A DNA stretch of 64,000 nt, taken from NCBI GenBank assembly GCA_965637545.1, contig OZ281495.1, forward strand, positions 7,998,001 through 8,062,000. The letters are read 5' to 3'. The stretch comes from Phallusia mammillata (lineage: Eukaryota). The notes beneath the pieces were generated by a model. That model was not told the origin of the DNA. It was given only the letters and a program-made list of their open reading frames with translations, and ran no database searches. Shown here piece by piece: positions 1-64,000 of the stretch (positions are counted from its first letter, which is position 1; the number at the start of each line of letters is the position of its first letter). The translations under genes and the position numbers were made by a program.

Positions 1-3000
1 GTGAGAAACAACGAAATTCTTGAAACCATGATAAGGAAGACTAATAAAAGCGTCCAAAGCAATCGAAAACTGATGTGGTTGAGTCTAATCTTTCTACTGG
101 TGATTTTCACTGTCGGATTTGTCACCCTTCATTTCTCGGTACGACTGAACAAAAGTTGATTTGTTCAGCAATGTCATTCTCCATTAGAAAACTTTTAGGC
201 AAAATATCCCGAAAGACTCAATAAAATCAAAGTTTTGTTAACGATATATATTGTTTATAAAACAGGAAAAATTGTCGGCACATAAAAATTACATTTGTTT
301 TTCACCAGATTTCTGCTAAAGTGGAAATGGAAACAAGACATGGTAAGACTGGACCATTTCATTCATATACTGTGTTAGCGTCTAAACTTTGCAAAAGTCG
401 TTTGCTTCGAACTGATAGTCACGAACGAAAGTTATGCCTACTCAAACTTTAAGTATGCCGATATTTTGCTGTAGTTAGTTTAGTTTATTTGCACTTAAAT
501 CAAACAAAATAGATGATGGTAACACAAAGTTGTGCGTGCGAGGCAGCGAATCATTCTGTCAGTCACCCCTGTAAATCACCATGCATTTTAAAGTAGAAGA
601 CAAATTAAGGTCGTAAGAAAAAACTGTGTTTTGTGAGGATTTAAAAAAAACCTCGCGTCTCCCTTTTACACAATCGTTTTCTCGAAATGAATGATCCCAA
701 GCTGTAACAGTATGAAAAGGTTGCGTAGAATGAATGATCCTGAAATAGCGTCAGGAAATAATGCATTCACACGAAACTAAAACTACGATGCTTCCTCGAA
801 GTAGGTTGATTGTTGAGTGTCGAATCGTGATCAAATTGTTATGAAGGGACTGCTTGGCTATTAGGCTATACTTTTGCAAAACTTGACAATATAGAAAGCC
901 TTTGCAATGAATAAAAGTTTAAAACGTTCGACTACACTCTCCATGTGGAAAGGTAATATTAAGGAATCAAGTCGCCGAAAATGTCCCTTTGCGGACCAAG
1001 CTTTGCGGTCCTTATGGTTTATGTAATAAGGACCAAGTATCTCCCTGGGAGGTCCTTTGTTTGCGCCAGCGTTTACAAGTCCAAACACCTCCCAAGAAGG
1101 TCTAAGTTGCGCCATCGTGGCTACTGCGGAGCAACGGAGAGGAGCAACGGCGCGGCGCGGAGCAACGGCGCAACTGAAGCGTTGCAAAGGGAAAAAAGGG
1201 GCTGAAGTCTATAATTTATTTGTTAAATCGACTATAATCTATTTGTCATGTGGCCTTTTTAATGTGGCTGCAAACAATATAAGTTTCATTTACAAAACTC
1301 AAAGCCGAGCTAAAGCAAATCTAAAACATCTTAAGGCATCACGTAACTCCTGACACCAAACAAACTACTTTACACAAAACCTTCCGCATAATGATTGATT
1401 CCAACTATAACGACAAGATAGTTTCTGTAAAACGATTTATCTTGAAATAAGGTCGTATTTAGGTTTAATTAATTGATTGGTGCAAAAATAGCAACATGTG
1501 GAGGTTTCATAAGCGTTGCTTATAGAAACAACCACATGGAAAATTGTACAATGTATTTAAGATACTTCCTTTAAGCAGAATGCTTGTTGAGTTTCGACTC
1601 TTGAATAAAGTGCTGATAAGTGGATGGTCGGTTTAATATCATATCTTAATTATGAACAAATGTTGAACTTAAACAATCAAATTTTCTCCATGATCCTGCA
1701 TTGATTAACATAAAAACCTGTCTACGTTTCAATAACTTATAGCCTCTCTTATATGTTTTTGAAATGAATCTTAACTTCAAGCGTTCCTGTCCCCTCCTAA
1801 CTAACACATTCGCCGTATTTTGTCAGCATTGCATAAAAACCGTGTTAAAAATGAGTTTGTTGTAACGTAAGTATTTGTCTTATTCGTTTAGGCACATTGC
1901 AGCACAACATGTCATCCCTGGAATCGAAAATGTTTGACTTTCAAGGTAAAACAAAGACGCAATTTACATTTTCATTTGACCACAGTTCCAAAAGTGTAGC
2001 TTTGTCTTTGCTTTTATGTTTTTTATCGGGTTTCGGGCTTGTAATTTCTGATTCGGTCAGGTAAACAACAGGGTTGTCACTGATGTACGTTCACTGATGT
2101 ATAAGTGTCAGTTTCATAATCAAAGTATTATCGTGTATCCATGTTTAAACATGTTTCCTCATCTAGCGATGAGTGCAAATTATTCGAGACGTCTCACCGG
2201 AACCAACAACAACATCGAATCTATTCAAACAACATTGATAGCTTTGAACGGTAAAACTTTGTTATACTATTACCACGTTTCTTATGGTGATTTTGAAGGT
2301 GTGGAGTACAACTTGCAAATCCCACATATATGTGTTTATCATCGCGAAACCTTGATGTAAAACTTATTTGACACGTGTACCTGCTATTTTTTTCGGCTTG
2401 AAATAATTGTGGAAAAGTAACTAAGATAACCTTTATGGATTTGATGGTTGTGATAAAATACGCGACATGAAATGGTTTCGTGAAGCGTTTCTTGTCAAAA
2501 TTACCACATGAAAAATTGAACAATGCAGTTAAGATACTTCCTTGTGGCAAATTGATTGTTAAGTGTCGACTCCTAAATGAATTGCTGGAAAGCGGATGGT
2601 CGGTTTAATATTACAACAATAAACTCTTTAGTCGCCGAAAATGTCCCTTAAAGTTCTGAAAGTTATCATAATTTATTTGTTAAATCGACTATAGTCTATT
2701 TGTCATGTGGCCTTTTTAATATGACACAGTATCAATAGCAAATACAAAACGTAGACATTACCACGTATATTACTTCTAACGTACATCATACAGTTTGTTG
2801 ATTATAACAAGCGTATGGTTTTCATGAGACTTGATTTGGAAAATCACATTTAAATCAAAGTAGTTACGAGTCCAGCTACAGAGGTCACGAAGCAATCCTG
2901 CCATATTGCATAAGCTTATCTTGCGAAACTTTTGTTGAACATTCGAAACTGCGCATTTTAACTATTTTTTGAAATCAAAATGCAGGTCAACTGGAAAGAA

Positions 3001-6000
3001 AGCTTAGTTCCGTGTCAAGCGATTTGGAAACACTTAAACAGCAACATACAAATCATCAAAGTTAGTGACTTAAACATCTGCTTAATGGTAAGATTTTAAA
3101 CCCTAAAACATGCAATGTTTTTGTATTCTACACCAGCTATGTGAAATAAAGACATTTTCAAATTTTGAGCCAATAACGTATTTTAAGTCATGCACGTTAC
3201 GAATGTAGTTAAAAAAACGGCGTTTTTAATCCGCAAAATGATTGATCCCCAAAACAACGACAAGATAGCTAATAATGTGTTTTTAAACCGTGCTCGGTGA
3301 GAATGTGATTAGAAATGCGGTGGTTTTTTGAACATAAATAACCCGTTTTCCTAGGTTGTTAGATAAAATGTATTGGATCGTGCAATCGAATTAATAACTG
3401 CCTTCGGTTCACCAGATGTGGCTGCAAACAATATAAGTTTCATTTGCAAAACTCAAAGCCGAGCTAAAGCAAATCTAAAACATCTTGAGCATCACGTAAC
3501 TCCTGACACCAAACAAACTACTTTACACAAAACCTTCCGCATAATGATTGATTCCAACTATAACGACAAGATAGTTTCTGTAAAACGATTTATCTTGAAA
3601 TAAGGTCGTATTTAGGTTTAATTAATTGATTGGTGCAACAATAGCAACATGTGGAGGTTTCATAAGCGTTGCTTATAGAAACAACCACATGGAAAATTGT
3701 ACAATGTATTTAAGATACTTCCTTTAAGCAGAATGCTTGTTGAGTTTCGACTCTTGAATAAAGTGCTGATAAGTGGATGGTCGGTTTAATATCATATCTT
3801 AATTATGAACAAATGTTGAACTTAAACAATCAAATTTTCTCCATGATCCTGCATTGATTAACATAAAAACCTGTCTACGTTTCAATAACTTATAGCCTCT
3901 CTTATATGTTTTTGAAATGAATCTTAACTTCAAGCGTTCCTGTCCCCTCCTAACTAACACATTCGCCGTATTTTGTCAGCATTGCATAAAAACCGTGTTA
4001 AAAATGAGTTTGTTGTAACGTAAGTATTTGTCTTATTCGTTTAGGCACATTGCAGCACAACATGTCATCCCTGGAATCGAAAATTTTTGACTTTCAAGGT
4101 AAAACAAAGACGCAATTTACATTTTCATTTGACCACAGTTCAAAAAGTGTAGCTTTGTCTTTGCTTTTATGTTTTTTATCGGGTTTCGGGCTTGTAATTT
4201 CTGATTCGGTCAGGTAAACAACAGGGTTGTCACTGATGTACGTTCACTGATGTATAAGTGTCAGTTTCATAATCAAAGTATTATCGTGTATCCATGTTTA
4301 AACATGTTTCCTCATCTAGCGATGAGTGCAAATTATTCGAGACGTCTCACCGGAACCAACAACAACATCGAATCTATTCAAACAACATTGATAGCTTTGA
4401 ACGGTAAAACTTTGTTATACTATTACCACGTTTCTTATGGTAATTTTGAAGGTGTGGAGTACAACTTGCAAATCCCACATATATGTGTTTATCATCGCGA
4501 AACCTTGATGTAAAACTTATTTGACACGTGTACCTGCTATTTTTTTCGGCTTGAAATAATTGTGGAAAAGTAACAAAGATAACCTTTATGGATTTGATGG
4601 TTGTGATAAAATACGCGACATGAAATGGTTTCGTGAAGCGTTTCTTGTCAAAATTACCACATGAAAAATTGAACAATGCAGTTAAGATACTTCCTTGTGG
4701 CAAATTGATTGTTAAGTGTCGACTCCTAAATGAATTGCTGGAAAGCGGATGGTCGGTTTAATATTACAACAATAAACTCTTTGCAACCATAAACTCCTTC
4801 GCACAAAAGGTTTCGCAAAATTAATAAAATGCGCTAGCCGAAAAGCGCTTTGAAAGTAAAACCATAATTTTGTCCCAGATCATATTTTCAAAAGTTTACA
4901 AATTCGAACAAGGTTTTTTTAAGCCAATCACAATGGAGAACGTTTGCGGGTCACGACTCATTTTAACCAATCACAACACAGCTTGCGTATTAGTTCTTTT
5001 ATTGTAGGACACCTGGTGTAGCAACCAATAGTCCTTAGATTCGAAATATGTTTAGCACAGTTTCGTAATGGTTATAAAAGGCTAAATGATTTTGTGACTT
5101 AAAATGAAAAAAATGTCAGCAGAATGGTGTTAAGTGTGAAAACACTCCATTCATGAAGCGTATATTGCACAAAAGTCATTTTAGACTCAATACAATTTTT
5201 GAGTGTATAAATTACCACATGTGAAGAATATAAATTATATGTGCATAATTTACTACCAGATAAAACCTAATGGGTTCACACCTTCAGTTCAACTATCCTA
5301 AGTGCATCAGTCTTTACCATGTTTTGACGCTAAAAATGTTTCTTTGTCCTCTTCATACACAACTGGCATAAAACATTGCATCGTCGACAATATTGAAGTC
5401 AAACCGCTCAGCAACCTGGAACGTGACGTAACGAAAACCCGCAAAATTGCGCTCTTGTGATTGGCTGGGCCTAGGAGTATAAGTTCGAAACCATTTTTGG
5501 AAATATGCCCCCGGTCGTTAGTTTGTTACTTTTTTATGCTCATGGGAGAAACAACGGCTGAATACTATATGCTTACAATGCGTTTGTAGTGATGTGACGT
5601 TGTTATGGATGTTTTGTATTTGTTTTCCAGACTGGGTACTTTTTAGTTGTGACTTTGAAAGTGGTTTGTGCAACTTCACTGATGATTTGAGCGCTGATTT
5701 TACTTGGACAAGGCATTCTGGGTCCACGCCTTCAGATGCTACAGGTCCAAGTGTAGATCATACACTTGGAACTACTGGAGGTTAGTACTCAAGTATGAAA
5801 AATGGGAGAAATAGTTAACAATACCAAAAAAGCCATATAACTTTAACATTTCTTAGATTTTACCTGCATAAAAACACATCTAAACTTGTTCAATTTACAA
5901 ACCACAATCTGACGATAAAATGCAGTGAAATAATCCAATTTTAATTAAGCTTGGTACTTTATACAAAAGCAAAAGTTATAAAATAACTTATACATTTTTT

Positions 6001-7445
6001 TGAAAAGGGGCAGTATATATATTTCTTTACTAAATGCTGTATATTTTTAAATAGGTCACTACATGTACATAGAAACGAGTGACCCTCGACACAGTCTTGA
6101 CAAAGCAAGATTTGTTTCACCAATATTGCCAGCAACCAATGGTAAAAAAGTGACATAATTTTCCATGTCATTATCTTTTTTTCTGGTGAATCAATAAAAA
6201 AGTTGTTTGTTATGTAGCGATGTAGCGATTTATGTATGTATCGATTTAATCCCCCCCCCCCCCCCAAAAAAAAAAAACATTTTTTTCAAATTTACAGACT
6301 AAAGATATTCTTCAACGCACAAATGTTAAACAAAGGCTTATTCAAACGGTTTGCAAATATATTTTTTTACAGATGTAGTGAATCCCGGTTCTAGTGCTTT
6401 TAGATTTTATTAATTGAAGTTTCTGCATTTCCTGAAAGCTTGTTTAGACACAGTGTAAACGTAGAATAGACCTAATATACGGTTCTAAAACTGCCATTAA
6501 TCCACGAAATAATTTCAGGAAGACGGTTTTGGTAATCTTCCTCGCTTTTTTGCTGGTTTAGACACACACAGTTAAGCTTAATTAAGCATATACACGATTG
6601 ATTATGTGTTTTTAACTAGTTGTTATTTTGAGTTATCATATAACATTATTGAAATGAATGTTTTTTTTACAGGTCAATGCCTTCAGTTTTACCACCATAT
6701 GTATGTAAGTATTAGAAAGACTACTTCCAAAAAAAAATTGCTTCAAAGTATCATTAAAGGCCATTAAACAGAATCACTTGCAAATTCACACCTTAATAAG
6801 TTTAAAATGATTTTAGATTTTACTAGAAATGACGATGTTATTTTTGCAAACGACAATAGAGCAGAACCCAACCACCATTTTGATCCCATAAAACCACAAA
6901 TCCGTCAAAGCAATTAAAAAACATGTATATATATTAACACCTAAATAGGGCACCGTAAATCTCCTATTTAAATACATTAAACGACACAGATTTGTTTGTA
7001 TAGGGCAAGCACATTGGGATATTGAAAGTCTATTTAAAGAGACCAAATCGTTCCAATGCATCAGTATGGAGCCTGAGCGGCAGTCAAGGTAAGAGATACA
7101 TTGTATCTGTTGGCAAAACAAACAAACGTGATTTCCATCTACAAAAAGGAGGACACATTATTGAAAAGAAGATGTAAAAATACTTACGCCCCTTGGTTTT
7201 TGTTAAAAAGAAGGACATGTCCTCCAAAAAGAGGATGTATGGTAGGCCTAACTAGGTCACTTTGATTTTATATGTGATACAGTTTAAACCAAATATTGTT
7301 ATCAGGTGACGTTTGGTCGTTAGGAAGCGCAACTATTACTTCGACGGAGCCCTTTCAGGTTGTGTTCGAGGGAACAATGGGCGCAGATTACGAAGGTGAC
7401 ATTGCGATTGATGACGTAATAATCAGACCTTTTAACTGTTGTTAA
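1..7445 (+). CDS. Gene A (5'-partial): type II membrane protein, TM + coiled-coil stalk + C-terminal MAM domain
   Basis: GT-AG exons: <1-138 ([27 protein letters not shown]), 309-342, stalk 1892-1945, 2167-2250, 4045-4098, 4320-4403, MAM 5631-5780 ([29 protein letters not shown]), 6055-6141 ([15 protein letters not shown]), 6673-6704 ([10 protein letters not shown]), 7004-7088 ([19 protein letters not shown]), 7306-7445 ([18 protein letters not shown]). Phases are consistent. A degenerate stalk exon ends at 952. Confidence 0.85.
985..1191. mobile_element. Small GC-rich insertion with CCCTTTGC/GCAAAGGG ends (piggyBac-like MITE?)
   Basis: 8-bp inverted termini and internal ggagcaacgg repeats. 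The paralogous sequence at 2630-2720 lacks it and has cccTTAA at the corresponding site. Confidence 0.4.
1262..4782 (+). repeat. Near-identical ~1.37 kb tandem duplication (1262-2629 / 3416-4782) duplicating two stalk exons
   Basis: Direct comparison shows only a handful of substitutions; duplicated ORFs at 2097/4250 and 2221/4374. Confidence 0.95.
5631..7445 (+). CDS. MAM domain exons of gene A
   Basis: Canonical MAM motifs CDFE, WTR, TGPxxDHT, GxYMYIETS, CLxFxYHMYG, GDIAIDDV across 5 exons. Confidence 0.9.
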
Positions 7446-7670
7446 AATCCTCACGTGTATGTCGTCATTGTATTACGTGAGGATTTAAATTTGATGCCCG
7501 AGGGCATATTCATCCTATGTTTAGGACACATTTATTTCACAATTTTGTTATTTTTGCAAACATGTAGTTCGATCTTTTAACACTTACTCCACACTCATTG
7601 TCCAATGACCACAGAACTGAATATGTATTTGTTTTACTAAACACAAGCTATAATTAGGCCTTTTTCGTGT

Positions 7671-7676
7671 AATAAA
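7671..7676 (+). promoter_or_regulatory. Polyadenylation signal of gene A
   Basis: AATAAA ~225 nt after the stop; conserved at the homologous position after gene C (40653-40658). Confidence 0.6.
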
Positions 7677-8419
7677 TTCTCTTAAACAATGCTCTGTCCA
7701 AAGCTAATCCCGCTTTATATTGCGTATATAACTTTTTCTTATATTGTTTTTCAACGTGATTTCAACATTGTGATGTAGCGGTTGCGATATAATTTGTGCC
7801 AATTTCGAAACAGTAGCTTACGCAATTAATTCGTTTTAACTTGCTAGCTCAAAGCTCGCAAGAAAGTGAAATGGTGCAACGGTTTTATTAACTGGATTGA
7901 AAAAATGTGTTTGAACTTTAAAATATTTCCTGTGGCAGTTAATTAGGATGTAGATGCGACTTTGATATGGTGGTTACGCAATTTAACTTTATCCTTTGTC
8001 CTGTGCTGTGATTGGACGCTGCTTTGTGTAAGAATTGTACAAGAGCCAATGGCAAGAGCACATGTATACGATTTAACGCCTTTGTCTGGTGTATATATAA
8101 AACCGCACTGATTAATTTCTATATCCTCTCTCTGTATCTTTTCCTTTTTGTGCAGAAGTTACACCACGTACCCAGAATTTATAAAGCGCACCGCTTACGT
8201 ATTTAAGGATAATCGGTTCTAACCTGACAGTAGCTAACTCCTAATGGCTTACTTATAGTAATGTGTGTTTGCCAGAAGAATCTGAATTTGTAAGCAACTG
8301 CTATTGTACTTTCTAACGAATTGTTTTGTTTCTTAAACATGCTATTTGATTAAGCATACTGAATGAATATGACAATAAACAAGCTGAGGTGCAAAACCCT
8401 TGTTATCGAGACTCATGAC

Positions 8420-9045
8420 ATTAATTTATCAAGAAGAATTTGACAGTCAGTTCAAAGCACAGGTGGTCTTTATCTACCACACATAACACCACTTGACGTA
8501 CTAGGTACTACCTCACCGCATGCTGGTTTTCTATAGAAACGTGTACAGAGACTGGTGCGCTAAATTCTTAGGCCTATAGTAGACTGGTTTAAACTTCCAT
8601 CAAGAGTTTATTGAAGGTGTGTCGACGAGAGACATTGCCGTGCCTATAAGTTCATTCAGCAGAACCCAAAGTTATATCACCACCACGATAGCTTCAGTGA
8701 ACTGATCTTTCATGATCCAAACGAGGCTTATCGTTACCACGACCTAAACGCTATACGCAAGTGTACTAACATAAACACGGAGTTGAGCAGATTAAGAAGA
8801 CCGTTTACTATACCTTTGTTCCCAAAGCTCGCAAGGAAGTAATAAAGAAACGAACCGAAGTACAGAGACCTGCGTGAAATTTTCAGGAGGTGTACCGGTC
8901 CTGACAAGCTCAGGAGCTTGGGAGGTTAAGGACGGTGGTATGCTCTTAAATTTGTAGTGACAAGGTCACCTTGAGACTCGTTAGACACCATTAACAAAAA
9001 CCGATCACTACAATGTGGTGTTTGTCGGACAGTCCCCGAAACGCT
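8420..9045 (+). mobile_element. Degenerate L1/Tx1-like LINE ORF2 3' fragment
   Basis: Broken frames give LSRRI*QSVQSTGGLYLPHI (post-RT GGLxLP motif) and LQCGVCRTVPET (CxxC..ET zinc-finger start). Absent from the paralogous block near 41100. Confidence 0.45.
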
Positions 9046-9655
9046 GCGTGGAAGATCAAGCGAAGACGATGAGATGGTAATTAGGGCAGATATTCTATTT
9101 TAATAAGGTGCTATAAATAAAGTTAAACGCGTTTTGGTAAAGTATTTAGTAGGTTATGGACTGTTTGTCCAGATTGATCCTGTTTGGCCCAAACAAACTA
9201 TTTAAGAAGCTTTTCTGTGGCACAGTATTTGCGTAAATAAAAATCTGACTAATATCTGCAAAAGTAAATATACAACGCAAAACGAAATATTTCACTATGA
9301 AAAGTAATATTCCCTTGCATAAAAAAGTGCATAAAATACTGCTTAACATACTGATTTTCAGAAAACCAGTATTAGTGACGTGCAAAATTCAATTATATTG
9401 GTGTGGTCTCCATAAAATCATAAAACAAAACTGTTACACGTCATCTGGACATTAATTAGATAAAAAGTGCAACACATTTACTTGTTATGTCTGTTTCATT
9501 CATGCAAAACAAATGCAGCTAAACAAATAACAGTCGACATGCAAGCTATGTGACTCATTGCACTTTTGCATAGGTTTGTGTTGCAACAATAATCGGATAA
9601 ACGTAATTTCGACAAAAATTGGTGATAAAGATTGTTGCAGTGTTTACTTCAGAAA

Positions 9656-10108
9656 TGCTGTTTTTAAAATTCTGTTGTCAGTTTGGTTTTGCGTCCACGC
9701 ACAGCATCGCTATTACTACCCAGGCAAGTTACTTTCATGGTTGTTTTGTATCGTAGTTTTTTTTCATGGTTGTTTTGTATCGTAACTGTTTAACTGTTAA
9801 TAGCATTTTAAGCAAGAAAACTGAGGTTACAAGTTTTTTGTGGGTAAATTGTATGGCATTATTTTCATCGTGGCAGTACCATCGTGTTATTATCACATCG
9901 CAGCAATTTTTTATGGTGTAACCTAACTTTTTTTGCAGCCCGATACGAGAATCTTGTATGTTGGGCAGATAGACGTGATGTGAATGCGATCGCAAATGCA
10001 GAGGACCATCAACTATACAACCACGACAACTACAAAGCACGCCACCTGGTCGTCAGCAAGTGCTCGAGAGTAGCAACTAATATTTCAAGTACAATATTCG
10101 CCATACAG
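9656..10108 (+). pseudogene. Secreted WSC-like domain gene relic 1
   Basis: Exon 9939-10108 ARYENLVCWADRRDVNAIANAE..YKAR..SKC..FAIQ with AG/GT borders. Upstream frameshifted signal-peptide-like exon ends at a GC donor (9724). Second half of the domain not found. Confidence 0.55.
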
Positions 10109-10941
10109 GTGCATTTAAGTGCATTTTGTCATCTGTAATTTCGATGACTGCGATGATGTTCAACAAAATTTTGTGTTTTTTTACCACAAACATTCGCACA
10201 GGACGGAGGTAAATGTGTCGCTTCCTGCAATGCTGAATCGAGATACAAAATGTACGGAGAGTCCACGGGTTGCCATGCCAACGGAAGAGGAGGTTTATTA
10301 GCAAATCAAGTTTATCGACTGATTACAAGCACCCGAGGTATACATGTTTTGTATTAATGCTTGAAGACATGGAAAGTTGAATATTACACGCCCGCTATAA
10401 CGATAACTTCTAAACCCATGTTCAAATACCGATTATAATTATCTATCGTTAGTTTTCACATGTTTAAACGTCAGTTTTTAGCATTGTGTTTGTGCCAGTT
10501 TCCTTCCTGTTAACATCCTGTATGGCGCTATTACAATGATTTGTTTCGGCTAGTGTGCTATACCTTTATCACAACATATATTACCTTTATTACAAGTTAT
10601 ATAGCCTATACGCCTGGCAACAACAATCAATTCACACGAAATACTATTTTGAATTCAGTAACCTTGTTCAAATGTTTGATGAGTTACAAGATGATTGGAC
10701 ATCAAGGACAATATTGTTCTTTGTTAACTACTGTTTAACCCAAGTTAATACACTTTTTAATAACGAACATAATTAAATTTAATGATATTAGGCAAGTAAC
10801 TTTCTCAAGCAATTGGCTTAAAGCATAGACTCTCAACATTTTTTCATGTACTTGACTTACATGACGATTCACACAAACACAATACGATGTTTGCTGGTAG
10901 GAAATTAGACAAAAAATATTTTTAAGACATATTTGTTGTAG

Positions 10942-12110
10942 TGCGCCTGATCTACCTTGGATGCTGTAAAGACAATTCTACTTCTTTCGCAATCCCTAGT
11001 TTGGAACACGACTCTAGCTTGGCTTTTGAAGCCTACGAGTTGCGCAAGGGATATATTGCTAAGTGTGTCAACGCCGCCTTCAAGAACGGATATCAAGTTC
11101 TAGCTTTGCAAAACAGTGGACGCTGTCACAGTTCTGCGAACGCCAACCAAACTTACCAACAATACGGTCGTGCATCAACATGTGCAAATCAGGGATTTTT
11201 TTAGTCAACCGCGTTTATCAAATAAAAATTGATCCCAAAAAAATCCAATAAAGCTGCCAGGCTCATAATATAATATAAGTTACTACAAAAGCAAAACATT
11301 AACTGCCAAAAAGCTAGAGATATCCTTAAAACGCCTTCCCAAAATAGCCTCAAAACCGCCGAAAAAGATACATCTAAAAATATAAGCCCAAACCGATCCC
11401 AATTTTATCTCAAATTAATGTGATTGGTTAAATGGTTGACTAATAAGATATTCGACAACCGTCCAAAAACTACAATAGCTAATCAAAAAAAACTAAAAGC
11501 AGCATTTTGATGTCGAAAAAGAAGGCTATTTGGGCAACGTAACCACCACCCTGTACATACTAATAAGTGAATATAATGCACAAAACTGCGCAAGCAATAC
11601 AATGGTGTTTTTTGTTGCTAAGTCGTCAAATAATTCCTAGCTTAGATGCAAACTTCGGTAACATGGATTTGATATTTAAGGGAACCGCGATGCTCGACAA
11701 ATCATTGTGGCCATGCTTCAACGCAAAAAGTGCAGCAAAGCCTCAATCAAGTTTAAAATGATAACAAGAGATTCATACACAGTTTACGTCCTTGCAAAAC
11801 CGGAAAGGTCACATTACGGAGCTATAGGTGTAAATTGGAATGAAATAATATTTCTGCACGAGCAACGTTGAATCGATAAAAACTTAATGTTGGTTAATTG
11901 AATTTTGAAACAGGATTCAAAGGACTTTTTGCCCGAAAAGGGAGATTTATATCATATATGCCTATAGGCCGATCGAATCCCGCTTCTAAACGTATGTTTG
12001 AGGCAATTAGATACACTAGCCACCAATTGCGAAATAAAGAACAATGTATTGTGATCAGAAATGGTAAAAAGGATGCGCGTCCCTGACCGAAGGGATGGGT
12101 TGCAAATGGT
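10942..12110 (+). pseudogene. WSC-like domain gene relic 2 with decayed C-terminal extension
   Basis: YLGCCKDNSTSFAIPSLE..YELR..IAKCVNAAFKNGYQVLALQNSGRCHSS..TYQQYGRASTC, a complete WSC-like repeat; frameshift at ~11200 relative to the paralog at 42121. Confidence 0.65.
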
Positions 12111-12211
12111 GACATTTAAAATTGTATTTATAGTTGTATGCTACGTCATTAGTGATGTTTGTGCGAAATGAACATTTAAACTGCAAAAATGAATTAAATG
12201 TTAAACAACAA

Positions 12212-12260
12212 TGCTGACTCATGCTTAAACGCGGTTTTAGGTGACTCCGTATGACTCAGC
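12212..12260 (+). promoter_or_regulatory. AP-1 / Maf-Nrf2 (ARE-like) motif pair upstream of WSC-like gene 3
   Basis: TGCTGACTCAT (12212-12222) and ATGACTCAGC (12251-12260), ~90-135 nt before the ATG at 12349; partly conserved at 44460-44506. Confidence 0.45.
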
Positions 12261-12348
12261 GATATTTATGCGATGTTTTTGCAGTAAGCTGTTGTGTAAA
12301 GTTGAAACGTTTAGAAACCGTTAAATTTAATTGATAGGATTTGGAACA

Positions 12349-12817
12349 ATGTTAGTTTGTTGCATTATTTCTATGGCGGTCTCATTTCAAATTACCAATG
12401 CAAGTTTAAAAGACAATTATGTCGGTAGATATGTCGAAAGATAAATACTACAATGTATAATGGACAACGTTATCGTGGTTTGTATGGCATTTGAATTTCT
12501 GCTCTACTATAAGATCTTTTCTTCTGTTATAAAGGTTTAGTGGTATAAAACTCATACGTGAGAAAATTCCAGTGATTGAAATCGGTTCATTTATTGTCTG
12601 AAATTATGTGATTGTATAAAAGGGTAAAGTCTTATCATTTTCCTTCCAGCTGCAACGAAGATCTTGGATGCTGGGCGGATAAACGTAGAATCAATGCGAT
12701 AGCGAACGCAGAGGCGGTCCACTGCTCAGCGAAGAAAACTACAAAGGACGGGAACTGGCTATCAGCAAATGCGCAAGAGTAGCAGCTAATACCTCAAGCA
12801 CAATATTTGGCATAAAG
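12349..12817 (+). pseudogene. Secreted WSC-like gene relic 3
   Basis: Signal-peptide-like exon 12349-12424 (MLVCCIISMAVSFQITNASLKDNYV, phase 1). Exon 12650-12817 (EDLGCWADKRRINAIANAE..) has two 1-nt deletions versus the 45270 copy. Truncated at 12997 by the inverted duplication. Confidence 0.65.
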
Positions 12818-12996
12818 GTAATAATAGGGAAGTCAGTACAGTCGTGGTTTCAAGATCGTAGCTATACGTTGCCGTTTATCTCAACATAGTTGTTCAGAAA
12901 ACTCGTGGTATTTATTTAAGCAGCAGGATATGTCACCTTTGTTTGTTGTGCAGAAGAGTGGAAAATGCTCGACTGCTTGCAATGCTAATTCCAGAT

Positions 12997-13541
12997 ACAA
13001 ATTCTTGGAAACACCCTAGATTAAGATTATTCCAACGATAGCAATGTTTGTTTGGATTTTGAACACATTTTGATCTTGGCTGAAGCAAATATTCTTTACT
13101 AAACTTTTATATAATCTTACCGAAAACTAAAGTGCTACAAAACCGACAGCGAAAATCAGAAGCAGGGAGAGAAGACACAACCACATCAGCTTCAGATTTC
13201 TTTGGACACTTTTCAATGCTTCCATCAGCTTTTTTTCACGGCTTTCGTTGTTTTTCATCTCGCGAATGCCTTGGTCCGTTTCTGCAAACGATATGACGAA
13301 ACGGATTTATCACAGAAACAATTGTAATGTTGAATGAGAAGCTTAAATCTCTGTAACCCAAACTATTTATTGTAAGTGATATCACTGACAGGAAAATAGG
13401 GGCCTACATCACTTCTTAATATTGTCTGGGGGTGTTATTATGGCAAAGAAAGATATATAAAATTAACTGCTTATAGTAAACAAAATTAGTGCCTGGAAAG
13501 ATTTAGCATATTAAGATTCAGCAAAATCATAAAATCCAGGA
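12997..13541 (-). repeat. Inverted duplicate of 15294-15838, including a dead copy of the gene B TM exon (13281-13121)
   Basis: Near-exact reverse complement; the TM exon copy has a TAT>TAG stop. Confidence 0.95.
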
Positions 13542-14829
13542 AAGTCACTGTGGTGCTATACACAAACCATGATTCCATGTTCTCCTTATTTGGCGCATTA
13601 GACAACTAACTCTATGAGCATCTTATCTTTTTTTGGTTGATGGAACGCCAATCAAGTTTAACAAGCTTTATGCATTCAAAAACTGACAAAAACAATTGAC
13701 AAAAAAGCTGCATAACGTAAAAGCACCTGCGTCAAATGATTAAAGCATCTTGCGTTTATGTCCGTCACGCGCATTATGCTAGGGTGTTCGCAGCACTTCA
13801 GTGTTAAACAGTTGGATTGAAAAGTTTGCGGAAAGCTTTGTGTTGCAGTTTCGGAAACAAAACAATGAAAAGCCATCGCGATTCAGGTGGCTGCATAGCA
13901 GAAATGTTTGCGTTGCATAGTAAAGTTGCTTTTCATAGCAGAAACACAGATTTTGATGAAATCATGCGAAAAAGAAAAAAAATATGAGTCAAATTGTGAA
14001 ATGCTGCAAGCAGATTTTTTCGGTTAGCAAATCGCTAATATTGTTTTTACATAATATGCAGTCAGTGTGCAAAATATGTACTGTTGCGGTGCTGTATACA
14101 ATACCATACACTCGAGTGTATAGTACTATACACGATGGTACATTTGTATTATATCACTGTGATAAATCCAACGTTTAAGTGACACATTGTTTGACCTAGT
14201 TCACTTTACCAAAGGACTGATTGGCTTTGTCGGTTCTATATTGTAAACCACGCAGCAGCATCTTGCAAGCCGTACTGTACACATGATTCTATATTCCAGA
14301 AATTGGAAACAATTAAGGCAGCCTTGAGTTTAAAGAAATTTCAAACTTCCTGTCCCGCACTTTGTATGTAGCTGCTGGGTGTTGGCACCTTACAATGTTT
14401 GCCACAGTTTGGAGTCGCTTGCAGAAGGTTTGAGAACACTAGGAGGACCTTAAACTTGATAAACATAAATATTGCAGCCGATTTAGCAATCGCAGTTATA
14501 TTTATTGCTTTAAAATGTCAAACAAGTTTTTGGTATTGTAAATTTTATTTGCGGCCCTGGCCGAAAATATATCTATATTGTAGGCCTATATTATTCCTGA
14601 TGTGTACTTAACAGAAAAACTAGAGGATTGGTATGAAAACCTTGTGTATATTCTTTTTGCCACTGTTCTGTCTTTCAGTCACATTTTTTGGCCTGGTAAG
14701 TATATATTCGGCTGGTTTTTCCTCTACAGCGTTTTTTTTCAAACAAAGATTCGTGACGGAAATCTGACACTTACTGGTGACAAAGAGCCAAAGGCAGAAA
14801 GCTCTCCACCGAATGTGAACTCTCATTTA

Positions 14830-14945
14830 TTACGCAAATCGTTTTGGGCTGCTTGATGGGAAATCCCCTGGAGTGCAGAAATTGCCGAGTCTGCAATTGT
14901 TACACGGAAGCGGAAGAACTTTCCAAACACAAATCAGTATATAAA
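14830..14945 (+). promoter_or_regulatory. Gene B promoter: C/EBP, NF-kB, ETS and TATA motifs
   Basis: TTACGCAA 14830-14837, GGGAAATCCC 14858-14867, tandem CGGAAG 14905-14916, TATATAAA 14938-14945; ATG at 15066; module conserved upstream of gene D. Confidence 0.65.
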
Positions 14946-15065
14946 GCTGAACGCGCTGTAACTAAGTCGGACTCGATGTTGTATTTGGCCAGAGTAAAAA
15001 CATACTGTGAACTATATTGATTCAAGTGAATAGTGAGCTTAACACGTAGCTGTCCAAGATTTACA

Positions 15066-18000
15066 ATGACTACATCGGACAATGACACGCCTGGAATTCC
15101 GATGGACTTTTTGCGAAACGGTACGTAGCAGTTTTTTAATCTTATTTGCACGAAAGAGTACATAACCTAGAAATGCCGAATTTATATTAGGGACAAACAG
15201 ATCATTTTCCCGAACGTTTGTTGTGCACAAAGCAGCAAAAACTGGTTTTCCCGCAAAATAAAATGGTTCATAGGATAAAGATAACAAAATACATCCTGGA
15301 TTTTATGATTTTGCTGAATCTTAATATGCTAAATCTTTCCAGGCACTAATTTTGTTTACTATAAGCAGTTCATTTTATATATCTTTCTTTGCCATAATAA
15401 CACACCCAGACAATATTAAGAAGTGATGTATTTTCCTGTCAGTGATATCACTTACAATAAATAGTTTGGGTTATAGAGATTTAAGCTTCTCATTCAACAT
15501 TCAACAATTGTTTCTGTGATAAATCCGTTTCGTCATATCGTTTGCAGAAACGGACCAAGGCATTCGCGAGATGAAAAACAACGAAAGCCGTGAAAAAAAG
15601 CTGATGGAAGTATTGAAAAGTGTCCAAAGAAATCTGAAGCTGATGTGGTTGTGTCTTCTCTCCCTGCTTCTGATTTTCGCTGTCGGTTTTGTAGCACTTT
15701 ATTTTTCGGTAAGATTATATAAAAGTTTAGTAAACGTTAAGAATATTTGCATCAGCCAAGATCAAAATGTGTTCAAAATCCAAACAAACATTGCTATCGT
15801 TGGAATAATCTTAATCTAGGGTGTTTCCAAGAATTTGTGGGTTAGATCAGTGGTCGGCAACTGCCGGTCCGCGGGGAATTCGTTACCTGGCCGTATACAT
15901 TTTCAGTTTAAATGCTATGAAACATTTTACCCATGTATCCCGGGGATGATAAACTAATTTTGGCGTTTTCATTGCTAAATATTTGTAGTTTTTTTAAGTC
16001 CGGTCCGCGATCAAATTTCAGTTTTAAAAACGGTCCCCAGTTCAAAAAAGGTTTCCGACCCCTTGGTTAGATCATCGTTTTTATCAAAGAATTCAGAAAC
16101 GTTCGGAATTAGACTTGTCATAAAGCAAAACTCTAAAGTTAAAAAAACATTATATTCAAAGACCATCGATATCTTGAAAAAAATCTATACTTAAAAGCGT
16201 ATCTACCTTTGCAAAATGCTAAATTAAGACAAAACCCTTGAAGCTGCAAAGAAAGATGGGGAATTTGTAGGTCATTTGAATTTCGTGTACTGGTTTACGA
16301 ATAGGACTAAATTCGCATTCATTTCGAATATGTTTGATTTACATGTTAGATTTCTGCCAAAATGGAAATAGAAATCAGAAAAGGTAATCACCAACTATCA
16401 TTGACAAATCAACAACTTTCTGGAGCTTCTTTTCATGATGAATTCAAAATCCCGAAAAGTATGTGACTTAAAAGCATTTGACTTCCTTTTGATTGATTTA
16501 ATCCACGATTTTAATGAAAAGTTAAAGCAAAAATAAACTCATAATACTGATTTAAAAATGATCAATTTCGTTTTACACTAATAACTGTTTCAAAAATGAA
16601 ATAATCAATTTCGTTCTTGTTTAACATTGTTACATAAATTTCACTTTACAGGCGATGTACAGATGGACATGCGAAAAATGGAGAATGATTTCAAAAGCTT
16701 ATTGAGTCAAAATTCTAAATTTCAAGGTAATTGTTGTTTTATCTTCTTTTTCACTTCAGTCTGGTTGCATTAATTTGTCTGCGCATAATATGTCGTCTGG
16801 TTTAAGGTTTTAAACCTTAACTTTCCAAGACTTTAAGTTGGCAAGTTGTAAGTTTGGCCAGGCTTTTAGGGTCAGATTTTGGTTTTCAGTTTGAATGAAA
16901 CGAGACTTGTCGGTCATAATTGTGTCGTTATTTTACTTTCATTTCAAATTTGAAACTCATTCGGCCTGTATTAAATAAACTGGGTTTATGATCGCCTGTA
17001 ACTCTTAAAATTCAGTAAACAACAACATTAAACAAATGTATTGTTCGGTCTAATTTTGTGAGCATTTACGTTTTCAGATTCGGTTCAACACAACTTGACG
17101 GCGATTGGTGACGGTTTGGCGAGACTAGAAAACGCTTCAAGAAATACAGAAGGTAAAATGGAAAATACCGTTTTAATGTTTAACCTTGATCTGGTACGAA
17201 TTCAGTGAAAACAGACCCACCAATGACAGTAGATAGTTGTGAAACCTGTATTTCAGAAACCAATATTGTACATTCCATAAAAGAGTTATGTTTTGTGCCA
17301 TTTTTTGTTAATTTGCAAAAGTCTTTTGTTTTTGCAGAGGTAATTGGGGCCAGCTTTGCCCACTTCACTCGTGACTGGCAATTGGCTAAGATTGAACTCC
17401 GTGTCATGAAAGGTAAACTTAATTACAATAAATTTCTTACTGTGCAGTGTGAAAAAAGCGTATGTCTTAACATTCATAATAACAAAGTGGATAATTGTTT
17501 TCATGTACTTATAGATACCATACATCACAACCTAAGTGATTTTGTCGGCATGTTAAACAAAAGAGAAATCAAGCAGGTAATAAAAAAAACATTTCACATT
17601 TCTTAAATCAAATTGTTGTGCTTCTTGGATGTTCACATATTACACTTTGTGCGTAAAACTACATCGAAACTGCCAAATGCCATTTTACAACTTCGCCATT
17701 TTTCAGACCTCGTTCAACACAACCTGTCCGTTATCACTGATAGCTTGGCTAGACTTGAAAGCGGTGTCACAAATGCGGAAGGTAACATTAGGTGTTATAC
17801 AACAGTTGTTGTTTGACGCAGAGCTGTAAGTCGGGCTGGGTTAGGGTCGGGTTAGGGCTTGGGTTTCTTAAAAACGGACTTGCTTGGGGCCTCACTTTAC
17901 ACTCTGTGTCATTTTTTTTCAAATAGCTAGTTGCTGGACCTAACCTATTGTCAAACAGCCCTAAAACGCCTTGTTTAAAACTGATTGTCTAATGTGTTTT

Positions 18001-21000
18001 TTTGTTTGTTATTTTGGTCTTTCCAGAGGCTTTAATGTAGGCCTATCAATCAAAATTCCGGGCCAAAACGGGCTTCTCATGAACGATTCGGGTTCTCTGG
18101 TTCGACGTTTTCATGTTACACCTTTGTTATAAAACTCTGAAACAAAGACATATTGAAAATATAATTGATTAACATATTTCAAACTGCAAGTGTCATTTGT
18201 TATCCATTCTATTATGGACTGTACTTTTGCAGGATAGGATATAAAAATCGGATAATTGCATTTATATTGTTTAAAACCAAATCTTTAGCTTTTTTTAACT
18301 GATAATACGATTTGTTTAATTCTCTCTTCAAGTATAAAGCGATCCTAAAATTGTCATACATAAAATCGTTTTTGCATTTAAAATAACTAAAAAGTTAGCA
18401 TAAAATACCAAGCTGCACTTTATATTTTACAACACTTCCCCCTCATAAAACGGTTTATAAGCCGACCGCCTAATCAAATGCCGATTAAACGAGGTTCGCA
18501 TAATTAGGAAGCCCTGCATTACCATGTTTTGTGTTACGAATTAAGCTAAGCAACTGTATAGCGCAATAACATTTGTTACACAAATTCGTCAAAGTAATTT
18601 GTTTCACAGGGTTGCTTCAGAATAGTTTAACTAACTCTAGCTGCGACTTGCAATCAGTTTCAGAAGACTTGGGTGATATGAAGGGTGAACTAACTTAAAT
18701 GTAACTTATATCACCCAAGACTGTATTTTGTTTCGTATATATTTCCCAAGAAATACCCAAGAAAAAGCGGTTTTTGTTTTTGCAGAAGAGTTGAAGACCA
18801 ACATTACCTCGATATCAATCAATGTTAACGCTTTGCAAGCCCAACACACAACGAACGGAGGTAAAAGTGTTTCCGTGAAAAGTTTCGTGAATTTTAAATG
18901 TTAGCTTTCCTAAACAAGTTATATAAGTTTGGCCAGGCTGTTTGGACTTGGTTCAGTTTGGGGTTTCAGTTTGAATAAACCGAGCTACGTTCGAAAATGG
19001 CGTTACGTTATTTAACTTTTCATTGTACCATTAGGTCTAATTTCAGGCATGTACGTTTTCAGATTTGGTTCAACACAACTTGACGGCGATTGCTGAAGGT
19101 TTGGAGAGACTAGAAAATGCTTCAAGAAATACAAAAGGTAACATGGAAAATATCGCATTGATGTCTAACGTTGGTCTGGTACATATGTATTAAACATTTT
19201 GACCCACTGACGCTAATAGTTAGCTGTGAAAACTGTAATCCGAGAAACCAATAAAGCACTTTCCATAACAATGTGATGTTTTGTGTCTTTTTTGCCTATT
19301 TGTAAAAAGCTTTTTGTTCTCAGAGATAATCCAAGTCAGTTCAGTCAACTTCACGCGCGACCTGCAATCAATAAAAAAAGAATTGCGCGGCATGAAAAGT
19401 AAACTTGTAAAAATGACAATTGTATTTTTAAGGATATTTCTTACTGTGCTGTGTTACAAAATCGTATGTAACAACATTCATAACAGCGAACTATTTTTTC
19501 ATGCTTTTAGATATTGCACACCACAACCTAACTAAAATTGTCGACATGCTGGTGGTTGAACTGACATATTAAGTTATACTTTATAACTACAGCGAAACAG
19601 CTGTCAACTTATAACTTTGCCATTTCGCCATTTTTCAGACTTAGTTCAACATAACCTGACCGTTATAACTGGCAGCATGTCTAGGCTTGAAAGCGGTGTC
19701 ACAAATGCGAAAGGTAACATTCGTGTACAACAGCTGTTTAATATTTGTCTGTTACAGTAGTTCGTTAAATAATATGTAGACACCTATGCTAGATCCTTAA
19801 GAAGCTTTGCGCTTCACATTTTATCACACTGCCAATAAAACTGTTTATAAGCCGACCGTATAATCAAATGCCGACAAGGAAGCCTTCTATTAGCATGTCT
19901 CGTGTTACAAATTACGTTTAGCAAGTGTATAGACCAATAACTTCCGTAATGTTTTACGCGAATCAGTCACAGCCATTTGTGTTACAGAGTCGATTCAGAA
20001 TAATTTAAACAATGTCAGCTACGATTTGCAATCAGTTTCACAACACTTGCATGACATGAAAGGTAAAGTAACTTACATGATAACTTGCTGTAAATTGTTT
20101 CGTTAACATTTTTCTTTGACTGTTTCAATTAATCAAGTTTAAAGAGCTCTTCTGGCAAATGTGATTATATTCCGACGTTTCGACGTCCGATACAGGTCGT
20201 CTTCATCAGGGTAAATAACACTAATGAAGACGACCTGTATAGGACGTCGAAACGTCGGAATAAAATCACATTTGCAAGAAGAGCTCTTTAAACTTGATAC
20301 TATGCATGGCAGCAATAGCTTATATGTTTCAATTAATGTTTTATTTAAGATATTATGCACTACAACTTCACTAAAATTTCAAATATGGTAAAAAACGGAA
20401 GAAAAGATGAGAAACGTATTAAACAACTTGTTTGTATATTGATCAAATAAATGTCAATAAAATTGGGTTAAAAGTATATGATTTAAGGACATTTTACCTA
20501 TCAAGTACAAAAATTATTATTACTAACTCATGTTTGAGACGCGTTCATTTAAACTTCTTTCGTCCGTTTGGACTCGATTTGAAGATTAGAATATTTTCTG
20601 TTCTTGACTATTATTTACTTGTATAATATATCTGTTGTTTCTTTAGATCAAATGCAGCAACTAGGTACTATAACTAAATCATTGAGTTCAATACAAAATG
20701 CCTCTCACAATTCCACCAAACAACTACAAATCGTTGGTGAACAATCGTATTTGATTCTTCAAACACTTGGAAACATTTCTCAAACTACAGCAAGTTCAGA
20801 GAAATATCTTAAAGGTAATGTCGTTATTTCTTTTGTTGTCCTACGATTATAGTGGTTACGTCAATGTTCCCCTTATGTTGCGTGCCTATACAACGCAAAA
20901 CGGTTATGCTTAACTGACATATAGAACTGATAATAACACAGGGATTGTTTGCACTCAACGTTTTTTTACTATGTACAAGGTCTTTGGCAGTTTTATTTTT

Positions 21001-24000
21001 GATTAAGCTATGTGCGTTACTGGCTGTGTTCCCAAACGACAATGTGATTTGTTTGTCAAAAAAACGGTTTTTAATCCTTCAACAATCACAGATTCAAACT
21101 ACCTAATTTAAAACACATAAAGAGCGATTTTAGTAAGCGTCAATTCGAGAGACGACAAAGAGAGTTCTTAGATAAAAGTTAAATTAGGGCCCACGCCTAC
21201 TTTCTCTCCGAGCATTCCATTCAATCCTGGAAGTAAACACCACAAAGGGATACAATTACTTACAGCACGATCTTTTGTTACGAATAAAACGCTTAACCAA
21301 CAGTTATACGTTGTAGTTTTTCAGACTTTGTGTCTTTAGTGGTCAAACTATAAATAAATTTATCAAACAATTTCGGAATTGTTTGTTACATCAGACACCC
21401 CAAGTTCGGACATAATACATGACAAGTTTAGACCAACCCTAGACTCCTTAGCTTCGGCACCTATGCAGCTAGCCTCTGGGTGTTTAACATAAATAGGTTG
21501 GCCAACAAACTTCAGATTATGTTTGTAGGCGAAACATCCCTTTTAATTTGAAAAAAATAGTGTAAAAGTAGGCTGTTGGGTAAAAATATGGAGATTGGAC
21601 CACATAATTTTGCTCTTGTGGTTTAAGTAAGTTTTTCAACTAACAGTTTATCGCAAATACTACAATACTGTGTTCAAATTTGACACTTGTGAACCTAGAG
21701 TCAAGAGTCACTGCGATAAGCCGACAATTAGCTTTCTTTCATTAGTTCGTGTTTTTCAGGTTTGCAAAACAACTTAGTGCAACAAAACAACGATCCAAAC
21801 ATGGGGAGTCTGTCTGTTGAGAATAGTTTAAATTTGTTGAAAAGTAAAATTAAAAAAGAAACAAATGCCCAATAAAAAGTGGTTTTTGTTTTTGCAGAAG
21901 AGTTGAAGCACAACATTACCTCGATATCAAATAATGTCAACGCTTTACAAGTTCAACACACCACGAACGAAGGTAAAAGTGTTTTCGTGGAACGTTTGAT
22001 GAATTTCCGTCTCTTGCTGTTTGCATTTAACCAACAAACCTAAAAATTTTAGGATTAAAAAAATATTTCAAACACTGTTTGACGTTGTAGCTTTTTGGTT
22101 AACGGTGTTAGATGGTAAACTTGTAAACAAGATCCAAAATTGATTTTTTTTACATTATTGCGGTGTATTCAAGATTAACTTAACATTAATTTAACTATCA
22201 CCCAGCAATGAATGCAAACTATCTACAACGTCTCACTACTACAAACAACAACATGGAATCAATTCAAACAACTTTGACAGCTTTAAAAGGTAAACATTTT
22301 TTGCCATGGCCGAATTATCATGACAAAATTTAAAGCTGTCCGATACAAACAGGCTTGCAATATCACGATTTAATACTTAATCGAAATTTTAAAACGTATA
22401 GTTCAGTTGGAGAGAAATCTAAGTTCGCTGTCACGCAGTTCGAATTCAATCCGAATTAAAGTTATCTAAGTCAGTTTCACAAACTTCTACTCAATAATGT
22501 TTATCGTCATTAACCAAATGCTCTTTCCAGTAGTTTTCATTTCATAACGTTTTAAAGTAACGCAGCTATTTCCGGCTTGCTGATTTGTCAGGACAATTGT
22601 GTAGCTATTTTTTTGCAGTCGGTATTGGTCGTTGTCAACAAACAATTTTCACTTTCCTATAGTAAGAGTCGAACCTTAATGACGTAATGCCGAAAGGTCA
22701 TGAGTATCATATGATCCATCGACACAATGGGCTTCTTTACACAATAGGTTTCGAAATGATTAGTTATAAAATAGCGTTTTGAAACGTTATAGCAACAAAA
22801 AATAAAGTTAATATGCTTCCTTGAATTTTATACAACAAGGAAAAACAATACATAAGACTGGGTGCATGCGTTTTTTCCTGTAGCAAGCTAAAATCCCAGC
22901 CCGACTTACAATTTTATTTCGCCTGCTGGATTATTTATTGTTTAGATTTTTCCGCTTGTAAAGTCAATAACTTTAGTATTATTTTGCAAATAAGTTCCTC
23001 TTCTTTGGTGCTATGTAGTTTAACTTTATCCTTGTAGTTTTTTTGGAGGGAACGAAAAGCAAATCTTGTTTGTCAAAAACGTAGACAGCTATGCGAGGGG
23101 AGCTTTTGGCTTTGTTCCTTTCAAATATAATGAGACCACGAAAATATTAATTCTTGCACAAGTTTGTCATTGTGAAGACTCTGCAATGCACATTACGGTG
23201 TTTCCGAACTAAGATTTGTTTTCCTTCTTGCTTTTGGTTTCTTCAAATCTATTAGATTGAGTCACTACCCGACTTCGTTGAGTCATGTGCGCAGTTGTGG
23301 CTTACAGGCACATCTTTTTGCATTTAAATGTGACTTAGTAGTTGCCTTTAGTAAAATAACGAGTAAAAATATCAATCTAGATTCTAGACTCTAGACTACT
23401 TCCGTCTTTTGAATATGCGTTGACTAGCCAAATTAAACTTCAAATCAAAATAAACGAGCGTAATAGGTCGCTCATATATTTTTCTGGTTTAACTTGACTA
23501 AATAAAGATATGGGCCTACACACGACAAAACACATTTTTCAAGGAAACTATAAATGACTTGTAACTTTTTTGTTAAGGAACGTTGCAGCACAATATGTTA
23601 ACTCTAGAACCTGGATTTTCAACGTTACTACGTAAAACGAAGTGAATTATTCTCTATTTGTAATTCGAAAACATACGCAAAGTAGGCTAGTATAAAAACG
23701 ATGAAAAAGCAATCAGAGAAAAATACTTTAAATATACATTTTCCGATGTCAGTAGTTCTCAAATTGTGCGTCTTTTCAATTTTTAAATGGCATTTCGGTA
23801 TAGTTCCGTTTCGTAACTTTTTGTTGTTGCATCAATAAACACATCTTCTATATTAAGTTTCCTCATTAACTTTTATTTGCTGGTGCGTCGCAAGTCTAGA
23901 AAACGTTTCCAAAAGGTGTTGTACAAAAAAAGTTTGAAAACCACTGCTATATGTCATTAGATAGCTCTAATCTTTTTCTATAAATAAGAGAAAAATATTT

Positions 24001-27000
24001 GTGATTTCGTGAAAGGTTTCGTGAATTTTGAAACTTGGCTTTCCTAGACAAGTTGTAAGTTTGGTCACGTTTTGAGGACTTGGTTCAGTTTGAATGAAAC
24101 TAGCTTGATTTATACATGCTAATCCTCATTTGTGTCGTTATTTTACTTTTTCACAATTAGGTTTAATTTCGACCTATATTTGTAAAACTTGGTTTAGAAT
24201 CGCTTGTAAAATCGCTTGCAAAGTCAGTAAGCAACAAATTAAATGAATTTACTGTTCAGTCTAATTTTGTCAGCATTTACGTTTTCAGATTTGGTTCAAC
24301 ACAACTTGACGGCGATTGCTGACGATTTTTCGAGACTAGAAAACGCTTCAAGAAACACAGAAGGTAACATGGAAAATATCGCAATGATATCTAACATTGG
24401 TCTGGTACAAATCCAGTAAAACTTTGACCAACTGCTAGTAGTTTGCTGTGAAAACTTAAATTCGATAAACCAATTAAGCACTTTTTATAACAATGTGATG
24501 TTTTATGGCATTTTTTGCTAATTTTGCTAAAATCAGCCTTACAAAATCGTTTATAACAACATTCATAATAACAAAGTATTTTTTCGTGCATTCAGATATT
24601 AAACACGACAACCTAACTAAAATTGTTGACATGCTACATAAAAGGGAAAATGAAGCAGGTAATAAAAACATGCAATGTTGGTTAAACTAAATTGTTGTGC
24701 TTGTTGGATGTTAACATATTAAGTTATACTTTGATTCTTAATTGTGGGTAAAAGTGTAGAGAAACAGTTGCCAACTTATAACTTTGTCATTCGTCATTTT
24801 TCAGACTTAGTTCAACACAATCTGTCCGTTATAACTGGCAGCTTGTCTAGGCTTGAAAGCGGTGTCACAAACACGGAAGGTAACATTGGGGTACAACAGT
24901 TCTTTAGTGTTTATATGTTACTGTAGTTCGTTAAATAATACATAGACACTTATGTAAGATCCTTAATAAGTTTTGCGCTTTACATGTTATCACATTGTCA
25001 GCCAATAAAACTGTTTATAAGTCGCCCACATAATCAAAGGCCGACAAGGAAGCCTTCTATTAGCATGTCTCCTGTTGCGAATTGCGTTTAGCTAGTGTAT
25101 AGGCCAATAACTTCCGTTGTGCGTTACGCGAATCAGCCAATGCCATTTGTTTTACAGAGTTGCTTCGGAATAGTTTAACCAATTTCAGCTCCGAATTGCA
25201 ATCAGTTTTACAACACTTGCATTACATGAAAGGTAAATTAACTTAAATGACAACTTGCTTTGTATTGTTTCTTTAACATTTTTCTTTGACTGTTCAAATT
25301 CATGTTTTGTTTAAGATATTATGCACCACAACTTTACTGAAATTTTAAAGATGGTAGAAAACGGAAGTAAAGATGGGAAAGGTATTGAACAACTTGTTTC
25401 AATTCCTGATATCAAACAATTGCTACCAAAATTGCGTTAAAAGTATTTAAGTCAAGAACATTTTACCCACCGAGTAGTTTTCAACTTTTTTGGTCCATGT
25501 GGACTCGATTTGAAGATTAAAATATATTTACCGTTCTTGACTATTATTTACTTGTATAATATATCTGTTGTTTCTTTAGATCAAATGCAGCAATTAGGTA
25601 CTATAACTAAATCATTGAGTTCGATACAAAATGCGTCTCACCACTCCACTAAACAACTACAATCCGTTGATGAACAATCGAATTTGATTCGTCAAACACT
25701 TGAAAATGTCTCTGAAACTACAGCAAGTTCAGCGAAATATATTAAAGGTAATGTCGTTAACTTTTTTATTGTCTGATGACGTTATTGCTAACGCTTGCCA
25801 AACGACAATATAATTGTTTGTCAATAAAAACCAAACGATTTTCATTTGTTTAACAGTCACGGATTCAAACTACCTAATTTGTAAACACATAAAGAGCTAT
25901 TTTAGTTTCAAACGGAAATGTGCACCACGCCAAGCATTCAAATCAATTTTAAAAGTAAACGCCACAAGGGATGCTTTTTGATTGACGAAAGACTTTGTAG
26001 AGTTACGGAGGGTTTTTCCTTGGTTAAAATTATCTCAAACACTGTTAGACATTGTAGCTGTTTGGTCAATGATGTTAGATAATAAACTTGCAAAACAAGA
26101 TCCAGACTTGTTTTAAGACATTTTCATATCGCTGTATATTTAAGATTAACTTAACATGCTTCTATCATCCAGCGATGAATGCAAACTATCTACAACGTCT
26201 CACTACTACAAACATCAACATTGAATCCATTCAAACAACTTTGACAGCTTTCAAAGGTAAACCTTTGTTGCCAGTGCCTAGTTATTATGACAAAGTTTAG
26301 AGCTGTCTAATTATAACAGGCTTGCAATACCACGTTTTAACATATAATTGAAACTTTAAAACGCAGGCCAATTGCAGAAAAATCTAAGTTCCCTATCAAG
26401 CATTTTGGGGTCAATTCAGGATCAACATTCAACTTATCAAGGTCAGTTACACAAACTTCTACTCAATAATGTTCATCCGTCATTAACCAACTGCCTCTTC
26501 CAGTAGTTTGCACTCCATAACGTTCTAACGTGACGCAGCTATTTTCGGGTTGCTGATTTGTTAGGTCAATCGTGTAGCTAAGTTTTTTTGTAGGCAGTAT
26601 TGGTCTGATTGTTGTAAACAACAACTTTCAGTTTTATCAGTCAGAGTCGAACTCTAATGGCCTAATGTCGAAAGGTCACGAGTATCATATGACCCATCGA
26701 CACAATGTACTCCTTTAAAACGATATGTTTCGAAATGATTAATTCTTGAAAAGTTGCAGCATCAGCAAATGAAGTTAATATGCTTCCTTGAATTACATAC
26801 AACAAGCAAAAACAATGCATAAGACTGGGTGCATGCATTTTGTAGGCACTGTAGCAAGCTAAAAGCAATTGTTTGTTTGTTTTATATTTTGATCCTCGTT
26901 AAGCCGAACAACGAATAACCCGAGCTCAACCCAACGCAAAAAGCTCAGCCCCACTTGCAACTCTGTTACTCCTGCTGGATCATTTATTGTTTAGTTTATT

Positions 27001-30000
27001 TCCACTTGGTAAAGTCAATGTTGTTGTTGTTTCGAGGGAATGAAAAGCAAACCTTGTTTGCCAAAAACATCACAACGTAAACAGCTGTGCGAATGGAGAT
27101 TTTGGCTCTGTTCCTTCCAAATATTTCCCGGTAATTAATAAGAGCACGCAAACATTAATTCTTGCGCAAGTTTGTCATGATGAAGACTCTGCAGTGCACA
27201 TTTCCGTGTTTGCGTCAAGATTTGTTTTCCTACTTATTTTCGGTTTCTACAAATCTATTAGATTGAGTCACTGCCCAACTTCGTTGGGTCATGTGTGCGT
27301 TGTGGCTGTCAAACAAACCTTTTTTACATTTAATTGTTATATAGTACTTGCCTTTAGGAAAACAATGAGTAAATACATCAAACTGGGCTACTTCCGTCTT
27401 TCCACTTCCCGTTGACTACATGGCCTTAAACACTGGCGTAATTAGTCGCTAAAACACTTTCCCGGTCCTGCTTTTAACTTGACTAAATGCTTTAATACAC
27501 TATACTCACATACCACCGAAAATTTATTTCAAGATTAGTTAAATAGTAAAAAGGACAATATACACATGTGGGTCTACACACGACGAAACATATTTTGCAA
27601 GCAAACTATAAATGACTTGTAACTTTATTGTTCAGAAACGTTGCAGCACAACATGTCAACTATAGAATCTGGATTTTCAACCTTACAAGGTAAAGAAAAT
27701 TAAATTCTTGCTAATTTGGAATTCGAAAACATACGCAATATAGGCTAGTATAGAAACGATGAAAAAGGTGTCAGGGAAAAAAATTATATCTACATTCTTG
27801 CATGTCATAAAACAGCCCCAATTTTTTCCTACATATAAGAAAAACAGATTTCTTAATCATTCCAACGATTATCTCAACAGAAAACTTGTCCAGCAGGCCC
27901 ACAATAAGCCCGTCAAAAGTAGAATGTCCAATACAAAGTAAGTTCTTCTTATCATTATAAACCAAACACATTTTTTTCTAGAGCAGTGGTTCCCAACCTG
28001 GAGTTCGCGGACCCCCAAGGGGTCTCTGGAATGGTTTTATAGCAGTGGTTCCCAACCTTTTTGTAGTCACGGACCCCTTTTGTAAATTTTATTGGTTCGC
28101 AGAACCCCAACGTAATTTAGTCTTTTTTCGTTTCCTACGTAATACGTTATTATACTATTTTTTATGGGGGGCAGAATTTTAATCAACCTTCACAATCCTT
28201 TAAAGATTAAATCTCAATAAACCACTGTAATTTAGAAGTCAATGCATAAATTTTCTAGTGTACAAAGAATTCTATTGTTAATGTGTGTTGTGATGTCACA
28301 AATGGAGGTAATAATCTTAAGTTTACCTGATCCAAGGGTTTGATAAACAGTTTGCCGTTATATACCCGATTGAAAAAACGGTTTGGGAATTTAAAAATAA
28401 TGTACTGTTGTTAATGCTACTACAAATGTTTGCCTCCACGGACCCCCTGAAACTATCTCACGGACCCCTTGGGGCTCCGCGAACCCCAGGTTGGGAACTT
28501 GTTTTAGAGGGTCCGTAGACGCAAACATTCTTAGTACCATTTACCAAAAGTACAATATTTTAAAAGTTTCCAAACCGTTTTTACCATCCCGCATACCAGT
28601 ACAGACTGTTATTAAACCTTTGGATGAAGAAAACTTACTTTTTGTATGATCCTTACCCCCATTGTGACATCACAACACATATAAACAATATATCTTTTAT
28701 CGTATATTGCTTTGTTTTAAGTATTCCACACCAGAAACTGCATTTCTTTGTTGCATTGACTGCTACAATACAGAACTTTATTGATATTTAAGGACTGTGG
28801 CCGTTGATTAAATATCTGCCCCCAAAAGCGAAAATATGATGCAGGAAACGAAAAACATAACAAGACTAAATTACGTAGTGGGTCCGCAGACCTATCAAAT
28901 TTATTAAAGGGTCCGTGACTACAAAAAGGTTGGAAACCACTGTTCTACAGTACAGTGCCTACAGGCCAGTCAAAAATCCAGGCCGCTTTAAAATCAGTAG
29001 AACACTGATAATTCTAAGATTTTACTTGGCAACACTGATTTTCGAGCCACTTATAAAATGTGTCTACAGGCCAGATATGCTTAATCCGGCACTGCTGTTC
29101 TAGAGCAATGTTTTAAGAGCATATACTTTTTGAAGGTTTTTTATTCTTTGATGCACTTTCCAATTTCGCGTCAAGCACATTTCCACGCAGTTTGCCCAAT
29201 TACTACGAGTTTAATTACGACGGAAGAAACAATTACAGCATATATGATGGGGGCAATGATATGTATGACACAGGAAATAAGGTACAGTGTTTGGCCTATA
29301 TATTTTGTACTAATAGGTTACTGGATTGTAAGTTGAAACGTAGGTCAACAATGAACGATAGGAATTATTAATTTTAGTTAATTTCGCCTAAATTATAAAC
29401 ATAATTTCTTTTTTGCTAATTTAGCTTAAAGTCTGGAGAAACAACGAACCGAAAGTGCAAGTCATTTACAATTCGACTTACTAGTAAGTGCCACGGTAGT
29501 AGAACTTTTTTATAACAACATAAAATTATAACAACATAAAATTGTATGAGGTTGGTTTTGATAAAAACCGGCTTGGTTCGAACCAAATGGCTCACTGGTA
29601 ACTGTTTACAATCTAAACGGTAAATAGCATCCAAGTTAGTGACTAGGCCTACATGCGCGTCACTGGCAGCTGACGGGGCTTATGTGACACGAGTCGGTAG
29701 AGCTACTAACGTAAGAACTCACAGTAGCCAGGTTTGGAAATTTCCGATAGGTGACGCAACGGAGCATAGGCGTTTACAATGCTGACACGGCAATTATTGT
29801 CACCGTAAGCGCCTGTGATCCGTTGCGCCACCTACCAAAAAATTCCAAACCTGGCTGCTGTGAGTTTCTTTGTTAGTAGCTCTACCACACGATTTACTGA
29901 AATGGCTTAGCTTGCATCATACTTGTCACTGGCATGTGACTTGCATGACAGATGCCAGTGACAAAAGCTAACACGTTATTCGTGCCACATGAACCATTAT

Positions 30001-32439
30001 GACTTCAAGATTTTTTATTGTTTATGACTCGAATTTAGGAGGTAGAAAATGTAATTTCATCCGTTTTGTTTAGCCATCCACAAGGCCATTTTACCATGGT
30101 CTGCAAAGCGTTGCACCCATTCGTCTTATCCATGCTGGTGTTGAATCCTGATGGAAGATCCTGGCAGTATAACATCGAGGTAACAAGTCAATAATACAAC
30201 GCATACTTGTATACGTATTCCTTAAAGCAGTGTTTCTTACAGTTTCGGCCAGGTCCAAATTGGTAGCAAGAAAAATTATTGATTGATCGCCCGTTTTCGT
30301 TTAAAGTTTTTTCTATAAAAATCGAGACCAATGAAGTCCTACGTTTTGTGGAAGAGGCTTTTGGCCGAATCTGGTTTGACAATTTTCATCAAACTTTTTG
30401 AATCGGCCAAGTTAACATAATAAATGGAACTAATTAGTGGTGTACATATTGTAAGGGCACAAGAATCCACAAGACTAAAGTTTATAAACATTAATTAAAG
30501 CAGTAAATCAAAACTTGGATTTCATTTATCCTTTTTCAAAAAAATACCAAACTACAGTTTGACGCCAAACCACCCTATCACAGAATTCGTCAAATCAAAA
30601 AAACTGACAAAAGAATAAATATTTTGGCCTATGGATGCTACAAAATAAAAATATGTTAATCTAATTATTCCCAGAAAAACGTCAAAATAGTCATTTGGGG
30701 AATAATAATACCTAGTTTAAAAATCAAAGCAATAGATTTTATAGACGGTTGTTTTTTTTCCTTTTAGAAAACATACATCTTAGATAGAAAACGTCAACGA
30801 TTTTATTACAAAAATCTGAAATACCCGTTGTAGTTCTGGAATGTGTTAAAAGTCAACGTTAATCCTTCTGGGGATTTTTTACAAAAACTACATTGACAGG
30901 AAACTGGTAATCTGGGAGCAGACGGCAGCGGAAGCTACAGGTGGAATACTGGATCTTTATTTGTTCGATCATTCAACATAAAATACGTGTTGTATCAAGT
31001 ATACGGAGCAAACGATCCTTCTATCATACAGATATTCTTCACAGTGTCAAGTCCAGTAAGTAGATAAATAAAAAAATATTGCTGCTTTTGTGCTTAGAAT
31101 AGTGCAACCTTCTCTACACTGAGTTGATAGTTGTTTTATTCATGTTTTGTTCTGGTTCTTACCATACAAAATGGTCAAGTACTCGTTGTCAAATATTTAC
31201 AAATATTTACATACATTTTCCCAATGTTCATCAAATGTTTACAAGTGTAGAGTGAATACCAAATAAATTCAATTGATGCCTGCTACGATTCACTTGTTTA
31301 ATCTCCAGCTTATTTGATTGCTCGAAAATTCTTAAGCAAAATTAAACGTTTAAACATTTTCTAAATCTTAAATTCCAAAATATTCGTTAGCAACATTTGA
31401 TTGTTTAGAAACTTGGCTCGTCCGGATACAGTACTCTTCATTATGTGGATTCGCATAGAAACACAGCTCAAACCGATAACAAAGTCTACATGTCAGGGAC
31501 TGCTCACAACGTCTACTTCAACTATATCCTAACATCAACCACGTAAGAATTGTACTTAGTAACGACTTATATTCATAAACTTTCAGGGTCGACTGTACGC
31601 CAGTGCCCAAACCCAATATTTTGGGTCTATATAGGCTGTGTAGGCAGGGTTTTTTAAGGTTTGGTTTGGGTGACCGCTAAGTAGTTTTATGAGACAGCAA
31701 GTGTTTTATTTAAATACCAACAAATATCCATATTTGCTTAAACGGGAATTTTGGGAAACCGCTGGAGAAATTACAAACACCTTAAAAAAACACTGTGTGT
31801 AGGTATATTAATGAAAAGACTGGACGTACACATATTTACCAAATATGTTGGATTTATTTGCGTGTAGCTTTGCTTTGTGTTTTACAAGCAGTGTGTAATT
31901 GCGCAAACAAACAGAGCAACATTCCTTCATATGTAAACTGCCTGTTGAAAGCATCAATGTGTTTTCGCGAAGCTAATTCCCGGAAGTGACATCTAGCGAG
32001 TCGAAAACAGTGTTGCTCTAAGCCGTGTAACATGATCGGCTCTTGGAAATACCCACTGATTAATTGTTTGCAGCACACAAGCCACTGCAGAGATAAACTA
32101 TAACATTCTCAGTTGTGTAACTCGTTGACCATATTGGTTGTTCAAAGTTGTTAATTTACGCGTAACCGATCTTTAGTGTGTGCTTTTATTTGTAAAAGTA
32201 CTTAAGTTATGCGTTTGACAAATCTTTTAGCGTATGTGCTTATTGGGACCTTTAAAAACCTTTAAGTTTTTTCTTCTTGAATGGTTCAAAAAATCATTAC
32301 CCTTTAGTCATGCATGTGGGGCAAAGTTGCTTCAATTTACAAACGTCAAAAATTGTCGTTTTGCTTCAGATCATCGTCCAACTATGTTTCAACGAACACA
32401 ATTGAAGGAATTTTGCGAGAGATCTTTCAAGGATTTTGA
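15066..32439 (+). CDS. Gene B: type II membrane protein with very long coiled-coil stalk and unnamed DGGxDMYD/GNLGADG head (~880-905 aa if all intact exons are used)
   Basis: Exons 15066-15120, 15548-15708 (TM), 16350-16383 (or -16458). Stalk: 16652-16726, 17078-17152, 17338-17412, 17707-17781, 18610-18684, 18786-18860, 19063-19137, 19324-19398, 19639-19713, 19988-20062, 20647-20814, 21898-21972, 22206-22289, 23578-23631, 24289-24363, 24596-24658, 24805-24879, 25158-25232, 25580-25747, 26173-26256, 27636-27689. Head: 29136-29281, 29425-29483, 30074-30179, 30900-31055, 31409-31542, 32370-32439 (TGA). AATAAA at 32563. The damaged exons at 17515-17576 and 19511 must be skipped. Confidence 0.8.
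15848..16064. mobile_element. hAT-type MITE
   Basis: CAGTGGTCGGCAAC..GTTTCCGACCCCTT termini; perfect 8-bp TSD ggttagat (15840-15847 / 16065-16072). Confidence 0.8.
17819..18120 (-). mobile_element. Degenerate MITE, same family as 54747-55070
   Basis: Reverse-complement similarity (gggcttg/aagcccg-rich interior, cagagctgt terminus). Confidence 0.5.
20134..20324. mobile_element. Penelope-derived fold-back insertion (two inverted pLTR ends)
   Basis: Near-perfect inverted repeat 20132-20298 matching the termini of the element at 56632-58760; 13-bp TSD tgtttcaattaat; empty site in the paralogous intron near 25290. Confidence 0.85.
20168..20214 (-). ncRNA. Minimal type I hammerhead ribozyme motif (Penelope-type)
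   Basis: Minus strand reads ttaccCTGATGAa-gacgacctgtatcggacgtc-GAAACGTC-ggaat. Confidence 0.65.
23750..23946. mobile_element. Degenerate hAT-type MITE
   Basis: CAGTAGTTCTCAAA..TTTGAAAACCACTG termini. Confidence 0.55.
27984..29094. mobile_element. Nest of three hAT-type MITEs
   Basis: Outer 27984-28942 (TSD ttctagag); same-family inner copy in opposite orientation 28043-28501 (TSD ttttatag/ttttagag); third element 28948-29094 (TSD ctgttcta). Confidence 0.8.
29136..32439 (+). CDS. C-terminal head domain exons of gene B (uncharacterised domain)
   Basis: Six exons splice in frame (phases 1-0-2-0-0-2) to LPNYYEFNYDG..IYDGGNDMYDTGNK..HPFVLSM..ETGNLGADGSG..YQVYGANDPSIIQIFF..FNYILTS..TIEGILREIFQGF*. 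Confidence 0.8.
29696..29886. mobile_element. Palindromic MITE / fold-back element
   Basis: ggtagagctactaac...gttagtagctctacc with inverted complementarity over almost the whole length. Confidence 0.75.
31645..31795. mobile_element. hAT-type MITE
   Basis: CAGGGTTTTTTAAGG / CCTTAAAAAAACACTG termini; perfect 8-bp TSD tgtgtagg; its left end recurs inverted at 62190-62233. Confidence 0.8.
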
Positions 32440-32619
32440 GCATGAATGGACGCATCTGTTGGCCAAACAATCATCTCCATTTGAATTATAAGCTCGTCTC
32501 GAATCTGTAGAACTTTACAAGAAGGACTTTTTATTTATGTTTTGTGTTTAGTTTGTTCTGTAAATAAACGCATCTCATACTTTTGAGCATTTAAAGCAAA
32601 GAATTGGCCTAAATCCTTA

Positions 32620-33600
32620 AAGTTTCTTTAAAGATTCTAAATCAAGGATACAGTCTTCGTGAATGCTAGGAATCACGTACACATAAAAGCTAAGATGTTG
32701 CCGACTTAAATCGTCAGGTTATATTGTCCGTTTGTATGTAGTTCACCACCATCGCCATTAGAATACCCAACAGTACTGGAAACTCGCGACAGATTAACTT
32801 TGCGGTCGGTCAGCGTGTCCCACACGCACTTTTGAATAACAGTAACCGAAGCTCCTGTATCCACCAGGGCACACATCCAACGTTCGCCGTATTTAAAGTT
32901 TACAAACCGGTAAAATATTACCCGAATGCTGCACATTTCCACGACATGATGCTGAACTAACTAAGTACTCACAGACTTCTTAACACTCGGGGTAAAGTTG
33001 CAGATCGCTTTGTCGCACTACAAACAACCGAAATGAATTATTGTATTGTTTGTCTGCGCGGTCTCGCCCATGTATAATTCCAAACTAAATGCACTCGCGA
33101 ACCACGTGGAAAAAAATTGATATAGGTTAGACTGCCTTGTTGGTGCAGCGTGATTGTGCCCATCAGATTTCGTACATTCGTTGGCCGGATACCGCGCGTG
33201 GTGCCTTAATTACGTCTAAAGGATGACATACATTGCTAGAGATTGGCGGCAATAAACTGAAGTCTCCGGTTGCTTTTCCAACCCTAAAACTGGAAAATGC
33301 ACAAAAAGGGCACGCTGGCGAGTATGACCATATTTGCCGCGGCGATAATCTCTCGGACTTACGGTTTATCTCTGCGTCAATTGTCAAAAGCCGCGGCAAA
33401 TATGACCATAGTCACCAAACTATTAAAATCTTCATCGATCATAAAGCGAGCTGGCTTCATGCACACGTTTAAAGCCACAATAATAAAACCAATTAATTTG
33501 GTCGGCAGTTTAATGCACAATCCTGTCCAGCTGCAGTATACTGGCGTGCTCACAAATTCTTTGCGCTGTTGTTTCTGCGCCTGAGGTTCCCGGCGCTGCT
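32620..33600 (-). mobile_element. Degenerate Ty3/Gypsy gag-protease fragment
   Basis: ORF 32942-32706 contains the retropepsin motif ALVDTGASVTVI; upstream broken GxxGH zinc-knuckle-like segments. Confidence 0.65.
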
Positions 33601-34060
33601 ACAATGAAAAGCCAATGAACAGACTGCGCTAACGATTAATGTTTTCACACACACATAGGGCGGATAGGCGGTTCTGGATTTTCAAAAGTTGGTAAAAGCA
33701 ATTTATAAGGCTTACTTCAAGTTAAATATATGGGCTTAAGTTGTAATTCTAATTATACGATAAATACGAGACCAATTGGTACCTAAGGTTTGCACAAAAA
33801 AAGAAAAAAAACGTTACTCAAACGCCGACCAAACAAGTCTGCAGAAGCACAGTTGCACCGCCCTCCCGTTAAGGAGTCGTCATGGGAAAAAGCAGTTAGG
33901 AAACACTAAAACAGAATAACAAAGCTGAAACAAAGTAGAGATGATTAACATCTAATGACGAAGCCAGTGACAGAAGCAATGACAAAACAGTGCAAATGAG
34001 TAACACTATTCGTAACAAGTGTTATATTTCGAGCCACAGTCTTTACAACTGCTGAAGGCA

Positions 34061-37000
34061 ATGGATACACAGAACCGTGATCTGCGTGGAATGGAAATGG
34101 AACAAAATGCTTATGGTACGTACGATTGTTTTTGTCCAAGTCAAACTCTTGACTTGATGCGGACCTGACCTAATTGTTTTGTGTCTCTGAGACGATGCAA
34201 TATTAACCTGAATCAGATCAACTTCTGATTTGCAGGAAGTTGTTTTAAGGGCACCACTTCAGAGTAAATCCAGCCGAGCTTATGTTAATAAATATGAATG
34301 AGACAATTACAAGCCCGAATTTCAACTCTGCCGCATTTGCTACAAAAAATAAGTTTCTTTTTTTGTATTTTCGCGTTCGAGTGAAAATTTGGATTATGGT
34401 ATGTAAGTGTTCTACATTTCCGCACTTTTAAGAGCTTTTTTCTTTCTTTTTTTCAGAGCTTTTTTCAGAGTTGTCATTCTATTGACATTAGTTATCCCTA
34501 GCTACATAGCAAAAAGAAATGTACTTGCTTAATGTTGACGTCACTGTAGAAAAGGCAATTCGGTTTGCAAGCTTTCAAACCAACAGGTCACATTAATTTC
34601 TCAAGTCATTTGGAAATGCCGTGTTGTAATATTTCTACAATGTCTTCTGCTTTGCAGAAACGTTTCAAGGCACCTCCGCGGTGAAAAACAACGAAAAACT
34701 CGAAAAGATGATGATTGAAACGCAAAAAAGCGTCCAAAGCAATCGAAAACTGATGTGGTTGAGTCTAATTATTATACTCCTCATTTTTACTGCAGGATTT
34801 GTCGCTCTCCATTTCTCGGTACGACTATGCAAAGGTTGATGTGTTCAGCACATAAACGTTAAACTTAAACTCATTTTTGCACTTACCTTTATTAAAAAAA
34901 CGACCAACATTGCTATTGAGCAGCAGGACAAGAGGGATTGCAGAAATACTCCAATGCATAGACAGTAAAATACATTTGTTTCTCTTCAGGTTTCTGCAAA
35001 AGTAGAAAAAGAAACAAGAAGTGGTAAGATTGAACCATTTCATGCATATACTGTGTTGTCATTTTACATTTCTAAATTCTGTAAAAGTGGCTGTGTTTGA
35101 ATTGCGGATCCTTAAAGGTCAACTAACAAGGATAAAAATACATAGCCTAAATAATTCAAAACCCAAAGGATAAAAAACGTTGGTATTGCAAAAAGAAACT
35201 TGAACAGTGGTCAAACCACGCGAATCAGATTCACTGCAAAACTGTTTTAAATTAAAAATTAGCCTTAGTTAATTTAAAGTATTTTCAGCTTTGCAAACCA
35301 CCTTGTTGAAACAAACCAACAGCTCAACTGAAGCAATTCAATCTGCTGAGAAACGTTTAACTATGTGGAAAGGTAAGATTAAGAAAATTAAAAAGATATC
35401 CGCCAAAGTTTCAAAACTAATACAAATTATCTATTTTGAACGGGTAAAAATTTTAAACGTAAGATCACTTTACTATCAAAATCGTTACAAGCCCAGCTAT
35501 ACAATGGTCTGAAGGTTTCTTGTGCATTTTTGTGCACATAAAAGTGCAACAGAAAAACTCAACAAGTATTCTCCATGTTCATATTTCAAACGTTGAAACA
35601 TGACCGCGATGTGGTAAACTAAGTTTGATGCCACAATTAAACATGTCTCTTTCATCCAGCAATGAGTGCAAATTATTCGGGTCGTCTGAACGCAGCAAAC
35701 AACAACATCGAATCTATTCAAACAACATTAACAGCTTTGAACGGTAAAACTTTGTTACGATTGTCTCATTATCTTGGTGATATTTAAGCTCAATTCTCTA
35801 TGCAATCGTGTGAATGCATAAGTTTTTCTTGCGAACATTTTTCCAAAAGTGTATTTTATCTTTAACTTTTTTTGATCGGGTTTCGGGCTTGCACTTTCTG
35901 ATTCGGTCATATAAACAACAGATTTTTCACTGATGTACGATATAAAATATCGGTTTTTAATCCTAGTTAAACACTTGTCGTGTATCAACATTTCGCATGT
36001 TTTTTTCATCTAGCAATGAGTGCAAATTATTCGCGTCGTCTTACCGGAACAAACAACAACATCGACCATATTCAAACAACATTAACAGCTTTGAAAGGTA
36101 AAACTTTGTTACCATTGCTTCGTTTTTATGGTGGAATTATAGGCGCTGAAATACCATATGCAATCCTTGTATATCTTCCGAAACTTTATGTAAATTTTTT
36201 TCGATACGTGTAACTGCGCATTTTTAATAACTGACTTTGTGACTTCGCAAATGGCTGCAAACAAAAAGTTTCATTCACAAAAATCAAAGCAGAGCTGAAA
36301 CAATCGTGACTCCTTACAAAAAATATCAACTTTATAAACCAATTAAACTACTTATTCACGTACATTAATTTTACCCAACAATAACGACATACATAGGTTT
36401 TGTAAGGTGATTGATCCCGAAATAGCAACATGAGCCTTCGTAAGTTGATTTTTCTCAAAATAAATAATCAAAAGTTGTAGCGCATGAAAATACATTCGAA
36501 ATATTTTCTAAGTGCGGAACCAGGTAAAACGTCTGGTTTCCTTTTAGTGACACTTCAAAACATACAAAGGAGCTAAATCAGATTGTTTGTAATATTTTTG
36601 TCAACTTCGTTTAGATGCATTGCAGCACAACATGTCAAACATGGAATCGAATCATTTAAACTTACAAGGTAAAACTGAGACTCAAAATCTCATCCAGTTA
36701 TCCCTGTGTTCATTTTTGCACATCTACAAGGTTGCATTTTTAAGTATTTATTTAGTTTTTTCTCTCTTAATTTTACCCACTTTTGCCCAAAATTACCGAC
36801 TAAAATGGCGTCTCTACGGCTTGTAAAACTGTATTTTATTTAACTTTGTAAAGAACAAAAATAGTAATATCCTTCTATACTAGTGTTTTTTAAATATTGT
36901 TTTCTATTTTTTAATATAATATAATCGTGTCTACTATCACTGCGTTTCAAATCTTTACTCCACAATTTTGCATAATTTTCCATAAACTAATGATTTAACA

Positions 37001-40000
37001 CCAATAGATTTAAATTATTTGTGCATTGTCACTACAGATTACCTGAGTATAGTTTCAGCACAGATCACTTCAGGGATTCAAAGTAAGTTAATCTTAACTG
37101 TCGTATCCCTAAATAGCTTTATCGCCATCACATGTCTTCACAATATTTTGACGCTCAAAATCTTTTGTTTATGCTCTTTACACAAAGCTGGCATAGCCTA
37201 CCATTTTTGGAAATATGCACCCGGTCATCAGCAGTTCCTTACATATTTATGCTCATGGGAGAAACATCGCCTAAATACTTGTGTTGTGACGTTGTAGATA
37301 TAATAGATGCTTTGTATTTGTTTTTCAGTATTGAGACCTTTTAGTTGTGACTTTCAAAGTGGTTTGTGCAACTTCACTGATGATTTGAGCGCCGATTTTA
37401 CTTGGACAAGGCATTCTGGGTCAACGCCTTCAAGAAATACAGGTCCAAGTGCAGATCATACACTGGGAACTACTGAAGGTTGGTACTCAAGTACCTTGCA
37501 AGAAAAACAGGGGGAATTAATCAACAATGCCATTTAAAAAATGCCTCTTTATATATTAGACTTTAACCGCATAAAACACACTTAAACTTGTTATAATTTA
37601 GCAACCACAATTTGTCCATAACATGGAGTGAAATAATCCAGTTTTATATTAGCCTAATACATTGTACAAAAATCAAAGTTATGAAACCTAAAAAATGAGA
37701 TTACTAAAAAGGGGTAGTATATACATTTTTTACTAAATTCGTTTATATTTTAAATAGGTCACTACATGTACATCGAAACCACTGGTCGAAATTATCTTGA
37801 CAAAGCAAGACTTGTTTCACCAATGTTGCCACCAACCAATGGTAAAAAGTATTTTATTTATTTTTTTATTTTTTATTAAAAAAAAGTATTTATTATTAAA
37901 CTTATATGTTGCCACCAACATTTTTTGAAGTAACATATTAAAGTTATAACAAAAGCACAAATATTAGACAAATGCTTGTAGGTTCAAACGGTTAGCAAAC
38001 GTTACATATTTTACAACTATAGTAAATGAGACATCTTTTCCAGCTTTCAGTGCTTGTATCAGTGTTTTCAATCTTTTTTAATCACAGAACACTTTATGCA
38101 TTAAATTCATTCTGCGGAACACCAAACGAAATGTTATAATGATCCAATAAAATAAACAAACTCACTCTGAACTAATGTATTCTATACTTAAGCAGCGACA
38201 GGTCCACGCAATCACAATTACAAAACGAGTCAGATTATTACACAATAATTACAAGACTGAAACAAATCTAATGGAACGTTAAAATTGGAGATAGATTTTG
38301 GTTTTATAAAAGAAAAGCCATTTACGATCATTGTGTTAAATCAGTGATTTTCGACCGGTGTTCCATGAAACGCTAGTCCAAATTTTTGTTGCGGAACACC
38401 TGACGATCTTCCACGGAACAGTATTGTTTCGCGTACACCACTGGCTTGTAGCCTTAATTTATTAATTAGCTTGCTCAGAGAGACTGTAAACGTTTTTTGT
38501 GACTGTTGGGGTCATCTACCACAAAGCTTCCCAAACTGGCGTAACAAACTTGAAGGGTTGCAGAAAGCTATAACAATTTTACACAAACTACTCCATATTA
38601 TACTACTTTATTCGAAACGCAGCTGTTTAAACCGGTGCGATTTCGCAAAACGTTATTCGTGACTGATCTGTAGATTCTACGTCAATAAATAGGTTAATGA
38701 CGGTTGCTTTGCCTCTGTGGACAAGAGGCTTGTCACTGAAAACACTGAGTTCAAGTTGATCACACATAATAAATGATTGTTTTTTTTTTTTTTTTTTTAG
38801 AAGGCTACGTGTAAAGCAGTAGACTCCGAGTACCGGTTAGCTTGTTTTAAATTTTCGCTCGAAATAAGCGTTTCAATAAAACCAACAAACGTATATTTAA
38901 TCTGTTTATCATATAAACTGTAAAGGGTAGCAGAAAATGTGTCCTTAAGGAGATTTCGCGAATGAAAAAGCTTGGGAAGCCGTGATCTACCGCAATTACG
39001 CTCTGTTTAACTTTTTTAGAGTAATGTTTTCTTCACGTACTTAAGCTTGCCCAGATCCACTATTAGGTCTCATTGTGTGTTACATGAAAAACTTGAAACT
39101 TACATGACAAAAATTTCTGCTTTTTACAGGTCAATGTCTTCAGTTTTACTACCATATGTATGTAAGTATTAGAACAGTGGATTTTAACCTATCAGTCAAA
39201 GGGCCTCGGTATTATTATTATTTGTTACGCGACTATGCAAAAGATAACGAAACATTAAAATAGACAAAATGTCTAATACAGAATTGCTCGGGCGAATCAG
39301 GGGTATGGCAGGTTACCCAGTAGTGTAAGGAAATTGGAAGAACTTGCAAGTTCGGACTTTTTCGCCCTAAAGTCGTTGTAAAACATAAGATATACTTGAA
39401 AAGAGTTGTTTTGCAGTTACATCGGGTTGCTATAACAGGCCGCTGGATGAAAGGGTCCGTCAAAACAATTCAAAAAGAATATATACCTAACTCTTATCGG
39501 GGCGTCATCAATCTACTATTTAAATACATAAAATAACGACACATGTTTGTTTGAATAGGGCAGCCGCATTGGGACCTTGAATGTCTATTTAAATAAAACA
39601 ACTCTTCCGAACGACGTAATATGGCGCCTGAGCGGCAATCAAGGTAAGAAAAGAGATTGTAGTCTTTAACAAAGCAAACAAATGTGCAGCAAAGTTTACA
39701 TTTTTGTTTGGAAAATGATCGTTTCTTTCATATCCATTAAAATTCAATGTACCCGTGGTGGTTGTGATAAAAACGTATGTTTCGTTTCGTGAAAAAAAAT
39801 TATTTCTCGGTTGTGCTTATTTTAGGATCCATGTCGATGGCAACCATGCCTATATAATAGTGGTTCTTAACCTTTTCATCACGGCCGAACCCCTACGATA
39901 TTCTTCAGCCTTTGGTCGAACCCCAGCTAGTTACATGCTGTTTTTTTAACCCATTTTGTTTTGTGTACCACAATTACCTTTTGACCAAACATAGTGGCAA

Positions 40001-40425
40001 CAGTTACTGTTCGTCATTTTGTTAAATCTGACAACATAATACAAGCAAATTGTTTCAGGATTGCTTTAATTCCGGCAATTTTTAGTTTTTATCAAAATAA
40101 ACTTAACTTCCAATGTTCAAATATTTAGCAAATAATTTTTTTCATACAACCCTAAAGTTTGGCTGAAAAATTGGATTCAGCGTTGCCGAACCCCAGGGGT
40201 TCGATCAAAACCCGGTTTAGAACCACTGTTATAGAACTACGCCACATTGTTTTAACATATTACATGTTCAGCTTACCTGTGTTATCAGGTGACGTTTGGT
40301 CGCTGGGAAGCGCCACTATGACTTCGACGGAGCCCTTCCAGGTTGTGTTCGAGGGAATAAGGGGCACAGATTACCAAGGTGACATAGTGATTGATGACGT
40401 ATCAATCAGGCTTTGTAACTGTTGA
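34061..40425 (+). CDS. Gene C: apparently intact type II membrane protein, TM + short coiled-coil + MAM domain (~347 aa)
   Basis: Exons 34061-34115, 34658-34818 ([25 protein letters not shown]), 34990-35023, 35289-35372, 35660-35743, 36014-36097, 36615-36668, MAM 37329-37478, 37758-37841, 39130-39161, 39559-39643, 40289-40425. Total 1044 nt, open frame. AATAAA at 40653. Confidence 0.88.
38342..38984. mobile_element. Degenerate hAT-type MITE
   Basis: CAGTGATTTTCGACC..AAAAAGCTTGGGAAGCCGTG termini resembling other local CAGTGGTT/AACCACTG elements. Confidence 0.4.
39858..40228. mobile_element. hAT-type MITE
   Basis: TAGTGGTTCTTAACC / GGTTTAGAACCACTG termini; imperfect 8-bp TSD ctatataa/ttatagaa. 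Confidence 0.7.
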
Positions 40426-42120
40426 ATCAGTTGCATTTGACGGCATACAGATGTTTTTTTTAATTTGATGCCTGAGGACACATTTTGTCACAGTTTTGTT
40501 GTTTTTGCAAACATGTGGTTCCATATTTAAACACTGATAGCCGAATGACTACATAATTGAAAATGTACAGTCATTAGGCTATCAGTGTTTAGCCTATGAC
40601 TACATAGGCTTTGTTTTACCAAACACAAACTATAATTTTACCTTTTTCGTGTAATAAATTTTCATAAACAATGCTCTGTCCAAAGATAATCCCGCTTTAT
40701 AGTGCATATATCATTTCTTTTAATGTCTTTTAACGCAATATCAACATTGTGTGGTGAATTGCATCGAATGTATTAAAATGTTCAATGTGAACCAATGTAA
40801 ATGTGTGCGTGCATTTAAGTATAACTAAACAGTATAACAAATATAGATGATTGTTTAAGCTTATTTAGAAAGAAAGAAAGAAACCAAGGAATATGTATAG
40901 TGGTTTCCAAGCTTATAGGCTGTAACAAAAGCACAGGTTTCGCAATCGTCTTCTATTCTACCACTTCTCGCATCCTTTCAAGTCGCTTCTTTTACCAACA
41001 ATATTTTTTGTCGGACATTCGTTTTGTCACTTAAATTCACGACAAAAACATGAAACTTTGACGAATGTGCGGTGTTTGTGTAAATAGAAAAACATTTTAT
41101 GAAAACCGAAACGCTGCGAGAAAGATCAAGCAAAGACGATGAGATCGTAATTGAAGCAGATATTCTATTCGAATAAGGTGCTAATGAAGTTAAACTCGTT
41201 TTGGTGAAGTATACACTTGGTTATAAAAAATGTGTTGAAAGTGATTCTGTTTGGCCCGAAAAAACTATTTAAGAAGCTTATCTGTGGTACAGAATTTGCG
41301 TAAATAAAAATCTGGCTGATATCTGCAAAAGTAAAAGCAAAACAAATTATTTCGCCATGGAAAGGAATATTTCTTAAAAGTGCAGTGCATGGAATACGGC
41401 TAAAATACTAATTTTCATACAATTAGCTATAGTGACGTGCAACATCATCCGAATGTTGCACGTCACTATAGCTAATTACACATCATCCGAACATTAGTGA
41501 GACAACAAGTGAGACACATTTACGTGTTATGTCTGATTCATTCATCCAAAACAAATAAAGATAAACAGTCGATAATACATGCAAACTATATGACTCATTG
41601 CACTTTTGCAAATGGTTGTGTTGCAACAATATTTGGGTACACAAAAAATGTTCTAAACCGATCATCGTTCGTTAGTTTTTACACGTTTAAACTGCAGTTT
41701 TAGGCACTGTGTTTGTGCGAGTTTCGTTCCCGTTAACGCGCTATGGTAACAATTGTGTTGGGTAGTGTGTCACATTACCCTTATTACAAGTTATATATGC
41801 GCCTTGAACAACAATCAATTCACACAAAATATTGGTTAGAATTTAGTAACTTTGTTTAAATGTGTGATTAGTTACATCAATGACAATATTGTTTTTTGCT
41901 CACTACTGTATAAACAAAGTTAAACCACTTTTTAATAACAAAATATAGTTAAATTTATTGATATTAGGCAAGTAACTTCCTCAAGCAGTTGGCTTTAAAG
42001 CAAAGATTCAACATTTCTTTATGTACTTACCTTTACATGCCTGTTTACACAAAAACAATATGATGTTTTCTGGTAGGAAAATAATAAATAAGAGTTTTTT
42101 ATAAGACATACTTGTTGCAG

Positions 42121-42558
42121 TGCGTCTGATCGACCTTGGATGCTGGAAAGACAATTCTACTTTTTTCGCAATCCCCAGTTTAGAACACGACACTCTCTTG
42201 CCTTTTGAAGCCTACGGGTTGCGCAAGGCACCCATTGCAAACTGCGTCAACGCCACCTGTAAGAATAGATAGCAAGTTCTAGTTTTTGCAAAACAGTGGA
42301 CGCTGCCACAGTTCTGCTAACGCCAACGAAACTTACCAACAACGCGGTCGTGCATCAACATGTGCATATCAGGGAAACGTTTTAGTCAACTGGGTTTATC
42401 AAATAAAAATTGACCCCAAGAAAAAAGTTGCCAGGCCCATAATAAAGTATAAGTTACGACGAAAGCAAAACATTAACTGCCAAAAAGCTAGTGATATCAT
42501 TAAAACGCCTTTCCAAAATAGCCTCAAAACCGCCGAGAAGATAAATCTAAAAACATAA
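42121..42558 (+). pseudogene. WSC-like gene relic 2, second copy
   Basis: RLIDLGCWKDNSTFFAIPSLE..CVNATCKNR*QVLVLQNSGRCHSS..; in-frame TAG at ~42270. Confidence 0.65.
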
Positions 42559-44625
42559 GCCCAAAACGATCTCCATTTTATCTCAAATTAATGTGTCTGT
42601 AAAATGGTTCACTAATAAGATATTCGACAACCCGCCAAAAACCACAATAGTTTAAAAAACACTAAAAACAGCATTTTGATGTCGAAAAAGAAGGATATTT
42701 GGGCAACATAATCACCCACCCTGTACATACAAATAAGTGAATATAATGCACTAAATTGGACAAGCAATACAATGGTGTTTTTTGTTGCTAATGAATTGGT
42801 AATCATATTCGTCTTTTCAGATGTAAAGTTGATGACAGTAAGCTATTGGAGTGTAGTTTAAATTTCAGCAACGTATCACTGTTTGGAAAAACAGCAAAAC
42901 CCAACAGCTTTGCCGTGAGCGGAGTGTTTTGAAATGTATATTATTTTTCAATCGTATGTTACTGGGTGAAGACTTCTGCAATGCGGGATTACAATGCTTG
43001 TCATTTCCAATCTATGAAAACACAGACGCTATAAATAACATGCAGAGTAACTGCAAAACCGAATATTGAATAAAATCACAAAACTTTGAAATTTAGCATT
43101 CAACATTTTGGTGTTTGCAAAAAGCTTAGAGACAACGTTCGAAAAATAGAACAATTAAATGTTGTTTCACCTGTCACTAAATTCTTTCATGTTATTGCAC
43201 AATTAGCTGGGCTTTCGAAATTAAAAAAAGCTCTTTTCATGTGCAAACATTCAACAGACATTGCATTGTACACCAATAATAAACACACTTGCAGTGAATT
43301 ACAAAAACAGCATTTGCTTTAAAAGTGTACCAATATTTAAATTCCTATATAAAAGCAACTTTTGAACAGAGTGGATGTATATGCTGACAATAATAAAACT
43401 GGCACATACAGTGTGGAAATTATCCTTCACACGGGCGAGGTGCAAAGTCTGCAAACGATTGCAGCGTGACTCACTGTTAGCTATGACGTTATATGTTCGT
43501 TTCGTAACTTTACAGCAGGGTTCAATTTAAACTATAGCGGGGATATACCACAAATGATTGATAAAATATTACGTTACAATTTTCATTACGTACATTTGTT
43601 CCCAGTACCAAAGCCAAATATTTTTAACGATAAACTATTTATGTTGAACGTTTTATATTGCTAAATATTTTATGCTCGGTAAATTAACGTTTGGAAGCCG
43701 GTAAGTCGGTATAAAAAGGCTGATAAAAGCTTAACAACCCATGTTCGGGAAAAAGTGTCAAGCCTCTAAATAGTGCCGAGCTTACATTCGAGCTTAGATG
43801 CAAACTTCTGTAAAATGGATTTGGTCCAATTAAGAGAACCACGATGATTGACAAATAATTGCAGCCATGCTTCAACGAAAAAAAAAACGCAGCAAAGCGT
43901 CAATTAAGTTCAGAATGATAAGAGATTCATACACAGTTTTTCGTCCTTGTGAAACCAGGAAAGCCATTGACGGAGCTGTAAGAGTAAATTGGAGTAAAAC
44001 TTTATCCACAAAAACTTCGATTCGTAACAGTTGGACTACTTAAACCCAATATACAGTAAACACCTGTGACAGAACGAACGCTAAACAAAATTAAAGACTC
44101 TAACGATTATTCTGCACAAGCAGCCTTGTATCGGTAAAAACCTATTGTTGGTGAATTAAATTTTGAAAGTGGACTTAAAGGACTTTTTGTGTGGAAAAAG
44201 AGATTGATATCATAATAGGCCAATCCAATCCCGCTTCTAAACTTTTATTTAAGGCAACTGGACACACTAGCGAGCAATGACGACATAACGAACAATGTAT
44301 TGTGATCAGAAAGGATGAAAATGATGCGTATTCCTGACCTAAAACATCGGTTGCAACTGGTGACATTTAAAATTGTTTATAGTTGTTACCTACGTCATTA
44401 GTGATGTTTGTGTAAAATGAACATTTAAACTGCGAATGAATTAAATGTGAAACAACAACTGACTCATGCGTAAACTCGGTTTCAGGTGACCCGGTATGAC
44501 TAAGCGTTATTTTATTGCCTTTTGTAATACATCTGTGGAATCAGCTGCCGTTCATTTGCAGTGAGCTGTTGTGTGAAGTTGAAACATTTGAAAACAGTTA
44601 AATTTCATTGAAAAAATTAGCAACA

Positions 44626-45746
44626 ATGTTAATTTAGTGTACTATTTCTATGGCGGTCTCATTTCAAATGACCAATCCAAGTTTTAAAGACTATTAAGTC
44701 GGTAGGTGTATGTCGATAGATAAATACTACAACAGGGTTCGGCAACCTTTTAGGCGACGCGTGCCAATTTACTTGTTATTTCCATGTGTGAATGACCTCG
44801 CGTGCCAACATTTTTCCAAATAATAGTGGTTCGTGCCAGCAGATATCAATAATAAAGAAAAAGCAGAGTGTTTCGTGCATGAAAGGCTGAATTTCAAAAC
44901 AATGACATGATAAAAACCGAAAATAGCAGTGTAACAGGTAAATTGTTACTTTAATATAAAACGAAAATCGGTTGGCGTGCCATGAAAAACCACCTCGCGT
45001 GCCAACCTTGTCACGCATGCCAGGGGTTGCCGACCCCTGTACTACAATGTCTTGTTTTTTTTAGTTTAATCAGATTGTTAATGGACAACAACTTTAGCGT
45101 GGTTAGTACGGCTTTTGAATTTCTGCTGTATAAGATCGTCTCTTCTTTTATAAAGGTTTAGTGATATTAAACTCTTCCGTGAGAAAACTCCAGTGATAGA
45201 AATCAGTTCATTTTATTGCCTAAACTGTTGTGACTTTAAAAAAGGTAAAGTCATATGCCTTCCTTTTCAGCTGCATACGAAGATCTTGGATGCTGGGCGG
45301 ATAAACGTAGAATTAATGCGATAGCGAACGCAGAGGACAGTCCACTGCTCAGCGAAGAAAACTATAAAGGACGGGAACTGGCGATCAGCAAATGCGCAAG
45401 AGTAGCAGCTAATACCTCAAGCACAATATCAGTACAGTCGTGGTTTCAAGATCGTAGCTATACATTGCCGTTTATCTCAACATAGTTGTTCAGAAAACTC
45501 GTGGTATTTATTTAAGCAGCAGGATATGTCACCTTTGTTTGTTGTGCAGAAAAGTGGAAATTGCTCGACTTCTTGCAATGCTGGTTTAAGATACCAAAAG
45601 TAAAGAGCATCCAAAGACTGCAGGATGGAGGAGAATGTTTTGGTGGAAATAATGAAAGCTACAAAATGTATAGAAGTTGCCAAATCAAGATCGTCGAAGA
45701 AGAATTCTTCAGCTCTGGAGTAAAATCAAAACTACTGGTAAATTAG
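44626..45746 (+). pseudogene. Secreted WSC-like gene relic 3, second copy
   Basis: Signal exon at 44626 contains stops; exon from 45270 (AAYEDLGCWADKRRINAIANAE..) has lost its donor by deletion; next exon at 45624 reads DGGECFGGNNESYKMY. Confidence 0.65.
44733..45039. mobile_element. hAT-type MITE
   Basis: CAGGGTTCGGCAACC / GGTTGCCGACCCCTG termini; perfect TSD tactacaa; empty site at ~12446. Confidence 0.9.
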
Positions 45747-47546
45747 AACAACTGGTATAGACAAAACATAAAAACTTTGAAACATTTGATAACATCAAAA
45801 CTGTCGTTGTTATTCTTCGGCGGCTGGCCTATTCTATCAAACGTCTTAAATAAGAATGGCGTATACCTATGATATTCAGTGTATCGTGATCGCTGGTTTG
45901 CATGGACGCTTCAGAGCTGACACAAAGTAATGAATGCTATGTTCTTTCTTAGCTTAAAGCATTTTAAGCTTACTCGAATAAATATTAAAGTTTTGAACTT
46001 TACGCAAGTGATTTTCCTTATGACTGAAACAATAAAACTTGTTAAATTTTGCTGCATCGAGCTGAAAACCAAAGTGTTTTTTCTTAATGTTTCGCTGTCT
46101 TATTTATGTTTTACTTACTATACTGATAAGTTGTGCATGTTATCAGGACAGCGAACGTTCGGCACCTAATATCTACAAACAGAGCAACATGAAGTAACTA
46201 AACAATTTGTGAAAAGATTCTTTCAACCGACCTAAAGATAGGTGGATTGACAGAAATTGAGTTGGTAGCTCTACCAGTATTTTTTTGAGTTTGTTCGCTT
46301 AGTGGAAATAGCTGCGCAATTATGGAGGGCAAAACAGTGGAGGATACAATTGGTGGATAATGGACAAACGCGCTGCAGATATCCCGTATTATGAAGCGTT
46401 ATGTGATGAGAGCTCACTATAGTGTGAGTAAAACACGACTCGGAACGGAAACGGTGGTGGCACCCTTTCTTCCGGCGCTCGAAACTATCCGGCAGAGTTT
46501 TTTTGGTGTCTTTTCCTGTCGAACCCCACCATTCTTTCCCTAACACTGGTGGTTAGATTAGGTCCCAACCTGACTGGTTCCACCAACGTTTCACCCCCAG
46601 TCTTGATGTCCTAATGCGCCAACCTCACCCTCTGATGTGAGTCCCCGTCACATAACGTTTATAATAACGGTGTAGCTGCAATTAACGCGTTTCTAATATC
46701 TCCGTGCCTTTACTTTGTCGCGCTTTTCAACGTCTCATCGTTGCGCAGCTGTCTCCGGCAAGGTGAATATTTTAGTGCAATTGTGTTACCACGATTTTTT
46801 CACCGAGCGAAACAAACTCAACTCATTTAACTAGTCGGGTGGGCCCTAGAAACGAACCACTGGGGTCAGTGAAAAATGGCGTGGTTTTATGCAGAAAACG
46901 TAGCTTATTAATTGACATCTGAAGAGAAATAATATCTCGAAAAACAATTCTTGAATACGAAGCCCACTTAATTAAATTGACTATGAACACCAAAACAACA
47001 GAAGCACAACCATGACCTTGTTTACCAATAGTTCCAGAAGGTTAATAGTTCGCTTCTTTTATAACCCGAAACCTAACAAATTCAGGGATTGTGACAAGTT
47101 TATTTAAAAGCGTAAACTTTTCAACTGCGATACAATTGATAATAGTTTTACAAAATTCTGACTAACACGTGAGCCCGGTTTTAGGTGCAACAGTAAAAAA
47201 AATATGACGTAACCTGTTTGGAACGTGGTGTCGGCACTTGTATGTTTGAATTTATACGTTTATTTGACTTTTGTAAGTCGTAACGTTCGAACGCGTTGCT
47301 ATAAAGATGGAATTTGCGACAACGATAATATGGAGCGTGATATCTATTGCAGTGTTGTTTATAAGTAGGCTATTAATGCAAGTTTAGAAGATCTTTAGCC
47401 TATACGTTGGTAAGCAAAAGTTGAAACAAATTTGTTAAAGTATAATCATAGTTAAAAATACAAACCTGACATTTTAACATCAAAAACTGCAAATGAGCAA
47501 AGAGTTGTGTACAACGTTGATCAGTTCAAACAAAACTTTTCGACAG

Positions 47547-47673
47547 CTGCATACGATAATCTTGGATGTTGGACGGACTACCTTAGAATTAATGCGATAG
47601 CAAACGTTAAACAGAGAAAAATACAAAAAGAGTAGCAGCTAATACTTTAAGCACATGAAATATTCGGCATGAA
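47547..47673 (+). pseudogene. Additional deleted WSC-like exon relic
   Basis: AAYDNLGCWTDYLRINAIAN after an AG acceptor; homologous to the 12650 and 45270 exons. Confidence 0.55.
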
Positions 47674-48482
47674 CCTATTGGGCAACAATTTTAGGTTTTC
47701 TAAACTTAGATTGTGTGTATTTACTGGTTTAATTGATAGATTTTCATAGTAAGCATTCGGTACATATCTTATCAGTTAAGCTTCCAACTTTTAAAAAAAG
47801 CAGTATAGTGCAATAATCCAAAATATTAGGCTTCCTAAAATTAGGGCAAATAGCCTAATTTCAGCCAAAGTTTTAAAATAGGGGGCAAAAGTTGGAACAG
47901 AACAGTATTGCTAATGCAAGGAAACTCGTTCATGACAATACAAAACGTCTTACTAGCAATCAAAACTTTTATGGGCGCATTTTTTGGAAAGTTTTGGCTA
48001 AACCGAAACATCGCCAATTGAAAGTAGCTAAAAATGTTTTTTTTGAAACTTTGGTACATTACTGGTCACAACCAAAGTCTGTATAAAACACAAGTTGTCT
48101 AACCCTTAGATTGGGAAGAGCCAAGAGTTATTCCAGATTGATTTCAAAATGTTTCGAAGGAAAAGGTGAAGGTGTAAAGGGCAAATAGGACATCGCGCTG
48201 GAATACCAAGTCGGTGCGACGGTGATTTCAACACAATAAAATATTAAAACAATAAAATAAAGTAGTTTTAAAAATATAACGGCAATTACAGCAAGCACAA
48301 AGCAGACAAGAAAAACTAAAAGAGAACCACAAAGGTGAAACGAAAGATAAATGAATCACATCTAGTGACGAAGCAATCACAGAAGCAGTGACAGAACACT
48401 GCAAATGAGTAACACTATTTGCAACAAGTGCTATATTTCGGACACATTGAGTCATAAGCTTTACAAACAACTGCTAAAGACA

Positions 48483-50664
48483 ATGAATACACAGAACCGT
48501 GATCTGCCTGGAATGAAAATGGAACAAAATAACTATGGTATGTAGGATTTGTTTTGTTTAAGTTGAAGATAAATCTTAAATTTCAAAATCTTGGCTGGAT
48601 GCGGGCTTGACCTAAATATTTTTGTTTGCCCTGAGACGATGTTAACCCGAATCAGATCAACTTCTGGTTTGCAGCGAGTTATGTTTAAGGGCAACTTTAC
48701 GAAAAAAAATCAAGCCGAGCTTTTTTTATTAATTACAATTGAGACAGTTACAAGCCCAAGTTCCAACTTTTGCGCATTTTCTACATACTTGTAATTTATT
48801 CCAATATGTGTGTACACCCGGTGTGTGGTTTAATTTGTTGCGTACAGTCTGACAACCCGGAGATTTTTTGTATATGTGCGTGTAAAGTGACAAAATTTAC
48901 GTTAACTGAACATACGACTAGTGTTCGGCCTTATTCAGGGAAAAATATTCAGGTTTAGAATAGGTTTTCTACATGTACTTTCGGATTCGACTGAAAATTT
49001 GCATTATTGTGTGTAAGTTTTCTAAGCTTCCGTACTTTTGAGAGCGTTTATTCAGAGCTGTTTTTGTTGCAATATTATGAACCACCCTCGAAACCTTGCA
49101 TTTTTGTGTCCCTTTCTCCTAACTCTTGTGTCTTTCGAAACGTATCACCAATGCTAGTTTTATCCAACCAGCAATTAAGTTACATTGTGTGTATCTTTCT
49201 ATTGATATTGGTTATCTCTAGCTGCATAACAATATGATGCAATAGATAATATGCCGATGTAACGCACTTGCTCAATGTTGACATCACTAAAAAAAAAAGA
49301 AATTTAGTTTACAAGGTTTTAAACATATCAAGTCACATAAACTTCTCATGTTGTAATATTTTTTACTTTGTTTTGTACTTTGCAGAAACGTTTCAAGGCA
49401 CCCCTGCAGTGAAAAATAACGAAAAACTTGAAAAGATGATGATTGAAACACAAAAAAAAACACAACTCTTCATTTCTCGGTACGACTACGCAACAGAAAG
49501 TCTTCTCCGCGTTAATGTTTTAAACACATCGGTTTCAGGTCATAATCAAACTATTGTCGTGTATCCACATTTTAACCTTGCTTTCTTTTAATCAGCAATA
49601 AGCGCAAATTATTCGAGTCGTCTCACCGCAGCAAACAACAACATCGAAAATATTCAAACAGCATTGGCAGCTTTGGAAGGTAAAATTTAGTCTCGTTATT
49701 AATGTACCGTTTTAGGCTCTGGGGCGATCCTACGAAACTTATATAAGTTTATCTTGCGAAACTTTAATTTTAAACATTTTCGATACTTACCTAATTTATG
49801 TTTAGTCGAGTCTGTTGTACAACTTGCTGGGGGGGTATTTTTGAAAGGAGTTGATTAACAATTGTTGAGTTCGTTTTAAAGCAGAACAAATTTGAAATGT
49901 GCTTGAAAGCTAAGTTTCGCGTTAAAGTTCAAACAATAACTGATTGGAAATATAAAAAAAAGATTGCTTTGCAATTGAGCGAGAAAATCGAGGTGTTAAG
50001 AGGAACTAATCGATTGTACAATTGCCTATAGATATCATGGATTTTAGGTTGTGGAATAGTTACAGACTTGTAACTTAAAATTTCATACTTTTTCTAAAAC
50101 AGTTTGTTAGGACATTTAAAAGGAAATACTTTGAGTTTTTTGGTAAAAGTTTGGAAATTTCAAATCCTAGGTCAACTGGAGAGAAATCTAAGTTCACTGT
50201 TCAGCAGTTTGAAATCATTAGATTGCAAATTAAGATCTTTTACAAACATTATGCAACAACAACTATCATAATGTTTAAAAGAAATATTATGCCATTGAAG
50301 TTCTGTCTGCAACAAGTAGACAGCTAAAAAGGCCTTTTTTTAAGGGACGGTTTGTATGGTTACAAGTTTGAATACAAACCTACGTTCCAAATGATATTGT
50401 GGTACAAGAAATACAGCATAAAGTGATAACCTTGCCCAAAATTCGTTGCTATTTAAGTCACTAGTTTTTGTCAGATGTAACACTCAAGGCAAGGGTAAAC
50501 AGCAAACACTGGTTTGCGTTTAGCCATAACCTAAGGGACATAATGATTAATAAAAAAAAATGCTGATGATTTGAGCGCACATTTTACTTGGACAAAGCAT
50601 TCCGGGTCTACGCGTTCACGTGGTACAGGTGCAAGTGCAGATCATACACTGGGAACTACTAAAG
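48483..50664 (+). pseudogene. Gene E: deleted C-type receptor remnant lacking the TM
   Basis: Exon 1 48483-48537 intact; exon 2 49386-49479 is 67 nt shorter and lacks the TM; stalk exon 49596-49679; 5'-truncated MAM exon 50563-50664; no further MAM exons. Confidence 0.8.
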
Positions 50665-52483
50665 GTAAGTACTCAAGTATCTTGCAAGAAAAAAGGGAGA
50701 ATTAATCAACAGAACTAAAAAGTGCCATACAACTTTTATATTCGTGCCAATCTAACTCCTTAAAAACACACTTAAACTTGACATCATCACATTTGTACGT
50801 CGGAAACCACAACGATACATAGTAACGACCCCTTGGTATCTATAACTACCAGTCTCCATATGAGCCTTTTGTGCTTTGGAACGTAACATGTCCTCACAAG
50901 AATGCAGACACACGGTCATTAATTCTGATATTATTGTTTTAAGTTGTTGTTTCTTGAAACGCGAGTCGCCACAGAAAGTTGTGTTGAATATTTTAAGTTT
51001 TTGTGGGTCACCTGTAATCGTAATTTGTAAAGCTGTTTCAAATTTGGTTCTTAATTATCGTAAAAAATGTTACGTGTTTATAATCGTATTGTGGAAACCT
51101 CTTTTGCATGTTTATATCCGTGTGTAACGAAGCGGGCGTTTTGCCTTTTTTCTCGCTCTGTCGTTGTCGCCTTATAAGCGAGTTTTTCCTGTTGCGCGGT
51201 CTTCTATTATTGAACTGCTGTTAAATAAATCATCCGCTTTCGTATAAAGTTGAAAGCATTTGCGTTTTTGATTTCAGTGTTTCCAATTTTGGTTTGCTTA
51301 CAACTTTTAAAAATCGAAAAAAATGTAACTTGCCTAAACATTTAACGCATGTTTTTGACTGCACCATTTTTATTTCATTTGCAATCACGTATTTATCTTC
51401 AAAGTGTGCTGTAAATAAAGAAAAATTGCACTTTGATTTAAAACTGCAGTTTGTCAGGGAGTTACCATGGATTAAATCTAAAGCAATAGCTTCGTATACG
51501 AAACACTCATGTGTTATTGTCTTAAAGTAGGAAATTCTTAACCAGGGGTTGCATACTTGTTTCTAGTGGGTGCAAAAATGCTGAATTATTGGGATCGTTG
51601 AATAACAGGTAATTCCAAGGTAACGAATCAGTTTCACAAACAATAGCATCAAAAAGTGAACAACCATCGTTTTCAGTTTTAACTTTAACTGGTGTGTAAT
51701 AGATAAAATATAAATAGTAAAACCGCTGTACCATGTTATAGTTTTGAGAAACCTCGTATTGAATTGTGATAAACCAGCCAAGGTTTTTGTTCCATAGGTA
51801 AAGGCAAGCTCGTATTTAAGGCCCGACATCGAAATTTTAAAAGTTAAAATGTGAAATTAAAAAGTGAAAAAATAAAAGTGAAATTTTGGCGCATAGGATG
51901 ACGAGTGTGAAGCCAGGCTCATTATAAGCCCGTTCCATTCAAACTTCAGCCCGAAGCCGACAGAAAAGGGGCGGGCTAATTAAAACTTGTGCTCAATGAC
52001 GAAGAAAAGGTTTAAATGCAAAGATTCCAACAGAGCTTAACCAGTCACAATGTGTAAAAGAAAAACGACAAAAGTCAGGTCAACCTTCACTTTGTATCCA
52101 CAACTAGAATGATTGTTTCGTTCGCCTGTGACTGCAATACGACAAACATACTGTTTATTATAAGTTATACACAAAATTGCTCTTGGTTATAATTAAGTGG
52201 CAAAAACACTTTTTTTAGTTTGTTAAAATGTTGCACCTGGTAATTGAAACATAGGTGCATTTTAATAAACAAGAAAAAAGCTTTCTTTTATTTAAATTAT
52301 TAGCCGAAAATATATCAGGGTGCAAATGTTGGAAACCAATCCGTGTTATCCAAGATACCCAGTCGCTTTTTGCACTACAGCGGTTTTTTATTCCGAACAA
52401 AGATTTGTGACGGAAGTCTGACACTAACTAGCGACAGAGAGCTGAAGGCAGAAAACCCTTCGCTGAATGTAAACTCTCATCTA

Positions 52484-52593
52484 TTGCGCAAACCGTGCTT
52501 GGCTGATTGATGGGAAATCCCCTGGTGTGCAGAAATTGCCGAGTCTGCAATTGTTACAGGAAAAGAAGAAGTTTTCAGGAGTCGGTACATAAA
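52484..52593 (+). promoter_or_regulatory. Gene D promoter: C/EBP, NF-kB, ETS-like and TATA-variant motifs
   Basis: TTGCGCAA 52484-52491, GGGAAATCCC 52512-52521, CAGGAA ~52557, TACATAAA 52586-52593; ATG at 52707. Confidence 0.6.
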
Positions 52594-52706
52594 CCACAAC
52601 GCGCTGTAACTAAGTCGGAGTCGATGGTTTGTTTGGCCATAGTAATACATACTGTGAGCTATATTGATTTAAGTTAATAGCGAGCTTCAGCTGTCTGAGA
52701 TTTACA

Positions 52707-55700
52707 ATGACTGCATCGGACAATGGCACGTCTGAAATTCCGATGGAGTTTTTGCTAAACGGTAAGTAGCAGTTTTTAAATCTTATTTGCACGAAAGCGT
52801 ATATAACCCTGAAAAGCCGAAGTTATATTTAAGTTAAACAGATCTTTTTAGAATTTTTAAATGACTTAAATCAAATCATATTCAAAAATCATATTCAAAC
52901 AACTAGAACTTGTGTGATTAAACTGAGAGTTTGTACAAAGTAGTTTCTAACCAACTGGTTATCCCGTAAACTGCATATTTTTCCTATATTTGTCTTACTG
53001 GAAAGAGAGAAAATTTACCTGTCAGTGACATCACTTACAATATTAATTTAATATTTGCAATTTGAAGCTTTTCATTTTATCCTTGTTTGCAATAATTCCG
53101 TTTCGTCATATCGTTTGCAGAAACGGATCACGGCATTAGCGAGATGGAAAACAATGATAGACGTGAAAAGAAAGTGATGGAAGCATTAAAAAGTGTCCAA
53201 AGATATCTGAAACTTATGTGGTTGTGTCTTCTCTCCCTGCTTCTGATTTTCGCTATTGGATTATTAGCTCTTTATTTTTCGGTGAGATTGTGTAAAAGTT
53301 AAGTCAACATTAAGCACGATTGCGTGAACTAAGATCATAATCCTAATACTTGTGTTCCGCATTTGACAAACTTTGCTATAATTGGAATAATAACAATCAA
53401 AAGCAAGCAAAGAAGTTTAAGGTTAGGTCTTTATGTTTATCGAGGATATGAGAAAAATTTTAATTAGTGTTTCCAATTTATTTTACGACCATCGATACTC
53501 TGCAAAAAGTAATTAAGACAAAACGCTTGAAGCTGTAAAGGAAAAGATGACAATTATGAGCGACAATTGCGTATCGGTGTGCTCAATGGAATTAACTTAC
53601 CATACTAAAGTTGAGTTGAGTTAATGTTTTCTGTTCAAAATTTTGTTAAAATTAACCAGGCCGGAAATAGCTGCGCAAGACATTTCAAAGCCTAAAAGAG
53701 TTACGAGTAGAAATAATGAATTTTTGGTTATATTCAAGTGAAAATTTCTTCAAATAATTTCCTTACCTTATAGCGATGTTAAGGTCAAGTTCATTTAAAC
53801 GTCGTAAACATCATTTATTAATAAATTGGTTTGCAAATGAGACTGAATTGGCATTCATTTGAAATATATTCGCTTTAACTTGTTAGATTTCTGCTAAAGT
53901 AGAAGTAGAGAACAAACGAGGTAATGGACCACCTTTAATGACAAATCAACAAAGTTATGAAGCTTCGTTTGACGATGAATTCAAAATCCCAGAAGGTACG
54001 AGATATAAAAGCGTTTGACTCCGATTTCAACCAATCAATGCACATTTTTTATAATAAATGAAAGTAAAACAATTATCTTTTCCAAGAAAAAAATATTTCA
54101 AAACTGCAACGATCAATTTCGTTTTTATTTAACATTATGCCATGTGTTACACTTTTCAGACAATGTACAGATGGACATGCAAAAAATGGAGAATGATTTC
54201 AAAAGCTTATTGAGTCAAAATTCCATGTTCCAAGGTAATTTTTGTTTTACCTTCATCTTCATCTTCACTTCAGTCTGCTTATACTATTGGGTCTGATTTA
54301 ACATTTTAAACCTTAGCTTTCCAAGACAAGTTGTAAGTTTGGCCAGGCTTTTTAAGAATGGGTTCGATTTTGGGTTCAGTTTGAATAAAACAAGCTTGAT
54401 TTGGACATGACGTTACACTAGGCCACATTTATGTCGCTATTTCACCTTTTGTTTTGGCAATAAAGTCTAATTCGGCCATTATTTTCAAAAATAGAGTTTG
54501 GGATAGCTTGCAACTCTGAAAAGTCAGTGAGTAAAAAATACAAATAAATGTGTCGTTCGGTCTAATTTTGTGAACATTTACGTTTTTAGATTTGGTTCAA
54601 CAGAACTTGACGGCGATTGCTGACGGTTTGGGGAGACTAGAAAATGCTTCAAGAAATACAAAAGGTGATATGGAAAAATAGTATATTGATGTCTAACCTT
54701 GGTATCGTACTAAGCCACTGAGAGCATTGATCCAATGATGCTAGTACAGAGTTGTAAACGAGTCTTAAACTGAAACCCGAACCCGAAATAACAAGATGGA
54801 AACCCGGCTTGAACCCGAACCGTTTTTGAGAACTTTAAATTTCAAGCCTCTGGAAAGACTAAGACAACAAATAAAAAAACAATAATAGACAATGGTCGTT
54901 AACATGACGTTTTTTGACTGTGGACATGCGGTCAAGTCCAGCGCTAAGCGAGTTACAATTATAACAAAAATACTGACACAGAATGTAAAGGCAGACCCGA
55001 ATCAAGCCCGTTTTTTTGTTAAAACCAAGCCCAAACCCGGACCGAAAGCCCGGCCCATTTAACAACTCTGTGCTAGTACAGTAGTTAGCTGTGAAAACTT
55101 CAAATCGAGAAACCAATAAATATCAGATCGTTTTTGCTATTGAATTCATGACTGCAATATGTAGCATAGTATGGGCCTTGTACTTTACCACATTGGTACC
55201 TCATAAAGCGTCCCTACAGCCGACCGGATAATAAAATACCGATTCAACGAGTTTCAAATAATCCAGGGAGCTCTTTATTGTCATGGCTTGAGTTATGAAT
55301 TACGATCCTGAACCATGAAAGCCAATAACATTTGTTATTACACAAAGTGATTTGTTTTACAGAGCTGCTTTAAAATAGTTTAACCAACTCCAGCTGCGAC
55401 TTATATACAAAAGACAATAATAGACCATGGTCGTTAACATGGCGTTTTAGGGCTGTTGACATGAGATCAGATCCAACACTTAGCTAGTTAAATTCATAAA
55501 AAAAAATACTGACACAAAAAGTGAGGCCCGAATAAAGCCCGTTTTTTGATAATACCTAATGTCGAACCCGGAGCTAACCCGACCCGACTAACAACTGTGC
55601 TAGTAGTTATAGCTGTAAAAACTTCAAATCGAAAAACTAATAAAGCACATTCCATAACAATCTGATGTTTTGTGTAAATTTTTGCTAACTTTTGGTAAAA

Positions 55701-58700
55701 AGGTATTTTGTTTTTCTAAGTCATTTGGGGTCAGCTCAGCCAACTCCAATCGCGACCTGCATCGGTTAAAAAGTAATTGCGCGAAATGAAAGGTTAAGTT
55801 AATAACTGACAATTATACAGTTCATTCTCACTGTCATTGTTACCAATTCATATGTTTAACATTCGGAAATAGCAAGCTATTTGTTGTTGTTGTTTTTGTG
55901 AATTTAGATAATATACAACAAAACCTAACTGAAATTGTCGGCATACTACACAGAGGGGAAAATCAAGAAGGTATGAAAAACATACAATGAACTAAATTGT
56001 TGTGCTTATTGCATTTTACCATATTATACTTGAATTGTTTTAATAAAGCGACATAATAACTGCCTGTTTCCAACTTATAACTCTGCATTTTTTTCCATTT
56101 TTAGACTTACTTCAACACAATCTGTCCGTTATAACTGACAGCTTGGATAGGCTTGAAAGCGGTGTCACAAATACAGAAGGTAACTTGTATGTACAACACT
56201 TGTTTCACGCTTGTACGTTTTAACTGTTCGTTGAATAATATGTAGACACCTAAGTTTAAAATTCTAGAAACTGATTTTATATTACCAACGCATTCTTGAT
56301 TATCAATTCCAGTGTGGACTGTGTTTTTTCTCAATAAGGCAAAAAAAGATGAATGAAATTTAATGTGTTAAACCGAGTCTTCAGATTGCCATCATCAAAA
56401 AAAGGATTCTTCCTATTCTACGTTAAAATATAAAGCGCTTCTAAAATTGTCTAAAATTGTGTTCATGATTGCAACATGTAGCATAAAATACGAGGCTTAC
56501 ATTGCCACCTCAAAAAATGGTTCACAACCGACCGGATAATCACATACCGATTAAACGAGTTTCGAACAATCCAGGAAGCTGTGTATTGCCATGGCTTGAG
56601 TTAGGAATTGCGATCATCAACCATATAAGTAATAAGCTATTGCTGCCACGAATAATAACAAAGTTAAAGAGCTCTTCTGACAAATGGAATTTTATTCCGA
56701 CGTTTCGACGTCCTATACAGGTCGTCTTCATCAGGGTAAGCAACACTGAATGCGATTAGTAAAGTGCACAATAATATATAATTTTTCCGCTCGTGGGCAA
56801 TACAGAAAGGACTGGTTCGAACTCATCCAAGTTTGTTCAAGAGATAGCACAGTTGCCGCCCCTGTCCAACGAAGAGGTATTGGTGTCGTATGACGTCGTG
56901 TCACTTTTTACAAGCGTTCCAGTGGAACTGGCGATGGACAACGCGTCATCCAGGATTTGATGCGACTATAGCCTTTAAGACAGAACACCATAACCTCATT
57001 GGATATCGTAGACCGTTTGCGGATTTGCTTCGAGCAATCCTTTTTAACATTTAAGGGAAGCTTTTACCAGCAGGTTCAAGGCACAGCGATGGGTTTCCCG
57101 GTCTCTGTGGTTGTCGCAAACATGACAATTAAAGCGCTTGAGGAAAAAGCCTTATCAACATTTGCCAACCCACCAAGATTCTGGCGGCGATATGTTGACG
57201 ACATTTTTTGTGTGATTGCTAAGAACAAGGTTGAAGCATTTCTACGGCATGCTTCGGTTTACCATGAAACTCCAATTGGTAAACTGTCTTCCATTGTTAG
57301 ATATTCAAGTCACAAGAACCGATGACGGTGTCTTGTACTCGAGAGTGTACCACAAGCCAATCAATACCGCAGCAGTGGCGTATCTAGGATCGGGGCGGCG
57401 GCAAACGCGCCATCTGGCGGTAGACTGTGTATACCTCTCTGTTAGCACCCGTGGTGCCTTCTAAACTCGCAATATCAACTAAATGCTGGTTAGCTGCTTA
57501 GTTACCCTGTGAAGCCCTTACCGTTGCTGTAAGTAACGAACGTCATAGTCACGATTCGATCGTATAGATGTAACACGTGGTATGTGTTACATCTATACGA
57601 GATGTAACACATACCTTTTTTAACGAAATCGAATAAAGAATGGAAGAAATGTAAAATATTCACTTACGTAATACGACACAGGGAATATACACTATCTACA
57701 TAAAGTCTATATGTCTATTTTTTTCGAAAATTCTACAATTACGTCGTCGTAATTTAATTTAATGTCGCGGTGAATAAATATAGAGGTAAGGCCATTCAAT
57801 CGATGTTCACCCATAGAACGCAGATAATTTTTTATGTATTTTAATGTACTAAATTAACGCTAACTTAATGCGGTTGTGACTGTCTCGACACAGTAAGTGT
57901 TTCCTCCTAATCATATTGTGAATTATCTTTTTGATCTCATCATCCCACATCCCAGAAAAGAGGGGTGGTTCGTTACCTAAATGATCAGGCACAACGCTTG
58001 TGCACTCATAGCGACAAAGAGAGGCGGGGCTGGCAAAGGTTCGCAAATCCTAGAAATTTAACGGCTACCCCAACTGGATTCTCTGTGATCGAATTGCAAC
58101 TTTTAAACAGGTGACCCAACCAAAGACAGAAGATTTTGTGAACTGACGGATATTTTACGGCGTATGTTGCGTGACTTTGGCATAGCGGTTGGCGTCCAAC
58201 CTGCCAATACTCTCCACACGCTACTGAGTCACCCGAAACATCTAATCAATACTTTTGAACATCGAAGTGTTGTATATTATATTCCCTCCGCCGTGTGTCC
58301 GTTAATATATACCGGGGAGACTGGAAGGTAACTCAACACCCGAGATAAAGAACATCAACGGGATGTTGCCAACAGCGACGCGAAGAAGTCGGCCCTTTCC
58401 AATCACGCGGTATTACAAGGCCACCGTATTCAATGCGGAGTCTTGGCCCGGGAGCCTGACTACAGGAAAAGACTATTTCGTGAGTCATGGAATGATCATC
58501 AACGGGGCAACACAATGAACATCAAAACAGACGTGATACTTTCAGCGTGCTACAGGACCTGTTCAAAGATTAGAGGCCCAATAATTCGTTATCGCGCGGT
58601 GTTTTCGTTGCGTTGTAACGTGCTTGCGTTCCATTCCTTTTTCCCTTTGTTTATCGTGCACTATACTAGTCGCATTCAGTGTTATTTACCCCGATGAAGA

Positions 58701-61700
58701 CGACCTGTTTCAGTCGTCGAAACGTCGGAATAAAATTACATTTGCCAGAAGAGCTCAACAATGTAAGCCAATAACATTTCTTATTAGACAAAGTGATTTG
58801 TTTTACAGAGTTGCTTGAGAATAGTTTAACCAACTCCAGCTGCGACTTGCAATCAGTTTCAAAAGATTTGCGTGACATGAAAGGTAAACTAACTTAAGTG
58901 ACAACTTGTTGTGTATTATTTTGTAAAAATATAGTTCGTAAATTTGTTTCAATTTGTCTCTGTTTTAAGATATTATGCGCCACAACTTTACTGAAATCGC
59001 AAGCATTCTAACAGACGGAAGAAAAAATCAGGAAGGTATTGAAAAATTTGTTTGAATTTATGATGTTAAATGAATGTGAACTATTTTTCATTCAATACAT
59101 ACAAATGCAATCACAAAAAAAAAACATTTTTAGGGTCAAAAGTATTTTTAACTGCGAATAACTTACAAACAGTAAAAAACGAAATAGTTTTGGCACTTGG
59201 AATGCTTAGATCAAAATAGAAATGGGCGCCGTGTCTATTTTCTCTACAAGCATTCCAACAAATTCCGCAAGTAAACCCCACAAGGGGATACAATTACTTA
59301 TTGCACGATCTTTTGTTATAATGAAACGCTTAACCATGACTAAAAAGTCCTGTTCGTGTTGCAATGCAAAATTTGTTTTTCTTTTTATTTTTGGTTCATA
59401 AAATTTATTAGATAGAGTCTAGATTCGCCGACATCGTTGACTCATGTGCGCAGTTGTGACTTTCAAACACAACTTTTTTGTATTTAATAGTTACCTTTTT
59501 TCAAATATGCGTTGAAGGCATGGCCTTAAACGACAGCCGTAATAGGTCGCTGCAAATGTTTCCCGGCCCTGCTTTCAACTTGACTAAGTAGCCTAAAACA
59601 TTTTACTCACATAAAAAAAGTAATCAATATTAGAATGCAACGAATGGTTGGTAGGAAAATACCCATATCCACTCTTTACACTCATACACACACAACAAAA
59701 GCCGGATCTATACTGCACGCTGGTTTCACTAAAGGTCGTCTCAAAGATAATTATGTTAATTAAATAGTTCGAAACCGCCACTCAATATATTCAACGAGTG
59801 CACGCCGACCTCACGTGGGCGAATAACCAATCACGAGCCTAGGTTATCAGGCCCATCCGGGAGTGGCAAATACTGCGGCGGAAAAATGCGACAGAACAAT
59901 AATGAATGAAAAATGAAACGATAACTGGAACGAACGGCGAGATAAACAAATCAAAACAACAACAAGTGAAAATATGTGGTTTGAGTGAATGAAAGACAAA
60001 GGTGTGAAAAATGTTAAACAAGTAATATAGGTGAAACGCATTTCTAAGATGGACAAATGTGAAAGCCGATTGTCCTTTTAAATATAATTACGCAACATTG
60101 TAACGATTGTTTTGTCATTTCTTTCGACCTCGCTGTTGCCGGTTGGTAGTGGGAGATGTTGAGGAGGTGCTTCCACTAGAAGCCTACTCCCCATAAACTG
60201 TATACTTTCTCCCCTAAACTGTAGGCCTCCACCATAACCCTAAGTTAAATGTTATCCTTCTCACTAACCCTAAGCCTCCAACCCTAATTGTTTCCTCTGT
60301 CCCAAACACAACTCTCCTTCCAATTGAAAAGTTTTCTTGGTTGTAGTCCTATTGTCGATTTCTTCCTCATCCTAAAATAATTATGACGGTTATTCCTAAA
60401 CTTTTCTCTTGCTTAAGTGATAACACATACTGATCTAACACTCATAAATTCATCTCAACGTAAAATAAAATGCTGTAACGAAAGTATACCTTCCTTTGAA
60501 ATTTCAAATGGTTTATATCGTAGCTAAAAGTGTTGCAACGTGATAACAGATACGCTTTAACACGCACAAATAAATCACAACATCACACTATTTTTTAACT
60601 TAAAAATTTTAAGTTTTTGTGAGTTATTTCAGGTGAAAATGTCGCAACGTAAACGCTTATCCTCTGATAAACCTAACAATCGTAGTATAAAGCAGTTCTT
60701 TTCTGGTAAACCGAAAACACGTACTGCTGCGCTAACCCCCGAAACCGCATCTGCAAACAGCACCACAAGTTCTGGGAACTGCATTTTTGGATATCCGTCG
60801 GATAGACGCTCGCGGGGCAACTTCTGCCAACCTATTCTGACTCTGGAAAGAGGTCGCTGCTGACTACAGTCTTGATGTGGGTAAACATGTCGCTATTGCA
60901 TGCGATAGAGCTGCTGCAATGATAGGCGGCCGAAATTCCCTCTCACAGCATTTGACTACACAAAATCCGATTACCTACACAGTGCACTGCCATGCGCATC
61001 GCTTAGTCCAGACGTGGAAGTACTTTTCAATTTCGCCGCTCAAGACCGCAAAACTAAGAAATGTAAACTGTTGATGTTGATTCGTCTGCGCGTAAATTAG
61101 TTAAAGCCTGCCAAATTGCTGGCTATCTCATGGTCAGGCCGTGATCGCAATGAAAGCAGAACTGCCTGCTGTACACGCTACGCTCCAATATTTTGCTACC
61201 GAGAAGAAAGATTGCACAGCAGTTGGTATTCTTCATTTAATTTGCTCCAAACGCTTTTTTTCTCCCTTTACTTGCTGAATGCTGCTTTGGTCCATCTCAA
61301 CAAGTTATCATTGTTGTTTCAAAAAGGTAGTTTTCACTTTTCTCACATGCAGTCGGCACTTTCGATATGCAGAAAAGAGATTAGGAGTATTGCTAATTCA
61401 GATCAGGTTTTAAGCAGCCTAAAACTTGAATGGGAGAAGATTCCAAAAATTTTACCAAGATCTCAAAATACACTTCTTGAAGATGATTTTAAACTGCTGC
61501 GATTCACCACAGAAACATACTGTGAGGCAGTGCTCTGTAATCTCGAAGAACGTTTCCCTGAGCCTGAGGTACTTTCTGCTTTTCGAATCTTTGATGCTAA
61601 TGAGATTCCCCTTGATACCCCTCAGCGCCAGCTTTATGGGAATAATGATCTCTCGCTGCTTATCAGAAGATTTGACATTGTTCCTGCTGAACAAACCTTG

Positions 61701-63729
61701 AAAGTACTAAATGACTATCAAACGTTGAAAGATAGAATGTATTCCAGCAAATGTTTACAGAGCTGCATCGACTTTGCTGCATCAATTCTTCTAGCAACCG
61801 CCTGGCCAGAGCGAGGATTTTCGACTCTATGTCGTATTAAAACCAAGCAACGAAATAGGTTACTGGATATCACCCTGAATGCTCTAATCAACATTTCGAT
61901 GAACGGTCCGGAGCAGCTCACAGACGAGGATGCACAAAAGATAGCTGAAAAGTGGCAAAAAACAAAGGACCGACGAACAGTGACAGTGCAAGCATTGAAG
62001 GAGTTAGAATCTGCAAACAACGAAGAAATGGAAGCTGGCGGATGGGAACGGGATTGCGAATCTGTTTTATTGCGTGAGATAGAACCTGAAAAAAATGTTC
62101 TGTGATTGTGCACCGCCAGTAGCCTAATAAATAATTCGTTTAAGCAAATATGGCTATTTGGGTATTTAAATGAAACACTTGCGGTCTCTTAAAACTACTT
62201 AGCGGTTACCCAAACCACCTTAAATAAACCTGCATGGGAGAAACAACGCCCAAATGCTATATGCTTACAATGGTAGCATTGTGACGTTGTAGATAGAGGG
62301 GATGCTTTGTATTTGTTTTCCAGTTGGGAAACTTTTCAGTTGTGACTTTGAAAGTGGTTTGTGCAACTTCACTGATGATTCGAGCGCTCATTTTACTTGG
62401 ACAAGAAATAACGGGTCCACGGCTTCAGACGGTACAGGTCCAAGTGTAGATCATACACTGGGAACGACTGGAGGTTAGTACTCAAATATGAAAAATGGGA
62501 GAATTCATTATTAATACCAAAAAAACCATATAACTTAAACATTTTTTAGATTTTACCTGCATAAAAACACACTTAAACTTGTTCAATTTGCAAACCATAA
62601 TCTGACGATAAATTTTTTTGAAATTATTTCTTCACTAAATGCTTTATGTTTTTAAATAGGTCACTACATGTACATTGAAACGAGTGACCCTCGACAAAAT
62701 CTTGACAAAGCAAGAATCGTTTCACCAATGTTGCCACCAACCAATGGTAAAAAATATATTATTCTCCATGTCATTATCTTTTTTTGGTGGATCAATAATA
62801 TAGTTGTTTGTTATGTAGTGATTTAATTTTATTCCCAAAAACACAAATTTTGCAAATTTACAGACTAAAGGTATTCTTTAACGCACAAATGTTAAACAAA
62901 GACTTGTTCAAACGGTTTGCAAACATATTTTTTACAGTTGTAGTGAATTCGGATTTCTAGTGCTTATATATATTTTTTAATTGAGGTTTCTTATTTAATT
63001 GAGACACAATGCAAACGTTGTATAGACCAAATATACGATTCTAAAACTGCCATTGCTCCACGAATTAATTCCAGGAAGACGGTTTGGGTAATCTTACGCG
63101 CTTTTTTGCTGGTTTAGACACTAAATATGCCTCTGTGTAGGAAAGTAAACCTCGGTCAATCCAGACCCATTTGGACCAAAACAATGTTGGTATATGACAA
63201 AAACACAAATTAACTGATGTCAATTAGTTAAAGCTTTTCCACACTATACACTCCACACAGTTAAGCTTAATTAAGCCTATAAACGATTGATTATGTGTTT
63301 TTAACTAGTTGTTGTTTTTTACGTTATCATGCATCAAAAAGTTATTGAAATGAATGTTTTTTTACAGGTCAATGCCTTAAGTTTTACAACCATATGTATG
63401 TAAGTATTAGAAAAACTACTTACAAAAACAATTAAATCGCTTCAAAGTAACATTTAAGACTGTTTAATGACTTGCAAATCCACACCTTGGCAAGTTAAAA
63501 ATGATTTCAGATTTCACTAGAAATGACGATGTTCTTTTTGCAAACGACAAAAAAAATCAAAAACAATCATACTTCTCAATACCTAATAGGGCACCGTAAA
63601 TCTCCTATTTAAATACATTAAACGACACAGATTTGTTTGTATAGGGCAACCACATTGGAACATTGAAAGTCTATTTAAAGAGACCAAATCGTTCCAATGC
63701 ATTAGTATGGAGTCTGAGCGGCAATCAAG
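52707..63729 (+). CDS. Gene D (3'-partial): chimeric type II receptor, B-type tail/TM/stalk + A-type MAM head
   Basis: Exons 52707-52761, 53121-53281 (TM), 53887-53920 (or -53995), 54160-54234, 54590-54664, 55908-55970, 56105-56179, 58809-58883, MAM 62324-62473, 62660-62746, 63368-63399, 63645-63729; last exon is beyond the window. Dead exons at 55363 and 55721 contain stops. Confidence 0.7.
54747..55070. mobile_element. hAT-type MITE
   Basis: CAGAGTTGT / ACAACTCTG termini; perfect 8-bp TSD tgctagta; partial duplicate at ~55410-55600. Confidence 0.85.
56692..56739 (-). ncRNA. Minimal type I hammerhead ribozyme motif in Penelope pLTR
   Basis: ttaccCTGATGAa-gacgacct-gtat-aggacgtc-GAAACGTC-ggaataa on the minus strand. 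Confidence 0.7.
58686..58733 (+). ncRNA. Hammerhead motif with core substitution (CCGATGA)
   Basis: taccCCGATGAa-gacgac-ctgtttca-gtcgtc-GAAACGTC-ggaataa. Confidence 0.5.
60633..62105 (+). mobile_element. Degenerate hAT transposase (ZNF862-like, hATC dimerisation domain)
   Basis: ACDRAAAMIG (DGAxxM-like), VHCHAHRL, LEERFP, ERGFSTLCRIKTKQRNRL; split across frames with internal deletions. Confidence 0.85.
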
Positions 63730-64000
63730 GTAAGAGATACATTGTATCTGTTGGCAAAACAAACAAATGTGAGGCAAAGTTTACATTTTTTGGTCGCGAA
63801 ATACTCTTTTCTTTTATGTCCATTCAAATATAATTTAAGCGGTGGTGGTTGTAATACAAAACAGTGCTCTGGCGTCATGTTTACTAATGTAAAACTTAAT
63901 GCTTTTCGGTTCACAATAGTACAATAGTAAAACTTTTTACACTCTTTAGAGTTTGTGTAAGTTTTAACAACCAAAGTCATCTGTTGCAAAAGGTTAGTTA

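Follow-up and report, generated by a model that had tools for sequence, protein, structure and literature searches.

A tandem cluster of predicted type II receptors with stalks of variable length and alternative heads in Phallusia mammillata

The stalked type II receptors of vertebrates, such as SR-A, CD23 and DC-SIGN, carry SRCR or C-type lectin heads. Class A scavenger receptors (SR-AI, MARCO, SCARA3-5) are type II proteins with an N-glycosylated coiled-coil stalk and a terminal globular head, type II C-type lectin receptors (CD23, DC-SIGN/DC-SIGNR, langerin, CLEC4F) have a repeat-built neck of variable length, and FIBCD1, a single-copy, conserved glycan receptor at epithelia, has a fibrinogen-related head. 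The layout of CD23 is a tail, a signal anchor, a heptad coiled-coil neck that oligomerises, and one head (PMC6791321). In an insect class C scavenger receptor the MAM domain binds ligand directly, and class C proteins also have a signal peptide, CCP, somatomedin B and Ser/Thr-rich parts (PMC6191154).

A 64,000 nt stretch of the Phallusia mammillata genome (contig OZ281495.1, positions 7,998,001 to 8,062,000; hereafter the window) carries a tandem family that would work like CD23, DC-SIGN and SR-A, yet falls outside those groups by what defines their members. It has the same predicted plan as CD23 (short N-terminal tail, signal anchor, oligomerising heptad coiled-coil neck, single C-terminal head) and shares topology and neck with the type II C-type lectin receptors as a whole, but its heads are MAM or an unnamed domain, with no C-type lectin domain by Pfam, its stalks reach ~650 aa in 24 cassette exons (gene B), and one front end serves two unrelated heads. 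The class A scavenger receptors likewise combine type II topology, an N-glycosylated coiled-coil stalk and a terminal globular head; unlike them, the cluster shows no Gly-X-Y segment, and its heads are neither SRCR nor C-type lectin domains. A single extracellular MAM is shared with the insect class C scavenger receptors (dSR-CI, Sf-SR-C), from which the family differs in its type II orientation (the anchor precedes the stalk, and a stop codon follows MAM), its coiled-coil stalk and the lack of a CCP; the stalks have 0-1 Cys and leave no room for one. Enteropeptidase (TMPRSS15) is also a type II membrane protein with MAM, but its SEA, LDLa, CUB, SRCR and trypsin-like protease domains have no counterpart here. 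FIBCD1 shares type II topology, a coiled-coil stalk and a head from outside the lectin families; that head is fibrinogen-related and its gene single-copy and conserved, whereas the heads of the cluster are MAM or unnamed.

The family comprises five plus-strand paralogs, A to E, with a common front end of tail, transmembrane (TM) segment and 34-nt exon (Table 1). In the models of A-D, built from the sequence, exon borders are AG/GT and frames are open (313, 953, 362 and 344 aa, respectively). B and C are complete, A and D run past the window edges with open frames, and E is a pseudogene; the A model is without exon 1, located before base 1, and the D model without its last MAM exon, past base 64000. 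A shared 55-nt exon 1, 161-nt TM exon and 34-nt exon, as given in the preliminary description, were confirmed: exon 1 was found in all paralogs except A, the TM exon is complete in B-D and lacks its first 23 nt in A (outside the window), and A-D all have the 34-nt exon; E departs from this with a TM exon of 94 nt and no 34-nt exon. Single exons, not joined models, were the queries for database searches and structure predictions; joined translations from the window sequence were used for hydropathy, periodicity, dN/dS and one local BLAST. WSC genes, partly broken, are interleaved with the cluster.

Table 1. Positions of the paralogs, their exons and associated elements in the window.
Feature	Position	Strand	Remarks
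Gene A	1..7446	+	5′ end before window; open, 313 aa
A, TM exon (part); 34-nt exon	1-138; 309-342	+	
A, stalk exons	1892-1945, 2167-2250, 4045-4098, 4320-4403	+	
A, MAM exons	5631-5780, 6055-6141, 6673-6704, 7004-7088, 7306-7446 (stop)	+	
Degenerate copy of C's first 84-nt exon	~865-952		inside A
Tandem duplication inside A	1262..4782	+	1262-2629 vs 3416-4782, 99.4% identical
NF-kB consensus site	14858..14867		208 nt upstream of B's ATG
Gene B front	15066..16383	+	exon 1 15066-15120 (55 nt), TM 15548-15708 (161 nt), 34-nt exon 16350-16383
Gene B stalk	16652..27689	+	24 phase 1-1 cassette exons: 54, 63, 66, 75, 84 or 168 nt
Broken cassette copies in B	17515-17576 (62 nt), ~19511		
Gene B head	29136..32439	+	six exons: 29136-29281, 29425-29483, 30074-30179, 30900-31055, 31409-31542, 32370-32439 (stop)
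Gene C	34061..40426	+	complete, 362 aa
C, front exons	34061-34115, TM 34658-34818, 34990-35023	+	
C, stalk exons	35289-35372, 35660-35743, 36014-36097, 36615-36668, 37038-37082	+	last one least certain
C, MAM exons	37329-37478, 37758-37841, 39130-39161, 39559-39643, 40289-40426 (stop)	+	
Gene E	48483..50665	+	C-type pseudogene; exon 1 48483-48537, stalk exon 49596-49679
E, remnants	49386-49479; ~50562-50665		94 nt of TM exon; 5′-truncated MAM exon 1; other exons missing
NF-kB consensus site	52512..52521		upstream of D, paralogous to B's
Gene D front with stalk	52707..59035	+	B-type; front exons 52707-52761, TM 53121-53281, 53887-53920
D, stalk exons	54160-54234, 54590-54664, 55908-55970, 56105-56179, 58809-58883, 58970-59035	+	B-type
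Dead cassette copies in D	near 55360, 55720		
D junction	59614..62232	+	hAT-like transposase relic, ORF 61116-62105
D, MAM head	62324..63729	+	A-type; 62324-62473, 62660-62746, 63368-63399, 63645-63729; last exon beyond window

The N-terminal tail of 49 aa is followed by one hydrophobic segment (residues 50-69), which would form a signal-anchor helix. Net charge is +3 to +5 on its N side, and its C side is sequon-rich; a type II topology with one signal anchor is predicted, and type III was rejected, as both signals point the opposite way. None of the tails contains an ITAM or ITIM; a YxxF motif is found only in C and E, and the tails of B and D have no Tyr or dileucine motif.

Stalk lengths are about 103 (A), 658 (B), 128 (C) and 154 (D) aa with the 34-nt exon, or 92, 647, 117 and 143 aa without it. 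They vary between genes as first described; of the values then given (92, 575, 102 and 121 aa), that for A stands and the others are corrected upward. The lower figures are matched when weaker cassettes (20350-20415, 21760-21843 and 25316-25381 in B, 37038-37082 in C, 58970-59035 in D) are omitted; the frames of these are open and their splice sites good, but transcripts give them no support. A helical stalk would span about 15 to 100 nm among the genes. That of B, ~98 nm with the 34-nt exon, has 25 N-glycosylation sequons where 13.1 are expected (0/2000 shuffles).

All four stalks (A-D) show a hydrophobic period of 3.52-3.55 residues (0/500 shuffles), and one stalk exon is predicted to fold as a single helix (pLDDT 96), so that the neck is predicted to be a coiled coil. 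Together with hydropathy and charge bias, the period bears out the layout of tail, TM, coiled neck and head proposed earlier. The helical register carries over from exon to exon in B (0/1000 shuffles) and D (8/1000), but the effect is not significant in the short stalks of A (52/1000) and C (144/1000). The stalks are Pro-poor, with 0-1 Cys each, and a collagen stalk was rejected because none has a run of four Gly-X-Y. Every stalk exon, like the first head exon, starts in phase 1, and cassettes of 11, 15, 18, 21, 22, 25, 28 and 56 aa fit heptad/hendecad units; a cassette can therefore be duplicated, dropped or skipped, and a head attached, with frame and helical register intact.

Heads are MAM in A, C and D and an unnamed 223-aa domain in B. 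MAM and an unrelated domain had been assigned to these same genes; for E, also listed as MAM, only a fragment of MAM exon 1 was found. In per-exon searches (Pfam PF00629, curated cut-off 26.4 bits), the first (31.3 bits, profile 1-39) and last (37.4 bits, profile 114-157) MAM exons of C match MAM, and the second does so weakly (profile 44-69); over MAM exons 1-4, the identity of A and D with C or with each other is 72-84%. The solved structures nearest to MAM exon 1 are enteropeptidase (best PDB sequence match) and the Sf-SR-C-like MAM 8yt7. In A and C the frame stops directly after MAM. The variable head region noted previously was recovered as a single patch of clustered variable residues in MAM exon 4 (26/5000 shuffles), where RNA contigs carry further variants. 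In comparisons between paralogs, dN/dS is 0.31-0.44 for the front, 0.44-0.45 for front and stalk of B-D, near 1 for the A-C stalk and 0.46-0.97, not >1, for MAM; the values near 1 (MAM, A-C stalk) may reflect relaxed selection instead of diversification.

The B head carries the motifs DGGxDMYDxGN, GNLGADG and YGAxDPS. These motifs occur in 66 viral contigs and in 120+ contigs from bacteria, where they run colinear with exons h1 and h4; local BLAST of the joined head against retrieved loci was then repeated per exon. The bacterial homologues are on Ig/PKD/HYR-rich T9SS proteins and adjoin lectin-like LamG domains. Motifs, their order and size (~220 aa) agree with this domain of secreted Bacteroidota/Verrucomicrobia proteins and aquatic phages, whereas the B head is split over six spliceosomal exons and set on an animal membrane stalk. 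A phage homologue is predicted at pLDDT 93, and its model resembles beta-sandwich domains of carbohydrate enzymes weakly (Z 5-7.5, below the level that separates relatives from a common fold). The B head is a putative beta-rich domain common to bacterial surface proteins and phages. No name was obtained from per-exon Pfam, PHROGs or PDB sequence searches; Foldseek gave no PDB match and, in BFVD, only unnamed phage proteins, and Atlas no usable match for a B-head exon or bacterial domain copy. A further B-head exon search returned no candidate, a short query with little bearing on other species. MAM or another jelly-roll lectin was rejected, there being no such fold match.

Birth-and-death turnover, proposed at the outset, is borne out by pseudogene E, dead cassettes, the 99.4% identical duplication in A, which recently doubled its 54+84-nt stalk pair, and a segmental duplication of ~32-38 kb. 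The degenerate exon copy inside A was rejected as an exon because of its in-frame stop. E was rejected as a functional gene: a 67-nt frameshifting deletion removes TM codons, exons are missing and only a fragment of MAM exon 1 remains. Head exchange was likewise upheld, since D is, by sequence, a mosaic of a B-type front and an A-type MAM (Fisher p=0.002). B-type intron homology ends at 59613 and A-type intron homology starts at 62233, abutting a terminal repeat of the hAT-like element that ends at 62232. No target-site duplication was found on the other side of this element's end, so a simple transposon insertion was rejected; the head change of D has the appearance of a deletion/fusion at the end of a transposon rather than of a programmed exchange. 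One D intron also holds a retroelement relic.

The view that no named family fits was sustained within the searches run (Pfam, PDB, PHROGs, Foldseek, literature). A TM-exon profile had 0 matches in 1.84 billion representatives, a short query that says little about other species; TM and MAM exon-1 profiles, limited by query length, found nothing in metagenome contigs, and among candidates of 48-152 aa a MAM exon-1 search gave a single fragment of an unrelated MAM-LDLa repeat gene. The accessible parts of the literature, including ascidian MAM-domain papers, describe no family with this layout and no MAM or B-type head on such a stalk. The predicted splicing was seen in part: contigs from probable RNA runs of four studies contain spliced MAM exons and the TM-to-stalk join of paralogs, but TM and head are not joined in any contig, and there is no close match to genes A-E (identity mostly 80-90%).

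The window has just two NF-kB consensus sites, one each about 200 nt upstream of genes B and D; C and E have none upstream. The claim of NF-kB promoters stands for B and D, whose sites are paralogous, one ancestral site having been inherited by both. The immune or self/non-self role built on it and on the variable head loops was not upheld, given this one site, the MAM dN/dS of 0.46-0.97 and the lack of ITAM/ITIM; an immune function can only be inferred.

The preferred explanation, put at about an even chance, is a lineage-specific, fast-turnover family of type II single-pass proteins acting as multivalent ligand-capture receptors. The stalk would oligomerise, probably as a trimer as in CD23/SR-A, and hold several heads 15-100 nm from the membrane of hemocytes or exposed epithelia, where their binding partner might be a repetitive outside ligand, most probably glycans of microbes or particles. 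C-type copies would internalise ligand through YxxF, and B/D-type copies, without signalling motifs, would only tether it or need a partner. Unequal crossing-over, tandem duplication and a transposon-associated deletion have reshuffled cassettes and heads. A stronger form, doubtful at present, is an expanded, undescribed recognition system of an invertebrate chordate, in which a common anchor, stalks made adjustable by cassette duplication and possibly skipping, and alternative heads, one gained from bacteria or phages, form a germline repertoire of microbe/non-self sensors.

MAM is mostly a module of adhesion and oligomerisation, also in many proteins outside immunity; in RPTPmu, MDGA and meprin oligomers it binds other MAM heads or matrix. 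The paralogs could be adhesion or structural proteins, glycosylated rods acting as spacers in the glycocalyx, tunic interface or feeding mucus, with MAM binding MAM or matrix and variation drifting in a tandem array. The long, sequon-heavy B stalk, the motif-free B/D tails, the adhesin-like bacterial carriers of the B head and paralog transcripts in all four studies sampled, compatible with constitutive expression, agree with this; recognition families, however, more typically show rapid gene turnover, exchange of heads and variation concentrated in one patch, and the NF-kB site of B/D and the endocytic motif of C/E also speak against this reading, which is unlikely.

Both remaining accounts are improbable. 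Decay would leave only C and B (one or two genes) functional, D being an accidental, untranscribed juxtaposition of gene halves and variation a by-product of transposon-driven rearrangement; dead E, the dead cassettes of B and D, the partly broken WSC genes, the transposon end and retroelement relic in D and the lack of close RNA matches fit it, but in A-D every retained exon has an open frame and intact splice sites, dN/dS of the B-D front and stalk is 0.44-0.45, and D keeps frame, register and promoter. Slightly less probable still are gamete or allorecognition proteins with polymorphic MAM heads for zonadhesin-like sperm-egg-coat binding or self/non-self discrimination. Zonadhesin, which has MAM domains, acts in sperm, and the variable patch, its RNA variants and dN/dS up to 0.97 are in keeping with such a role; however, the differences seen are between paralogs, not alleles, and the layout is unlike those generally known for Themis, VC70 and fester/FcoR. 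ZAN is among the MAM proteins in one published list (PMC4545420).

The ligand-capture family would represent the engineering of the vertebrate stalked receptors reached with MAM and an unnamed bacterial/phage-type domain, probably in the vertebrates' sister group. It shows that symmetrical, register-preserving exons allow free change of stalk length and head, and provides natural variants for asking what a lone MAM binds when displayed on a stalk and what role the widespread DGGxDMYDxGN domain plays. If microbial binding and induction hold true, a diversified receptor family would be added to tunicate immunity.

The 64 kb of eukaryotic DNA are without gaps, have a GC content of 36% and contain short exons. 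Self-BLAST of the window showed a segmental duplication in two blocks, and the order along the locus is A, WSC relics, B, C, WSC relics, E and D; by position in the duplication, C corresponds to A and D to B. Exon models came from a scan for phase 1-1 exons and were completed by hand. The models of A (313 aa, exon 1 before the window start), B (33 exons, 953 aa), C (13 exons, 362 aa) and D (344 aa, last MAM exon beyond the window end) are open and have AG/GT borders. B, C, D and E share a 55-nt exon 1. The TM exon measures 161 nt in B, C and D, and the 34-nt exon is found in A–D. These open models and conserved sizes bear out the cluster of paralogs with common front exons proposed in the preliminary description. 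E is a pseudogene, as a 67-nt frameshifting deletion has removed its TM codons, most exons are missing and MAM exon 1 is present only in part.

Between the receptor genes lie WSC-like genes or relics, which were duplicated together with the receptors and are a putative glycan-binding neighbour; copies other than the two open exons carry frameshifts or stops. An inverted copy of the B TM exon sits 1.5 kb upstream of the B ATG. An aspartic-protease-like motif between B and C, spotted by eye, is probably an LTR-retroelement relic. A retroelement relic in a D intron is flanked by a ~105-nt inverted repeat, which recurs in B as a hairpin-like insert.

Coordinates of features in the window and in loci outside it (L numbers)
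Feature	Position	Strand	Remark
Segmental duplication, first block	5490-13001 = 37200-45597
Segmental duplication, second block	14716-20457 = 52367-59080
WSC-like genes/relics	9939-13010; 42105-47630	+
Open WSC-like exons	9939-10108; 10202-10337
Pfam WSC match	10935-11198		weak, E 1e-4, under cut-off
Signal-peptide-like exon	12349-12424
Inverted B TM exon and flanking intron	12997-13541	-	96% identical to 15294-15838
Hairpin-like insert in B	20139-20323
Inverted copy of hAT-like end, B head intron	31644-31744		101 nt
ALVDTGAS motif	32780-32920	-
TM exon read into intron-like sequence	34726-34824
32-nt MAM exon read into intron-like sequence	39128-39162
Retroelement relic, D intron	56660-58760
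RVT_1 match	56999-57322		weak
End of B-type intron homology in D	59613
End of hAT-like terminal repeat in D	62232		A-type intron homology starts exactly here
Phage stand-alone B-head genes and neighbours	L190:3590-8879; L058:4366-8242
Phage proteins with reversed B-head halves	L051:3386-6163; L062:229-3036; L047:3339-7256; L005:7625-11341; L039:1231-3963
Animal MAM-LDLa-MAM gene fragment	L187:1-761

Each protein has a single hydrophobic segment (residues 50–69) preceded by a 49-aa tail. The net charge is +3 to +5 on its N side and 0 to +1 on its C side, a bias that predicts a type II orientation. Stalk lengths are 92 (A), 647 (B), 117 (C) and 143 aa (D) without the 34-nt exon, and 103, 658, 128 and 154 aa with it. 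The variation described earlier holds, but the stalks are somewhat longer than the values then given because of five additional cassette exons, which have good splice sites and are without transcript support. The stalks contain 0–2 Pro and 0–1 Cys, and no Gly-X-Y run is present in A–D. Their hydrophobic period of 3.52–3.55 lay above 500/500 shuffles in every gene, with cassettes of 11, 15, 18, 21, 22, 25, 28 and 56 aa. When random offsets were inserted between stalk exons (1000 trials per gene), the periodic signal was reached in 0/1000 trials in B and 8/1000 in D, i.e., register was lost; the test did not reach significance in A (52/1000) or C (144/1000). The B stalk has 25 sequons where 13.1 are expected (0/2000), and the 168-nt cassette is predicted to be one helix (pLDDT 96). 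Taking 0.1485 nm per residue, the predicted rod lengths are ~15 (A), ~98 (B), ~19 (C) and ~23 nm (D). Stalk length is still changing, since a tandem repeat, 99.4% identical, has doubled the 54+84-nt stalk pair of A.

The C head exons cover the Pfam MAM profile, two of them above cut-off. The solved MAM domains nearest to MAM exon 1 belong to enteropeptidase and to a class C scavenger receptor of an insect. In the latter, a protein ligand is bound directly by MAM, and the Drosophila receptor SR-CI recognises bacteria (PMC6191154). The sole short MAM match in the search, L187, was rejected as a family member, as it is a piece of an unrelated MAM-LDLa-MAM repeat gene from an animal.

D is B-like at its front and A-like at its head. 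Its exon 1 is 89% identical to B and 55% to C, and its TM exon 87% and 68%, while its MAM exons and MAM introns are 90–94% and 84–89% identical to those of A. For the pair A/D, synonymous divergence was 9/26 codons in the front against 8/94 in MAM (Fisher p=0.002), and for C/D 12/31 against 11/78 (p=0.008). Where B-type intron homology stops in D, a hAT-like transposase relic comes next, and A-type intron homology begins exactly at the end of its terminal repeat; the 8 nt beside that end have no second copy across the element. The simplest reading is that a deletion at or beside the transposon would have brought the front of a B-type gene together with the head of the A-type gene that follows. 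Since the last stalk exon and the first head exon share phase 1, the fusion left the frame open. B is a mosaic too, as A/C-type 84- and 54-nt cassettes at the 3′ end of its stalk precede its own head. An inverted copy of the hAT-like end at the D junction also lies inside a B head intron.

No Pfam family matches the B head (223 aa over six exons). The DGGxDMYDxGN motif of this head was found in 66 viral contigs and at least 120 bacterial contigs, chiefly of Bacteroidota, Verrucomicrobia and Planctomycetota, and nearly all bacterial matches have the exon-1 and exon-4 motifs together at about the same spacing. A profile built solely from phage proteins found B head exons 1, 4 and 5 in order (E 9e-12, 1e-8 and 0.003) and nothing else within the 64-kb window. 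Large secreted proteins of bacteria carry the domain as one module beside Ig-like, PKD, HYR and T9SS sorting domains; phages have it either as a stand-alone protein or within long proteins with LamG lectin-like domains. The stand-alone gene adjoins glycosyltransferase genes in two related contigs of large phages (L190 and L058; neighbours GT2/GlcNAc, GT25 and GT11; 2OG oxygenase, HPAT and GlcNAc transferase). In several long phage proteins the GNLGADG part precedes DGGxDMYDxGN, a reversed order of the two domain halves that is suggestive of circular permutation or tandem copies. A phage homologue is predicted to be beta-rich with a helix at both ends (pLDDT 93). Foldseek found no PDB match for this model; it resembles beta-sandwich domains of glycoside hydrolases, phosphorylases and lyases at Z 5–7.5, the common-fold range, and its strong matches are unnamed phage proteins only. 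Because of these structural results, we can only infer that the domain may bind glycans.

Two runs of one 2024 study, of unrecorded kind, contain >90% of the words of 33000–41000, and probable RNA runs with the same species label next to none. Contigs of four studies fall on C exons when placed at 80% likeness, the RNA status of the runs being a guess. One of 1570 nt covers, in this order, MAM exon 2, an exon-3-like piece, exon 4 and an exon-5-like end; MAM exon 3–4 joints were seen in three runs, and all four have exon-5-like ends. The TM exon is joined to a stalk exon in a contig of 711 nt, and no TM-to-head contig is among the matches listed. Some contigs keep introns. Since likeness is mostly <90%, the contigs stem from other paralogs or divergent alleles. 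In some probable-RNA contigs the TM exon or the 32-nt MAM exon continues into intron-like sequence, reflecting intron retention, unspliced RNA or DNA.

The dN/dS is 0.31–0.44 in the front, 0.45 in the B–D stalk, 0.46–0.97 in MAM and 1.06 in the A–C stalk, the last on 44 codons. Of the variable head loops described earlier, one patch in MAM exon 4 was recovered, where 9/10 columns vary among A, C and D (26/5000 shuffles); contigs from probable RNA runs show further differences there. The NF-kB consensus, previously taken as a promoter feature of the family, occurs at two places only in the 64 kb, ~200 nt upstream of B and D within a conserved 40-nt block; it is a single inherited site and was not found upstream of C or E. 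The tail has a YxxF motif in C and E, and no tyrosine or dileucine motif ahead of the juxtamembrane region in B or D. The NF-kB site, YxxF motif, dN/dS and variable patch hint at a recognition role but do not prove one.

The type II stalked architecture itself is highly probable. Its working layout in A–D is similar to that of CD23 (PMC6791321), DC-SIGN and class A scavenger receptors, but without their defining heads and without collagen. The MAM-headed paralogs have MAM, ligand-binding there, in common with class C scavenger receptors, but differ in orientation and have no CCP domains. Exon-by-exon searches found no full-length relatives, and no account of a tail-TM-stalk layout with a MAM or unnamed head was found in the literature passages searched. 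That these stalks are adhesion or structural surface rods is rather unlikely. Mostly decaying duplicates, with D an accident, and gamete or allorecognition proteins are both improbable. The family is real and apparently undescribed, and its most likely reading, at about even chances, is that of stalked receptors that would form oligomers and capture ligands on microbial or particle surfaces, and that would have been diversified by cassette duplication and head fusion.

Follow-up and report, generated by a model that had tools for sequence, protein, structure and literature searches.

We found that gene B of Phallusia mammillata (ATG at 15571) carries, between its tail/TM exon and its head, an array of 25 intact stalk exons that probably encodes a phase-keeping helical rod, in all likelihood a coiled coil of parallel chains, which would have grown by duplication and loss of these exon cassettes. 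Judged from sequence, the product as a whole is likely a type II membrane receptor, with a short N-terminal tail and TM helix at one end and a C-terminal head at the other. All positions refer to the 64,000-nt stretch analyzed here (the window; OZ281495.1, 7,998,001-8,062,000, forward strand). The exons of gene B, including three dead cassettes in addition to the 25 intact ones, were mapped as follows, with T1 to T13 denoting cassette types.

15571-15708, + strand: exon 1, 23-aa cytoplasmic tail and TM helix (putative type II anchor); open reading frame with GTAAGA donor, ends in phase 0
16350-16383, + strand: exon 2, 34-nt adaptor ISAKMEIEIRK, phase 0 to phase 1; bounded by AG/GT and conserved with gene D (53.85 kb)
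16652-16726, + strand: cassette T1, 75 nt / 25 aa, phase 1-1
17078-17152, + strand: cassette T2, 25 aa, phase 1-1
17338-17412, + strand: cassette T3, 25 aa, phase 1-1
17515-17576, + strand: dead T4, 62 nt (1-nt deletion), sister of the intact 21-aa exon at 24596-24658
17707-17781, + strand: cassette T5, 25 aa, phase 1-1
18610-18684, + strand: cassette T6, 25 aa, phase 1-1, GTGAAC donor
18786-18860, + strand: cassette T10, 25 aa, phase 1-1
19063-19137, + strand: cassette T2, 25 aa, phase 1-1
19324-19398, + strand: cassette T3, 25 aa, phase 1-1
19511-19573, + strand: dead T4, in-frame TAA, no donor at the conserved donor place
19639-19713, + strand: cassette T5, 25 aa, phase 1-1
19988-20062, + strand: cassette T6, 25 aa, phase 1-1
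20350-20415, + strand: cassette T7, 66 nt / 22 aa, phase 1-1, donor kept in three paralogous copies
20647-20814, + strand: cassette T8, 168 nt / 56 aa, phase 1-1, one continuous helix as predicted by AlphaFold2
21760-21843, + strand: cassette T9, 28 aa, phase 1-1, the least regular cassette, with DPNMGS
21898-21972, + strand: cassette T10, 25 aa, phase 1-1
22206-22289, + strand: cassette T11, 28 aa, phase 1-1
22402-22460, + strand: dead T12, internal deletion, GT donor lost
23578-23631, + strand: cassette T13, 18 aa, phase 1-1, neck-type exon in mid-array, with EPG
24289-24363, + strand: cassette T2, 25 aa, phase 1-1, start of the third partial T1-T13 run
24596-24658, + strand: cassette T4, 63 nt / 21 aa, phase 1-1
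24805-24879, + strand: cassette T5, 25 aa, phase 1-1
25158-25232, + strand: cassette T6, 25 aa, phase 1-1
25316-25381, + strand: cassette T7, 66 nt / 22 aa, phase 1-1, donor kept in three copies
25580-25747, + strand: cassette T8, 56 aa, phase 1-1
26173-26256, + strand: cassette T11, 28 aa, phase 1-1
26367-26441, + strand: cassette T12, 25 aa, phase 1-1, weakest splice sites of the array
27636-27689, + strand: cassette T13, 18 aa, phase 1-1, final stalk exon before the head
29136-29282, + strand: head exon 1 (unnamed DGGxDMYDxGN domain), starts in phase 1

The intact stalk exons, which lie at 16652-27689 (+ strand), are without exception flanked by AG and GT, free of in-frame stops, a multiple of 3 nt long and of phase 1-1, in agreement with the initial annotation on this last point; however, that annotation had counted 21 cassettes where we mapped 25, and its list of sizes (18, 21, 25, 28 and 56 aa only) had missed two exons of 22 aa, the full tally being 25 aa (15 exons), 28 aa (3), 56 aa (2), 18 aa (2), 22 aa (2) and 21 aa (1). 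An alternative 84-nt reading of T7 was rejected, as its donor is not conserved while that of the 66-nt reading is conserved in three copies. The reading frame is unbroken from the TM exon through the array to the head exon, and the latter, by starting in phase 1, keeps the frame whichever stalk cassette comes before it. With all cassettes in phase 1-1, gain or loss of a whole exon cannot break the frame; the dead 62-nt cassette at 17515-17576, on the other hand, would shift it. A Pfam search returned nothing on the stalk cassettes and no match on the first exon of the head.

The spliced 683-aa stalk displays a single sharp hydrophobic period of 3.552 residues with a Fourier power of 11.85, vs. 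0.91 +/- 0.26 after shuffling inside each exon and 2.63 +/- 0.69 when random spacers of 0-6 residues were placed between exons, with none of 500 such randomizations reaching the observed value. Accordingly, the earlier claim that the exon lengths hold the hydrophobic stripe in phase was borne out. Shuffling the order of the exons largely kept the periodicity (power 8.0 +/- 2.0), and the Kyte-Doolittle scale gave the same period, with a normalized power of 48; at 3.50, 3.60 and 3.67, the power is 1-4. The width of the peak (0.00125) is about 1/N, thus implying coherence over the whole 683-residue length. The period itself falls within the coiled-coil range, between 3.5 for heptads and 3.67 for hendecads. 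The lengths of the six size classes in gene B are 4, 0, 4, 0, 0 and 1 modulo 7, i.e. five of six are in {0, 4}, with p ~0.009 if the classes were independent, which they are not fully; the Fourier spacer test is stronger evidence than this count.

Register across the junctions was also followed with a Viterbi path, using a crude a/d model that yields no calibrated probability: of 25 discontinuities, 13 were stutters, with one to each 25-aa cassette, and no more than 2 jumps coincided with an exon junction, in line with the register continuity previously proposed. Stutters and hendecads are well-tolerated departures from heptads (PMC4786415). At the fitted period, the phase moves ahead by +13 to +24 degrees with an exon of 25 or 18 aa and falls back with one of 21 or 28 aa (-32 to -42 degrees). 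The shifts caused by exons of 22 aa (+70 degrees) and 56 aa (-85 degrees) cancel only when the two form an adjacent pair (78 aa, -15 degrees). On removal of a single whole cassette, coherence per residue stayed at 0.89-1.11 for 24 of the 25 cassettes. The proposal that any exon may be duplicated, deleted or skipped without harm thus holds for the reading frame but was overstated for coiled-coil phase, given that neither the 22-aa nor the 56-aa exon is neutral by itself.

Among 61 distinct 25-aa cassettes, positions 3, 7, 10, 14 and 17 are LIVMF in 85-98%, position 2 in 61%, positions 21 and 24 in 38-48% and all others in 18% or less, so that the core pattern, as read from these sequences, is two heptads and one hendecad (7+7+11), in which every 25 residues include 7 core positions. 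The 18-, 21-, 22- and 24-aa cassette types have a common start register of 3/7/10/14(/17). Leucine at a-type and isoleucine or valine at d-type positions hints at three or four strands. AlphaFold2, applied to the 56-aa cassette alone, the other cassettes being shorter than 30 aa, predicted one helix over residues 2-54 with a pLDDT of 95.9. The stalk also contains 26 N-x-S/T sequons, the asparagines of which lie off the hydrophobic stripe (mean -88 degrees). Together, the periodicity and the core positions support the earlier reading of the stalk as a helical rod with a heptad/hendecad pattern.

In a census of the cluster (264 kb), we examined 154 cassette loci in 17 paralogues. AG and GT were at exactly homologous positions in 127 of the 154, and phase 1-1 boundaries were found for 139, keeping in mind that the procedure itself required phase 1-1; about 13% of the loci in the cluster are broken. 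The paralogues differ by whole cassettes, with 1 to 34 detected in each, summing to stalks of 18 to 955 aa. Among the 139 cassettes, lengths of 18, 21, 25, 28 or 56 aa account for about 85%, those of 22 or 50 aa for 10% and other sizes for 5%; with intact-looking cassettes of 23, 24, 30, 50, 54 and 55 aa also present, the size rule of the family is not strict. Global coherence is weaker in paralogues with odd-sized cassettes, with a power of 4.0 (955 aa) vs. 12.1 for the 25 cassettes of gene B (672 aa).

Based on these data, we propose that the ectodomain stalk would be a long N-glycosylated alpha-helical rod encoded one mini-exon at a time, with all cassettes descending from one unit of roughly 25 residues (core 3, 7, 10, 14, 17, 21 and 24). 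A conserved T1 to T13 series totals 348 aa, and gene B has three partial runs of it; blocks of the series may have been repeated or deleted by unequal crossing-over, both from cassette to cassette and from paralogue to paralogue. The lengths (25, 18, 21, 28 and 50 aa, and the 22+56 pair) are near whole turns at 3.55 residues per turn, so that duplication or loss of blocks leaves reading frame and hydrophobic seam intact, with the stripe staying in phase, and the rod may lengthen or shorten in steps of ~3-4 nm. We infer an oligomeric coiled coil, its rigidity, a length of ~100 nm and selection on exon length. As for the lengths given in the initial annotation, ~15 nm for gene C is consistent with its 102 aa, but ~85 nm for gene B becomes ~100 nm on the assumption that the mRNA includes all 25 cassettes. 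Only tentatively, and as a notion that we deem unlikely at present, would we suggest that exon length was selected for helical phase and that the interchangeable units of 18-28 residues (~3-4 nm) are candidate height setters, acting through evolution and possibly splicing. If so, heads would be held at distances ranging between a few nm and about 140 nm off the membrane, presenting one recognition domain at many heights, e.g. through glycocalyx or tunic, or allowing size-sorting at contacts, and the family would be an exon-encoded equivalent, in a eukaryote, of the bacterial adhesin stalks with their variable length.

The pattern of lengths might instead reflect inheritance, without any selection on helical register, an explanation that we regard as rather unlikely: cassettes copied from one 25-aa exon would have phase, start register, length and long-range coherence in common by descent. 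The gene B cassettes are indeed visibly homologous and block-duplicated at 80-90% identity, dN/dS between two large blocks is 0.74, a sign of weak constraint, with dS about equal to intron divergence, and the young in-frame variants of -1 (24 and 55 aa), -2 (23 and 54 aa), -3 (22 aa) and -6 (50 aa) show no preference for 3, 4 or 7. In contrast, the old differences that define the types are -7, -4, -3, +3 and doubling, none being +/-1 or +/-2, while the phase-compatible variants of 22 and 50 aa have reached 3-4 copies as compared with 1-2 each for those of 23, 24, 54 and 55 aa. Coherence likewise goes beyond the 25-mers to span unlike cassettes (18, 21, 22, 25, 28 and 56 aa), and the 22- and 56-aa exons compensate for each other. 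In its 50-aa form, T8 is confined to slots that have no T7 copy, yet some 56-aa T8 cassettes are likewise without an intact T7.

If the stalk were a glycosylated chain of short amphipathic helices and polar Gly-containing linkers, flexible or folded back, which strikes us as quite improbable, then neither 0.15 nm per residue nor the idea of a ruler would apply. Apolar residues occupy only 59% of the stripe positions, with many N, S and Q in the core; polar residues abound in the stalk (S 11%, N 10%, T 9%, Q 8%), which in places carries the motifs DPNMGS and EPG, Gly amounts to 4.1% (28 residues), and the last third of many cassettes (positions 18-25) is polar, features which together mean that the rod may be weak or segmented. 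Nevertheless, free linkers would not give a peak at 3.55 rather than 3.6 that is the narrowest possible over 683 residues; in addition, Pro makes up only 0.3%, and the prediction for the 56-aa cassette is a single helix without breaks. We also think it unlikely that the array is partly unexpressed, or gene B a decaying copy, leaving the 25-exon stalk as genomic potential only, even though the three dead cassettes, the proportion of broken loci in the cluster, the neck-type T13 in mid-array at 23578 and weak splice sites, e.g. of T12 and T7, are compatible with it, as is the lack of RNA support in three sequencing runs presumed to be RNA, in which reads fell on intronic repeats only and covered no stalk exon of gene B. 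Speaking against decay, all 25 cassettes retain open frame, AG/GT and phase, the array is in frame from TM exon to head exon, and gene B does not stand alone, with three further long-stalk paralogues mapped and 56-aa cassette matches elsewhere in the genome pointing to at least two more.

The stalk of the gene B family is of the CD23-like and scavenger-receptor-like kind, and coiled-coil stalks that space receptor heads are already well known; in the literature searched, we found no description of a stalk made of up to 34 separate mini-exons. In CD23-type receptors, a glycosylated alpha-helical coiled-coil neck of heptads holds the C-terminal head off the membrane and drives oligomerization (PMC6791321). 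Gene B resembles CD23 (FCER2), langerin, DC-SIGN/L-SIGN and the Kupffer cell receptor in its type II orientation, with N-terminal tail and TM helix followed by a heptad-patterned stalk of repeat units. Unlike this group, to which the cassettes bear no sequence relationship by Pfam, its head is not a C-type lectin (the unnamed DGGxDMYDxGN domain, or MAM in other members), its unit is 25 residues (7+7+11) rather than 21 or 23, and stalks in its family attain 25-34 exons, with lengths of up to about 950 aa, vs. 3-8 repeats. The 21-residue stalk repeats of CD23 are encoded by one exon each; human and mouse have different numbers of these repeats, and in a mouse isoform one stalk exon is missing. 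The neck of L-SIGN is polymorphic in length, but the repeats of DC-SIGN and L-SIGN lie within one exon, unlike the exon per cassette of gene B. Class A scavenger receptors (SR-AI/MSR1, MARCO and CL-P1/COLEC12) are also type II and N-glycosylated, with a long alpha-helical coiled-coil spacer and an exchangeable head. They differ from gene B in having a collagenous Gly-X-Y domain, no run of which was evident by eye in the spliced stalk of gene B, and SRCR or CTLD heads; to our knowledge, their coiled coil is not an exon-per-repeat array.

In the stalks of bacterial adhesins and M proteins, the number of repeats, and hence length, varies through recombination between repeats. Trimeric autotransporter adhesins (YadA, BadA, SadA) and streptococcal M proteins are long surface rods that combine heptads, hendecads and other periodicities (PMC4786415). 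These are prokaryotic, without exons, and their modules are unrelated in sequence to gene B, with the trimeric autotransporters anchored C-terminally. Among metazoan membrane and secreted proteins, symmetrical phase 1-1 exons predominate, and phase 1-1 is the expected state for duplicated extracellular modules (Patthy; Franca et al. 2012; PMC7259759). In-frame duplication, deletion and head exchange are thereby allowed in module shuffling and in gene B alike, but the usual shuffled modules are whole folded domains, whereas the gene B module would be a fraction of one continuous helix, thus adding helical phase as a second constraint on exon length. The family may be a case of structural constraint acting on gene architecture. 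The cluster also offers a natural series, with the same heads on detected stalks of 18 to 955 residues, that is suited to asking whether receptor height matters: either head type sits on short and on long stalks, and other members carry MAM heads. Exon 1 of gene B is present in 43 copies in the genome.

In gene B, a type II membrane-receptor gene, a tail/TM exon and an adaptor exon precede the stalk mini-exons (cassettes), and since the first exon of the C-terminal head starts in phase 1, the cassette array is in frame all the way from anchor to head.

Exons and dead cassettes of gene B (position in the window, strand, feature)
15571-15708, + strand, exon 1: 23-aa tail and TM helix, phase 0 at its end
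16350-16383, + strand, exon 2: 34 nt, conserved, phase 0 to phase 1
16652-27689, + strand, stalk array: 25 intact cassettes
17515-17576, + strand, dead cassette: 62 nt
19511-19573, + strand, dead cassette: stop, donor absent
22402-22460, + strand, dead cassette: deletion, donor lost
29136-29282, + strand, first head exon: starts in phase 1

All 25 intact cassettes are flanked by an AG acceptor and a GT donor, remain open in frame, are a multiple of 3 nt long and both start and end in phase 1 (phase 1-1), with sizes of 75 nt (15 cassettes), 84 nt (3), 168 nt (2), 54 nt (2), 66 nt (2) and 63 nt (1). The initial annotation had described intact stalk exons as phase 1-1 units of 18, 21, 25, 28 or 56 aa; this observation is real, but its count and sizes need correcting, as the 66-nt (22-aa) class is missing from the list. 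An 84-nt version of the exon at 20350 was ruled out, as only the 66-nt donor is conserved (three copies). Phase 1-1 by itself is expected rather than special, because it is normal for duplicated metazoan extracellular modules (PMC7259759).

Searching the window and a further 200 kb of the cluster (264 kb together) by tblastn with B's cassettes as queries yielded 154 cassette loci, every one on the gene strand, with AG and GT at exactly homologous positions in 127 of them; on this comparative support, the stalk exons of B appear to be real. The cassettes comprise 13 types, T1 to T13 (348 aa in total), whose order is conserved, and gene B consists of three partial runs of this series, which fits a segmental duplication in B of 19.0-23.75 kb onto 24.0-27.8 kb (80-90%). 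Between these two blocks dN/dS is 0.74 (192 codons), hence sequence constraint is weak. When three sequencing runs presumed to be RNA were compared with 19450-25449, contigs covered intronic high-copy repeats only, leaving the exons uncovered. The interspersed repeats at 20050-20450, 22450-22650 and 23650-24050, the sole parts of this 6-kb stretch covered by presumed-RNA contigs, have a DNA-run word depth of up to ~3e5 and probably represent a SINE- or MITE-like element present in high copy number.

For periodicity and register analysis, we joined B's exons in silico into a stalk of 683 aa, which displayed one dominant hydrophobic periodicity of 3.552 residues; the Kyte-Doolittle scale gave the identical period, with a normalised power of 48.

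Peak power of the hydrophobic periodicity in the stalk of gene B
Observed: 11.85
Residues shuffled within exons: 0.91 +/- 0.26
Random 0-6-residue spacers between exons: 2.63 +/- 0.69 (0/500 attain the observed value)
Exon order shuffled: 8.0 +/- 2.0 (19/500 attain the observed value)

Power at 3.50, 3.60 and 3.67 residues was only 1-4, and the peak width was ~1/N, so that coherence spans the whole stalk. As judged by the peak, the spacer and shuffle controls and the peak width, the helical hydrophobic stripe stays in phase through ~192 turns and is held there by the exon lengths.

Among 61 distinct 25-aa cassettes, LIVMF residues occupy positions 3, 7, 10, 14 and 17 at 85-98%, position 2 at 61%, position 21 at 48% and position 24 at 38%, with <=18% at all others; the resulting core spacing of 4-3-4-3-4-3-4 corresponds to two heptads and one hendecad, in agreement with the 7+7+11 composition proposed earlier. 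The start register is common to the 18-, 21-, 22- and 24-aa types, and a simple register model has one stutter per 25-aa cassette, with 2 of 25 jumps on an exon junction. In coiled-coil theory, stutters (4-residue insertions) and hendecads are well tolerated, 3-residue insertions lead to strain, insertions of 1 or 5 need delocalising and those of 2 or 6 break the helix (PMC4786415). AlphaFold2 predicted the 56-aa cassette, the sole one long enough, to be a single helix (pLDDT 95.9), and the Asn residues of the 26 N-glycosylation sequons in the stalk lie off the stripe. For gene B, a modular stalk that preserves register thus has good support.

The proposal that any exon can be duplicated, deleted or skipped without breaking coiled-coil phase was overstated in its "any", as the 22- and 56-aa exons are neutral only as a pair.

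Phase advance at the fitted period, by exon length
25 aa: +13 degrees
18 aa: +24 degrees
21 aa: -32 degrees
28 aa: -42 degrees
22 aa: +70 degrees
56 aa: -85 degrees
22+56 pair (78 aa): -15 degrees

When single cassettes were deleted in silico, coherence per residue stayed within 0.89-1.11 in 24 of 25 cases, while deletion of the 22-aa exon at 25316 lowered it to 0.66. The 22- and 56-aa exons adjoin, with their phase shifts cancelling as a pair. Three paralogues in cluster DNA outside the window (L004:5404-5553, L012:1098-1247 and L015:3531-3680) carry a 50-aa T8 with its acceptor 18 nt downstream, and this form is found only where T8 directly follows T6 without a copy of the 22-aa T7; 50 aa and 22+56 aa are both near-whole turn numbers at 3.55 residues per turn. 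Elsewhere, the 56-aa T8 also lies beside a broken or missing T7. Of 139 intact family cassettes, ~85% are 18, 21, 25, 28 or 56 aa, 10% are 22 or 50 aa and the remaining 5% are 23, 24, 30, 54 or 55 aa, and global coherence is weaker in paralogues with odd-sized cassettes. In two genes (L004:1460-1531 and L007:1039-1110), the final stalk exon, ahead of the MAM head, is a 24-aa (72-nt) form of T12. Because only 59% of stripe positions in the B stalk are apolar and Gly accounts for 4.1%, the rod may be marginal or segmented.

As for other identities, a leucine-rich repeat was ruled out for the 25-residue unit by the absence of LxxLxLxxN and a spacing of 4-3-4-3, apolipoprotein-like 11/22-mer amphipathic helices by a period of 3.55 and not 3.67, and a single alpha-helix (ER/K) domain by charged residues of only ~19% together with a clear apolar stripe. 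Searching for sequence relatives of the cassettes was unsuccessful in Pfam (eight exon peptides, nothing above threshold), by a word search with the 56-aa cassette (no candidates) and among 1.84 billion representative proteins, where a profile of ten T8 cassettes matched two bacterial S/T-rich repeat proteins; these we judged to be compositional, as they matched over 19-24 residues only. Functionally, the B stalk is closest to type II receptors with coiled-coil necks, with class A scavenger receptors and bacterial adhesins with length-variable stalks also close. In CD23, 21-residue repeats are encoded by one exon each. CD23 is trimerised by its neck, a heptad coiled coil (PMC6791321). Membership of B in the lectin and scavenger families fails on head and collagen features, and our literature search found no paper describing this stalked receptor family.

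Across 17 mapped genes, the 1 to 34 cassettes detected per gene sum to a stalk of 18-955 aa; the 18-aa minimum is perhaps an underestimate because it is based on search-detectable cassettes. MAM heads and the unnamed head (the DGGxDMYDxGN domain) were each found on short and long stalks. The ~15 nm suggested earlier for the stalk of gene C is consistent with its four cassettes (102 aa), and the B stalk would reach ~100 nm if all cassettes were used. Its suggested action as a molecular ruler and its suggested splice isoforms are hypothetical. The genome contains 18 copies of the 56-aa cassette, implying at least two long-stalk genes beyond the four mapped.

The gene A stalk has changed in length very recently, through tandem duplication (window 1262-2629 and 3416-4782, 99.4% identity) of a block containing 18-, 28- and 25-aa cassettes. 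A paralogue ~120 kb from B (L013:891-2981, or C2:8132891-8134981 on the contig) matches window 25580-27689 with 96-100% protein identity over the last four cassettes, and the front halves differ in cassette number (29 vs. 25), which suggests that gene conversion or a partial duplication took place recently. Given the 99.4% copy in gene A and the 96-100% identity between B and its paralogue, gain, loss and conversion of cassette blocks are recent and ongoing. One contig from DNA run X2 joins 24704 to 24914, which would remove cassette T5 (24805-24879), and may represent an allele without T5 or come from a paralogue without it; we did not accept this joint as a polymorphism, as reads were placed at 90% likeness and a T5-less paralogue is a possible source.

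The window consists of AT-rich eukaryotic DNA with a GC content of ~35% and carries four tandem genes on its + strand.

Genes sharing the N-terminal tail/TM exon (start in the window, strand, sharing)
Gene A: from position 2, + strand, exon shared with B, C and D
Gene B: ATG 15571, + strand, exon shared with A, C and D
Gene C: ~34.65 kb, + strand, exon shared with A, B and D
Gene D: ~53.1 kb, + strand, exon shared with A, B and C

Copies of the shared exon number 43 in the 240-Mb genome, and almost all of them lie in two blocks of contig C2; the cluster of roughly 43 genes occupies C2 7.95-8.17 and 8.51-8.83 Mb together with C7 0.90-0.91 Mb. Window 12997-13541 (minus strand) is an inverted copy, at 96% identity, of the 5' end of gene B (15294-15838); it includes a TM-exon copy (13102-13257) bearing a TAG stop and resembles a pseudo first exon that lies head-to-head between the A and B genes. 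Between C and D, an orphan 28-aa cassette (49596-49679) and a MAM N-terminal exon (~50565-50678), with no TM exon upstream, probably constitute a gene fragment. Between its stalk cassettes and its MAM head exons, gene D has ORF fragments of reverse transcriptase and a transposase-like ORF of 329 aa (56793-57464 and 61116-62105).

What the first reader, a model, noticed from the sequence alone, without database searches (positions are those of the whole stretch)
29136..32439. Unnamed DGGxDMYDxGN / GNLGADGxG / VYGAxDPSI domain used as a receptor head
Seen: a ~220-aa, six-exon domain that the ORF track misses sits exactly where the MAM domain sits in the paralogs. I recall this motif triad from uncharacterised marine invertebrate and bacterial extracellular proteins, but I cannot name a family and have not verified this. 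Inference: an Asp/Gly-rich, possibly Ca2+-dependent glycan-binding module; its position implies ligand recognition.
Basis: partly seen in the sequence, partly recalled or inferred. Interest (0 to 1): 0.8.

Follow-up and report, generated by a model that had tools for sequence, protein, structure and literature searches.

The report
Unnamed microbe-type receptor head domain
Six real exons of a sea-squirt gene encode an uncatalogued ~220-residue domain, otherwise found in bacterial, phage and giant-virus surface proteins, that replaces the MAM domain as the outer head of a stalked membrane protein and probably binds a ligand, possibly a sugar.

Summary
Window 29136-32439 (+) has six exons with canonical AG/GT sites and matching phases. 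They encode about 222 residues, carry the three reported motifs, and end at a TGA (32437-32439).

All six exons are conserved among diverged paralogs (dN/dS 0.19-0.27). A probable RNA contig joins exon 2 to exon 3 at the predicted junction.

No Pfam or NCBIfam model matches, and I found no paper. The family is large: a bacterial profile found 1,695 protein clusters. Members sit in giant secreted bacterial adhesin-like proteins, in phage proteins and on a giant-virus-like contig. Every named animal hit is a tunicate (Ciona, Phallusia, Styela, Clavelina).

The genome is Phallusia mammillata or very close, and holds at least 60 copies.

AlphaFold models of a bacterial unit and a Phallusia unit (pLDDT 95 and 92) both resemble the galactose-mutarotase-like beta-supersandwich next to glycosidase catalytic domains (Z 8.7-9.1).

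The head follows a conserved phase-1 neck exon, just as MAM exon 1 does in neighbouring paralogs.

Glycan binding is plausible but untested. Calcium dependence is untested. A tree neither shows nor excludes bacterial-to-tunicate transfer.

The scan had already met this domain elsewhere in this genome, nested inside intelectins. Its use as a receptor head is the new part.

The parts
15571..15708 (+). First coding exon of the same gene (context). It holds the ATG, a short basic tail and a ~22-residue hydrophobic signal-anchor segment, which implies a type II orientation.
   Evidence: Read from the sequence. Homologous first exons occur in MAM-head genes A, C and D of the window. No transmembrane predictor was run.
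27636..27689 (+). Neck exon (54 nt, phase 1 in and phase 1 out), the last stalk exon before the head.
   Evidence: AG/GT sites. Conserved about 0.5-0.6 kb upstream of head exon 1 in L025, L026, L027 and L029. Neck-like exons lie upstream of MAM exon 1 at 4047-4079 and 36617-36667.
29136..29281 (+). Head exon 1: N-terminal helix region and the I-x-DGGxDMYDxGN motif.
   Evidence: The bacterial-domain HMM matches it at E 1e-14, profile positions 17-51.
29425..29483 (+). Head exon 2 (19 codons plus 2 nt), holding the conserved Tyr of the I-Y-N segment.
   Evidence: The 3' junction to exon 3 is seen in contig record 28 of run X5. hhalign places it at family positions 64-70 (E 0.048, weak).
30074..30179 (+). 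Head exon 3, holding the HPF segment shared with Ciona and Phallusia units.
   Evidence: hhalign places it at family positions 84-104 (E 0.007). The junction is seen in X5.
30900..31055 (+). Head exon 4: the GNLGADGxG and VYGAxDPS motifs.
   Evidence: The bacterial-domain HMM matches it at E 2e-11, profile positions 104-150.
31409..31542 (+). Head exon 5 (44 codons plus 2 nt).
   Evidence: hhalign places it at family positions 165-196 (E 1e-4).
32370..32439 (+). Head exon 6: the C-terminal helix and the TGA stop (32437-32439). The protein ends with the domain.
   Evidence: hhalign places it at family positions 201-216 (E 0.012).

Best explanation
The six exons encode the C-terminal, outward-facing head of a type II membrane protein. 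That protein has an N-terminal signal anchor (15571-15708), a long stalk built from small phase-1 exons, a neck exon (27636-27689), and then the head (29136-32439). The head belongs to a large uncatalogued domain family of about 205-220 residues. The family is defined by I-x-DGGxDMYDxGN, G-x-LGADGxG and V-Y-x-A-x-DPS. It occurs in giant secreted bacterial adhesin-like proteins, in phage proteins, on a giant-virus-like contig and, among named animals, only in tunicates. Confident models of homologs give one compact domain: a beta-supersandwich of the galactose-mutarotase-like kind, capped by an N-terminal and a C-terminal helix, with the first motif on a long irregular loop. Inferred: the head is a ligand-recognition module, most likely for a carbohydrate or another microbial surface polymer. 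It would be held away from the membrane on the stalk, as C-type lectin heads are on type II lectin receptors. The gene family swaps it with MAM heads by phase-1 exon shuffling. Shown: exons, homology, family size, fold of homologs, purifying selection, position relative to the neck. Inferred: one transcript from anchor to head, ligand binding, the kind of ligand.
For: Exon structure and conservation. Exon 2/3 splice junction in a probable RNA contig. Homology to bacterial domains: 172 tblastn-confirmed loci; HMM hits to exons 1 and 4; all six exons align to the family profile in collinear order. Family size: 1,695 clusters at E<=1e-3 and 742 at E<=1e-30. No Pfam or NCBIfam model on the domain in window exons, a bacterial protein, or the Ciona and Phallusia proteins. 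Fold: AF2 pLDDT 95.1/pTM 0.93 for a bacterial unit and 92.4/0.91 for a Phallusia unit. Both give lists dominated by GH65, GH94, GH15, GH116 and GH63 N-domains, aldose epimerases and YidC P1, with top Z 8.7 (169 aligned, rmsd 3.6) and 9.1 (189 aligned, rmsd 4.2), and ESM-Atlas TM 0.53-0.61. Binding rather than catalysis is suggested by tandem repetition (7-8 units in Ciona and Phallusia, up to 5 in the listed, probably bacterial, giants). It is also suggested by the partners it is combined with: intelectin, Sushi, CUB, C-type-lectin-like plus EGF (read by eye), and MAM-type paralogs. Head position: neck exon and phase match. Exon 1 has no ATG or signal peptide of its own. A marine transcript, P0258, encodes coiled coil plus a Sushi-like domain plus this domain at its C-terminus.
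Against: No read or contig spans the neck-to-exon-1 junction, so a single transcript from anchor to head is not shown. The runs labelled RNA are only guessed to be RNA. The X5 contig has 4 mismatches, so it may come from a close paralog. The structural Z scores (8.7-9.1) are only just above the background the tool quotes for models without a clear match (7-8). Foldseek against the PDB was weak. The spliced head of this gene itself was not folded or searched as one piece. The many invariant polar residues could mark a catalytic or metal site rather than a lectin site. No ligand, sugar or metal was tested.
Confidence: 0.6

Rival explanations
1. The domain is an enzyme, for example a glycan-modifying, lyase-like or epimerase-like activity, and not a passive binding head. 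The invariant Asp/Tyr/Asn/Ser residues would form an active or catalytic-metal site.
For: Eleven to thirteen positions are invariant from bacteria to tunicates, most of them Asp, Gly, Asn or Tyr. That is unusually strict for a lectin-type site. The nearest structural class includes true enzymes, the aldose 1-epimerases.
Against: Units occur in tandem arrays of 5-9 per protein and inside adhesin-like giants next to HYR, Ig-like and FG-GAP repeats. That pattern is typical of binding modules. There is no sequence similarity to any catalytic family. In glycosidases the matching supersandwich domain is the non-catalytic N-domain.
Confidence: 0.15
2. The head mediates protein-protein contact, either self-association or homophilic adhesion as proposed for MAM domains, and does not recognise foreign ligands.
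For: It is interchangeable with MAM, a domain known (established knowledge) for oligomerisation and homophilic adhesion in meprins and receptor phosphatases. The stalk looks coiled-coil-like.
Against: The same domain is used by bacteria, phages and a giant virus on secreted or surface proteins. In tunicates it is fused to lectin-type and complement-type modules. Both facts point to recognition of external ligands.
Confidence: 0.12
3. The six exons are a separate gene, or a decaying remnant not joined to the upstream anchor and stalk exons.
For: No transcript across the neck-to-exon-1 intron was recovered. That intron (1,446 nt) is filled with high-copy repeats. One near-identical paralog has an in-frame TGA in exon 1.
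Against: Exon 1 enters in phase 1 and has no start codon or signal peptide of its own. The neck exon sits upstream in four or more paralogs with matching phase. All exons are open and under purifying selection. An exon 2/3 splice is seen in a probable RNA contig.
Confidence: 0.08

Closest known systems
Galactose-mutarotase-like beta-supersandwich domains (N-terminal domains of GH65, GH94, GH15, GH116 and GH63 enzymes; aldose 1-epimerases; YidC periplasmic P1 domain)
   Same: Overall fold of the modelled homologs. Top matches: Z 8.7 (5h3z_A, 169 aligned, rmsd 3.6) and Z 9.1 (7w2t_A, 189 aligned, rmsd 4.2). Nearly all of the top 50 rows in two independent models are of this class. ESM-Atlas TM is 0.53-0.61 to GH95, GH92 and GH116 N-domains.
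   Different: Sequence identity is 1-14%. No Pfam or PDB sequence hit. The domain is smaller (about 210 against about 270 residues). It is capped by its own N- and C-terminal helices and is never attached to an (alpha/alpha)6 catalytic domain in the proteins seen. The motif triad is unique to it. Homology is not shown.
MAM-head paralogs of the same gene family (window genes A, C and D; PF00629)
   Same: Same N-terminal anchor exon, same kind of stalk and neck exons, the same phase-1 entry into the head (read for genes A and C), and the head at the C-terminus.
   Different: No sequence relation. The MAM HMM hits only 5648-7439, 37346-40422 and 62341 onward in the window, not 29136-32439. The exons have no Pfam hit.
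Other tunicate uses of the same domain: tandem-repeat proteins (Ciona XP_078491493, Phallusia CAB3263223 and A0A6F9DJY-type) and intelectins split by the domain (Styela LOC120328249)
   Same: Same domain family, same motif triad, 30-45% identity to the head exons.
   Different: Those are secreted tandem arrays, or a domain nested in a lectin fold. Here there is one copy at the C-terminus of a type II stalked membrane protein. The receptor-type heads lack the conserved Cys of the S-I-C-E-V segment.
Type II stalked lectin receptors of vertebrates (e.g. CD23, DC-SIGN, langerin); analogy only, from established knowledge
   Same: Layout: short cytoplasmic N-terminus, signal anchor, repeat or coiled-coil neck, and a C-terminal recognition head.
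   Different: The head is not a C-type lectin domain. No sequence or fold relation. Oligomeric state and ligand are unknown.
Reported bacterial-to-ascidian gene transfers (cellulose synthase; rusticalin C-terminal peptidase domain, PMC6339383)
   Same: A domain common in bacteria and phages but, among named animals, found only in tunicates.
   Different: Here the tunicate sequences do not nest inside any sampled bacterial group. They form their own side of a well-supported branch together with a giant-virus-like sequence. Direction and timing of any transfer are open.

Membership tests
Unnamed DGGxDMYDxGN domain family (bacterial adhesin-like proteins, phage and giant-virus proteins, tunicate LOC104266555-type repeats) | Motif 1: I-x-D-G-G-x-D-M-Y-D-x-G-N near the N-terminus | tested here: met
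   Present in exon 1. Invariant in 16 paralogs and in 46 bacterial units. HMM E 1e-14.
Unnamed DGGxDMYDxGN domain family | Motifs 2 and 3: G-x-L-G-A-D-G-x-G, then about 25 residues later V-Y-x-A-x-D-P-S | tested here: met
   Both lie in exon 4. HMM E 2e-11, profile positions 104-150.
Unnamed DGGxDMYDxGN domain family | Collinear match over the whole ~205-220-residue unit | tested here: met
   Done exon by exon. The order on the profile is exon 1 at 17-51 and exon 4 at 104-150 (bacterial profile), and exon 2 at 64-70, exon 3 at 84-104, exon 5 at 165-196 and exon 6 at 201-216 (family alignment A7). Exons 2, 3 and 6 are weak on their own (E 0.007-0.05). The joined peptide was not searched.
Unnamed DGGxDMYDxGN domain family | Compact helix-capped beta-supersandwich fold | not tested
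   Folded only for a bacterial unit and a Phallusia tandem-type unit. This gene's spliced head has no single reference, so it was not folded.
Galactose-mutarotase-like supersandwich superfamily | Fold match to solved members, well above background | tested here: inconclusive
   Z 8.7 and 9.1 with homogeneous hit lists. The tool's stated background is 7-8, and Foldseek against the PDB was weak.
Galactose-mutarotase-like supersandwich superfamily | Sequence or profile relation to a member family (e.g. Glyco_hydro_65N, Aldose_epim) | tested here: not met
   No Pfam hit on the domain at E<=1 in full-length bacterial and tunicate proteins. The PDB profile search gave only chance hits.
Galactose-mutarotase-like supersandwich superfamily | Sugar bound in the sandwich cleft | not testable with these tools
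   Model coordinates and ligands were not available.
MAM domain (PF00629) | Match to the MAM profile | tested here: not met
   No hit on exons at E<=10. The genome-wide MAM scan hits other places in the window, not 29136-32439.
Type II stalked receptor architecture of this ascidian gene cluster | N-terminal signal-anchor exon shared with the MAM-head paralogs | tested here: met
   15571-15708 is 60-75% identical in translation to the first exons of genes A, C and D. The hydrophobic stretch was read directly.
Type II stalked receptor architecture of this ascidian gene cluster | One transcript carrying anchor, stalk, neck and head | tested here: inconclusive
   Only the exon 2/3 junction was seen in a probable RNA contig. 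Phase and synteny support the join.

The most novel reading that the evidence does not exclude
A surface-binding domain of bacteria and their viruses entered the tunicate lineage once, possibly through a giant virus. It was then cut into six exons and became a general-purpose non-self recognition module. In Phallusia it multiplied to 60 or more copies. It was shuffled onto type II stalked receptors in place of MAM, into the intelectin fold, next to Sushi, CUB, C-type-lectin-like and EGF modules, and into tandem arrays. That would make it a lineage-specific family of glycan-sensing immune receptors of foreign origin.
Probability: 0.3. Interest if true: 0.8.

Novelty: new variant of a known kind. 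Interest (0 to 1): 0.62.

Why it matters
This would add a well-defined, easily modelled domain family with more than 1,600 sequence clusters to the catalogue. It would also give tunicate immunology a candidate recognition module that the lineage has expanded and shuffled widely. Because named animal members are all tunicates while bacteria, phages and a giant virus carry it, it is a testable candidate for another foreign acquisition in tunicates, after cellulose synthase. The MAM-versus-new-head swap on one stalk scaffold is a clean natural case of exon shuffling of receptor heads. The domain is small, lacks conserved disulfides and models confidently, so binding and structure experiments are straightforward.

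Tried and rejected
- Pfam and NCBIfam scans of single exons, of a full bacterial protein and of the Ciona and Phallusia proteins gave nothing on the domain.
- ESM-Atlas feature search with exon 4 and with a Ciona unit gave no usable hit.
- A bacterial genome scan with the exon 4 pattern found nothing. The exon 1 pattern succeeded.
- A PDB sequence-profile search gave only chance hits to CTF3.
- Foldseek against the PDB gave low TM (0.2-0.4) hits to START and GH domains, not usable alone.
- MAFFT alignments of exon fragments against long tunicate proteins (A4, A5) stacked the fragments wrongly and were discarded.
- The word search with exon 4 rows (A6) found no full-length receptor-type protein from any species, so no database protein confirms anchor plus stalk plus head.
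- RNA runs: no listed holder is on record as RNA. X1 and X2 behave as DNA. Only one small contig in X5 was informative.
- Literature searches for the motif, for LOC104266555 and for MAM/type II/Phallusia found nothing relevant. Rusticalin (PMC6339383) is a different domain.
- ApeC, or any other Pfam-listed invertebrate recognition domain, is rejected by the empty Pfam scans.
- All searches of this gene were done exon by exon. Folding used database homologs.
Full report
**What is there.** The window is AT-rich (about 36% GC) and intron-rich, with no N runs. It is G000:C2:7998001-8062000. In 29136-32439 (+) I read six exons with AG acceptors, GT donors and consistent phases:
- exon 1: 29136-29281
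- exon 2: 29425-29483
- exon 3: 30074-30179
- exon 4: 30900-31055
- exon 5: 31409-31542
- exon 6: 32370-32439, TGA at 32437-32439

They encode about 222 residues, and the protein ends with them. Exon 1 carries DGGNDMYDTGNK. Exon 4 carries GNLGADGSG and VYGANDPSI.

**Is it more than chance?** Exon 4 has at least 62 matches in the same genome and exon 1 has 46.
- About 20 lie in a cluster on C2 at 7.95-8.82 Mb (67-98% identity).
- About 33 lie in a tandem block on C4 at 18.57-18.67 Mb (35-52% identity).
- The rest are on C1, C3 and C7.

tblastx and tblastn against six diverged paralogous loci recover all six exons, open and in the same order. Per-exon dN/dS is 0.19-0.27 at dS 0.64-0.91, so these are coding exons under purifying selection.

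A contig of run X5 (guessed to be RNA) lies on 29435-29480 and continues at 30074-30184, with three letters between them. Those letters differ by one base from 29481-29483. This is the predicted exon 2/exon 3 splice. The contig has four other mismatches, so it may come from a close paralog.

**Species.** Exon peptides of the C4 block are identical to parts of Phallusia mammillata proteins P0190 and P0138 (UniProt A0A6F9DJ-type). The genome is therefore P. mammillata or something very close.

**Gene context.**
- The first coding exon (15571-15708) holds an ATG, a short basic tail and a ~22-residue hydrophobic stretch. It is homologous to the first exons of the three MAM-head genes in the window.
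- Stalk exons with a repeated Q-H-N-L-T/S type peptide follow.
- The last stalk exon, the neck (27636-27689, 54 nt), enters and leaves in phase 1. Head exon 1 enters in phase 1.
- The same neck peptide lies 0.5-0.6 kb upstream of head exon 1 in L025, L026, L027 and L029.
- Neck-like exons lie upstream of MAM exon 1 in genes A and C, and MAM exon 1 also enters in phase 1.
- Exon 1 has no start codon or signal peptide of its own.

So the domain does sit where MAM sits. No read spans the neck-to-exon-1 junction, so the full transcript remains inferred. Here that intron is 1,446 nt long and full of high-copy repeats.

**What the domain is.** No Pfam or NCBIfam model hits the exons.

A degenerate scan of one genome per bacterial species with the exon 1 alignment (pattern I-x-DGGxDMYD) gave 315 candidates, of which 172 were confirmed by tblastn. 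They come from Bacteroidota, Verrucomicrobiota, Planctomycetota, Cyanobacteriota, Chloroflexota, Zixibacteria and Eisenbacteria. They lie in very long open frames. In Bizionia algoritergicola the protein has 1,416 residues with FG-GAP, six HYR repeats and a T9SS sorting tail. The roughly 200 residues that hold the motifs have no Pfam or NCBIfam hit.

The bacterial consensus shows the same three motifs in the same order. An HMM of the bacterial units hits exon 1 (E 1e-14, positions 17-51) and exon 4 (E 2e-11, positions 104-150). Profiles of exons 2, 3, 5 and 6 align to the family alignment A7 at positions 64-70, 84-104, 165-196 and 201-216. All six are collinear, though exons 2, 3 and 6 are weak alone.

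**Family size and spread.** The bacterial profile (A3), run against 1.84 billion representatives, gave 1,695 clusters at E<=1e-3 and 742 at E<=1e-30. Many proteins have 2-9 units.

Named eukaryotic members are all tunicates:
- Ciona intestinalis XP_078491493, 7 units
- Phallusia mammillata CAB3263223, 8 units
- Styela clava LOC120328249
- a Clavelina lepadiformis Sushi protein with 2 units

The Styela protein is an intelectin. Residues 107-273 and 545-596 match human intelectin-1 residues 15-186 and 223-277 (E 5e-52). The domain (284-506) is inserted between them.

Unnamed marine transcripts combine the domain with other modules:
- a C-type-lectin-like region (read by eye) plus EGF (P0195)
- Sushi (P0269)
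- CUB (P0203)
- EGF (P0208)
- a coiled coil plus a Sushi-like domain, with the domain at the C-terminus (P0258)

P0196 lies on a 12.8-kb intron-less contig with Erv1/Alr, UCH, SNF2-type helicase and prolyl-hydroxylase-like genes. That gene set looks like a giant virus. Foldseek against viral models gave three strong matches: one unnamed entry and two uncharacterised tailed-phage proteins (E 9e-10 to 9e-6, TM 0.64-0.75).

**Fold.** AlphaFold2 on the bacterial alignment gave pLDDT 95.1 and pTM 0.93. On a Phallusia tandem-type unit, with a mixed alignment, it gave 92.4 and 0.91. Both models show an N-terminal helix, a long irregular loop carrying motif 1 (the least confident part), about eleven strands and a C-terminal helix.

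An exhaustive structural comparison with 48,161 PDB representatives gave hit lists made almost entirely of galactose-mutarotase-like supersandwich domains:
- N-domains of GH65, GH94, GH15, GH116 and GH63 enzymes and of polysaccharide lyases
- aldose 1-epimerases
- YidC P1

The top scores were Z 8.7 (169 aligned, rmsd 3.6) and Z 9.1 (189 aligned, rmsd 4.2). The ESM Atlas search agrees (TM 0.53-0.61). Foldseek against the PDB was weak.

The Z values are only slightly above the tool's stated background. I therefore take the fold class as likely and homology as unproven.

**Function.** No experiment or ligand is available. The points favouring a binding module are:
- tandem repetition of the unit
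- its presence in adhesin-like bacterial giants and in phage proteins
- fusion in tunicates to lectin-type and complement-type modules, including nesting in intelectin
- interchange with MAM on a stalked type II scaffold
- a fold class that in glycosidases lines the sugar site

Eleven to thirteen invariant positions (Asp, Gly, Met, Tyr, Asn) run from bacteria to tunicates, and this head retains nearly all of them. They point to one conserved site, a metal or ligand pocket. An enzymatic site cannot be excluded. Calcium dependence is compatible with the data but untested.

**Origin.** I built a maximum-likelihood tree of 69 units (quick search, SH-aLRT support only). It puts all tunicate units, five of six unnamed eukaryotic transcripts and the giant-virus-like units on one side of a 99% branch. 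All 46 bacterial units are on the other side, together with the P0031 units (source unknown) and the sixth unnamed transcript, P0208.

Tunicates are therefore not nested within a sampled bacterial group. The tree is unrooted, and the bacterial sample was chosen by motif. The receptor-type heads of this cluster were left out because that would have needed joined exons. A single old transfer is plausible from the patchy distribution, but it is not shown.

**Relation to earlier notes of the scan.** Notes s1-549884 and s1-388466 report an ISDGGxDMYDxGN module nested in intelectins of this genome, related to bacterial and viral proteins. I confirmed the same arrangement in Styela and the microbial relatives independently. 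Notes s1-358906 and s1-408668 describe the type II stalked MAM receptors and the neck exon. I re-derived the neck, though here it is 54 nt and not 72. So the domain had been seen before on other DNA of this genome. Its use as a receptor head, the fold assignment and the family census are what this report adds.

**Verdict.**
- Observation: confirmed.
- Interpretation: partly supported.
- The head is a real member of a large unnamed domain family with a probable supersandwich fold.
- Ligand recognition, possibly of glycans, is the best-supported reading, at moderate confidence.

Noticed in passing
window 27934-29102 and 31608-31795: Very high contig depth and many loose ends in DNA runs X1 and X2 mark high-copy repeats. 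One lies in the intron between the neck and head exon 1, the other in the intron after exon 5. Part of 31645-31782 also matches L027 on the opposite strand.
   Followed up: no
G000:C4:18577960-18672407 (L033 = C4:18612000-18621999): A tandem block of about 33 diverged units of the same domain, each split by introns. Exon peptides are identical to Phallusia mammillata proteins P0190 and P0138, which carry 3-8 units.
   Followed up: partly
L015 (G000:C2:8136456-8136587): The near-identical paralog 108 kb downstream (92-100% identity through the introns) has one in-frame TGA inside its exon 1 match. It is a possible pseudogene or an assembly or allele difference.
   Followed up: no
L115 (JGI 3300027836 contig, 12,837 nt), gene 5909-7588: A protein with one unit of the domain plus a Gly-rich tail sits among Erv1/Alr, UCH, SNF2-type helicase, 2OG-Fe(II) oxygenase and PAP2 genes. 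The contig is densely packed and intron-less and looks like a giant virus. Its unit groups with the tunicate units in the tree.
   Followed up: partly
P0191 (Styela clava LOC120328249), residues 284-506: The domain is inserted inside an intelectin fold, between the parts that match human intelectin-1 residues 15-186 and 223-277. Earlier notes of the scan report the same layout in this genome.
   Followed up: partly
P0258 (JGI metatranscriptome contig, 355 aa, 5'-partial): It encodes a coiled-coil stretch, then a Sushi-like domain, then the domain at the C-terminus. Its first residues resemble the end of a membrane anchor. It is a possible stalked type II relative in another marine animal.
   Followed up: no
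window 23580-23627: A second copy of the neck-type peptide (81% identical to 27638-27688) lies 4 kb upstream within the stalk region. This suggests an internal duplication of stalk and neck exons.
   Followed up: no
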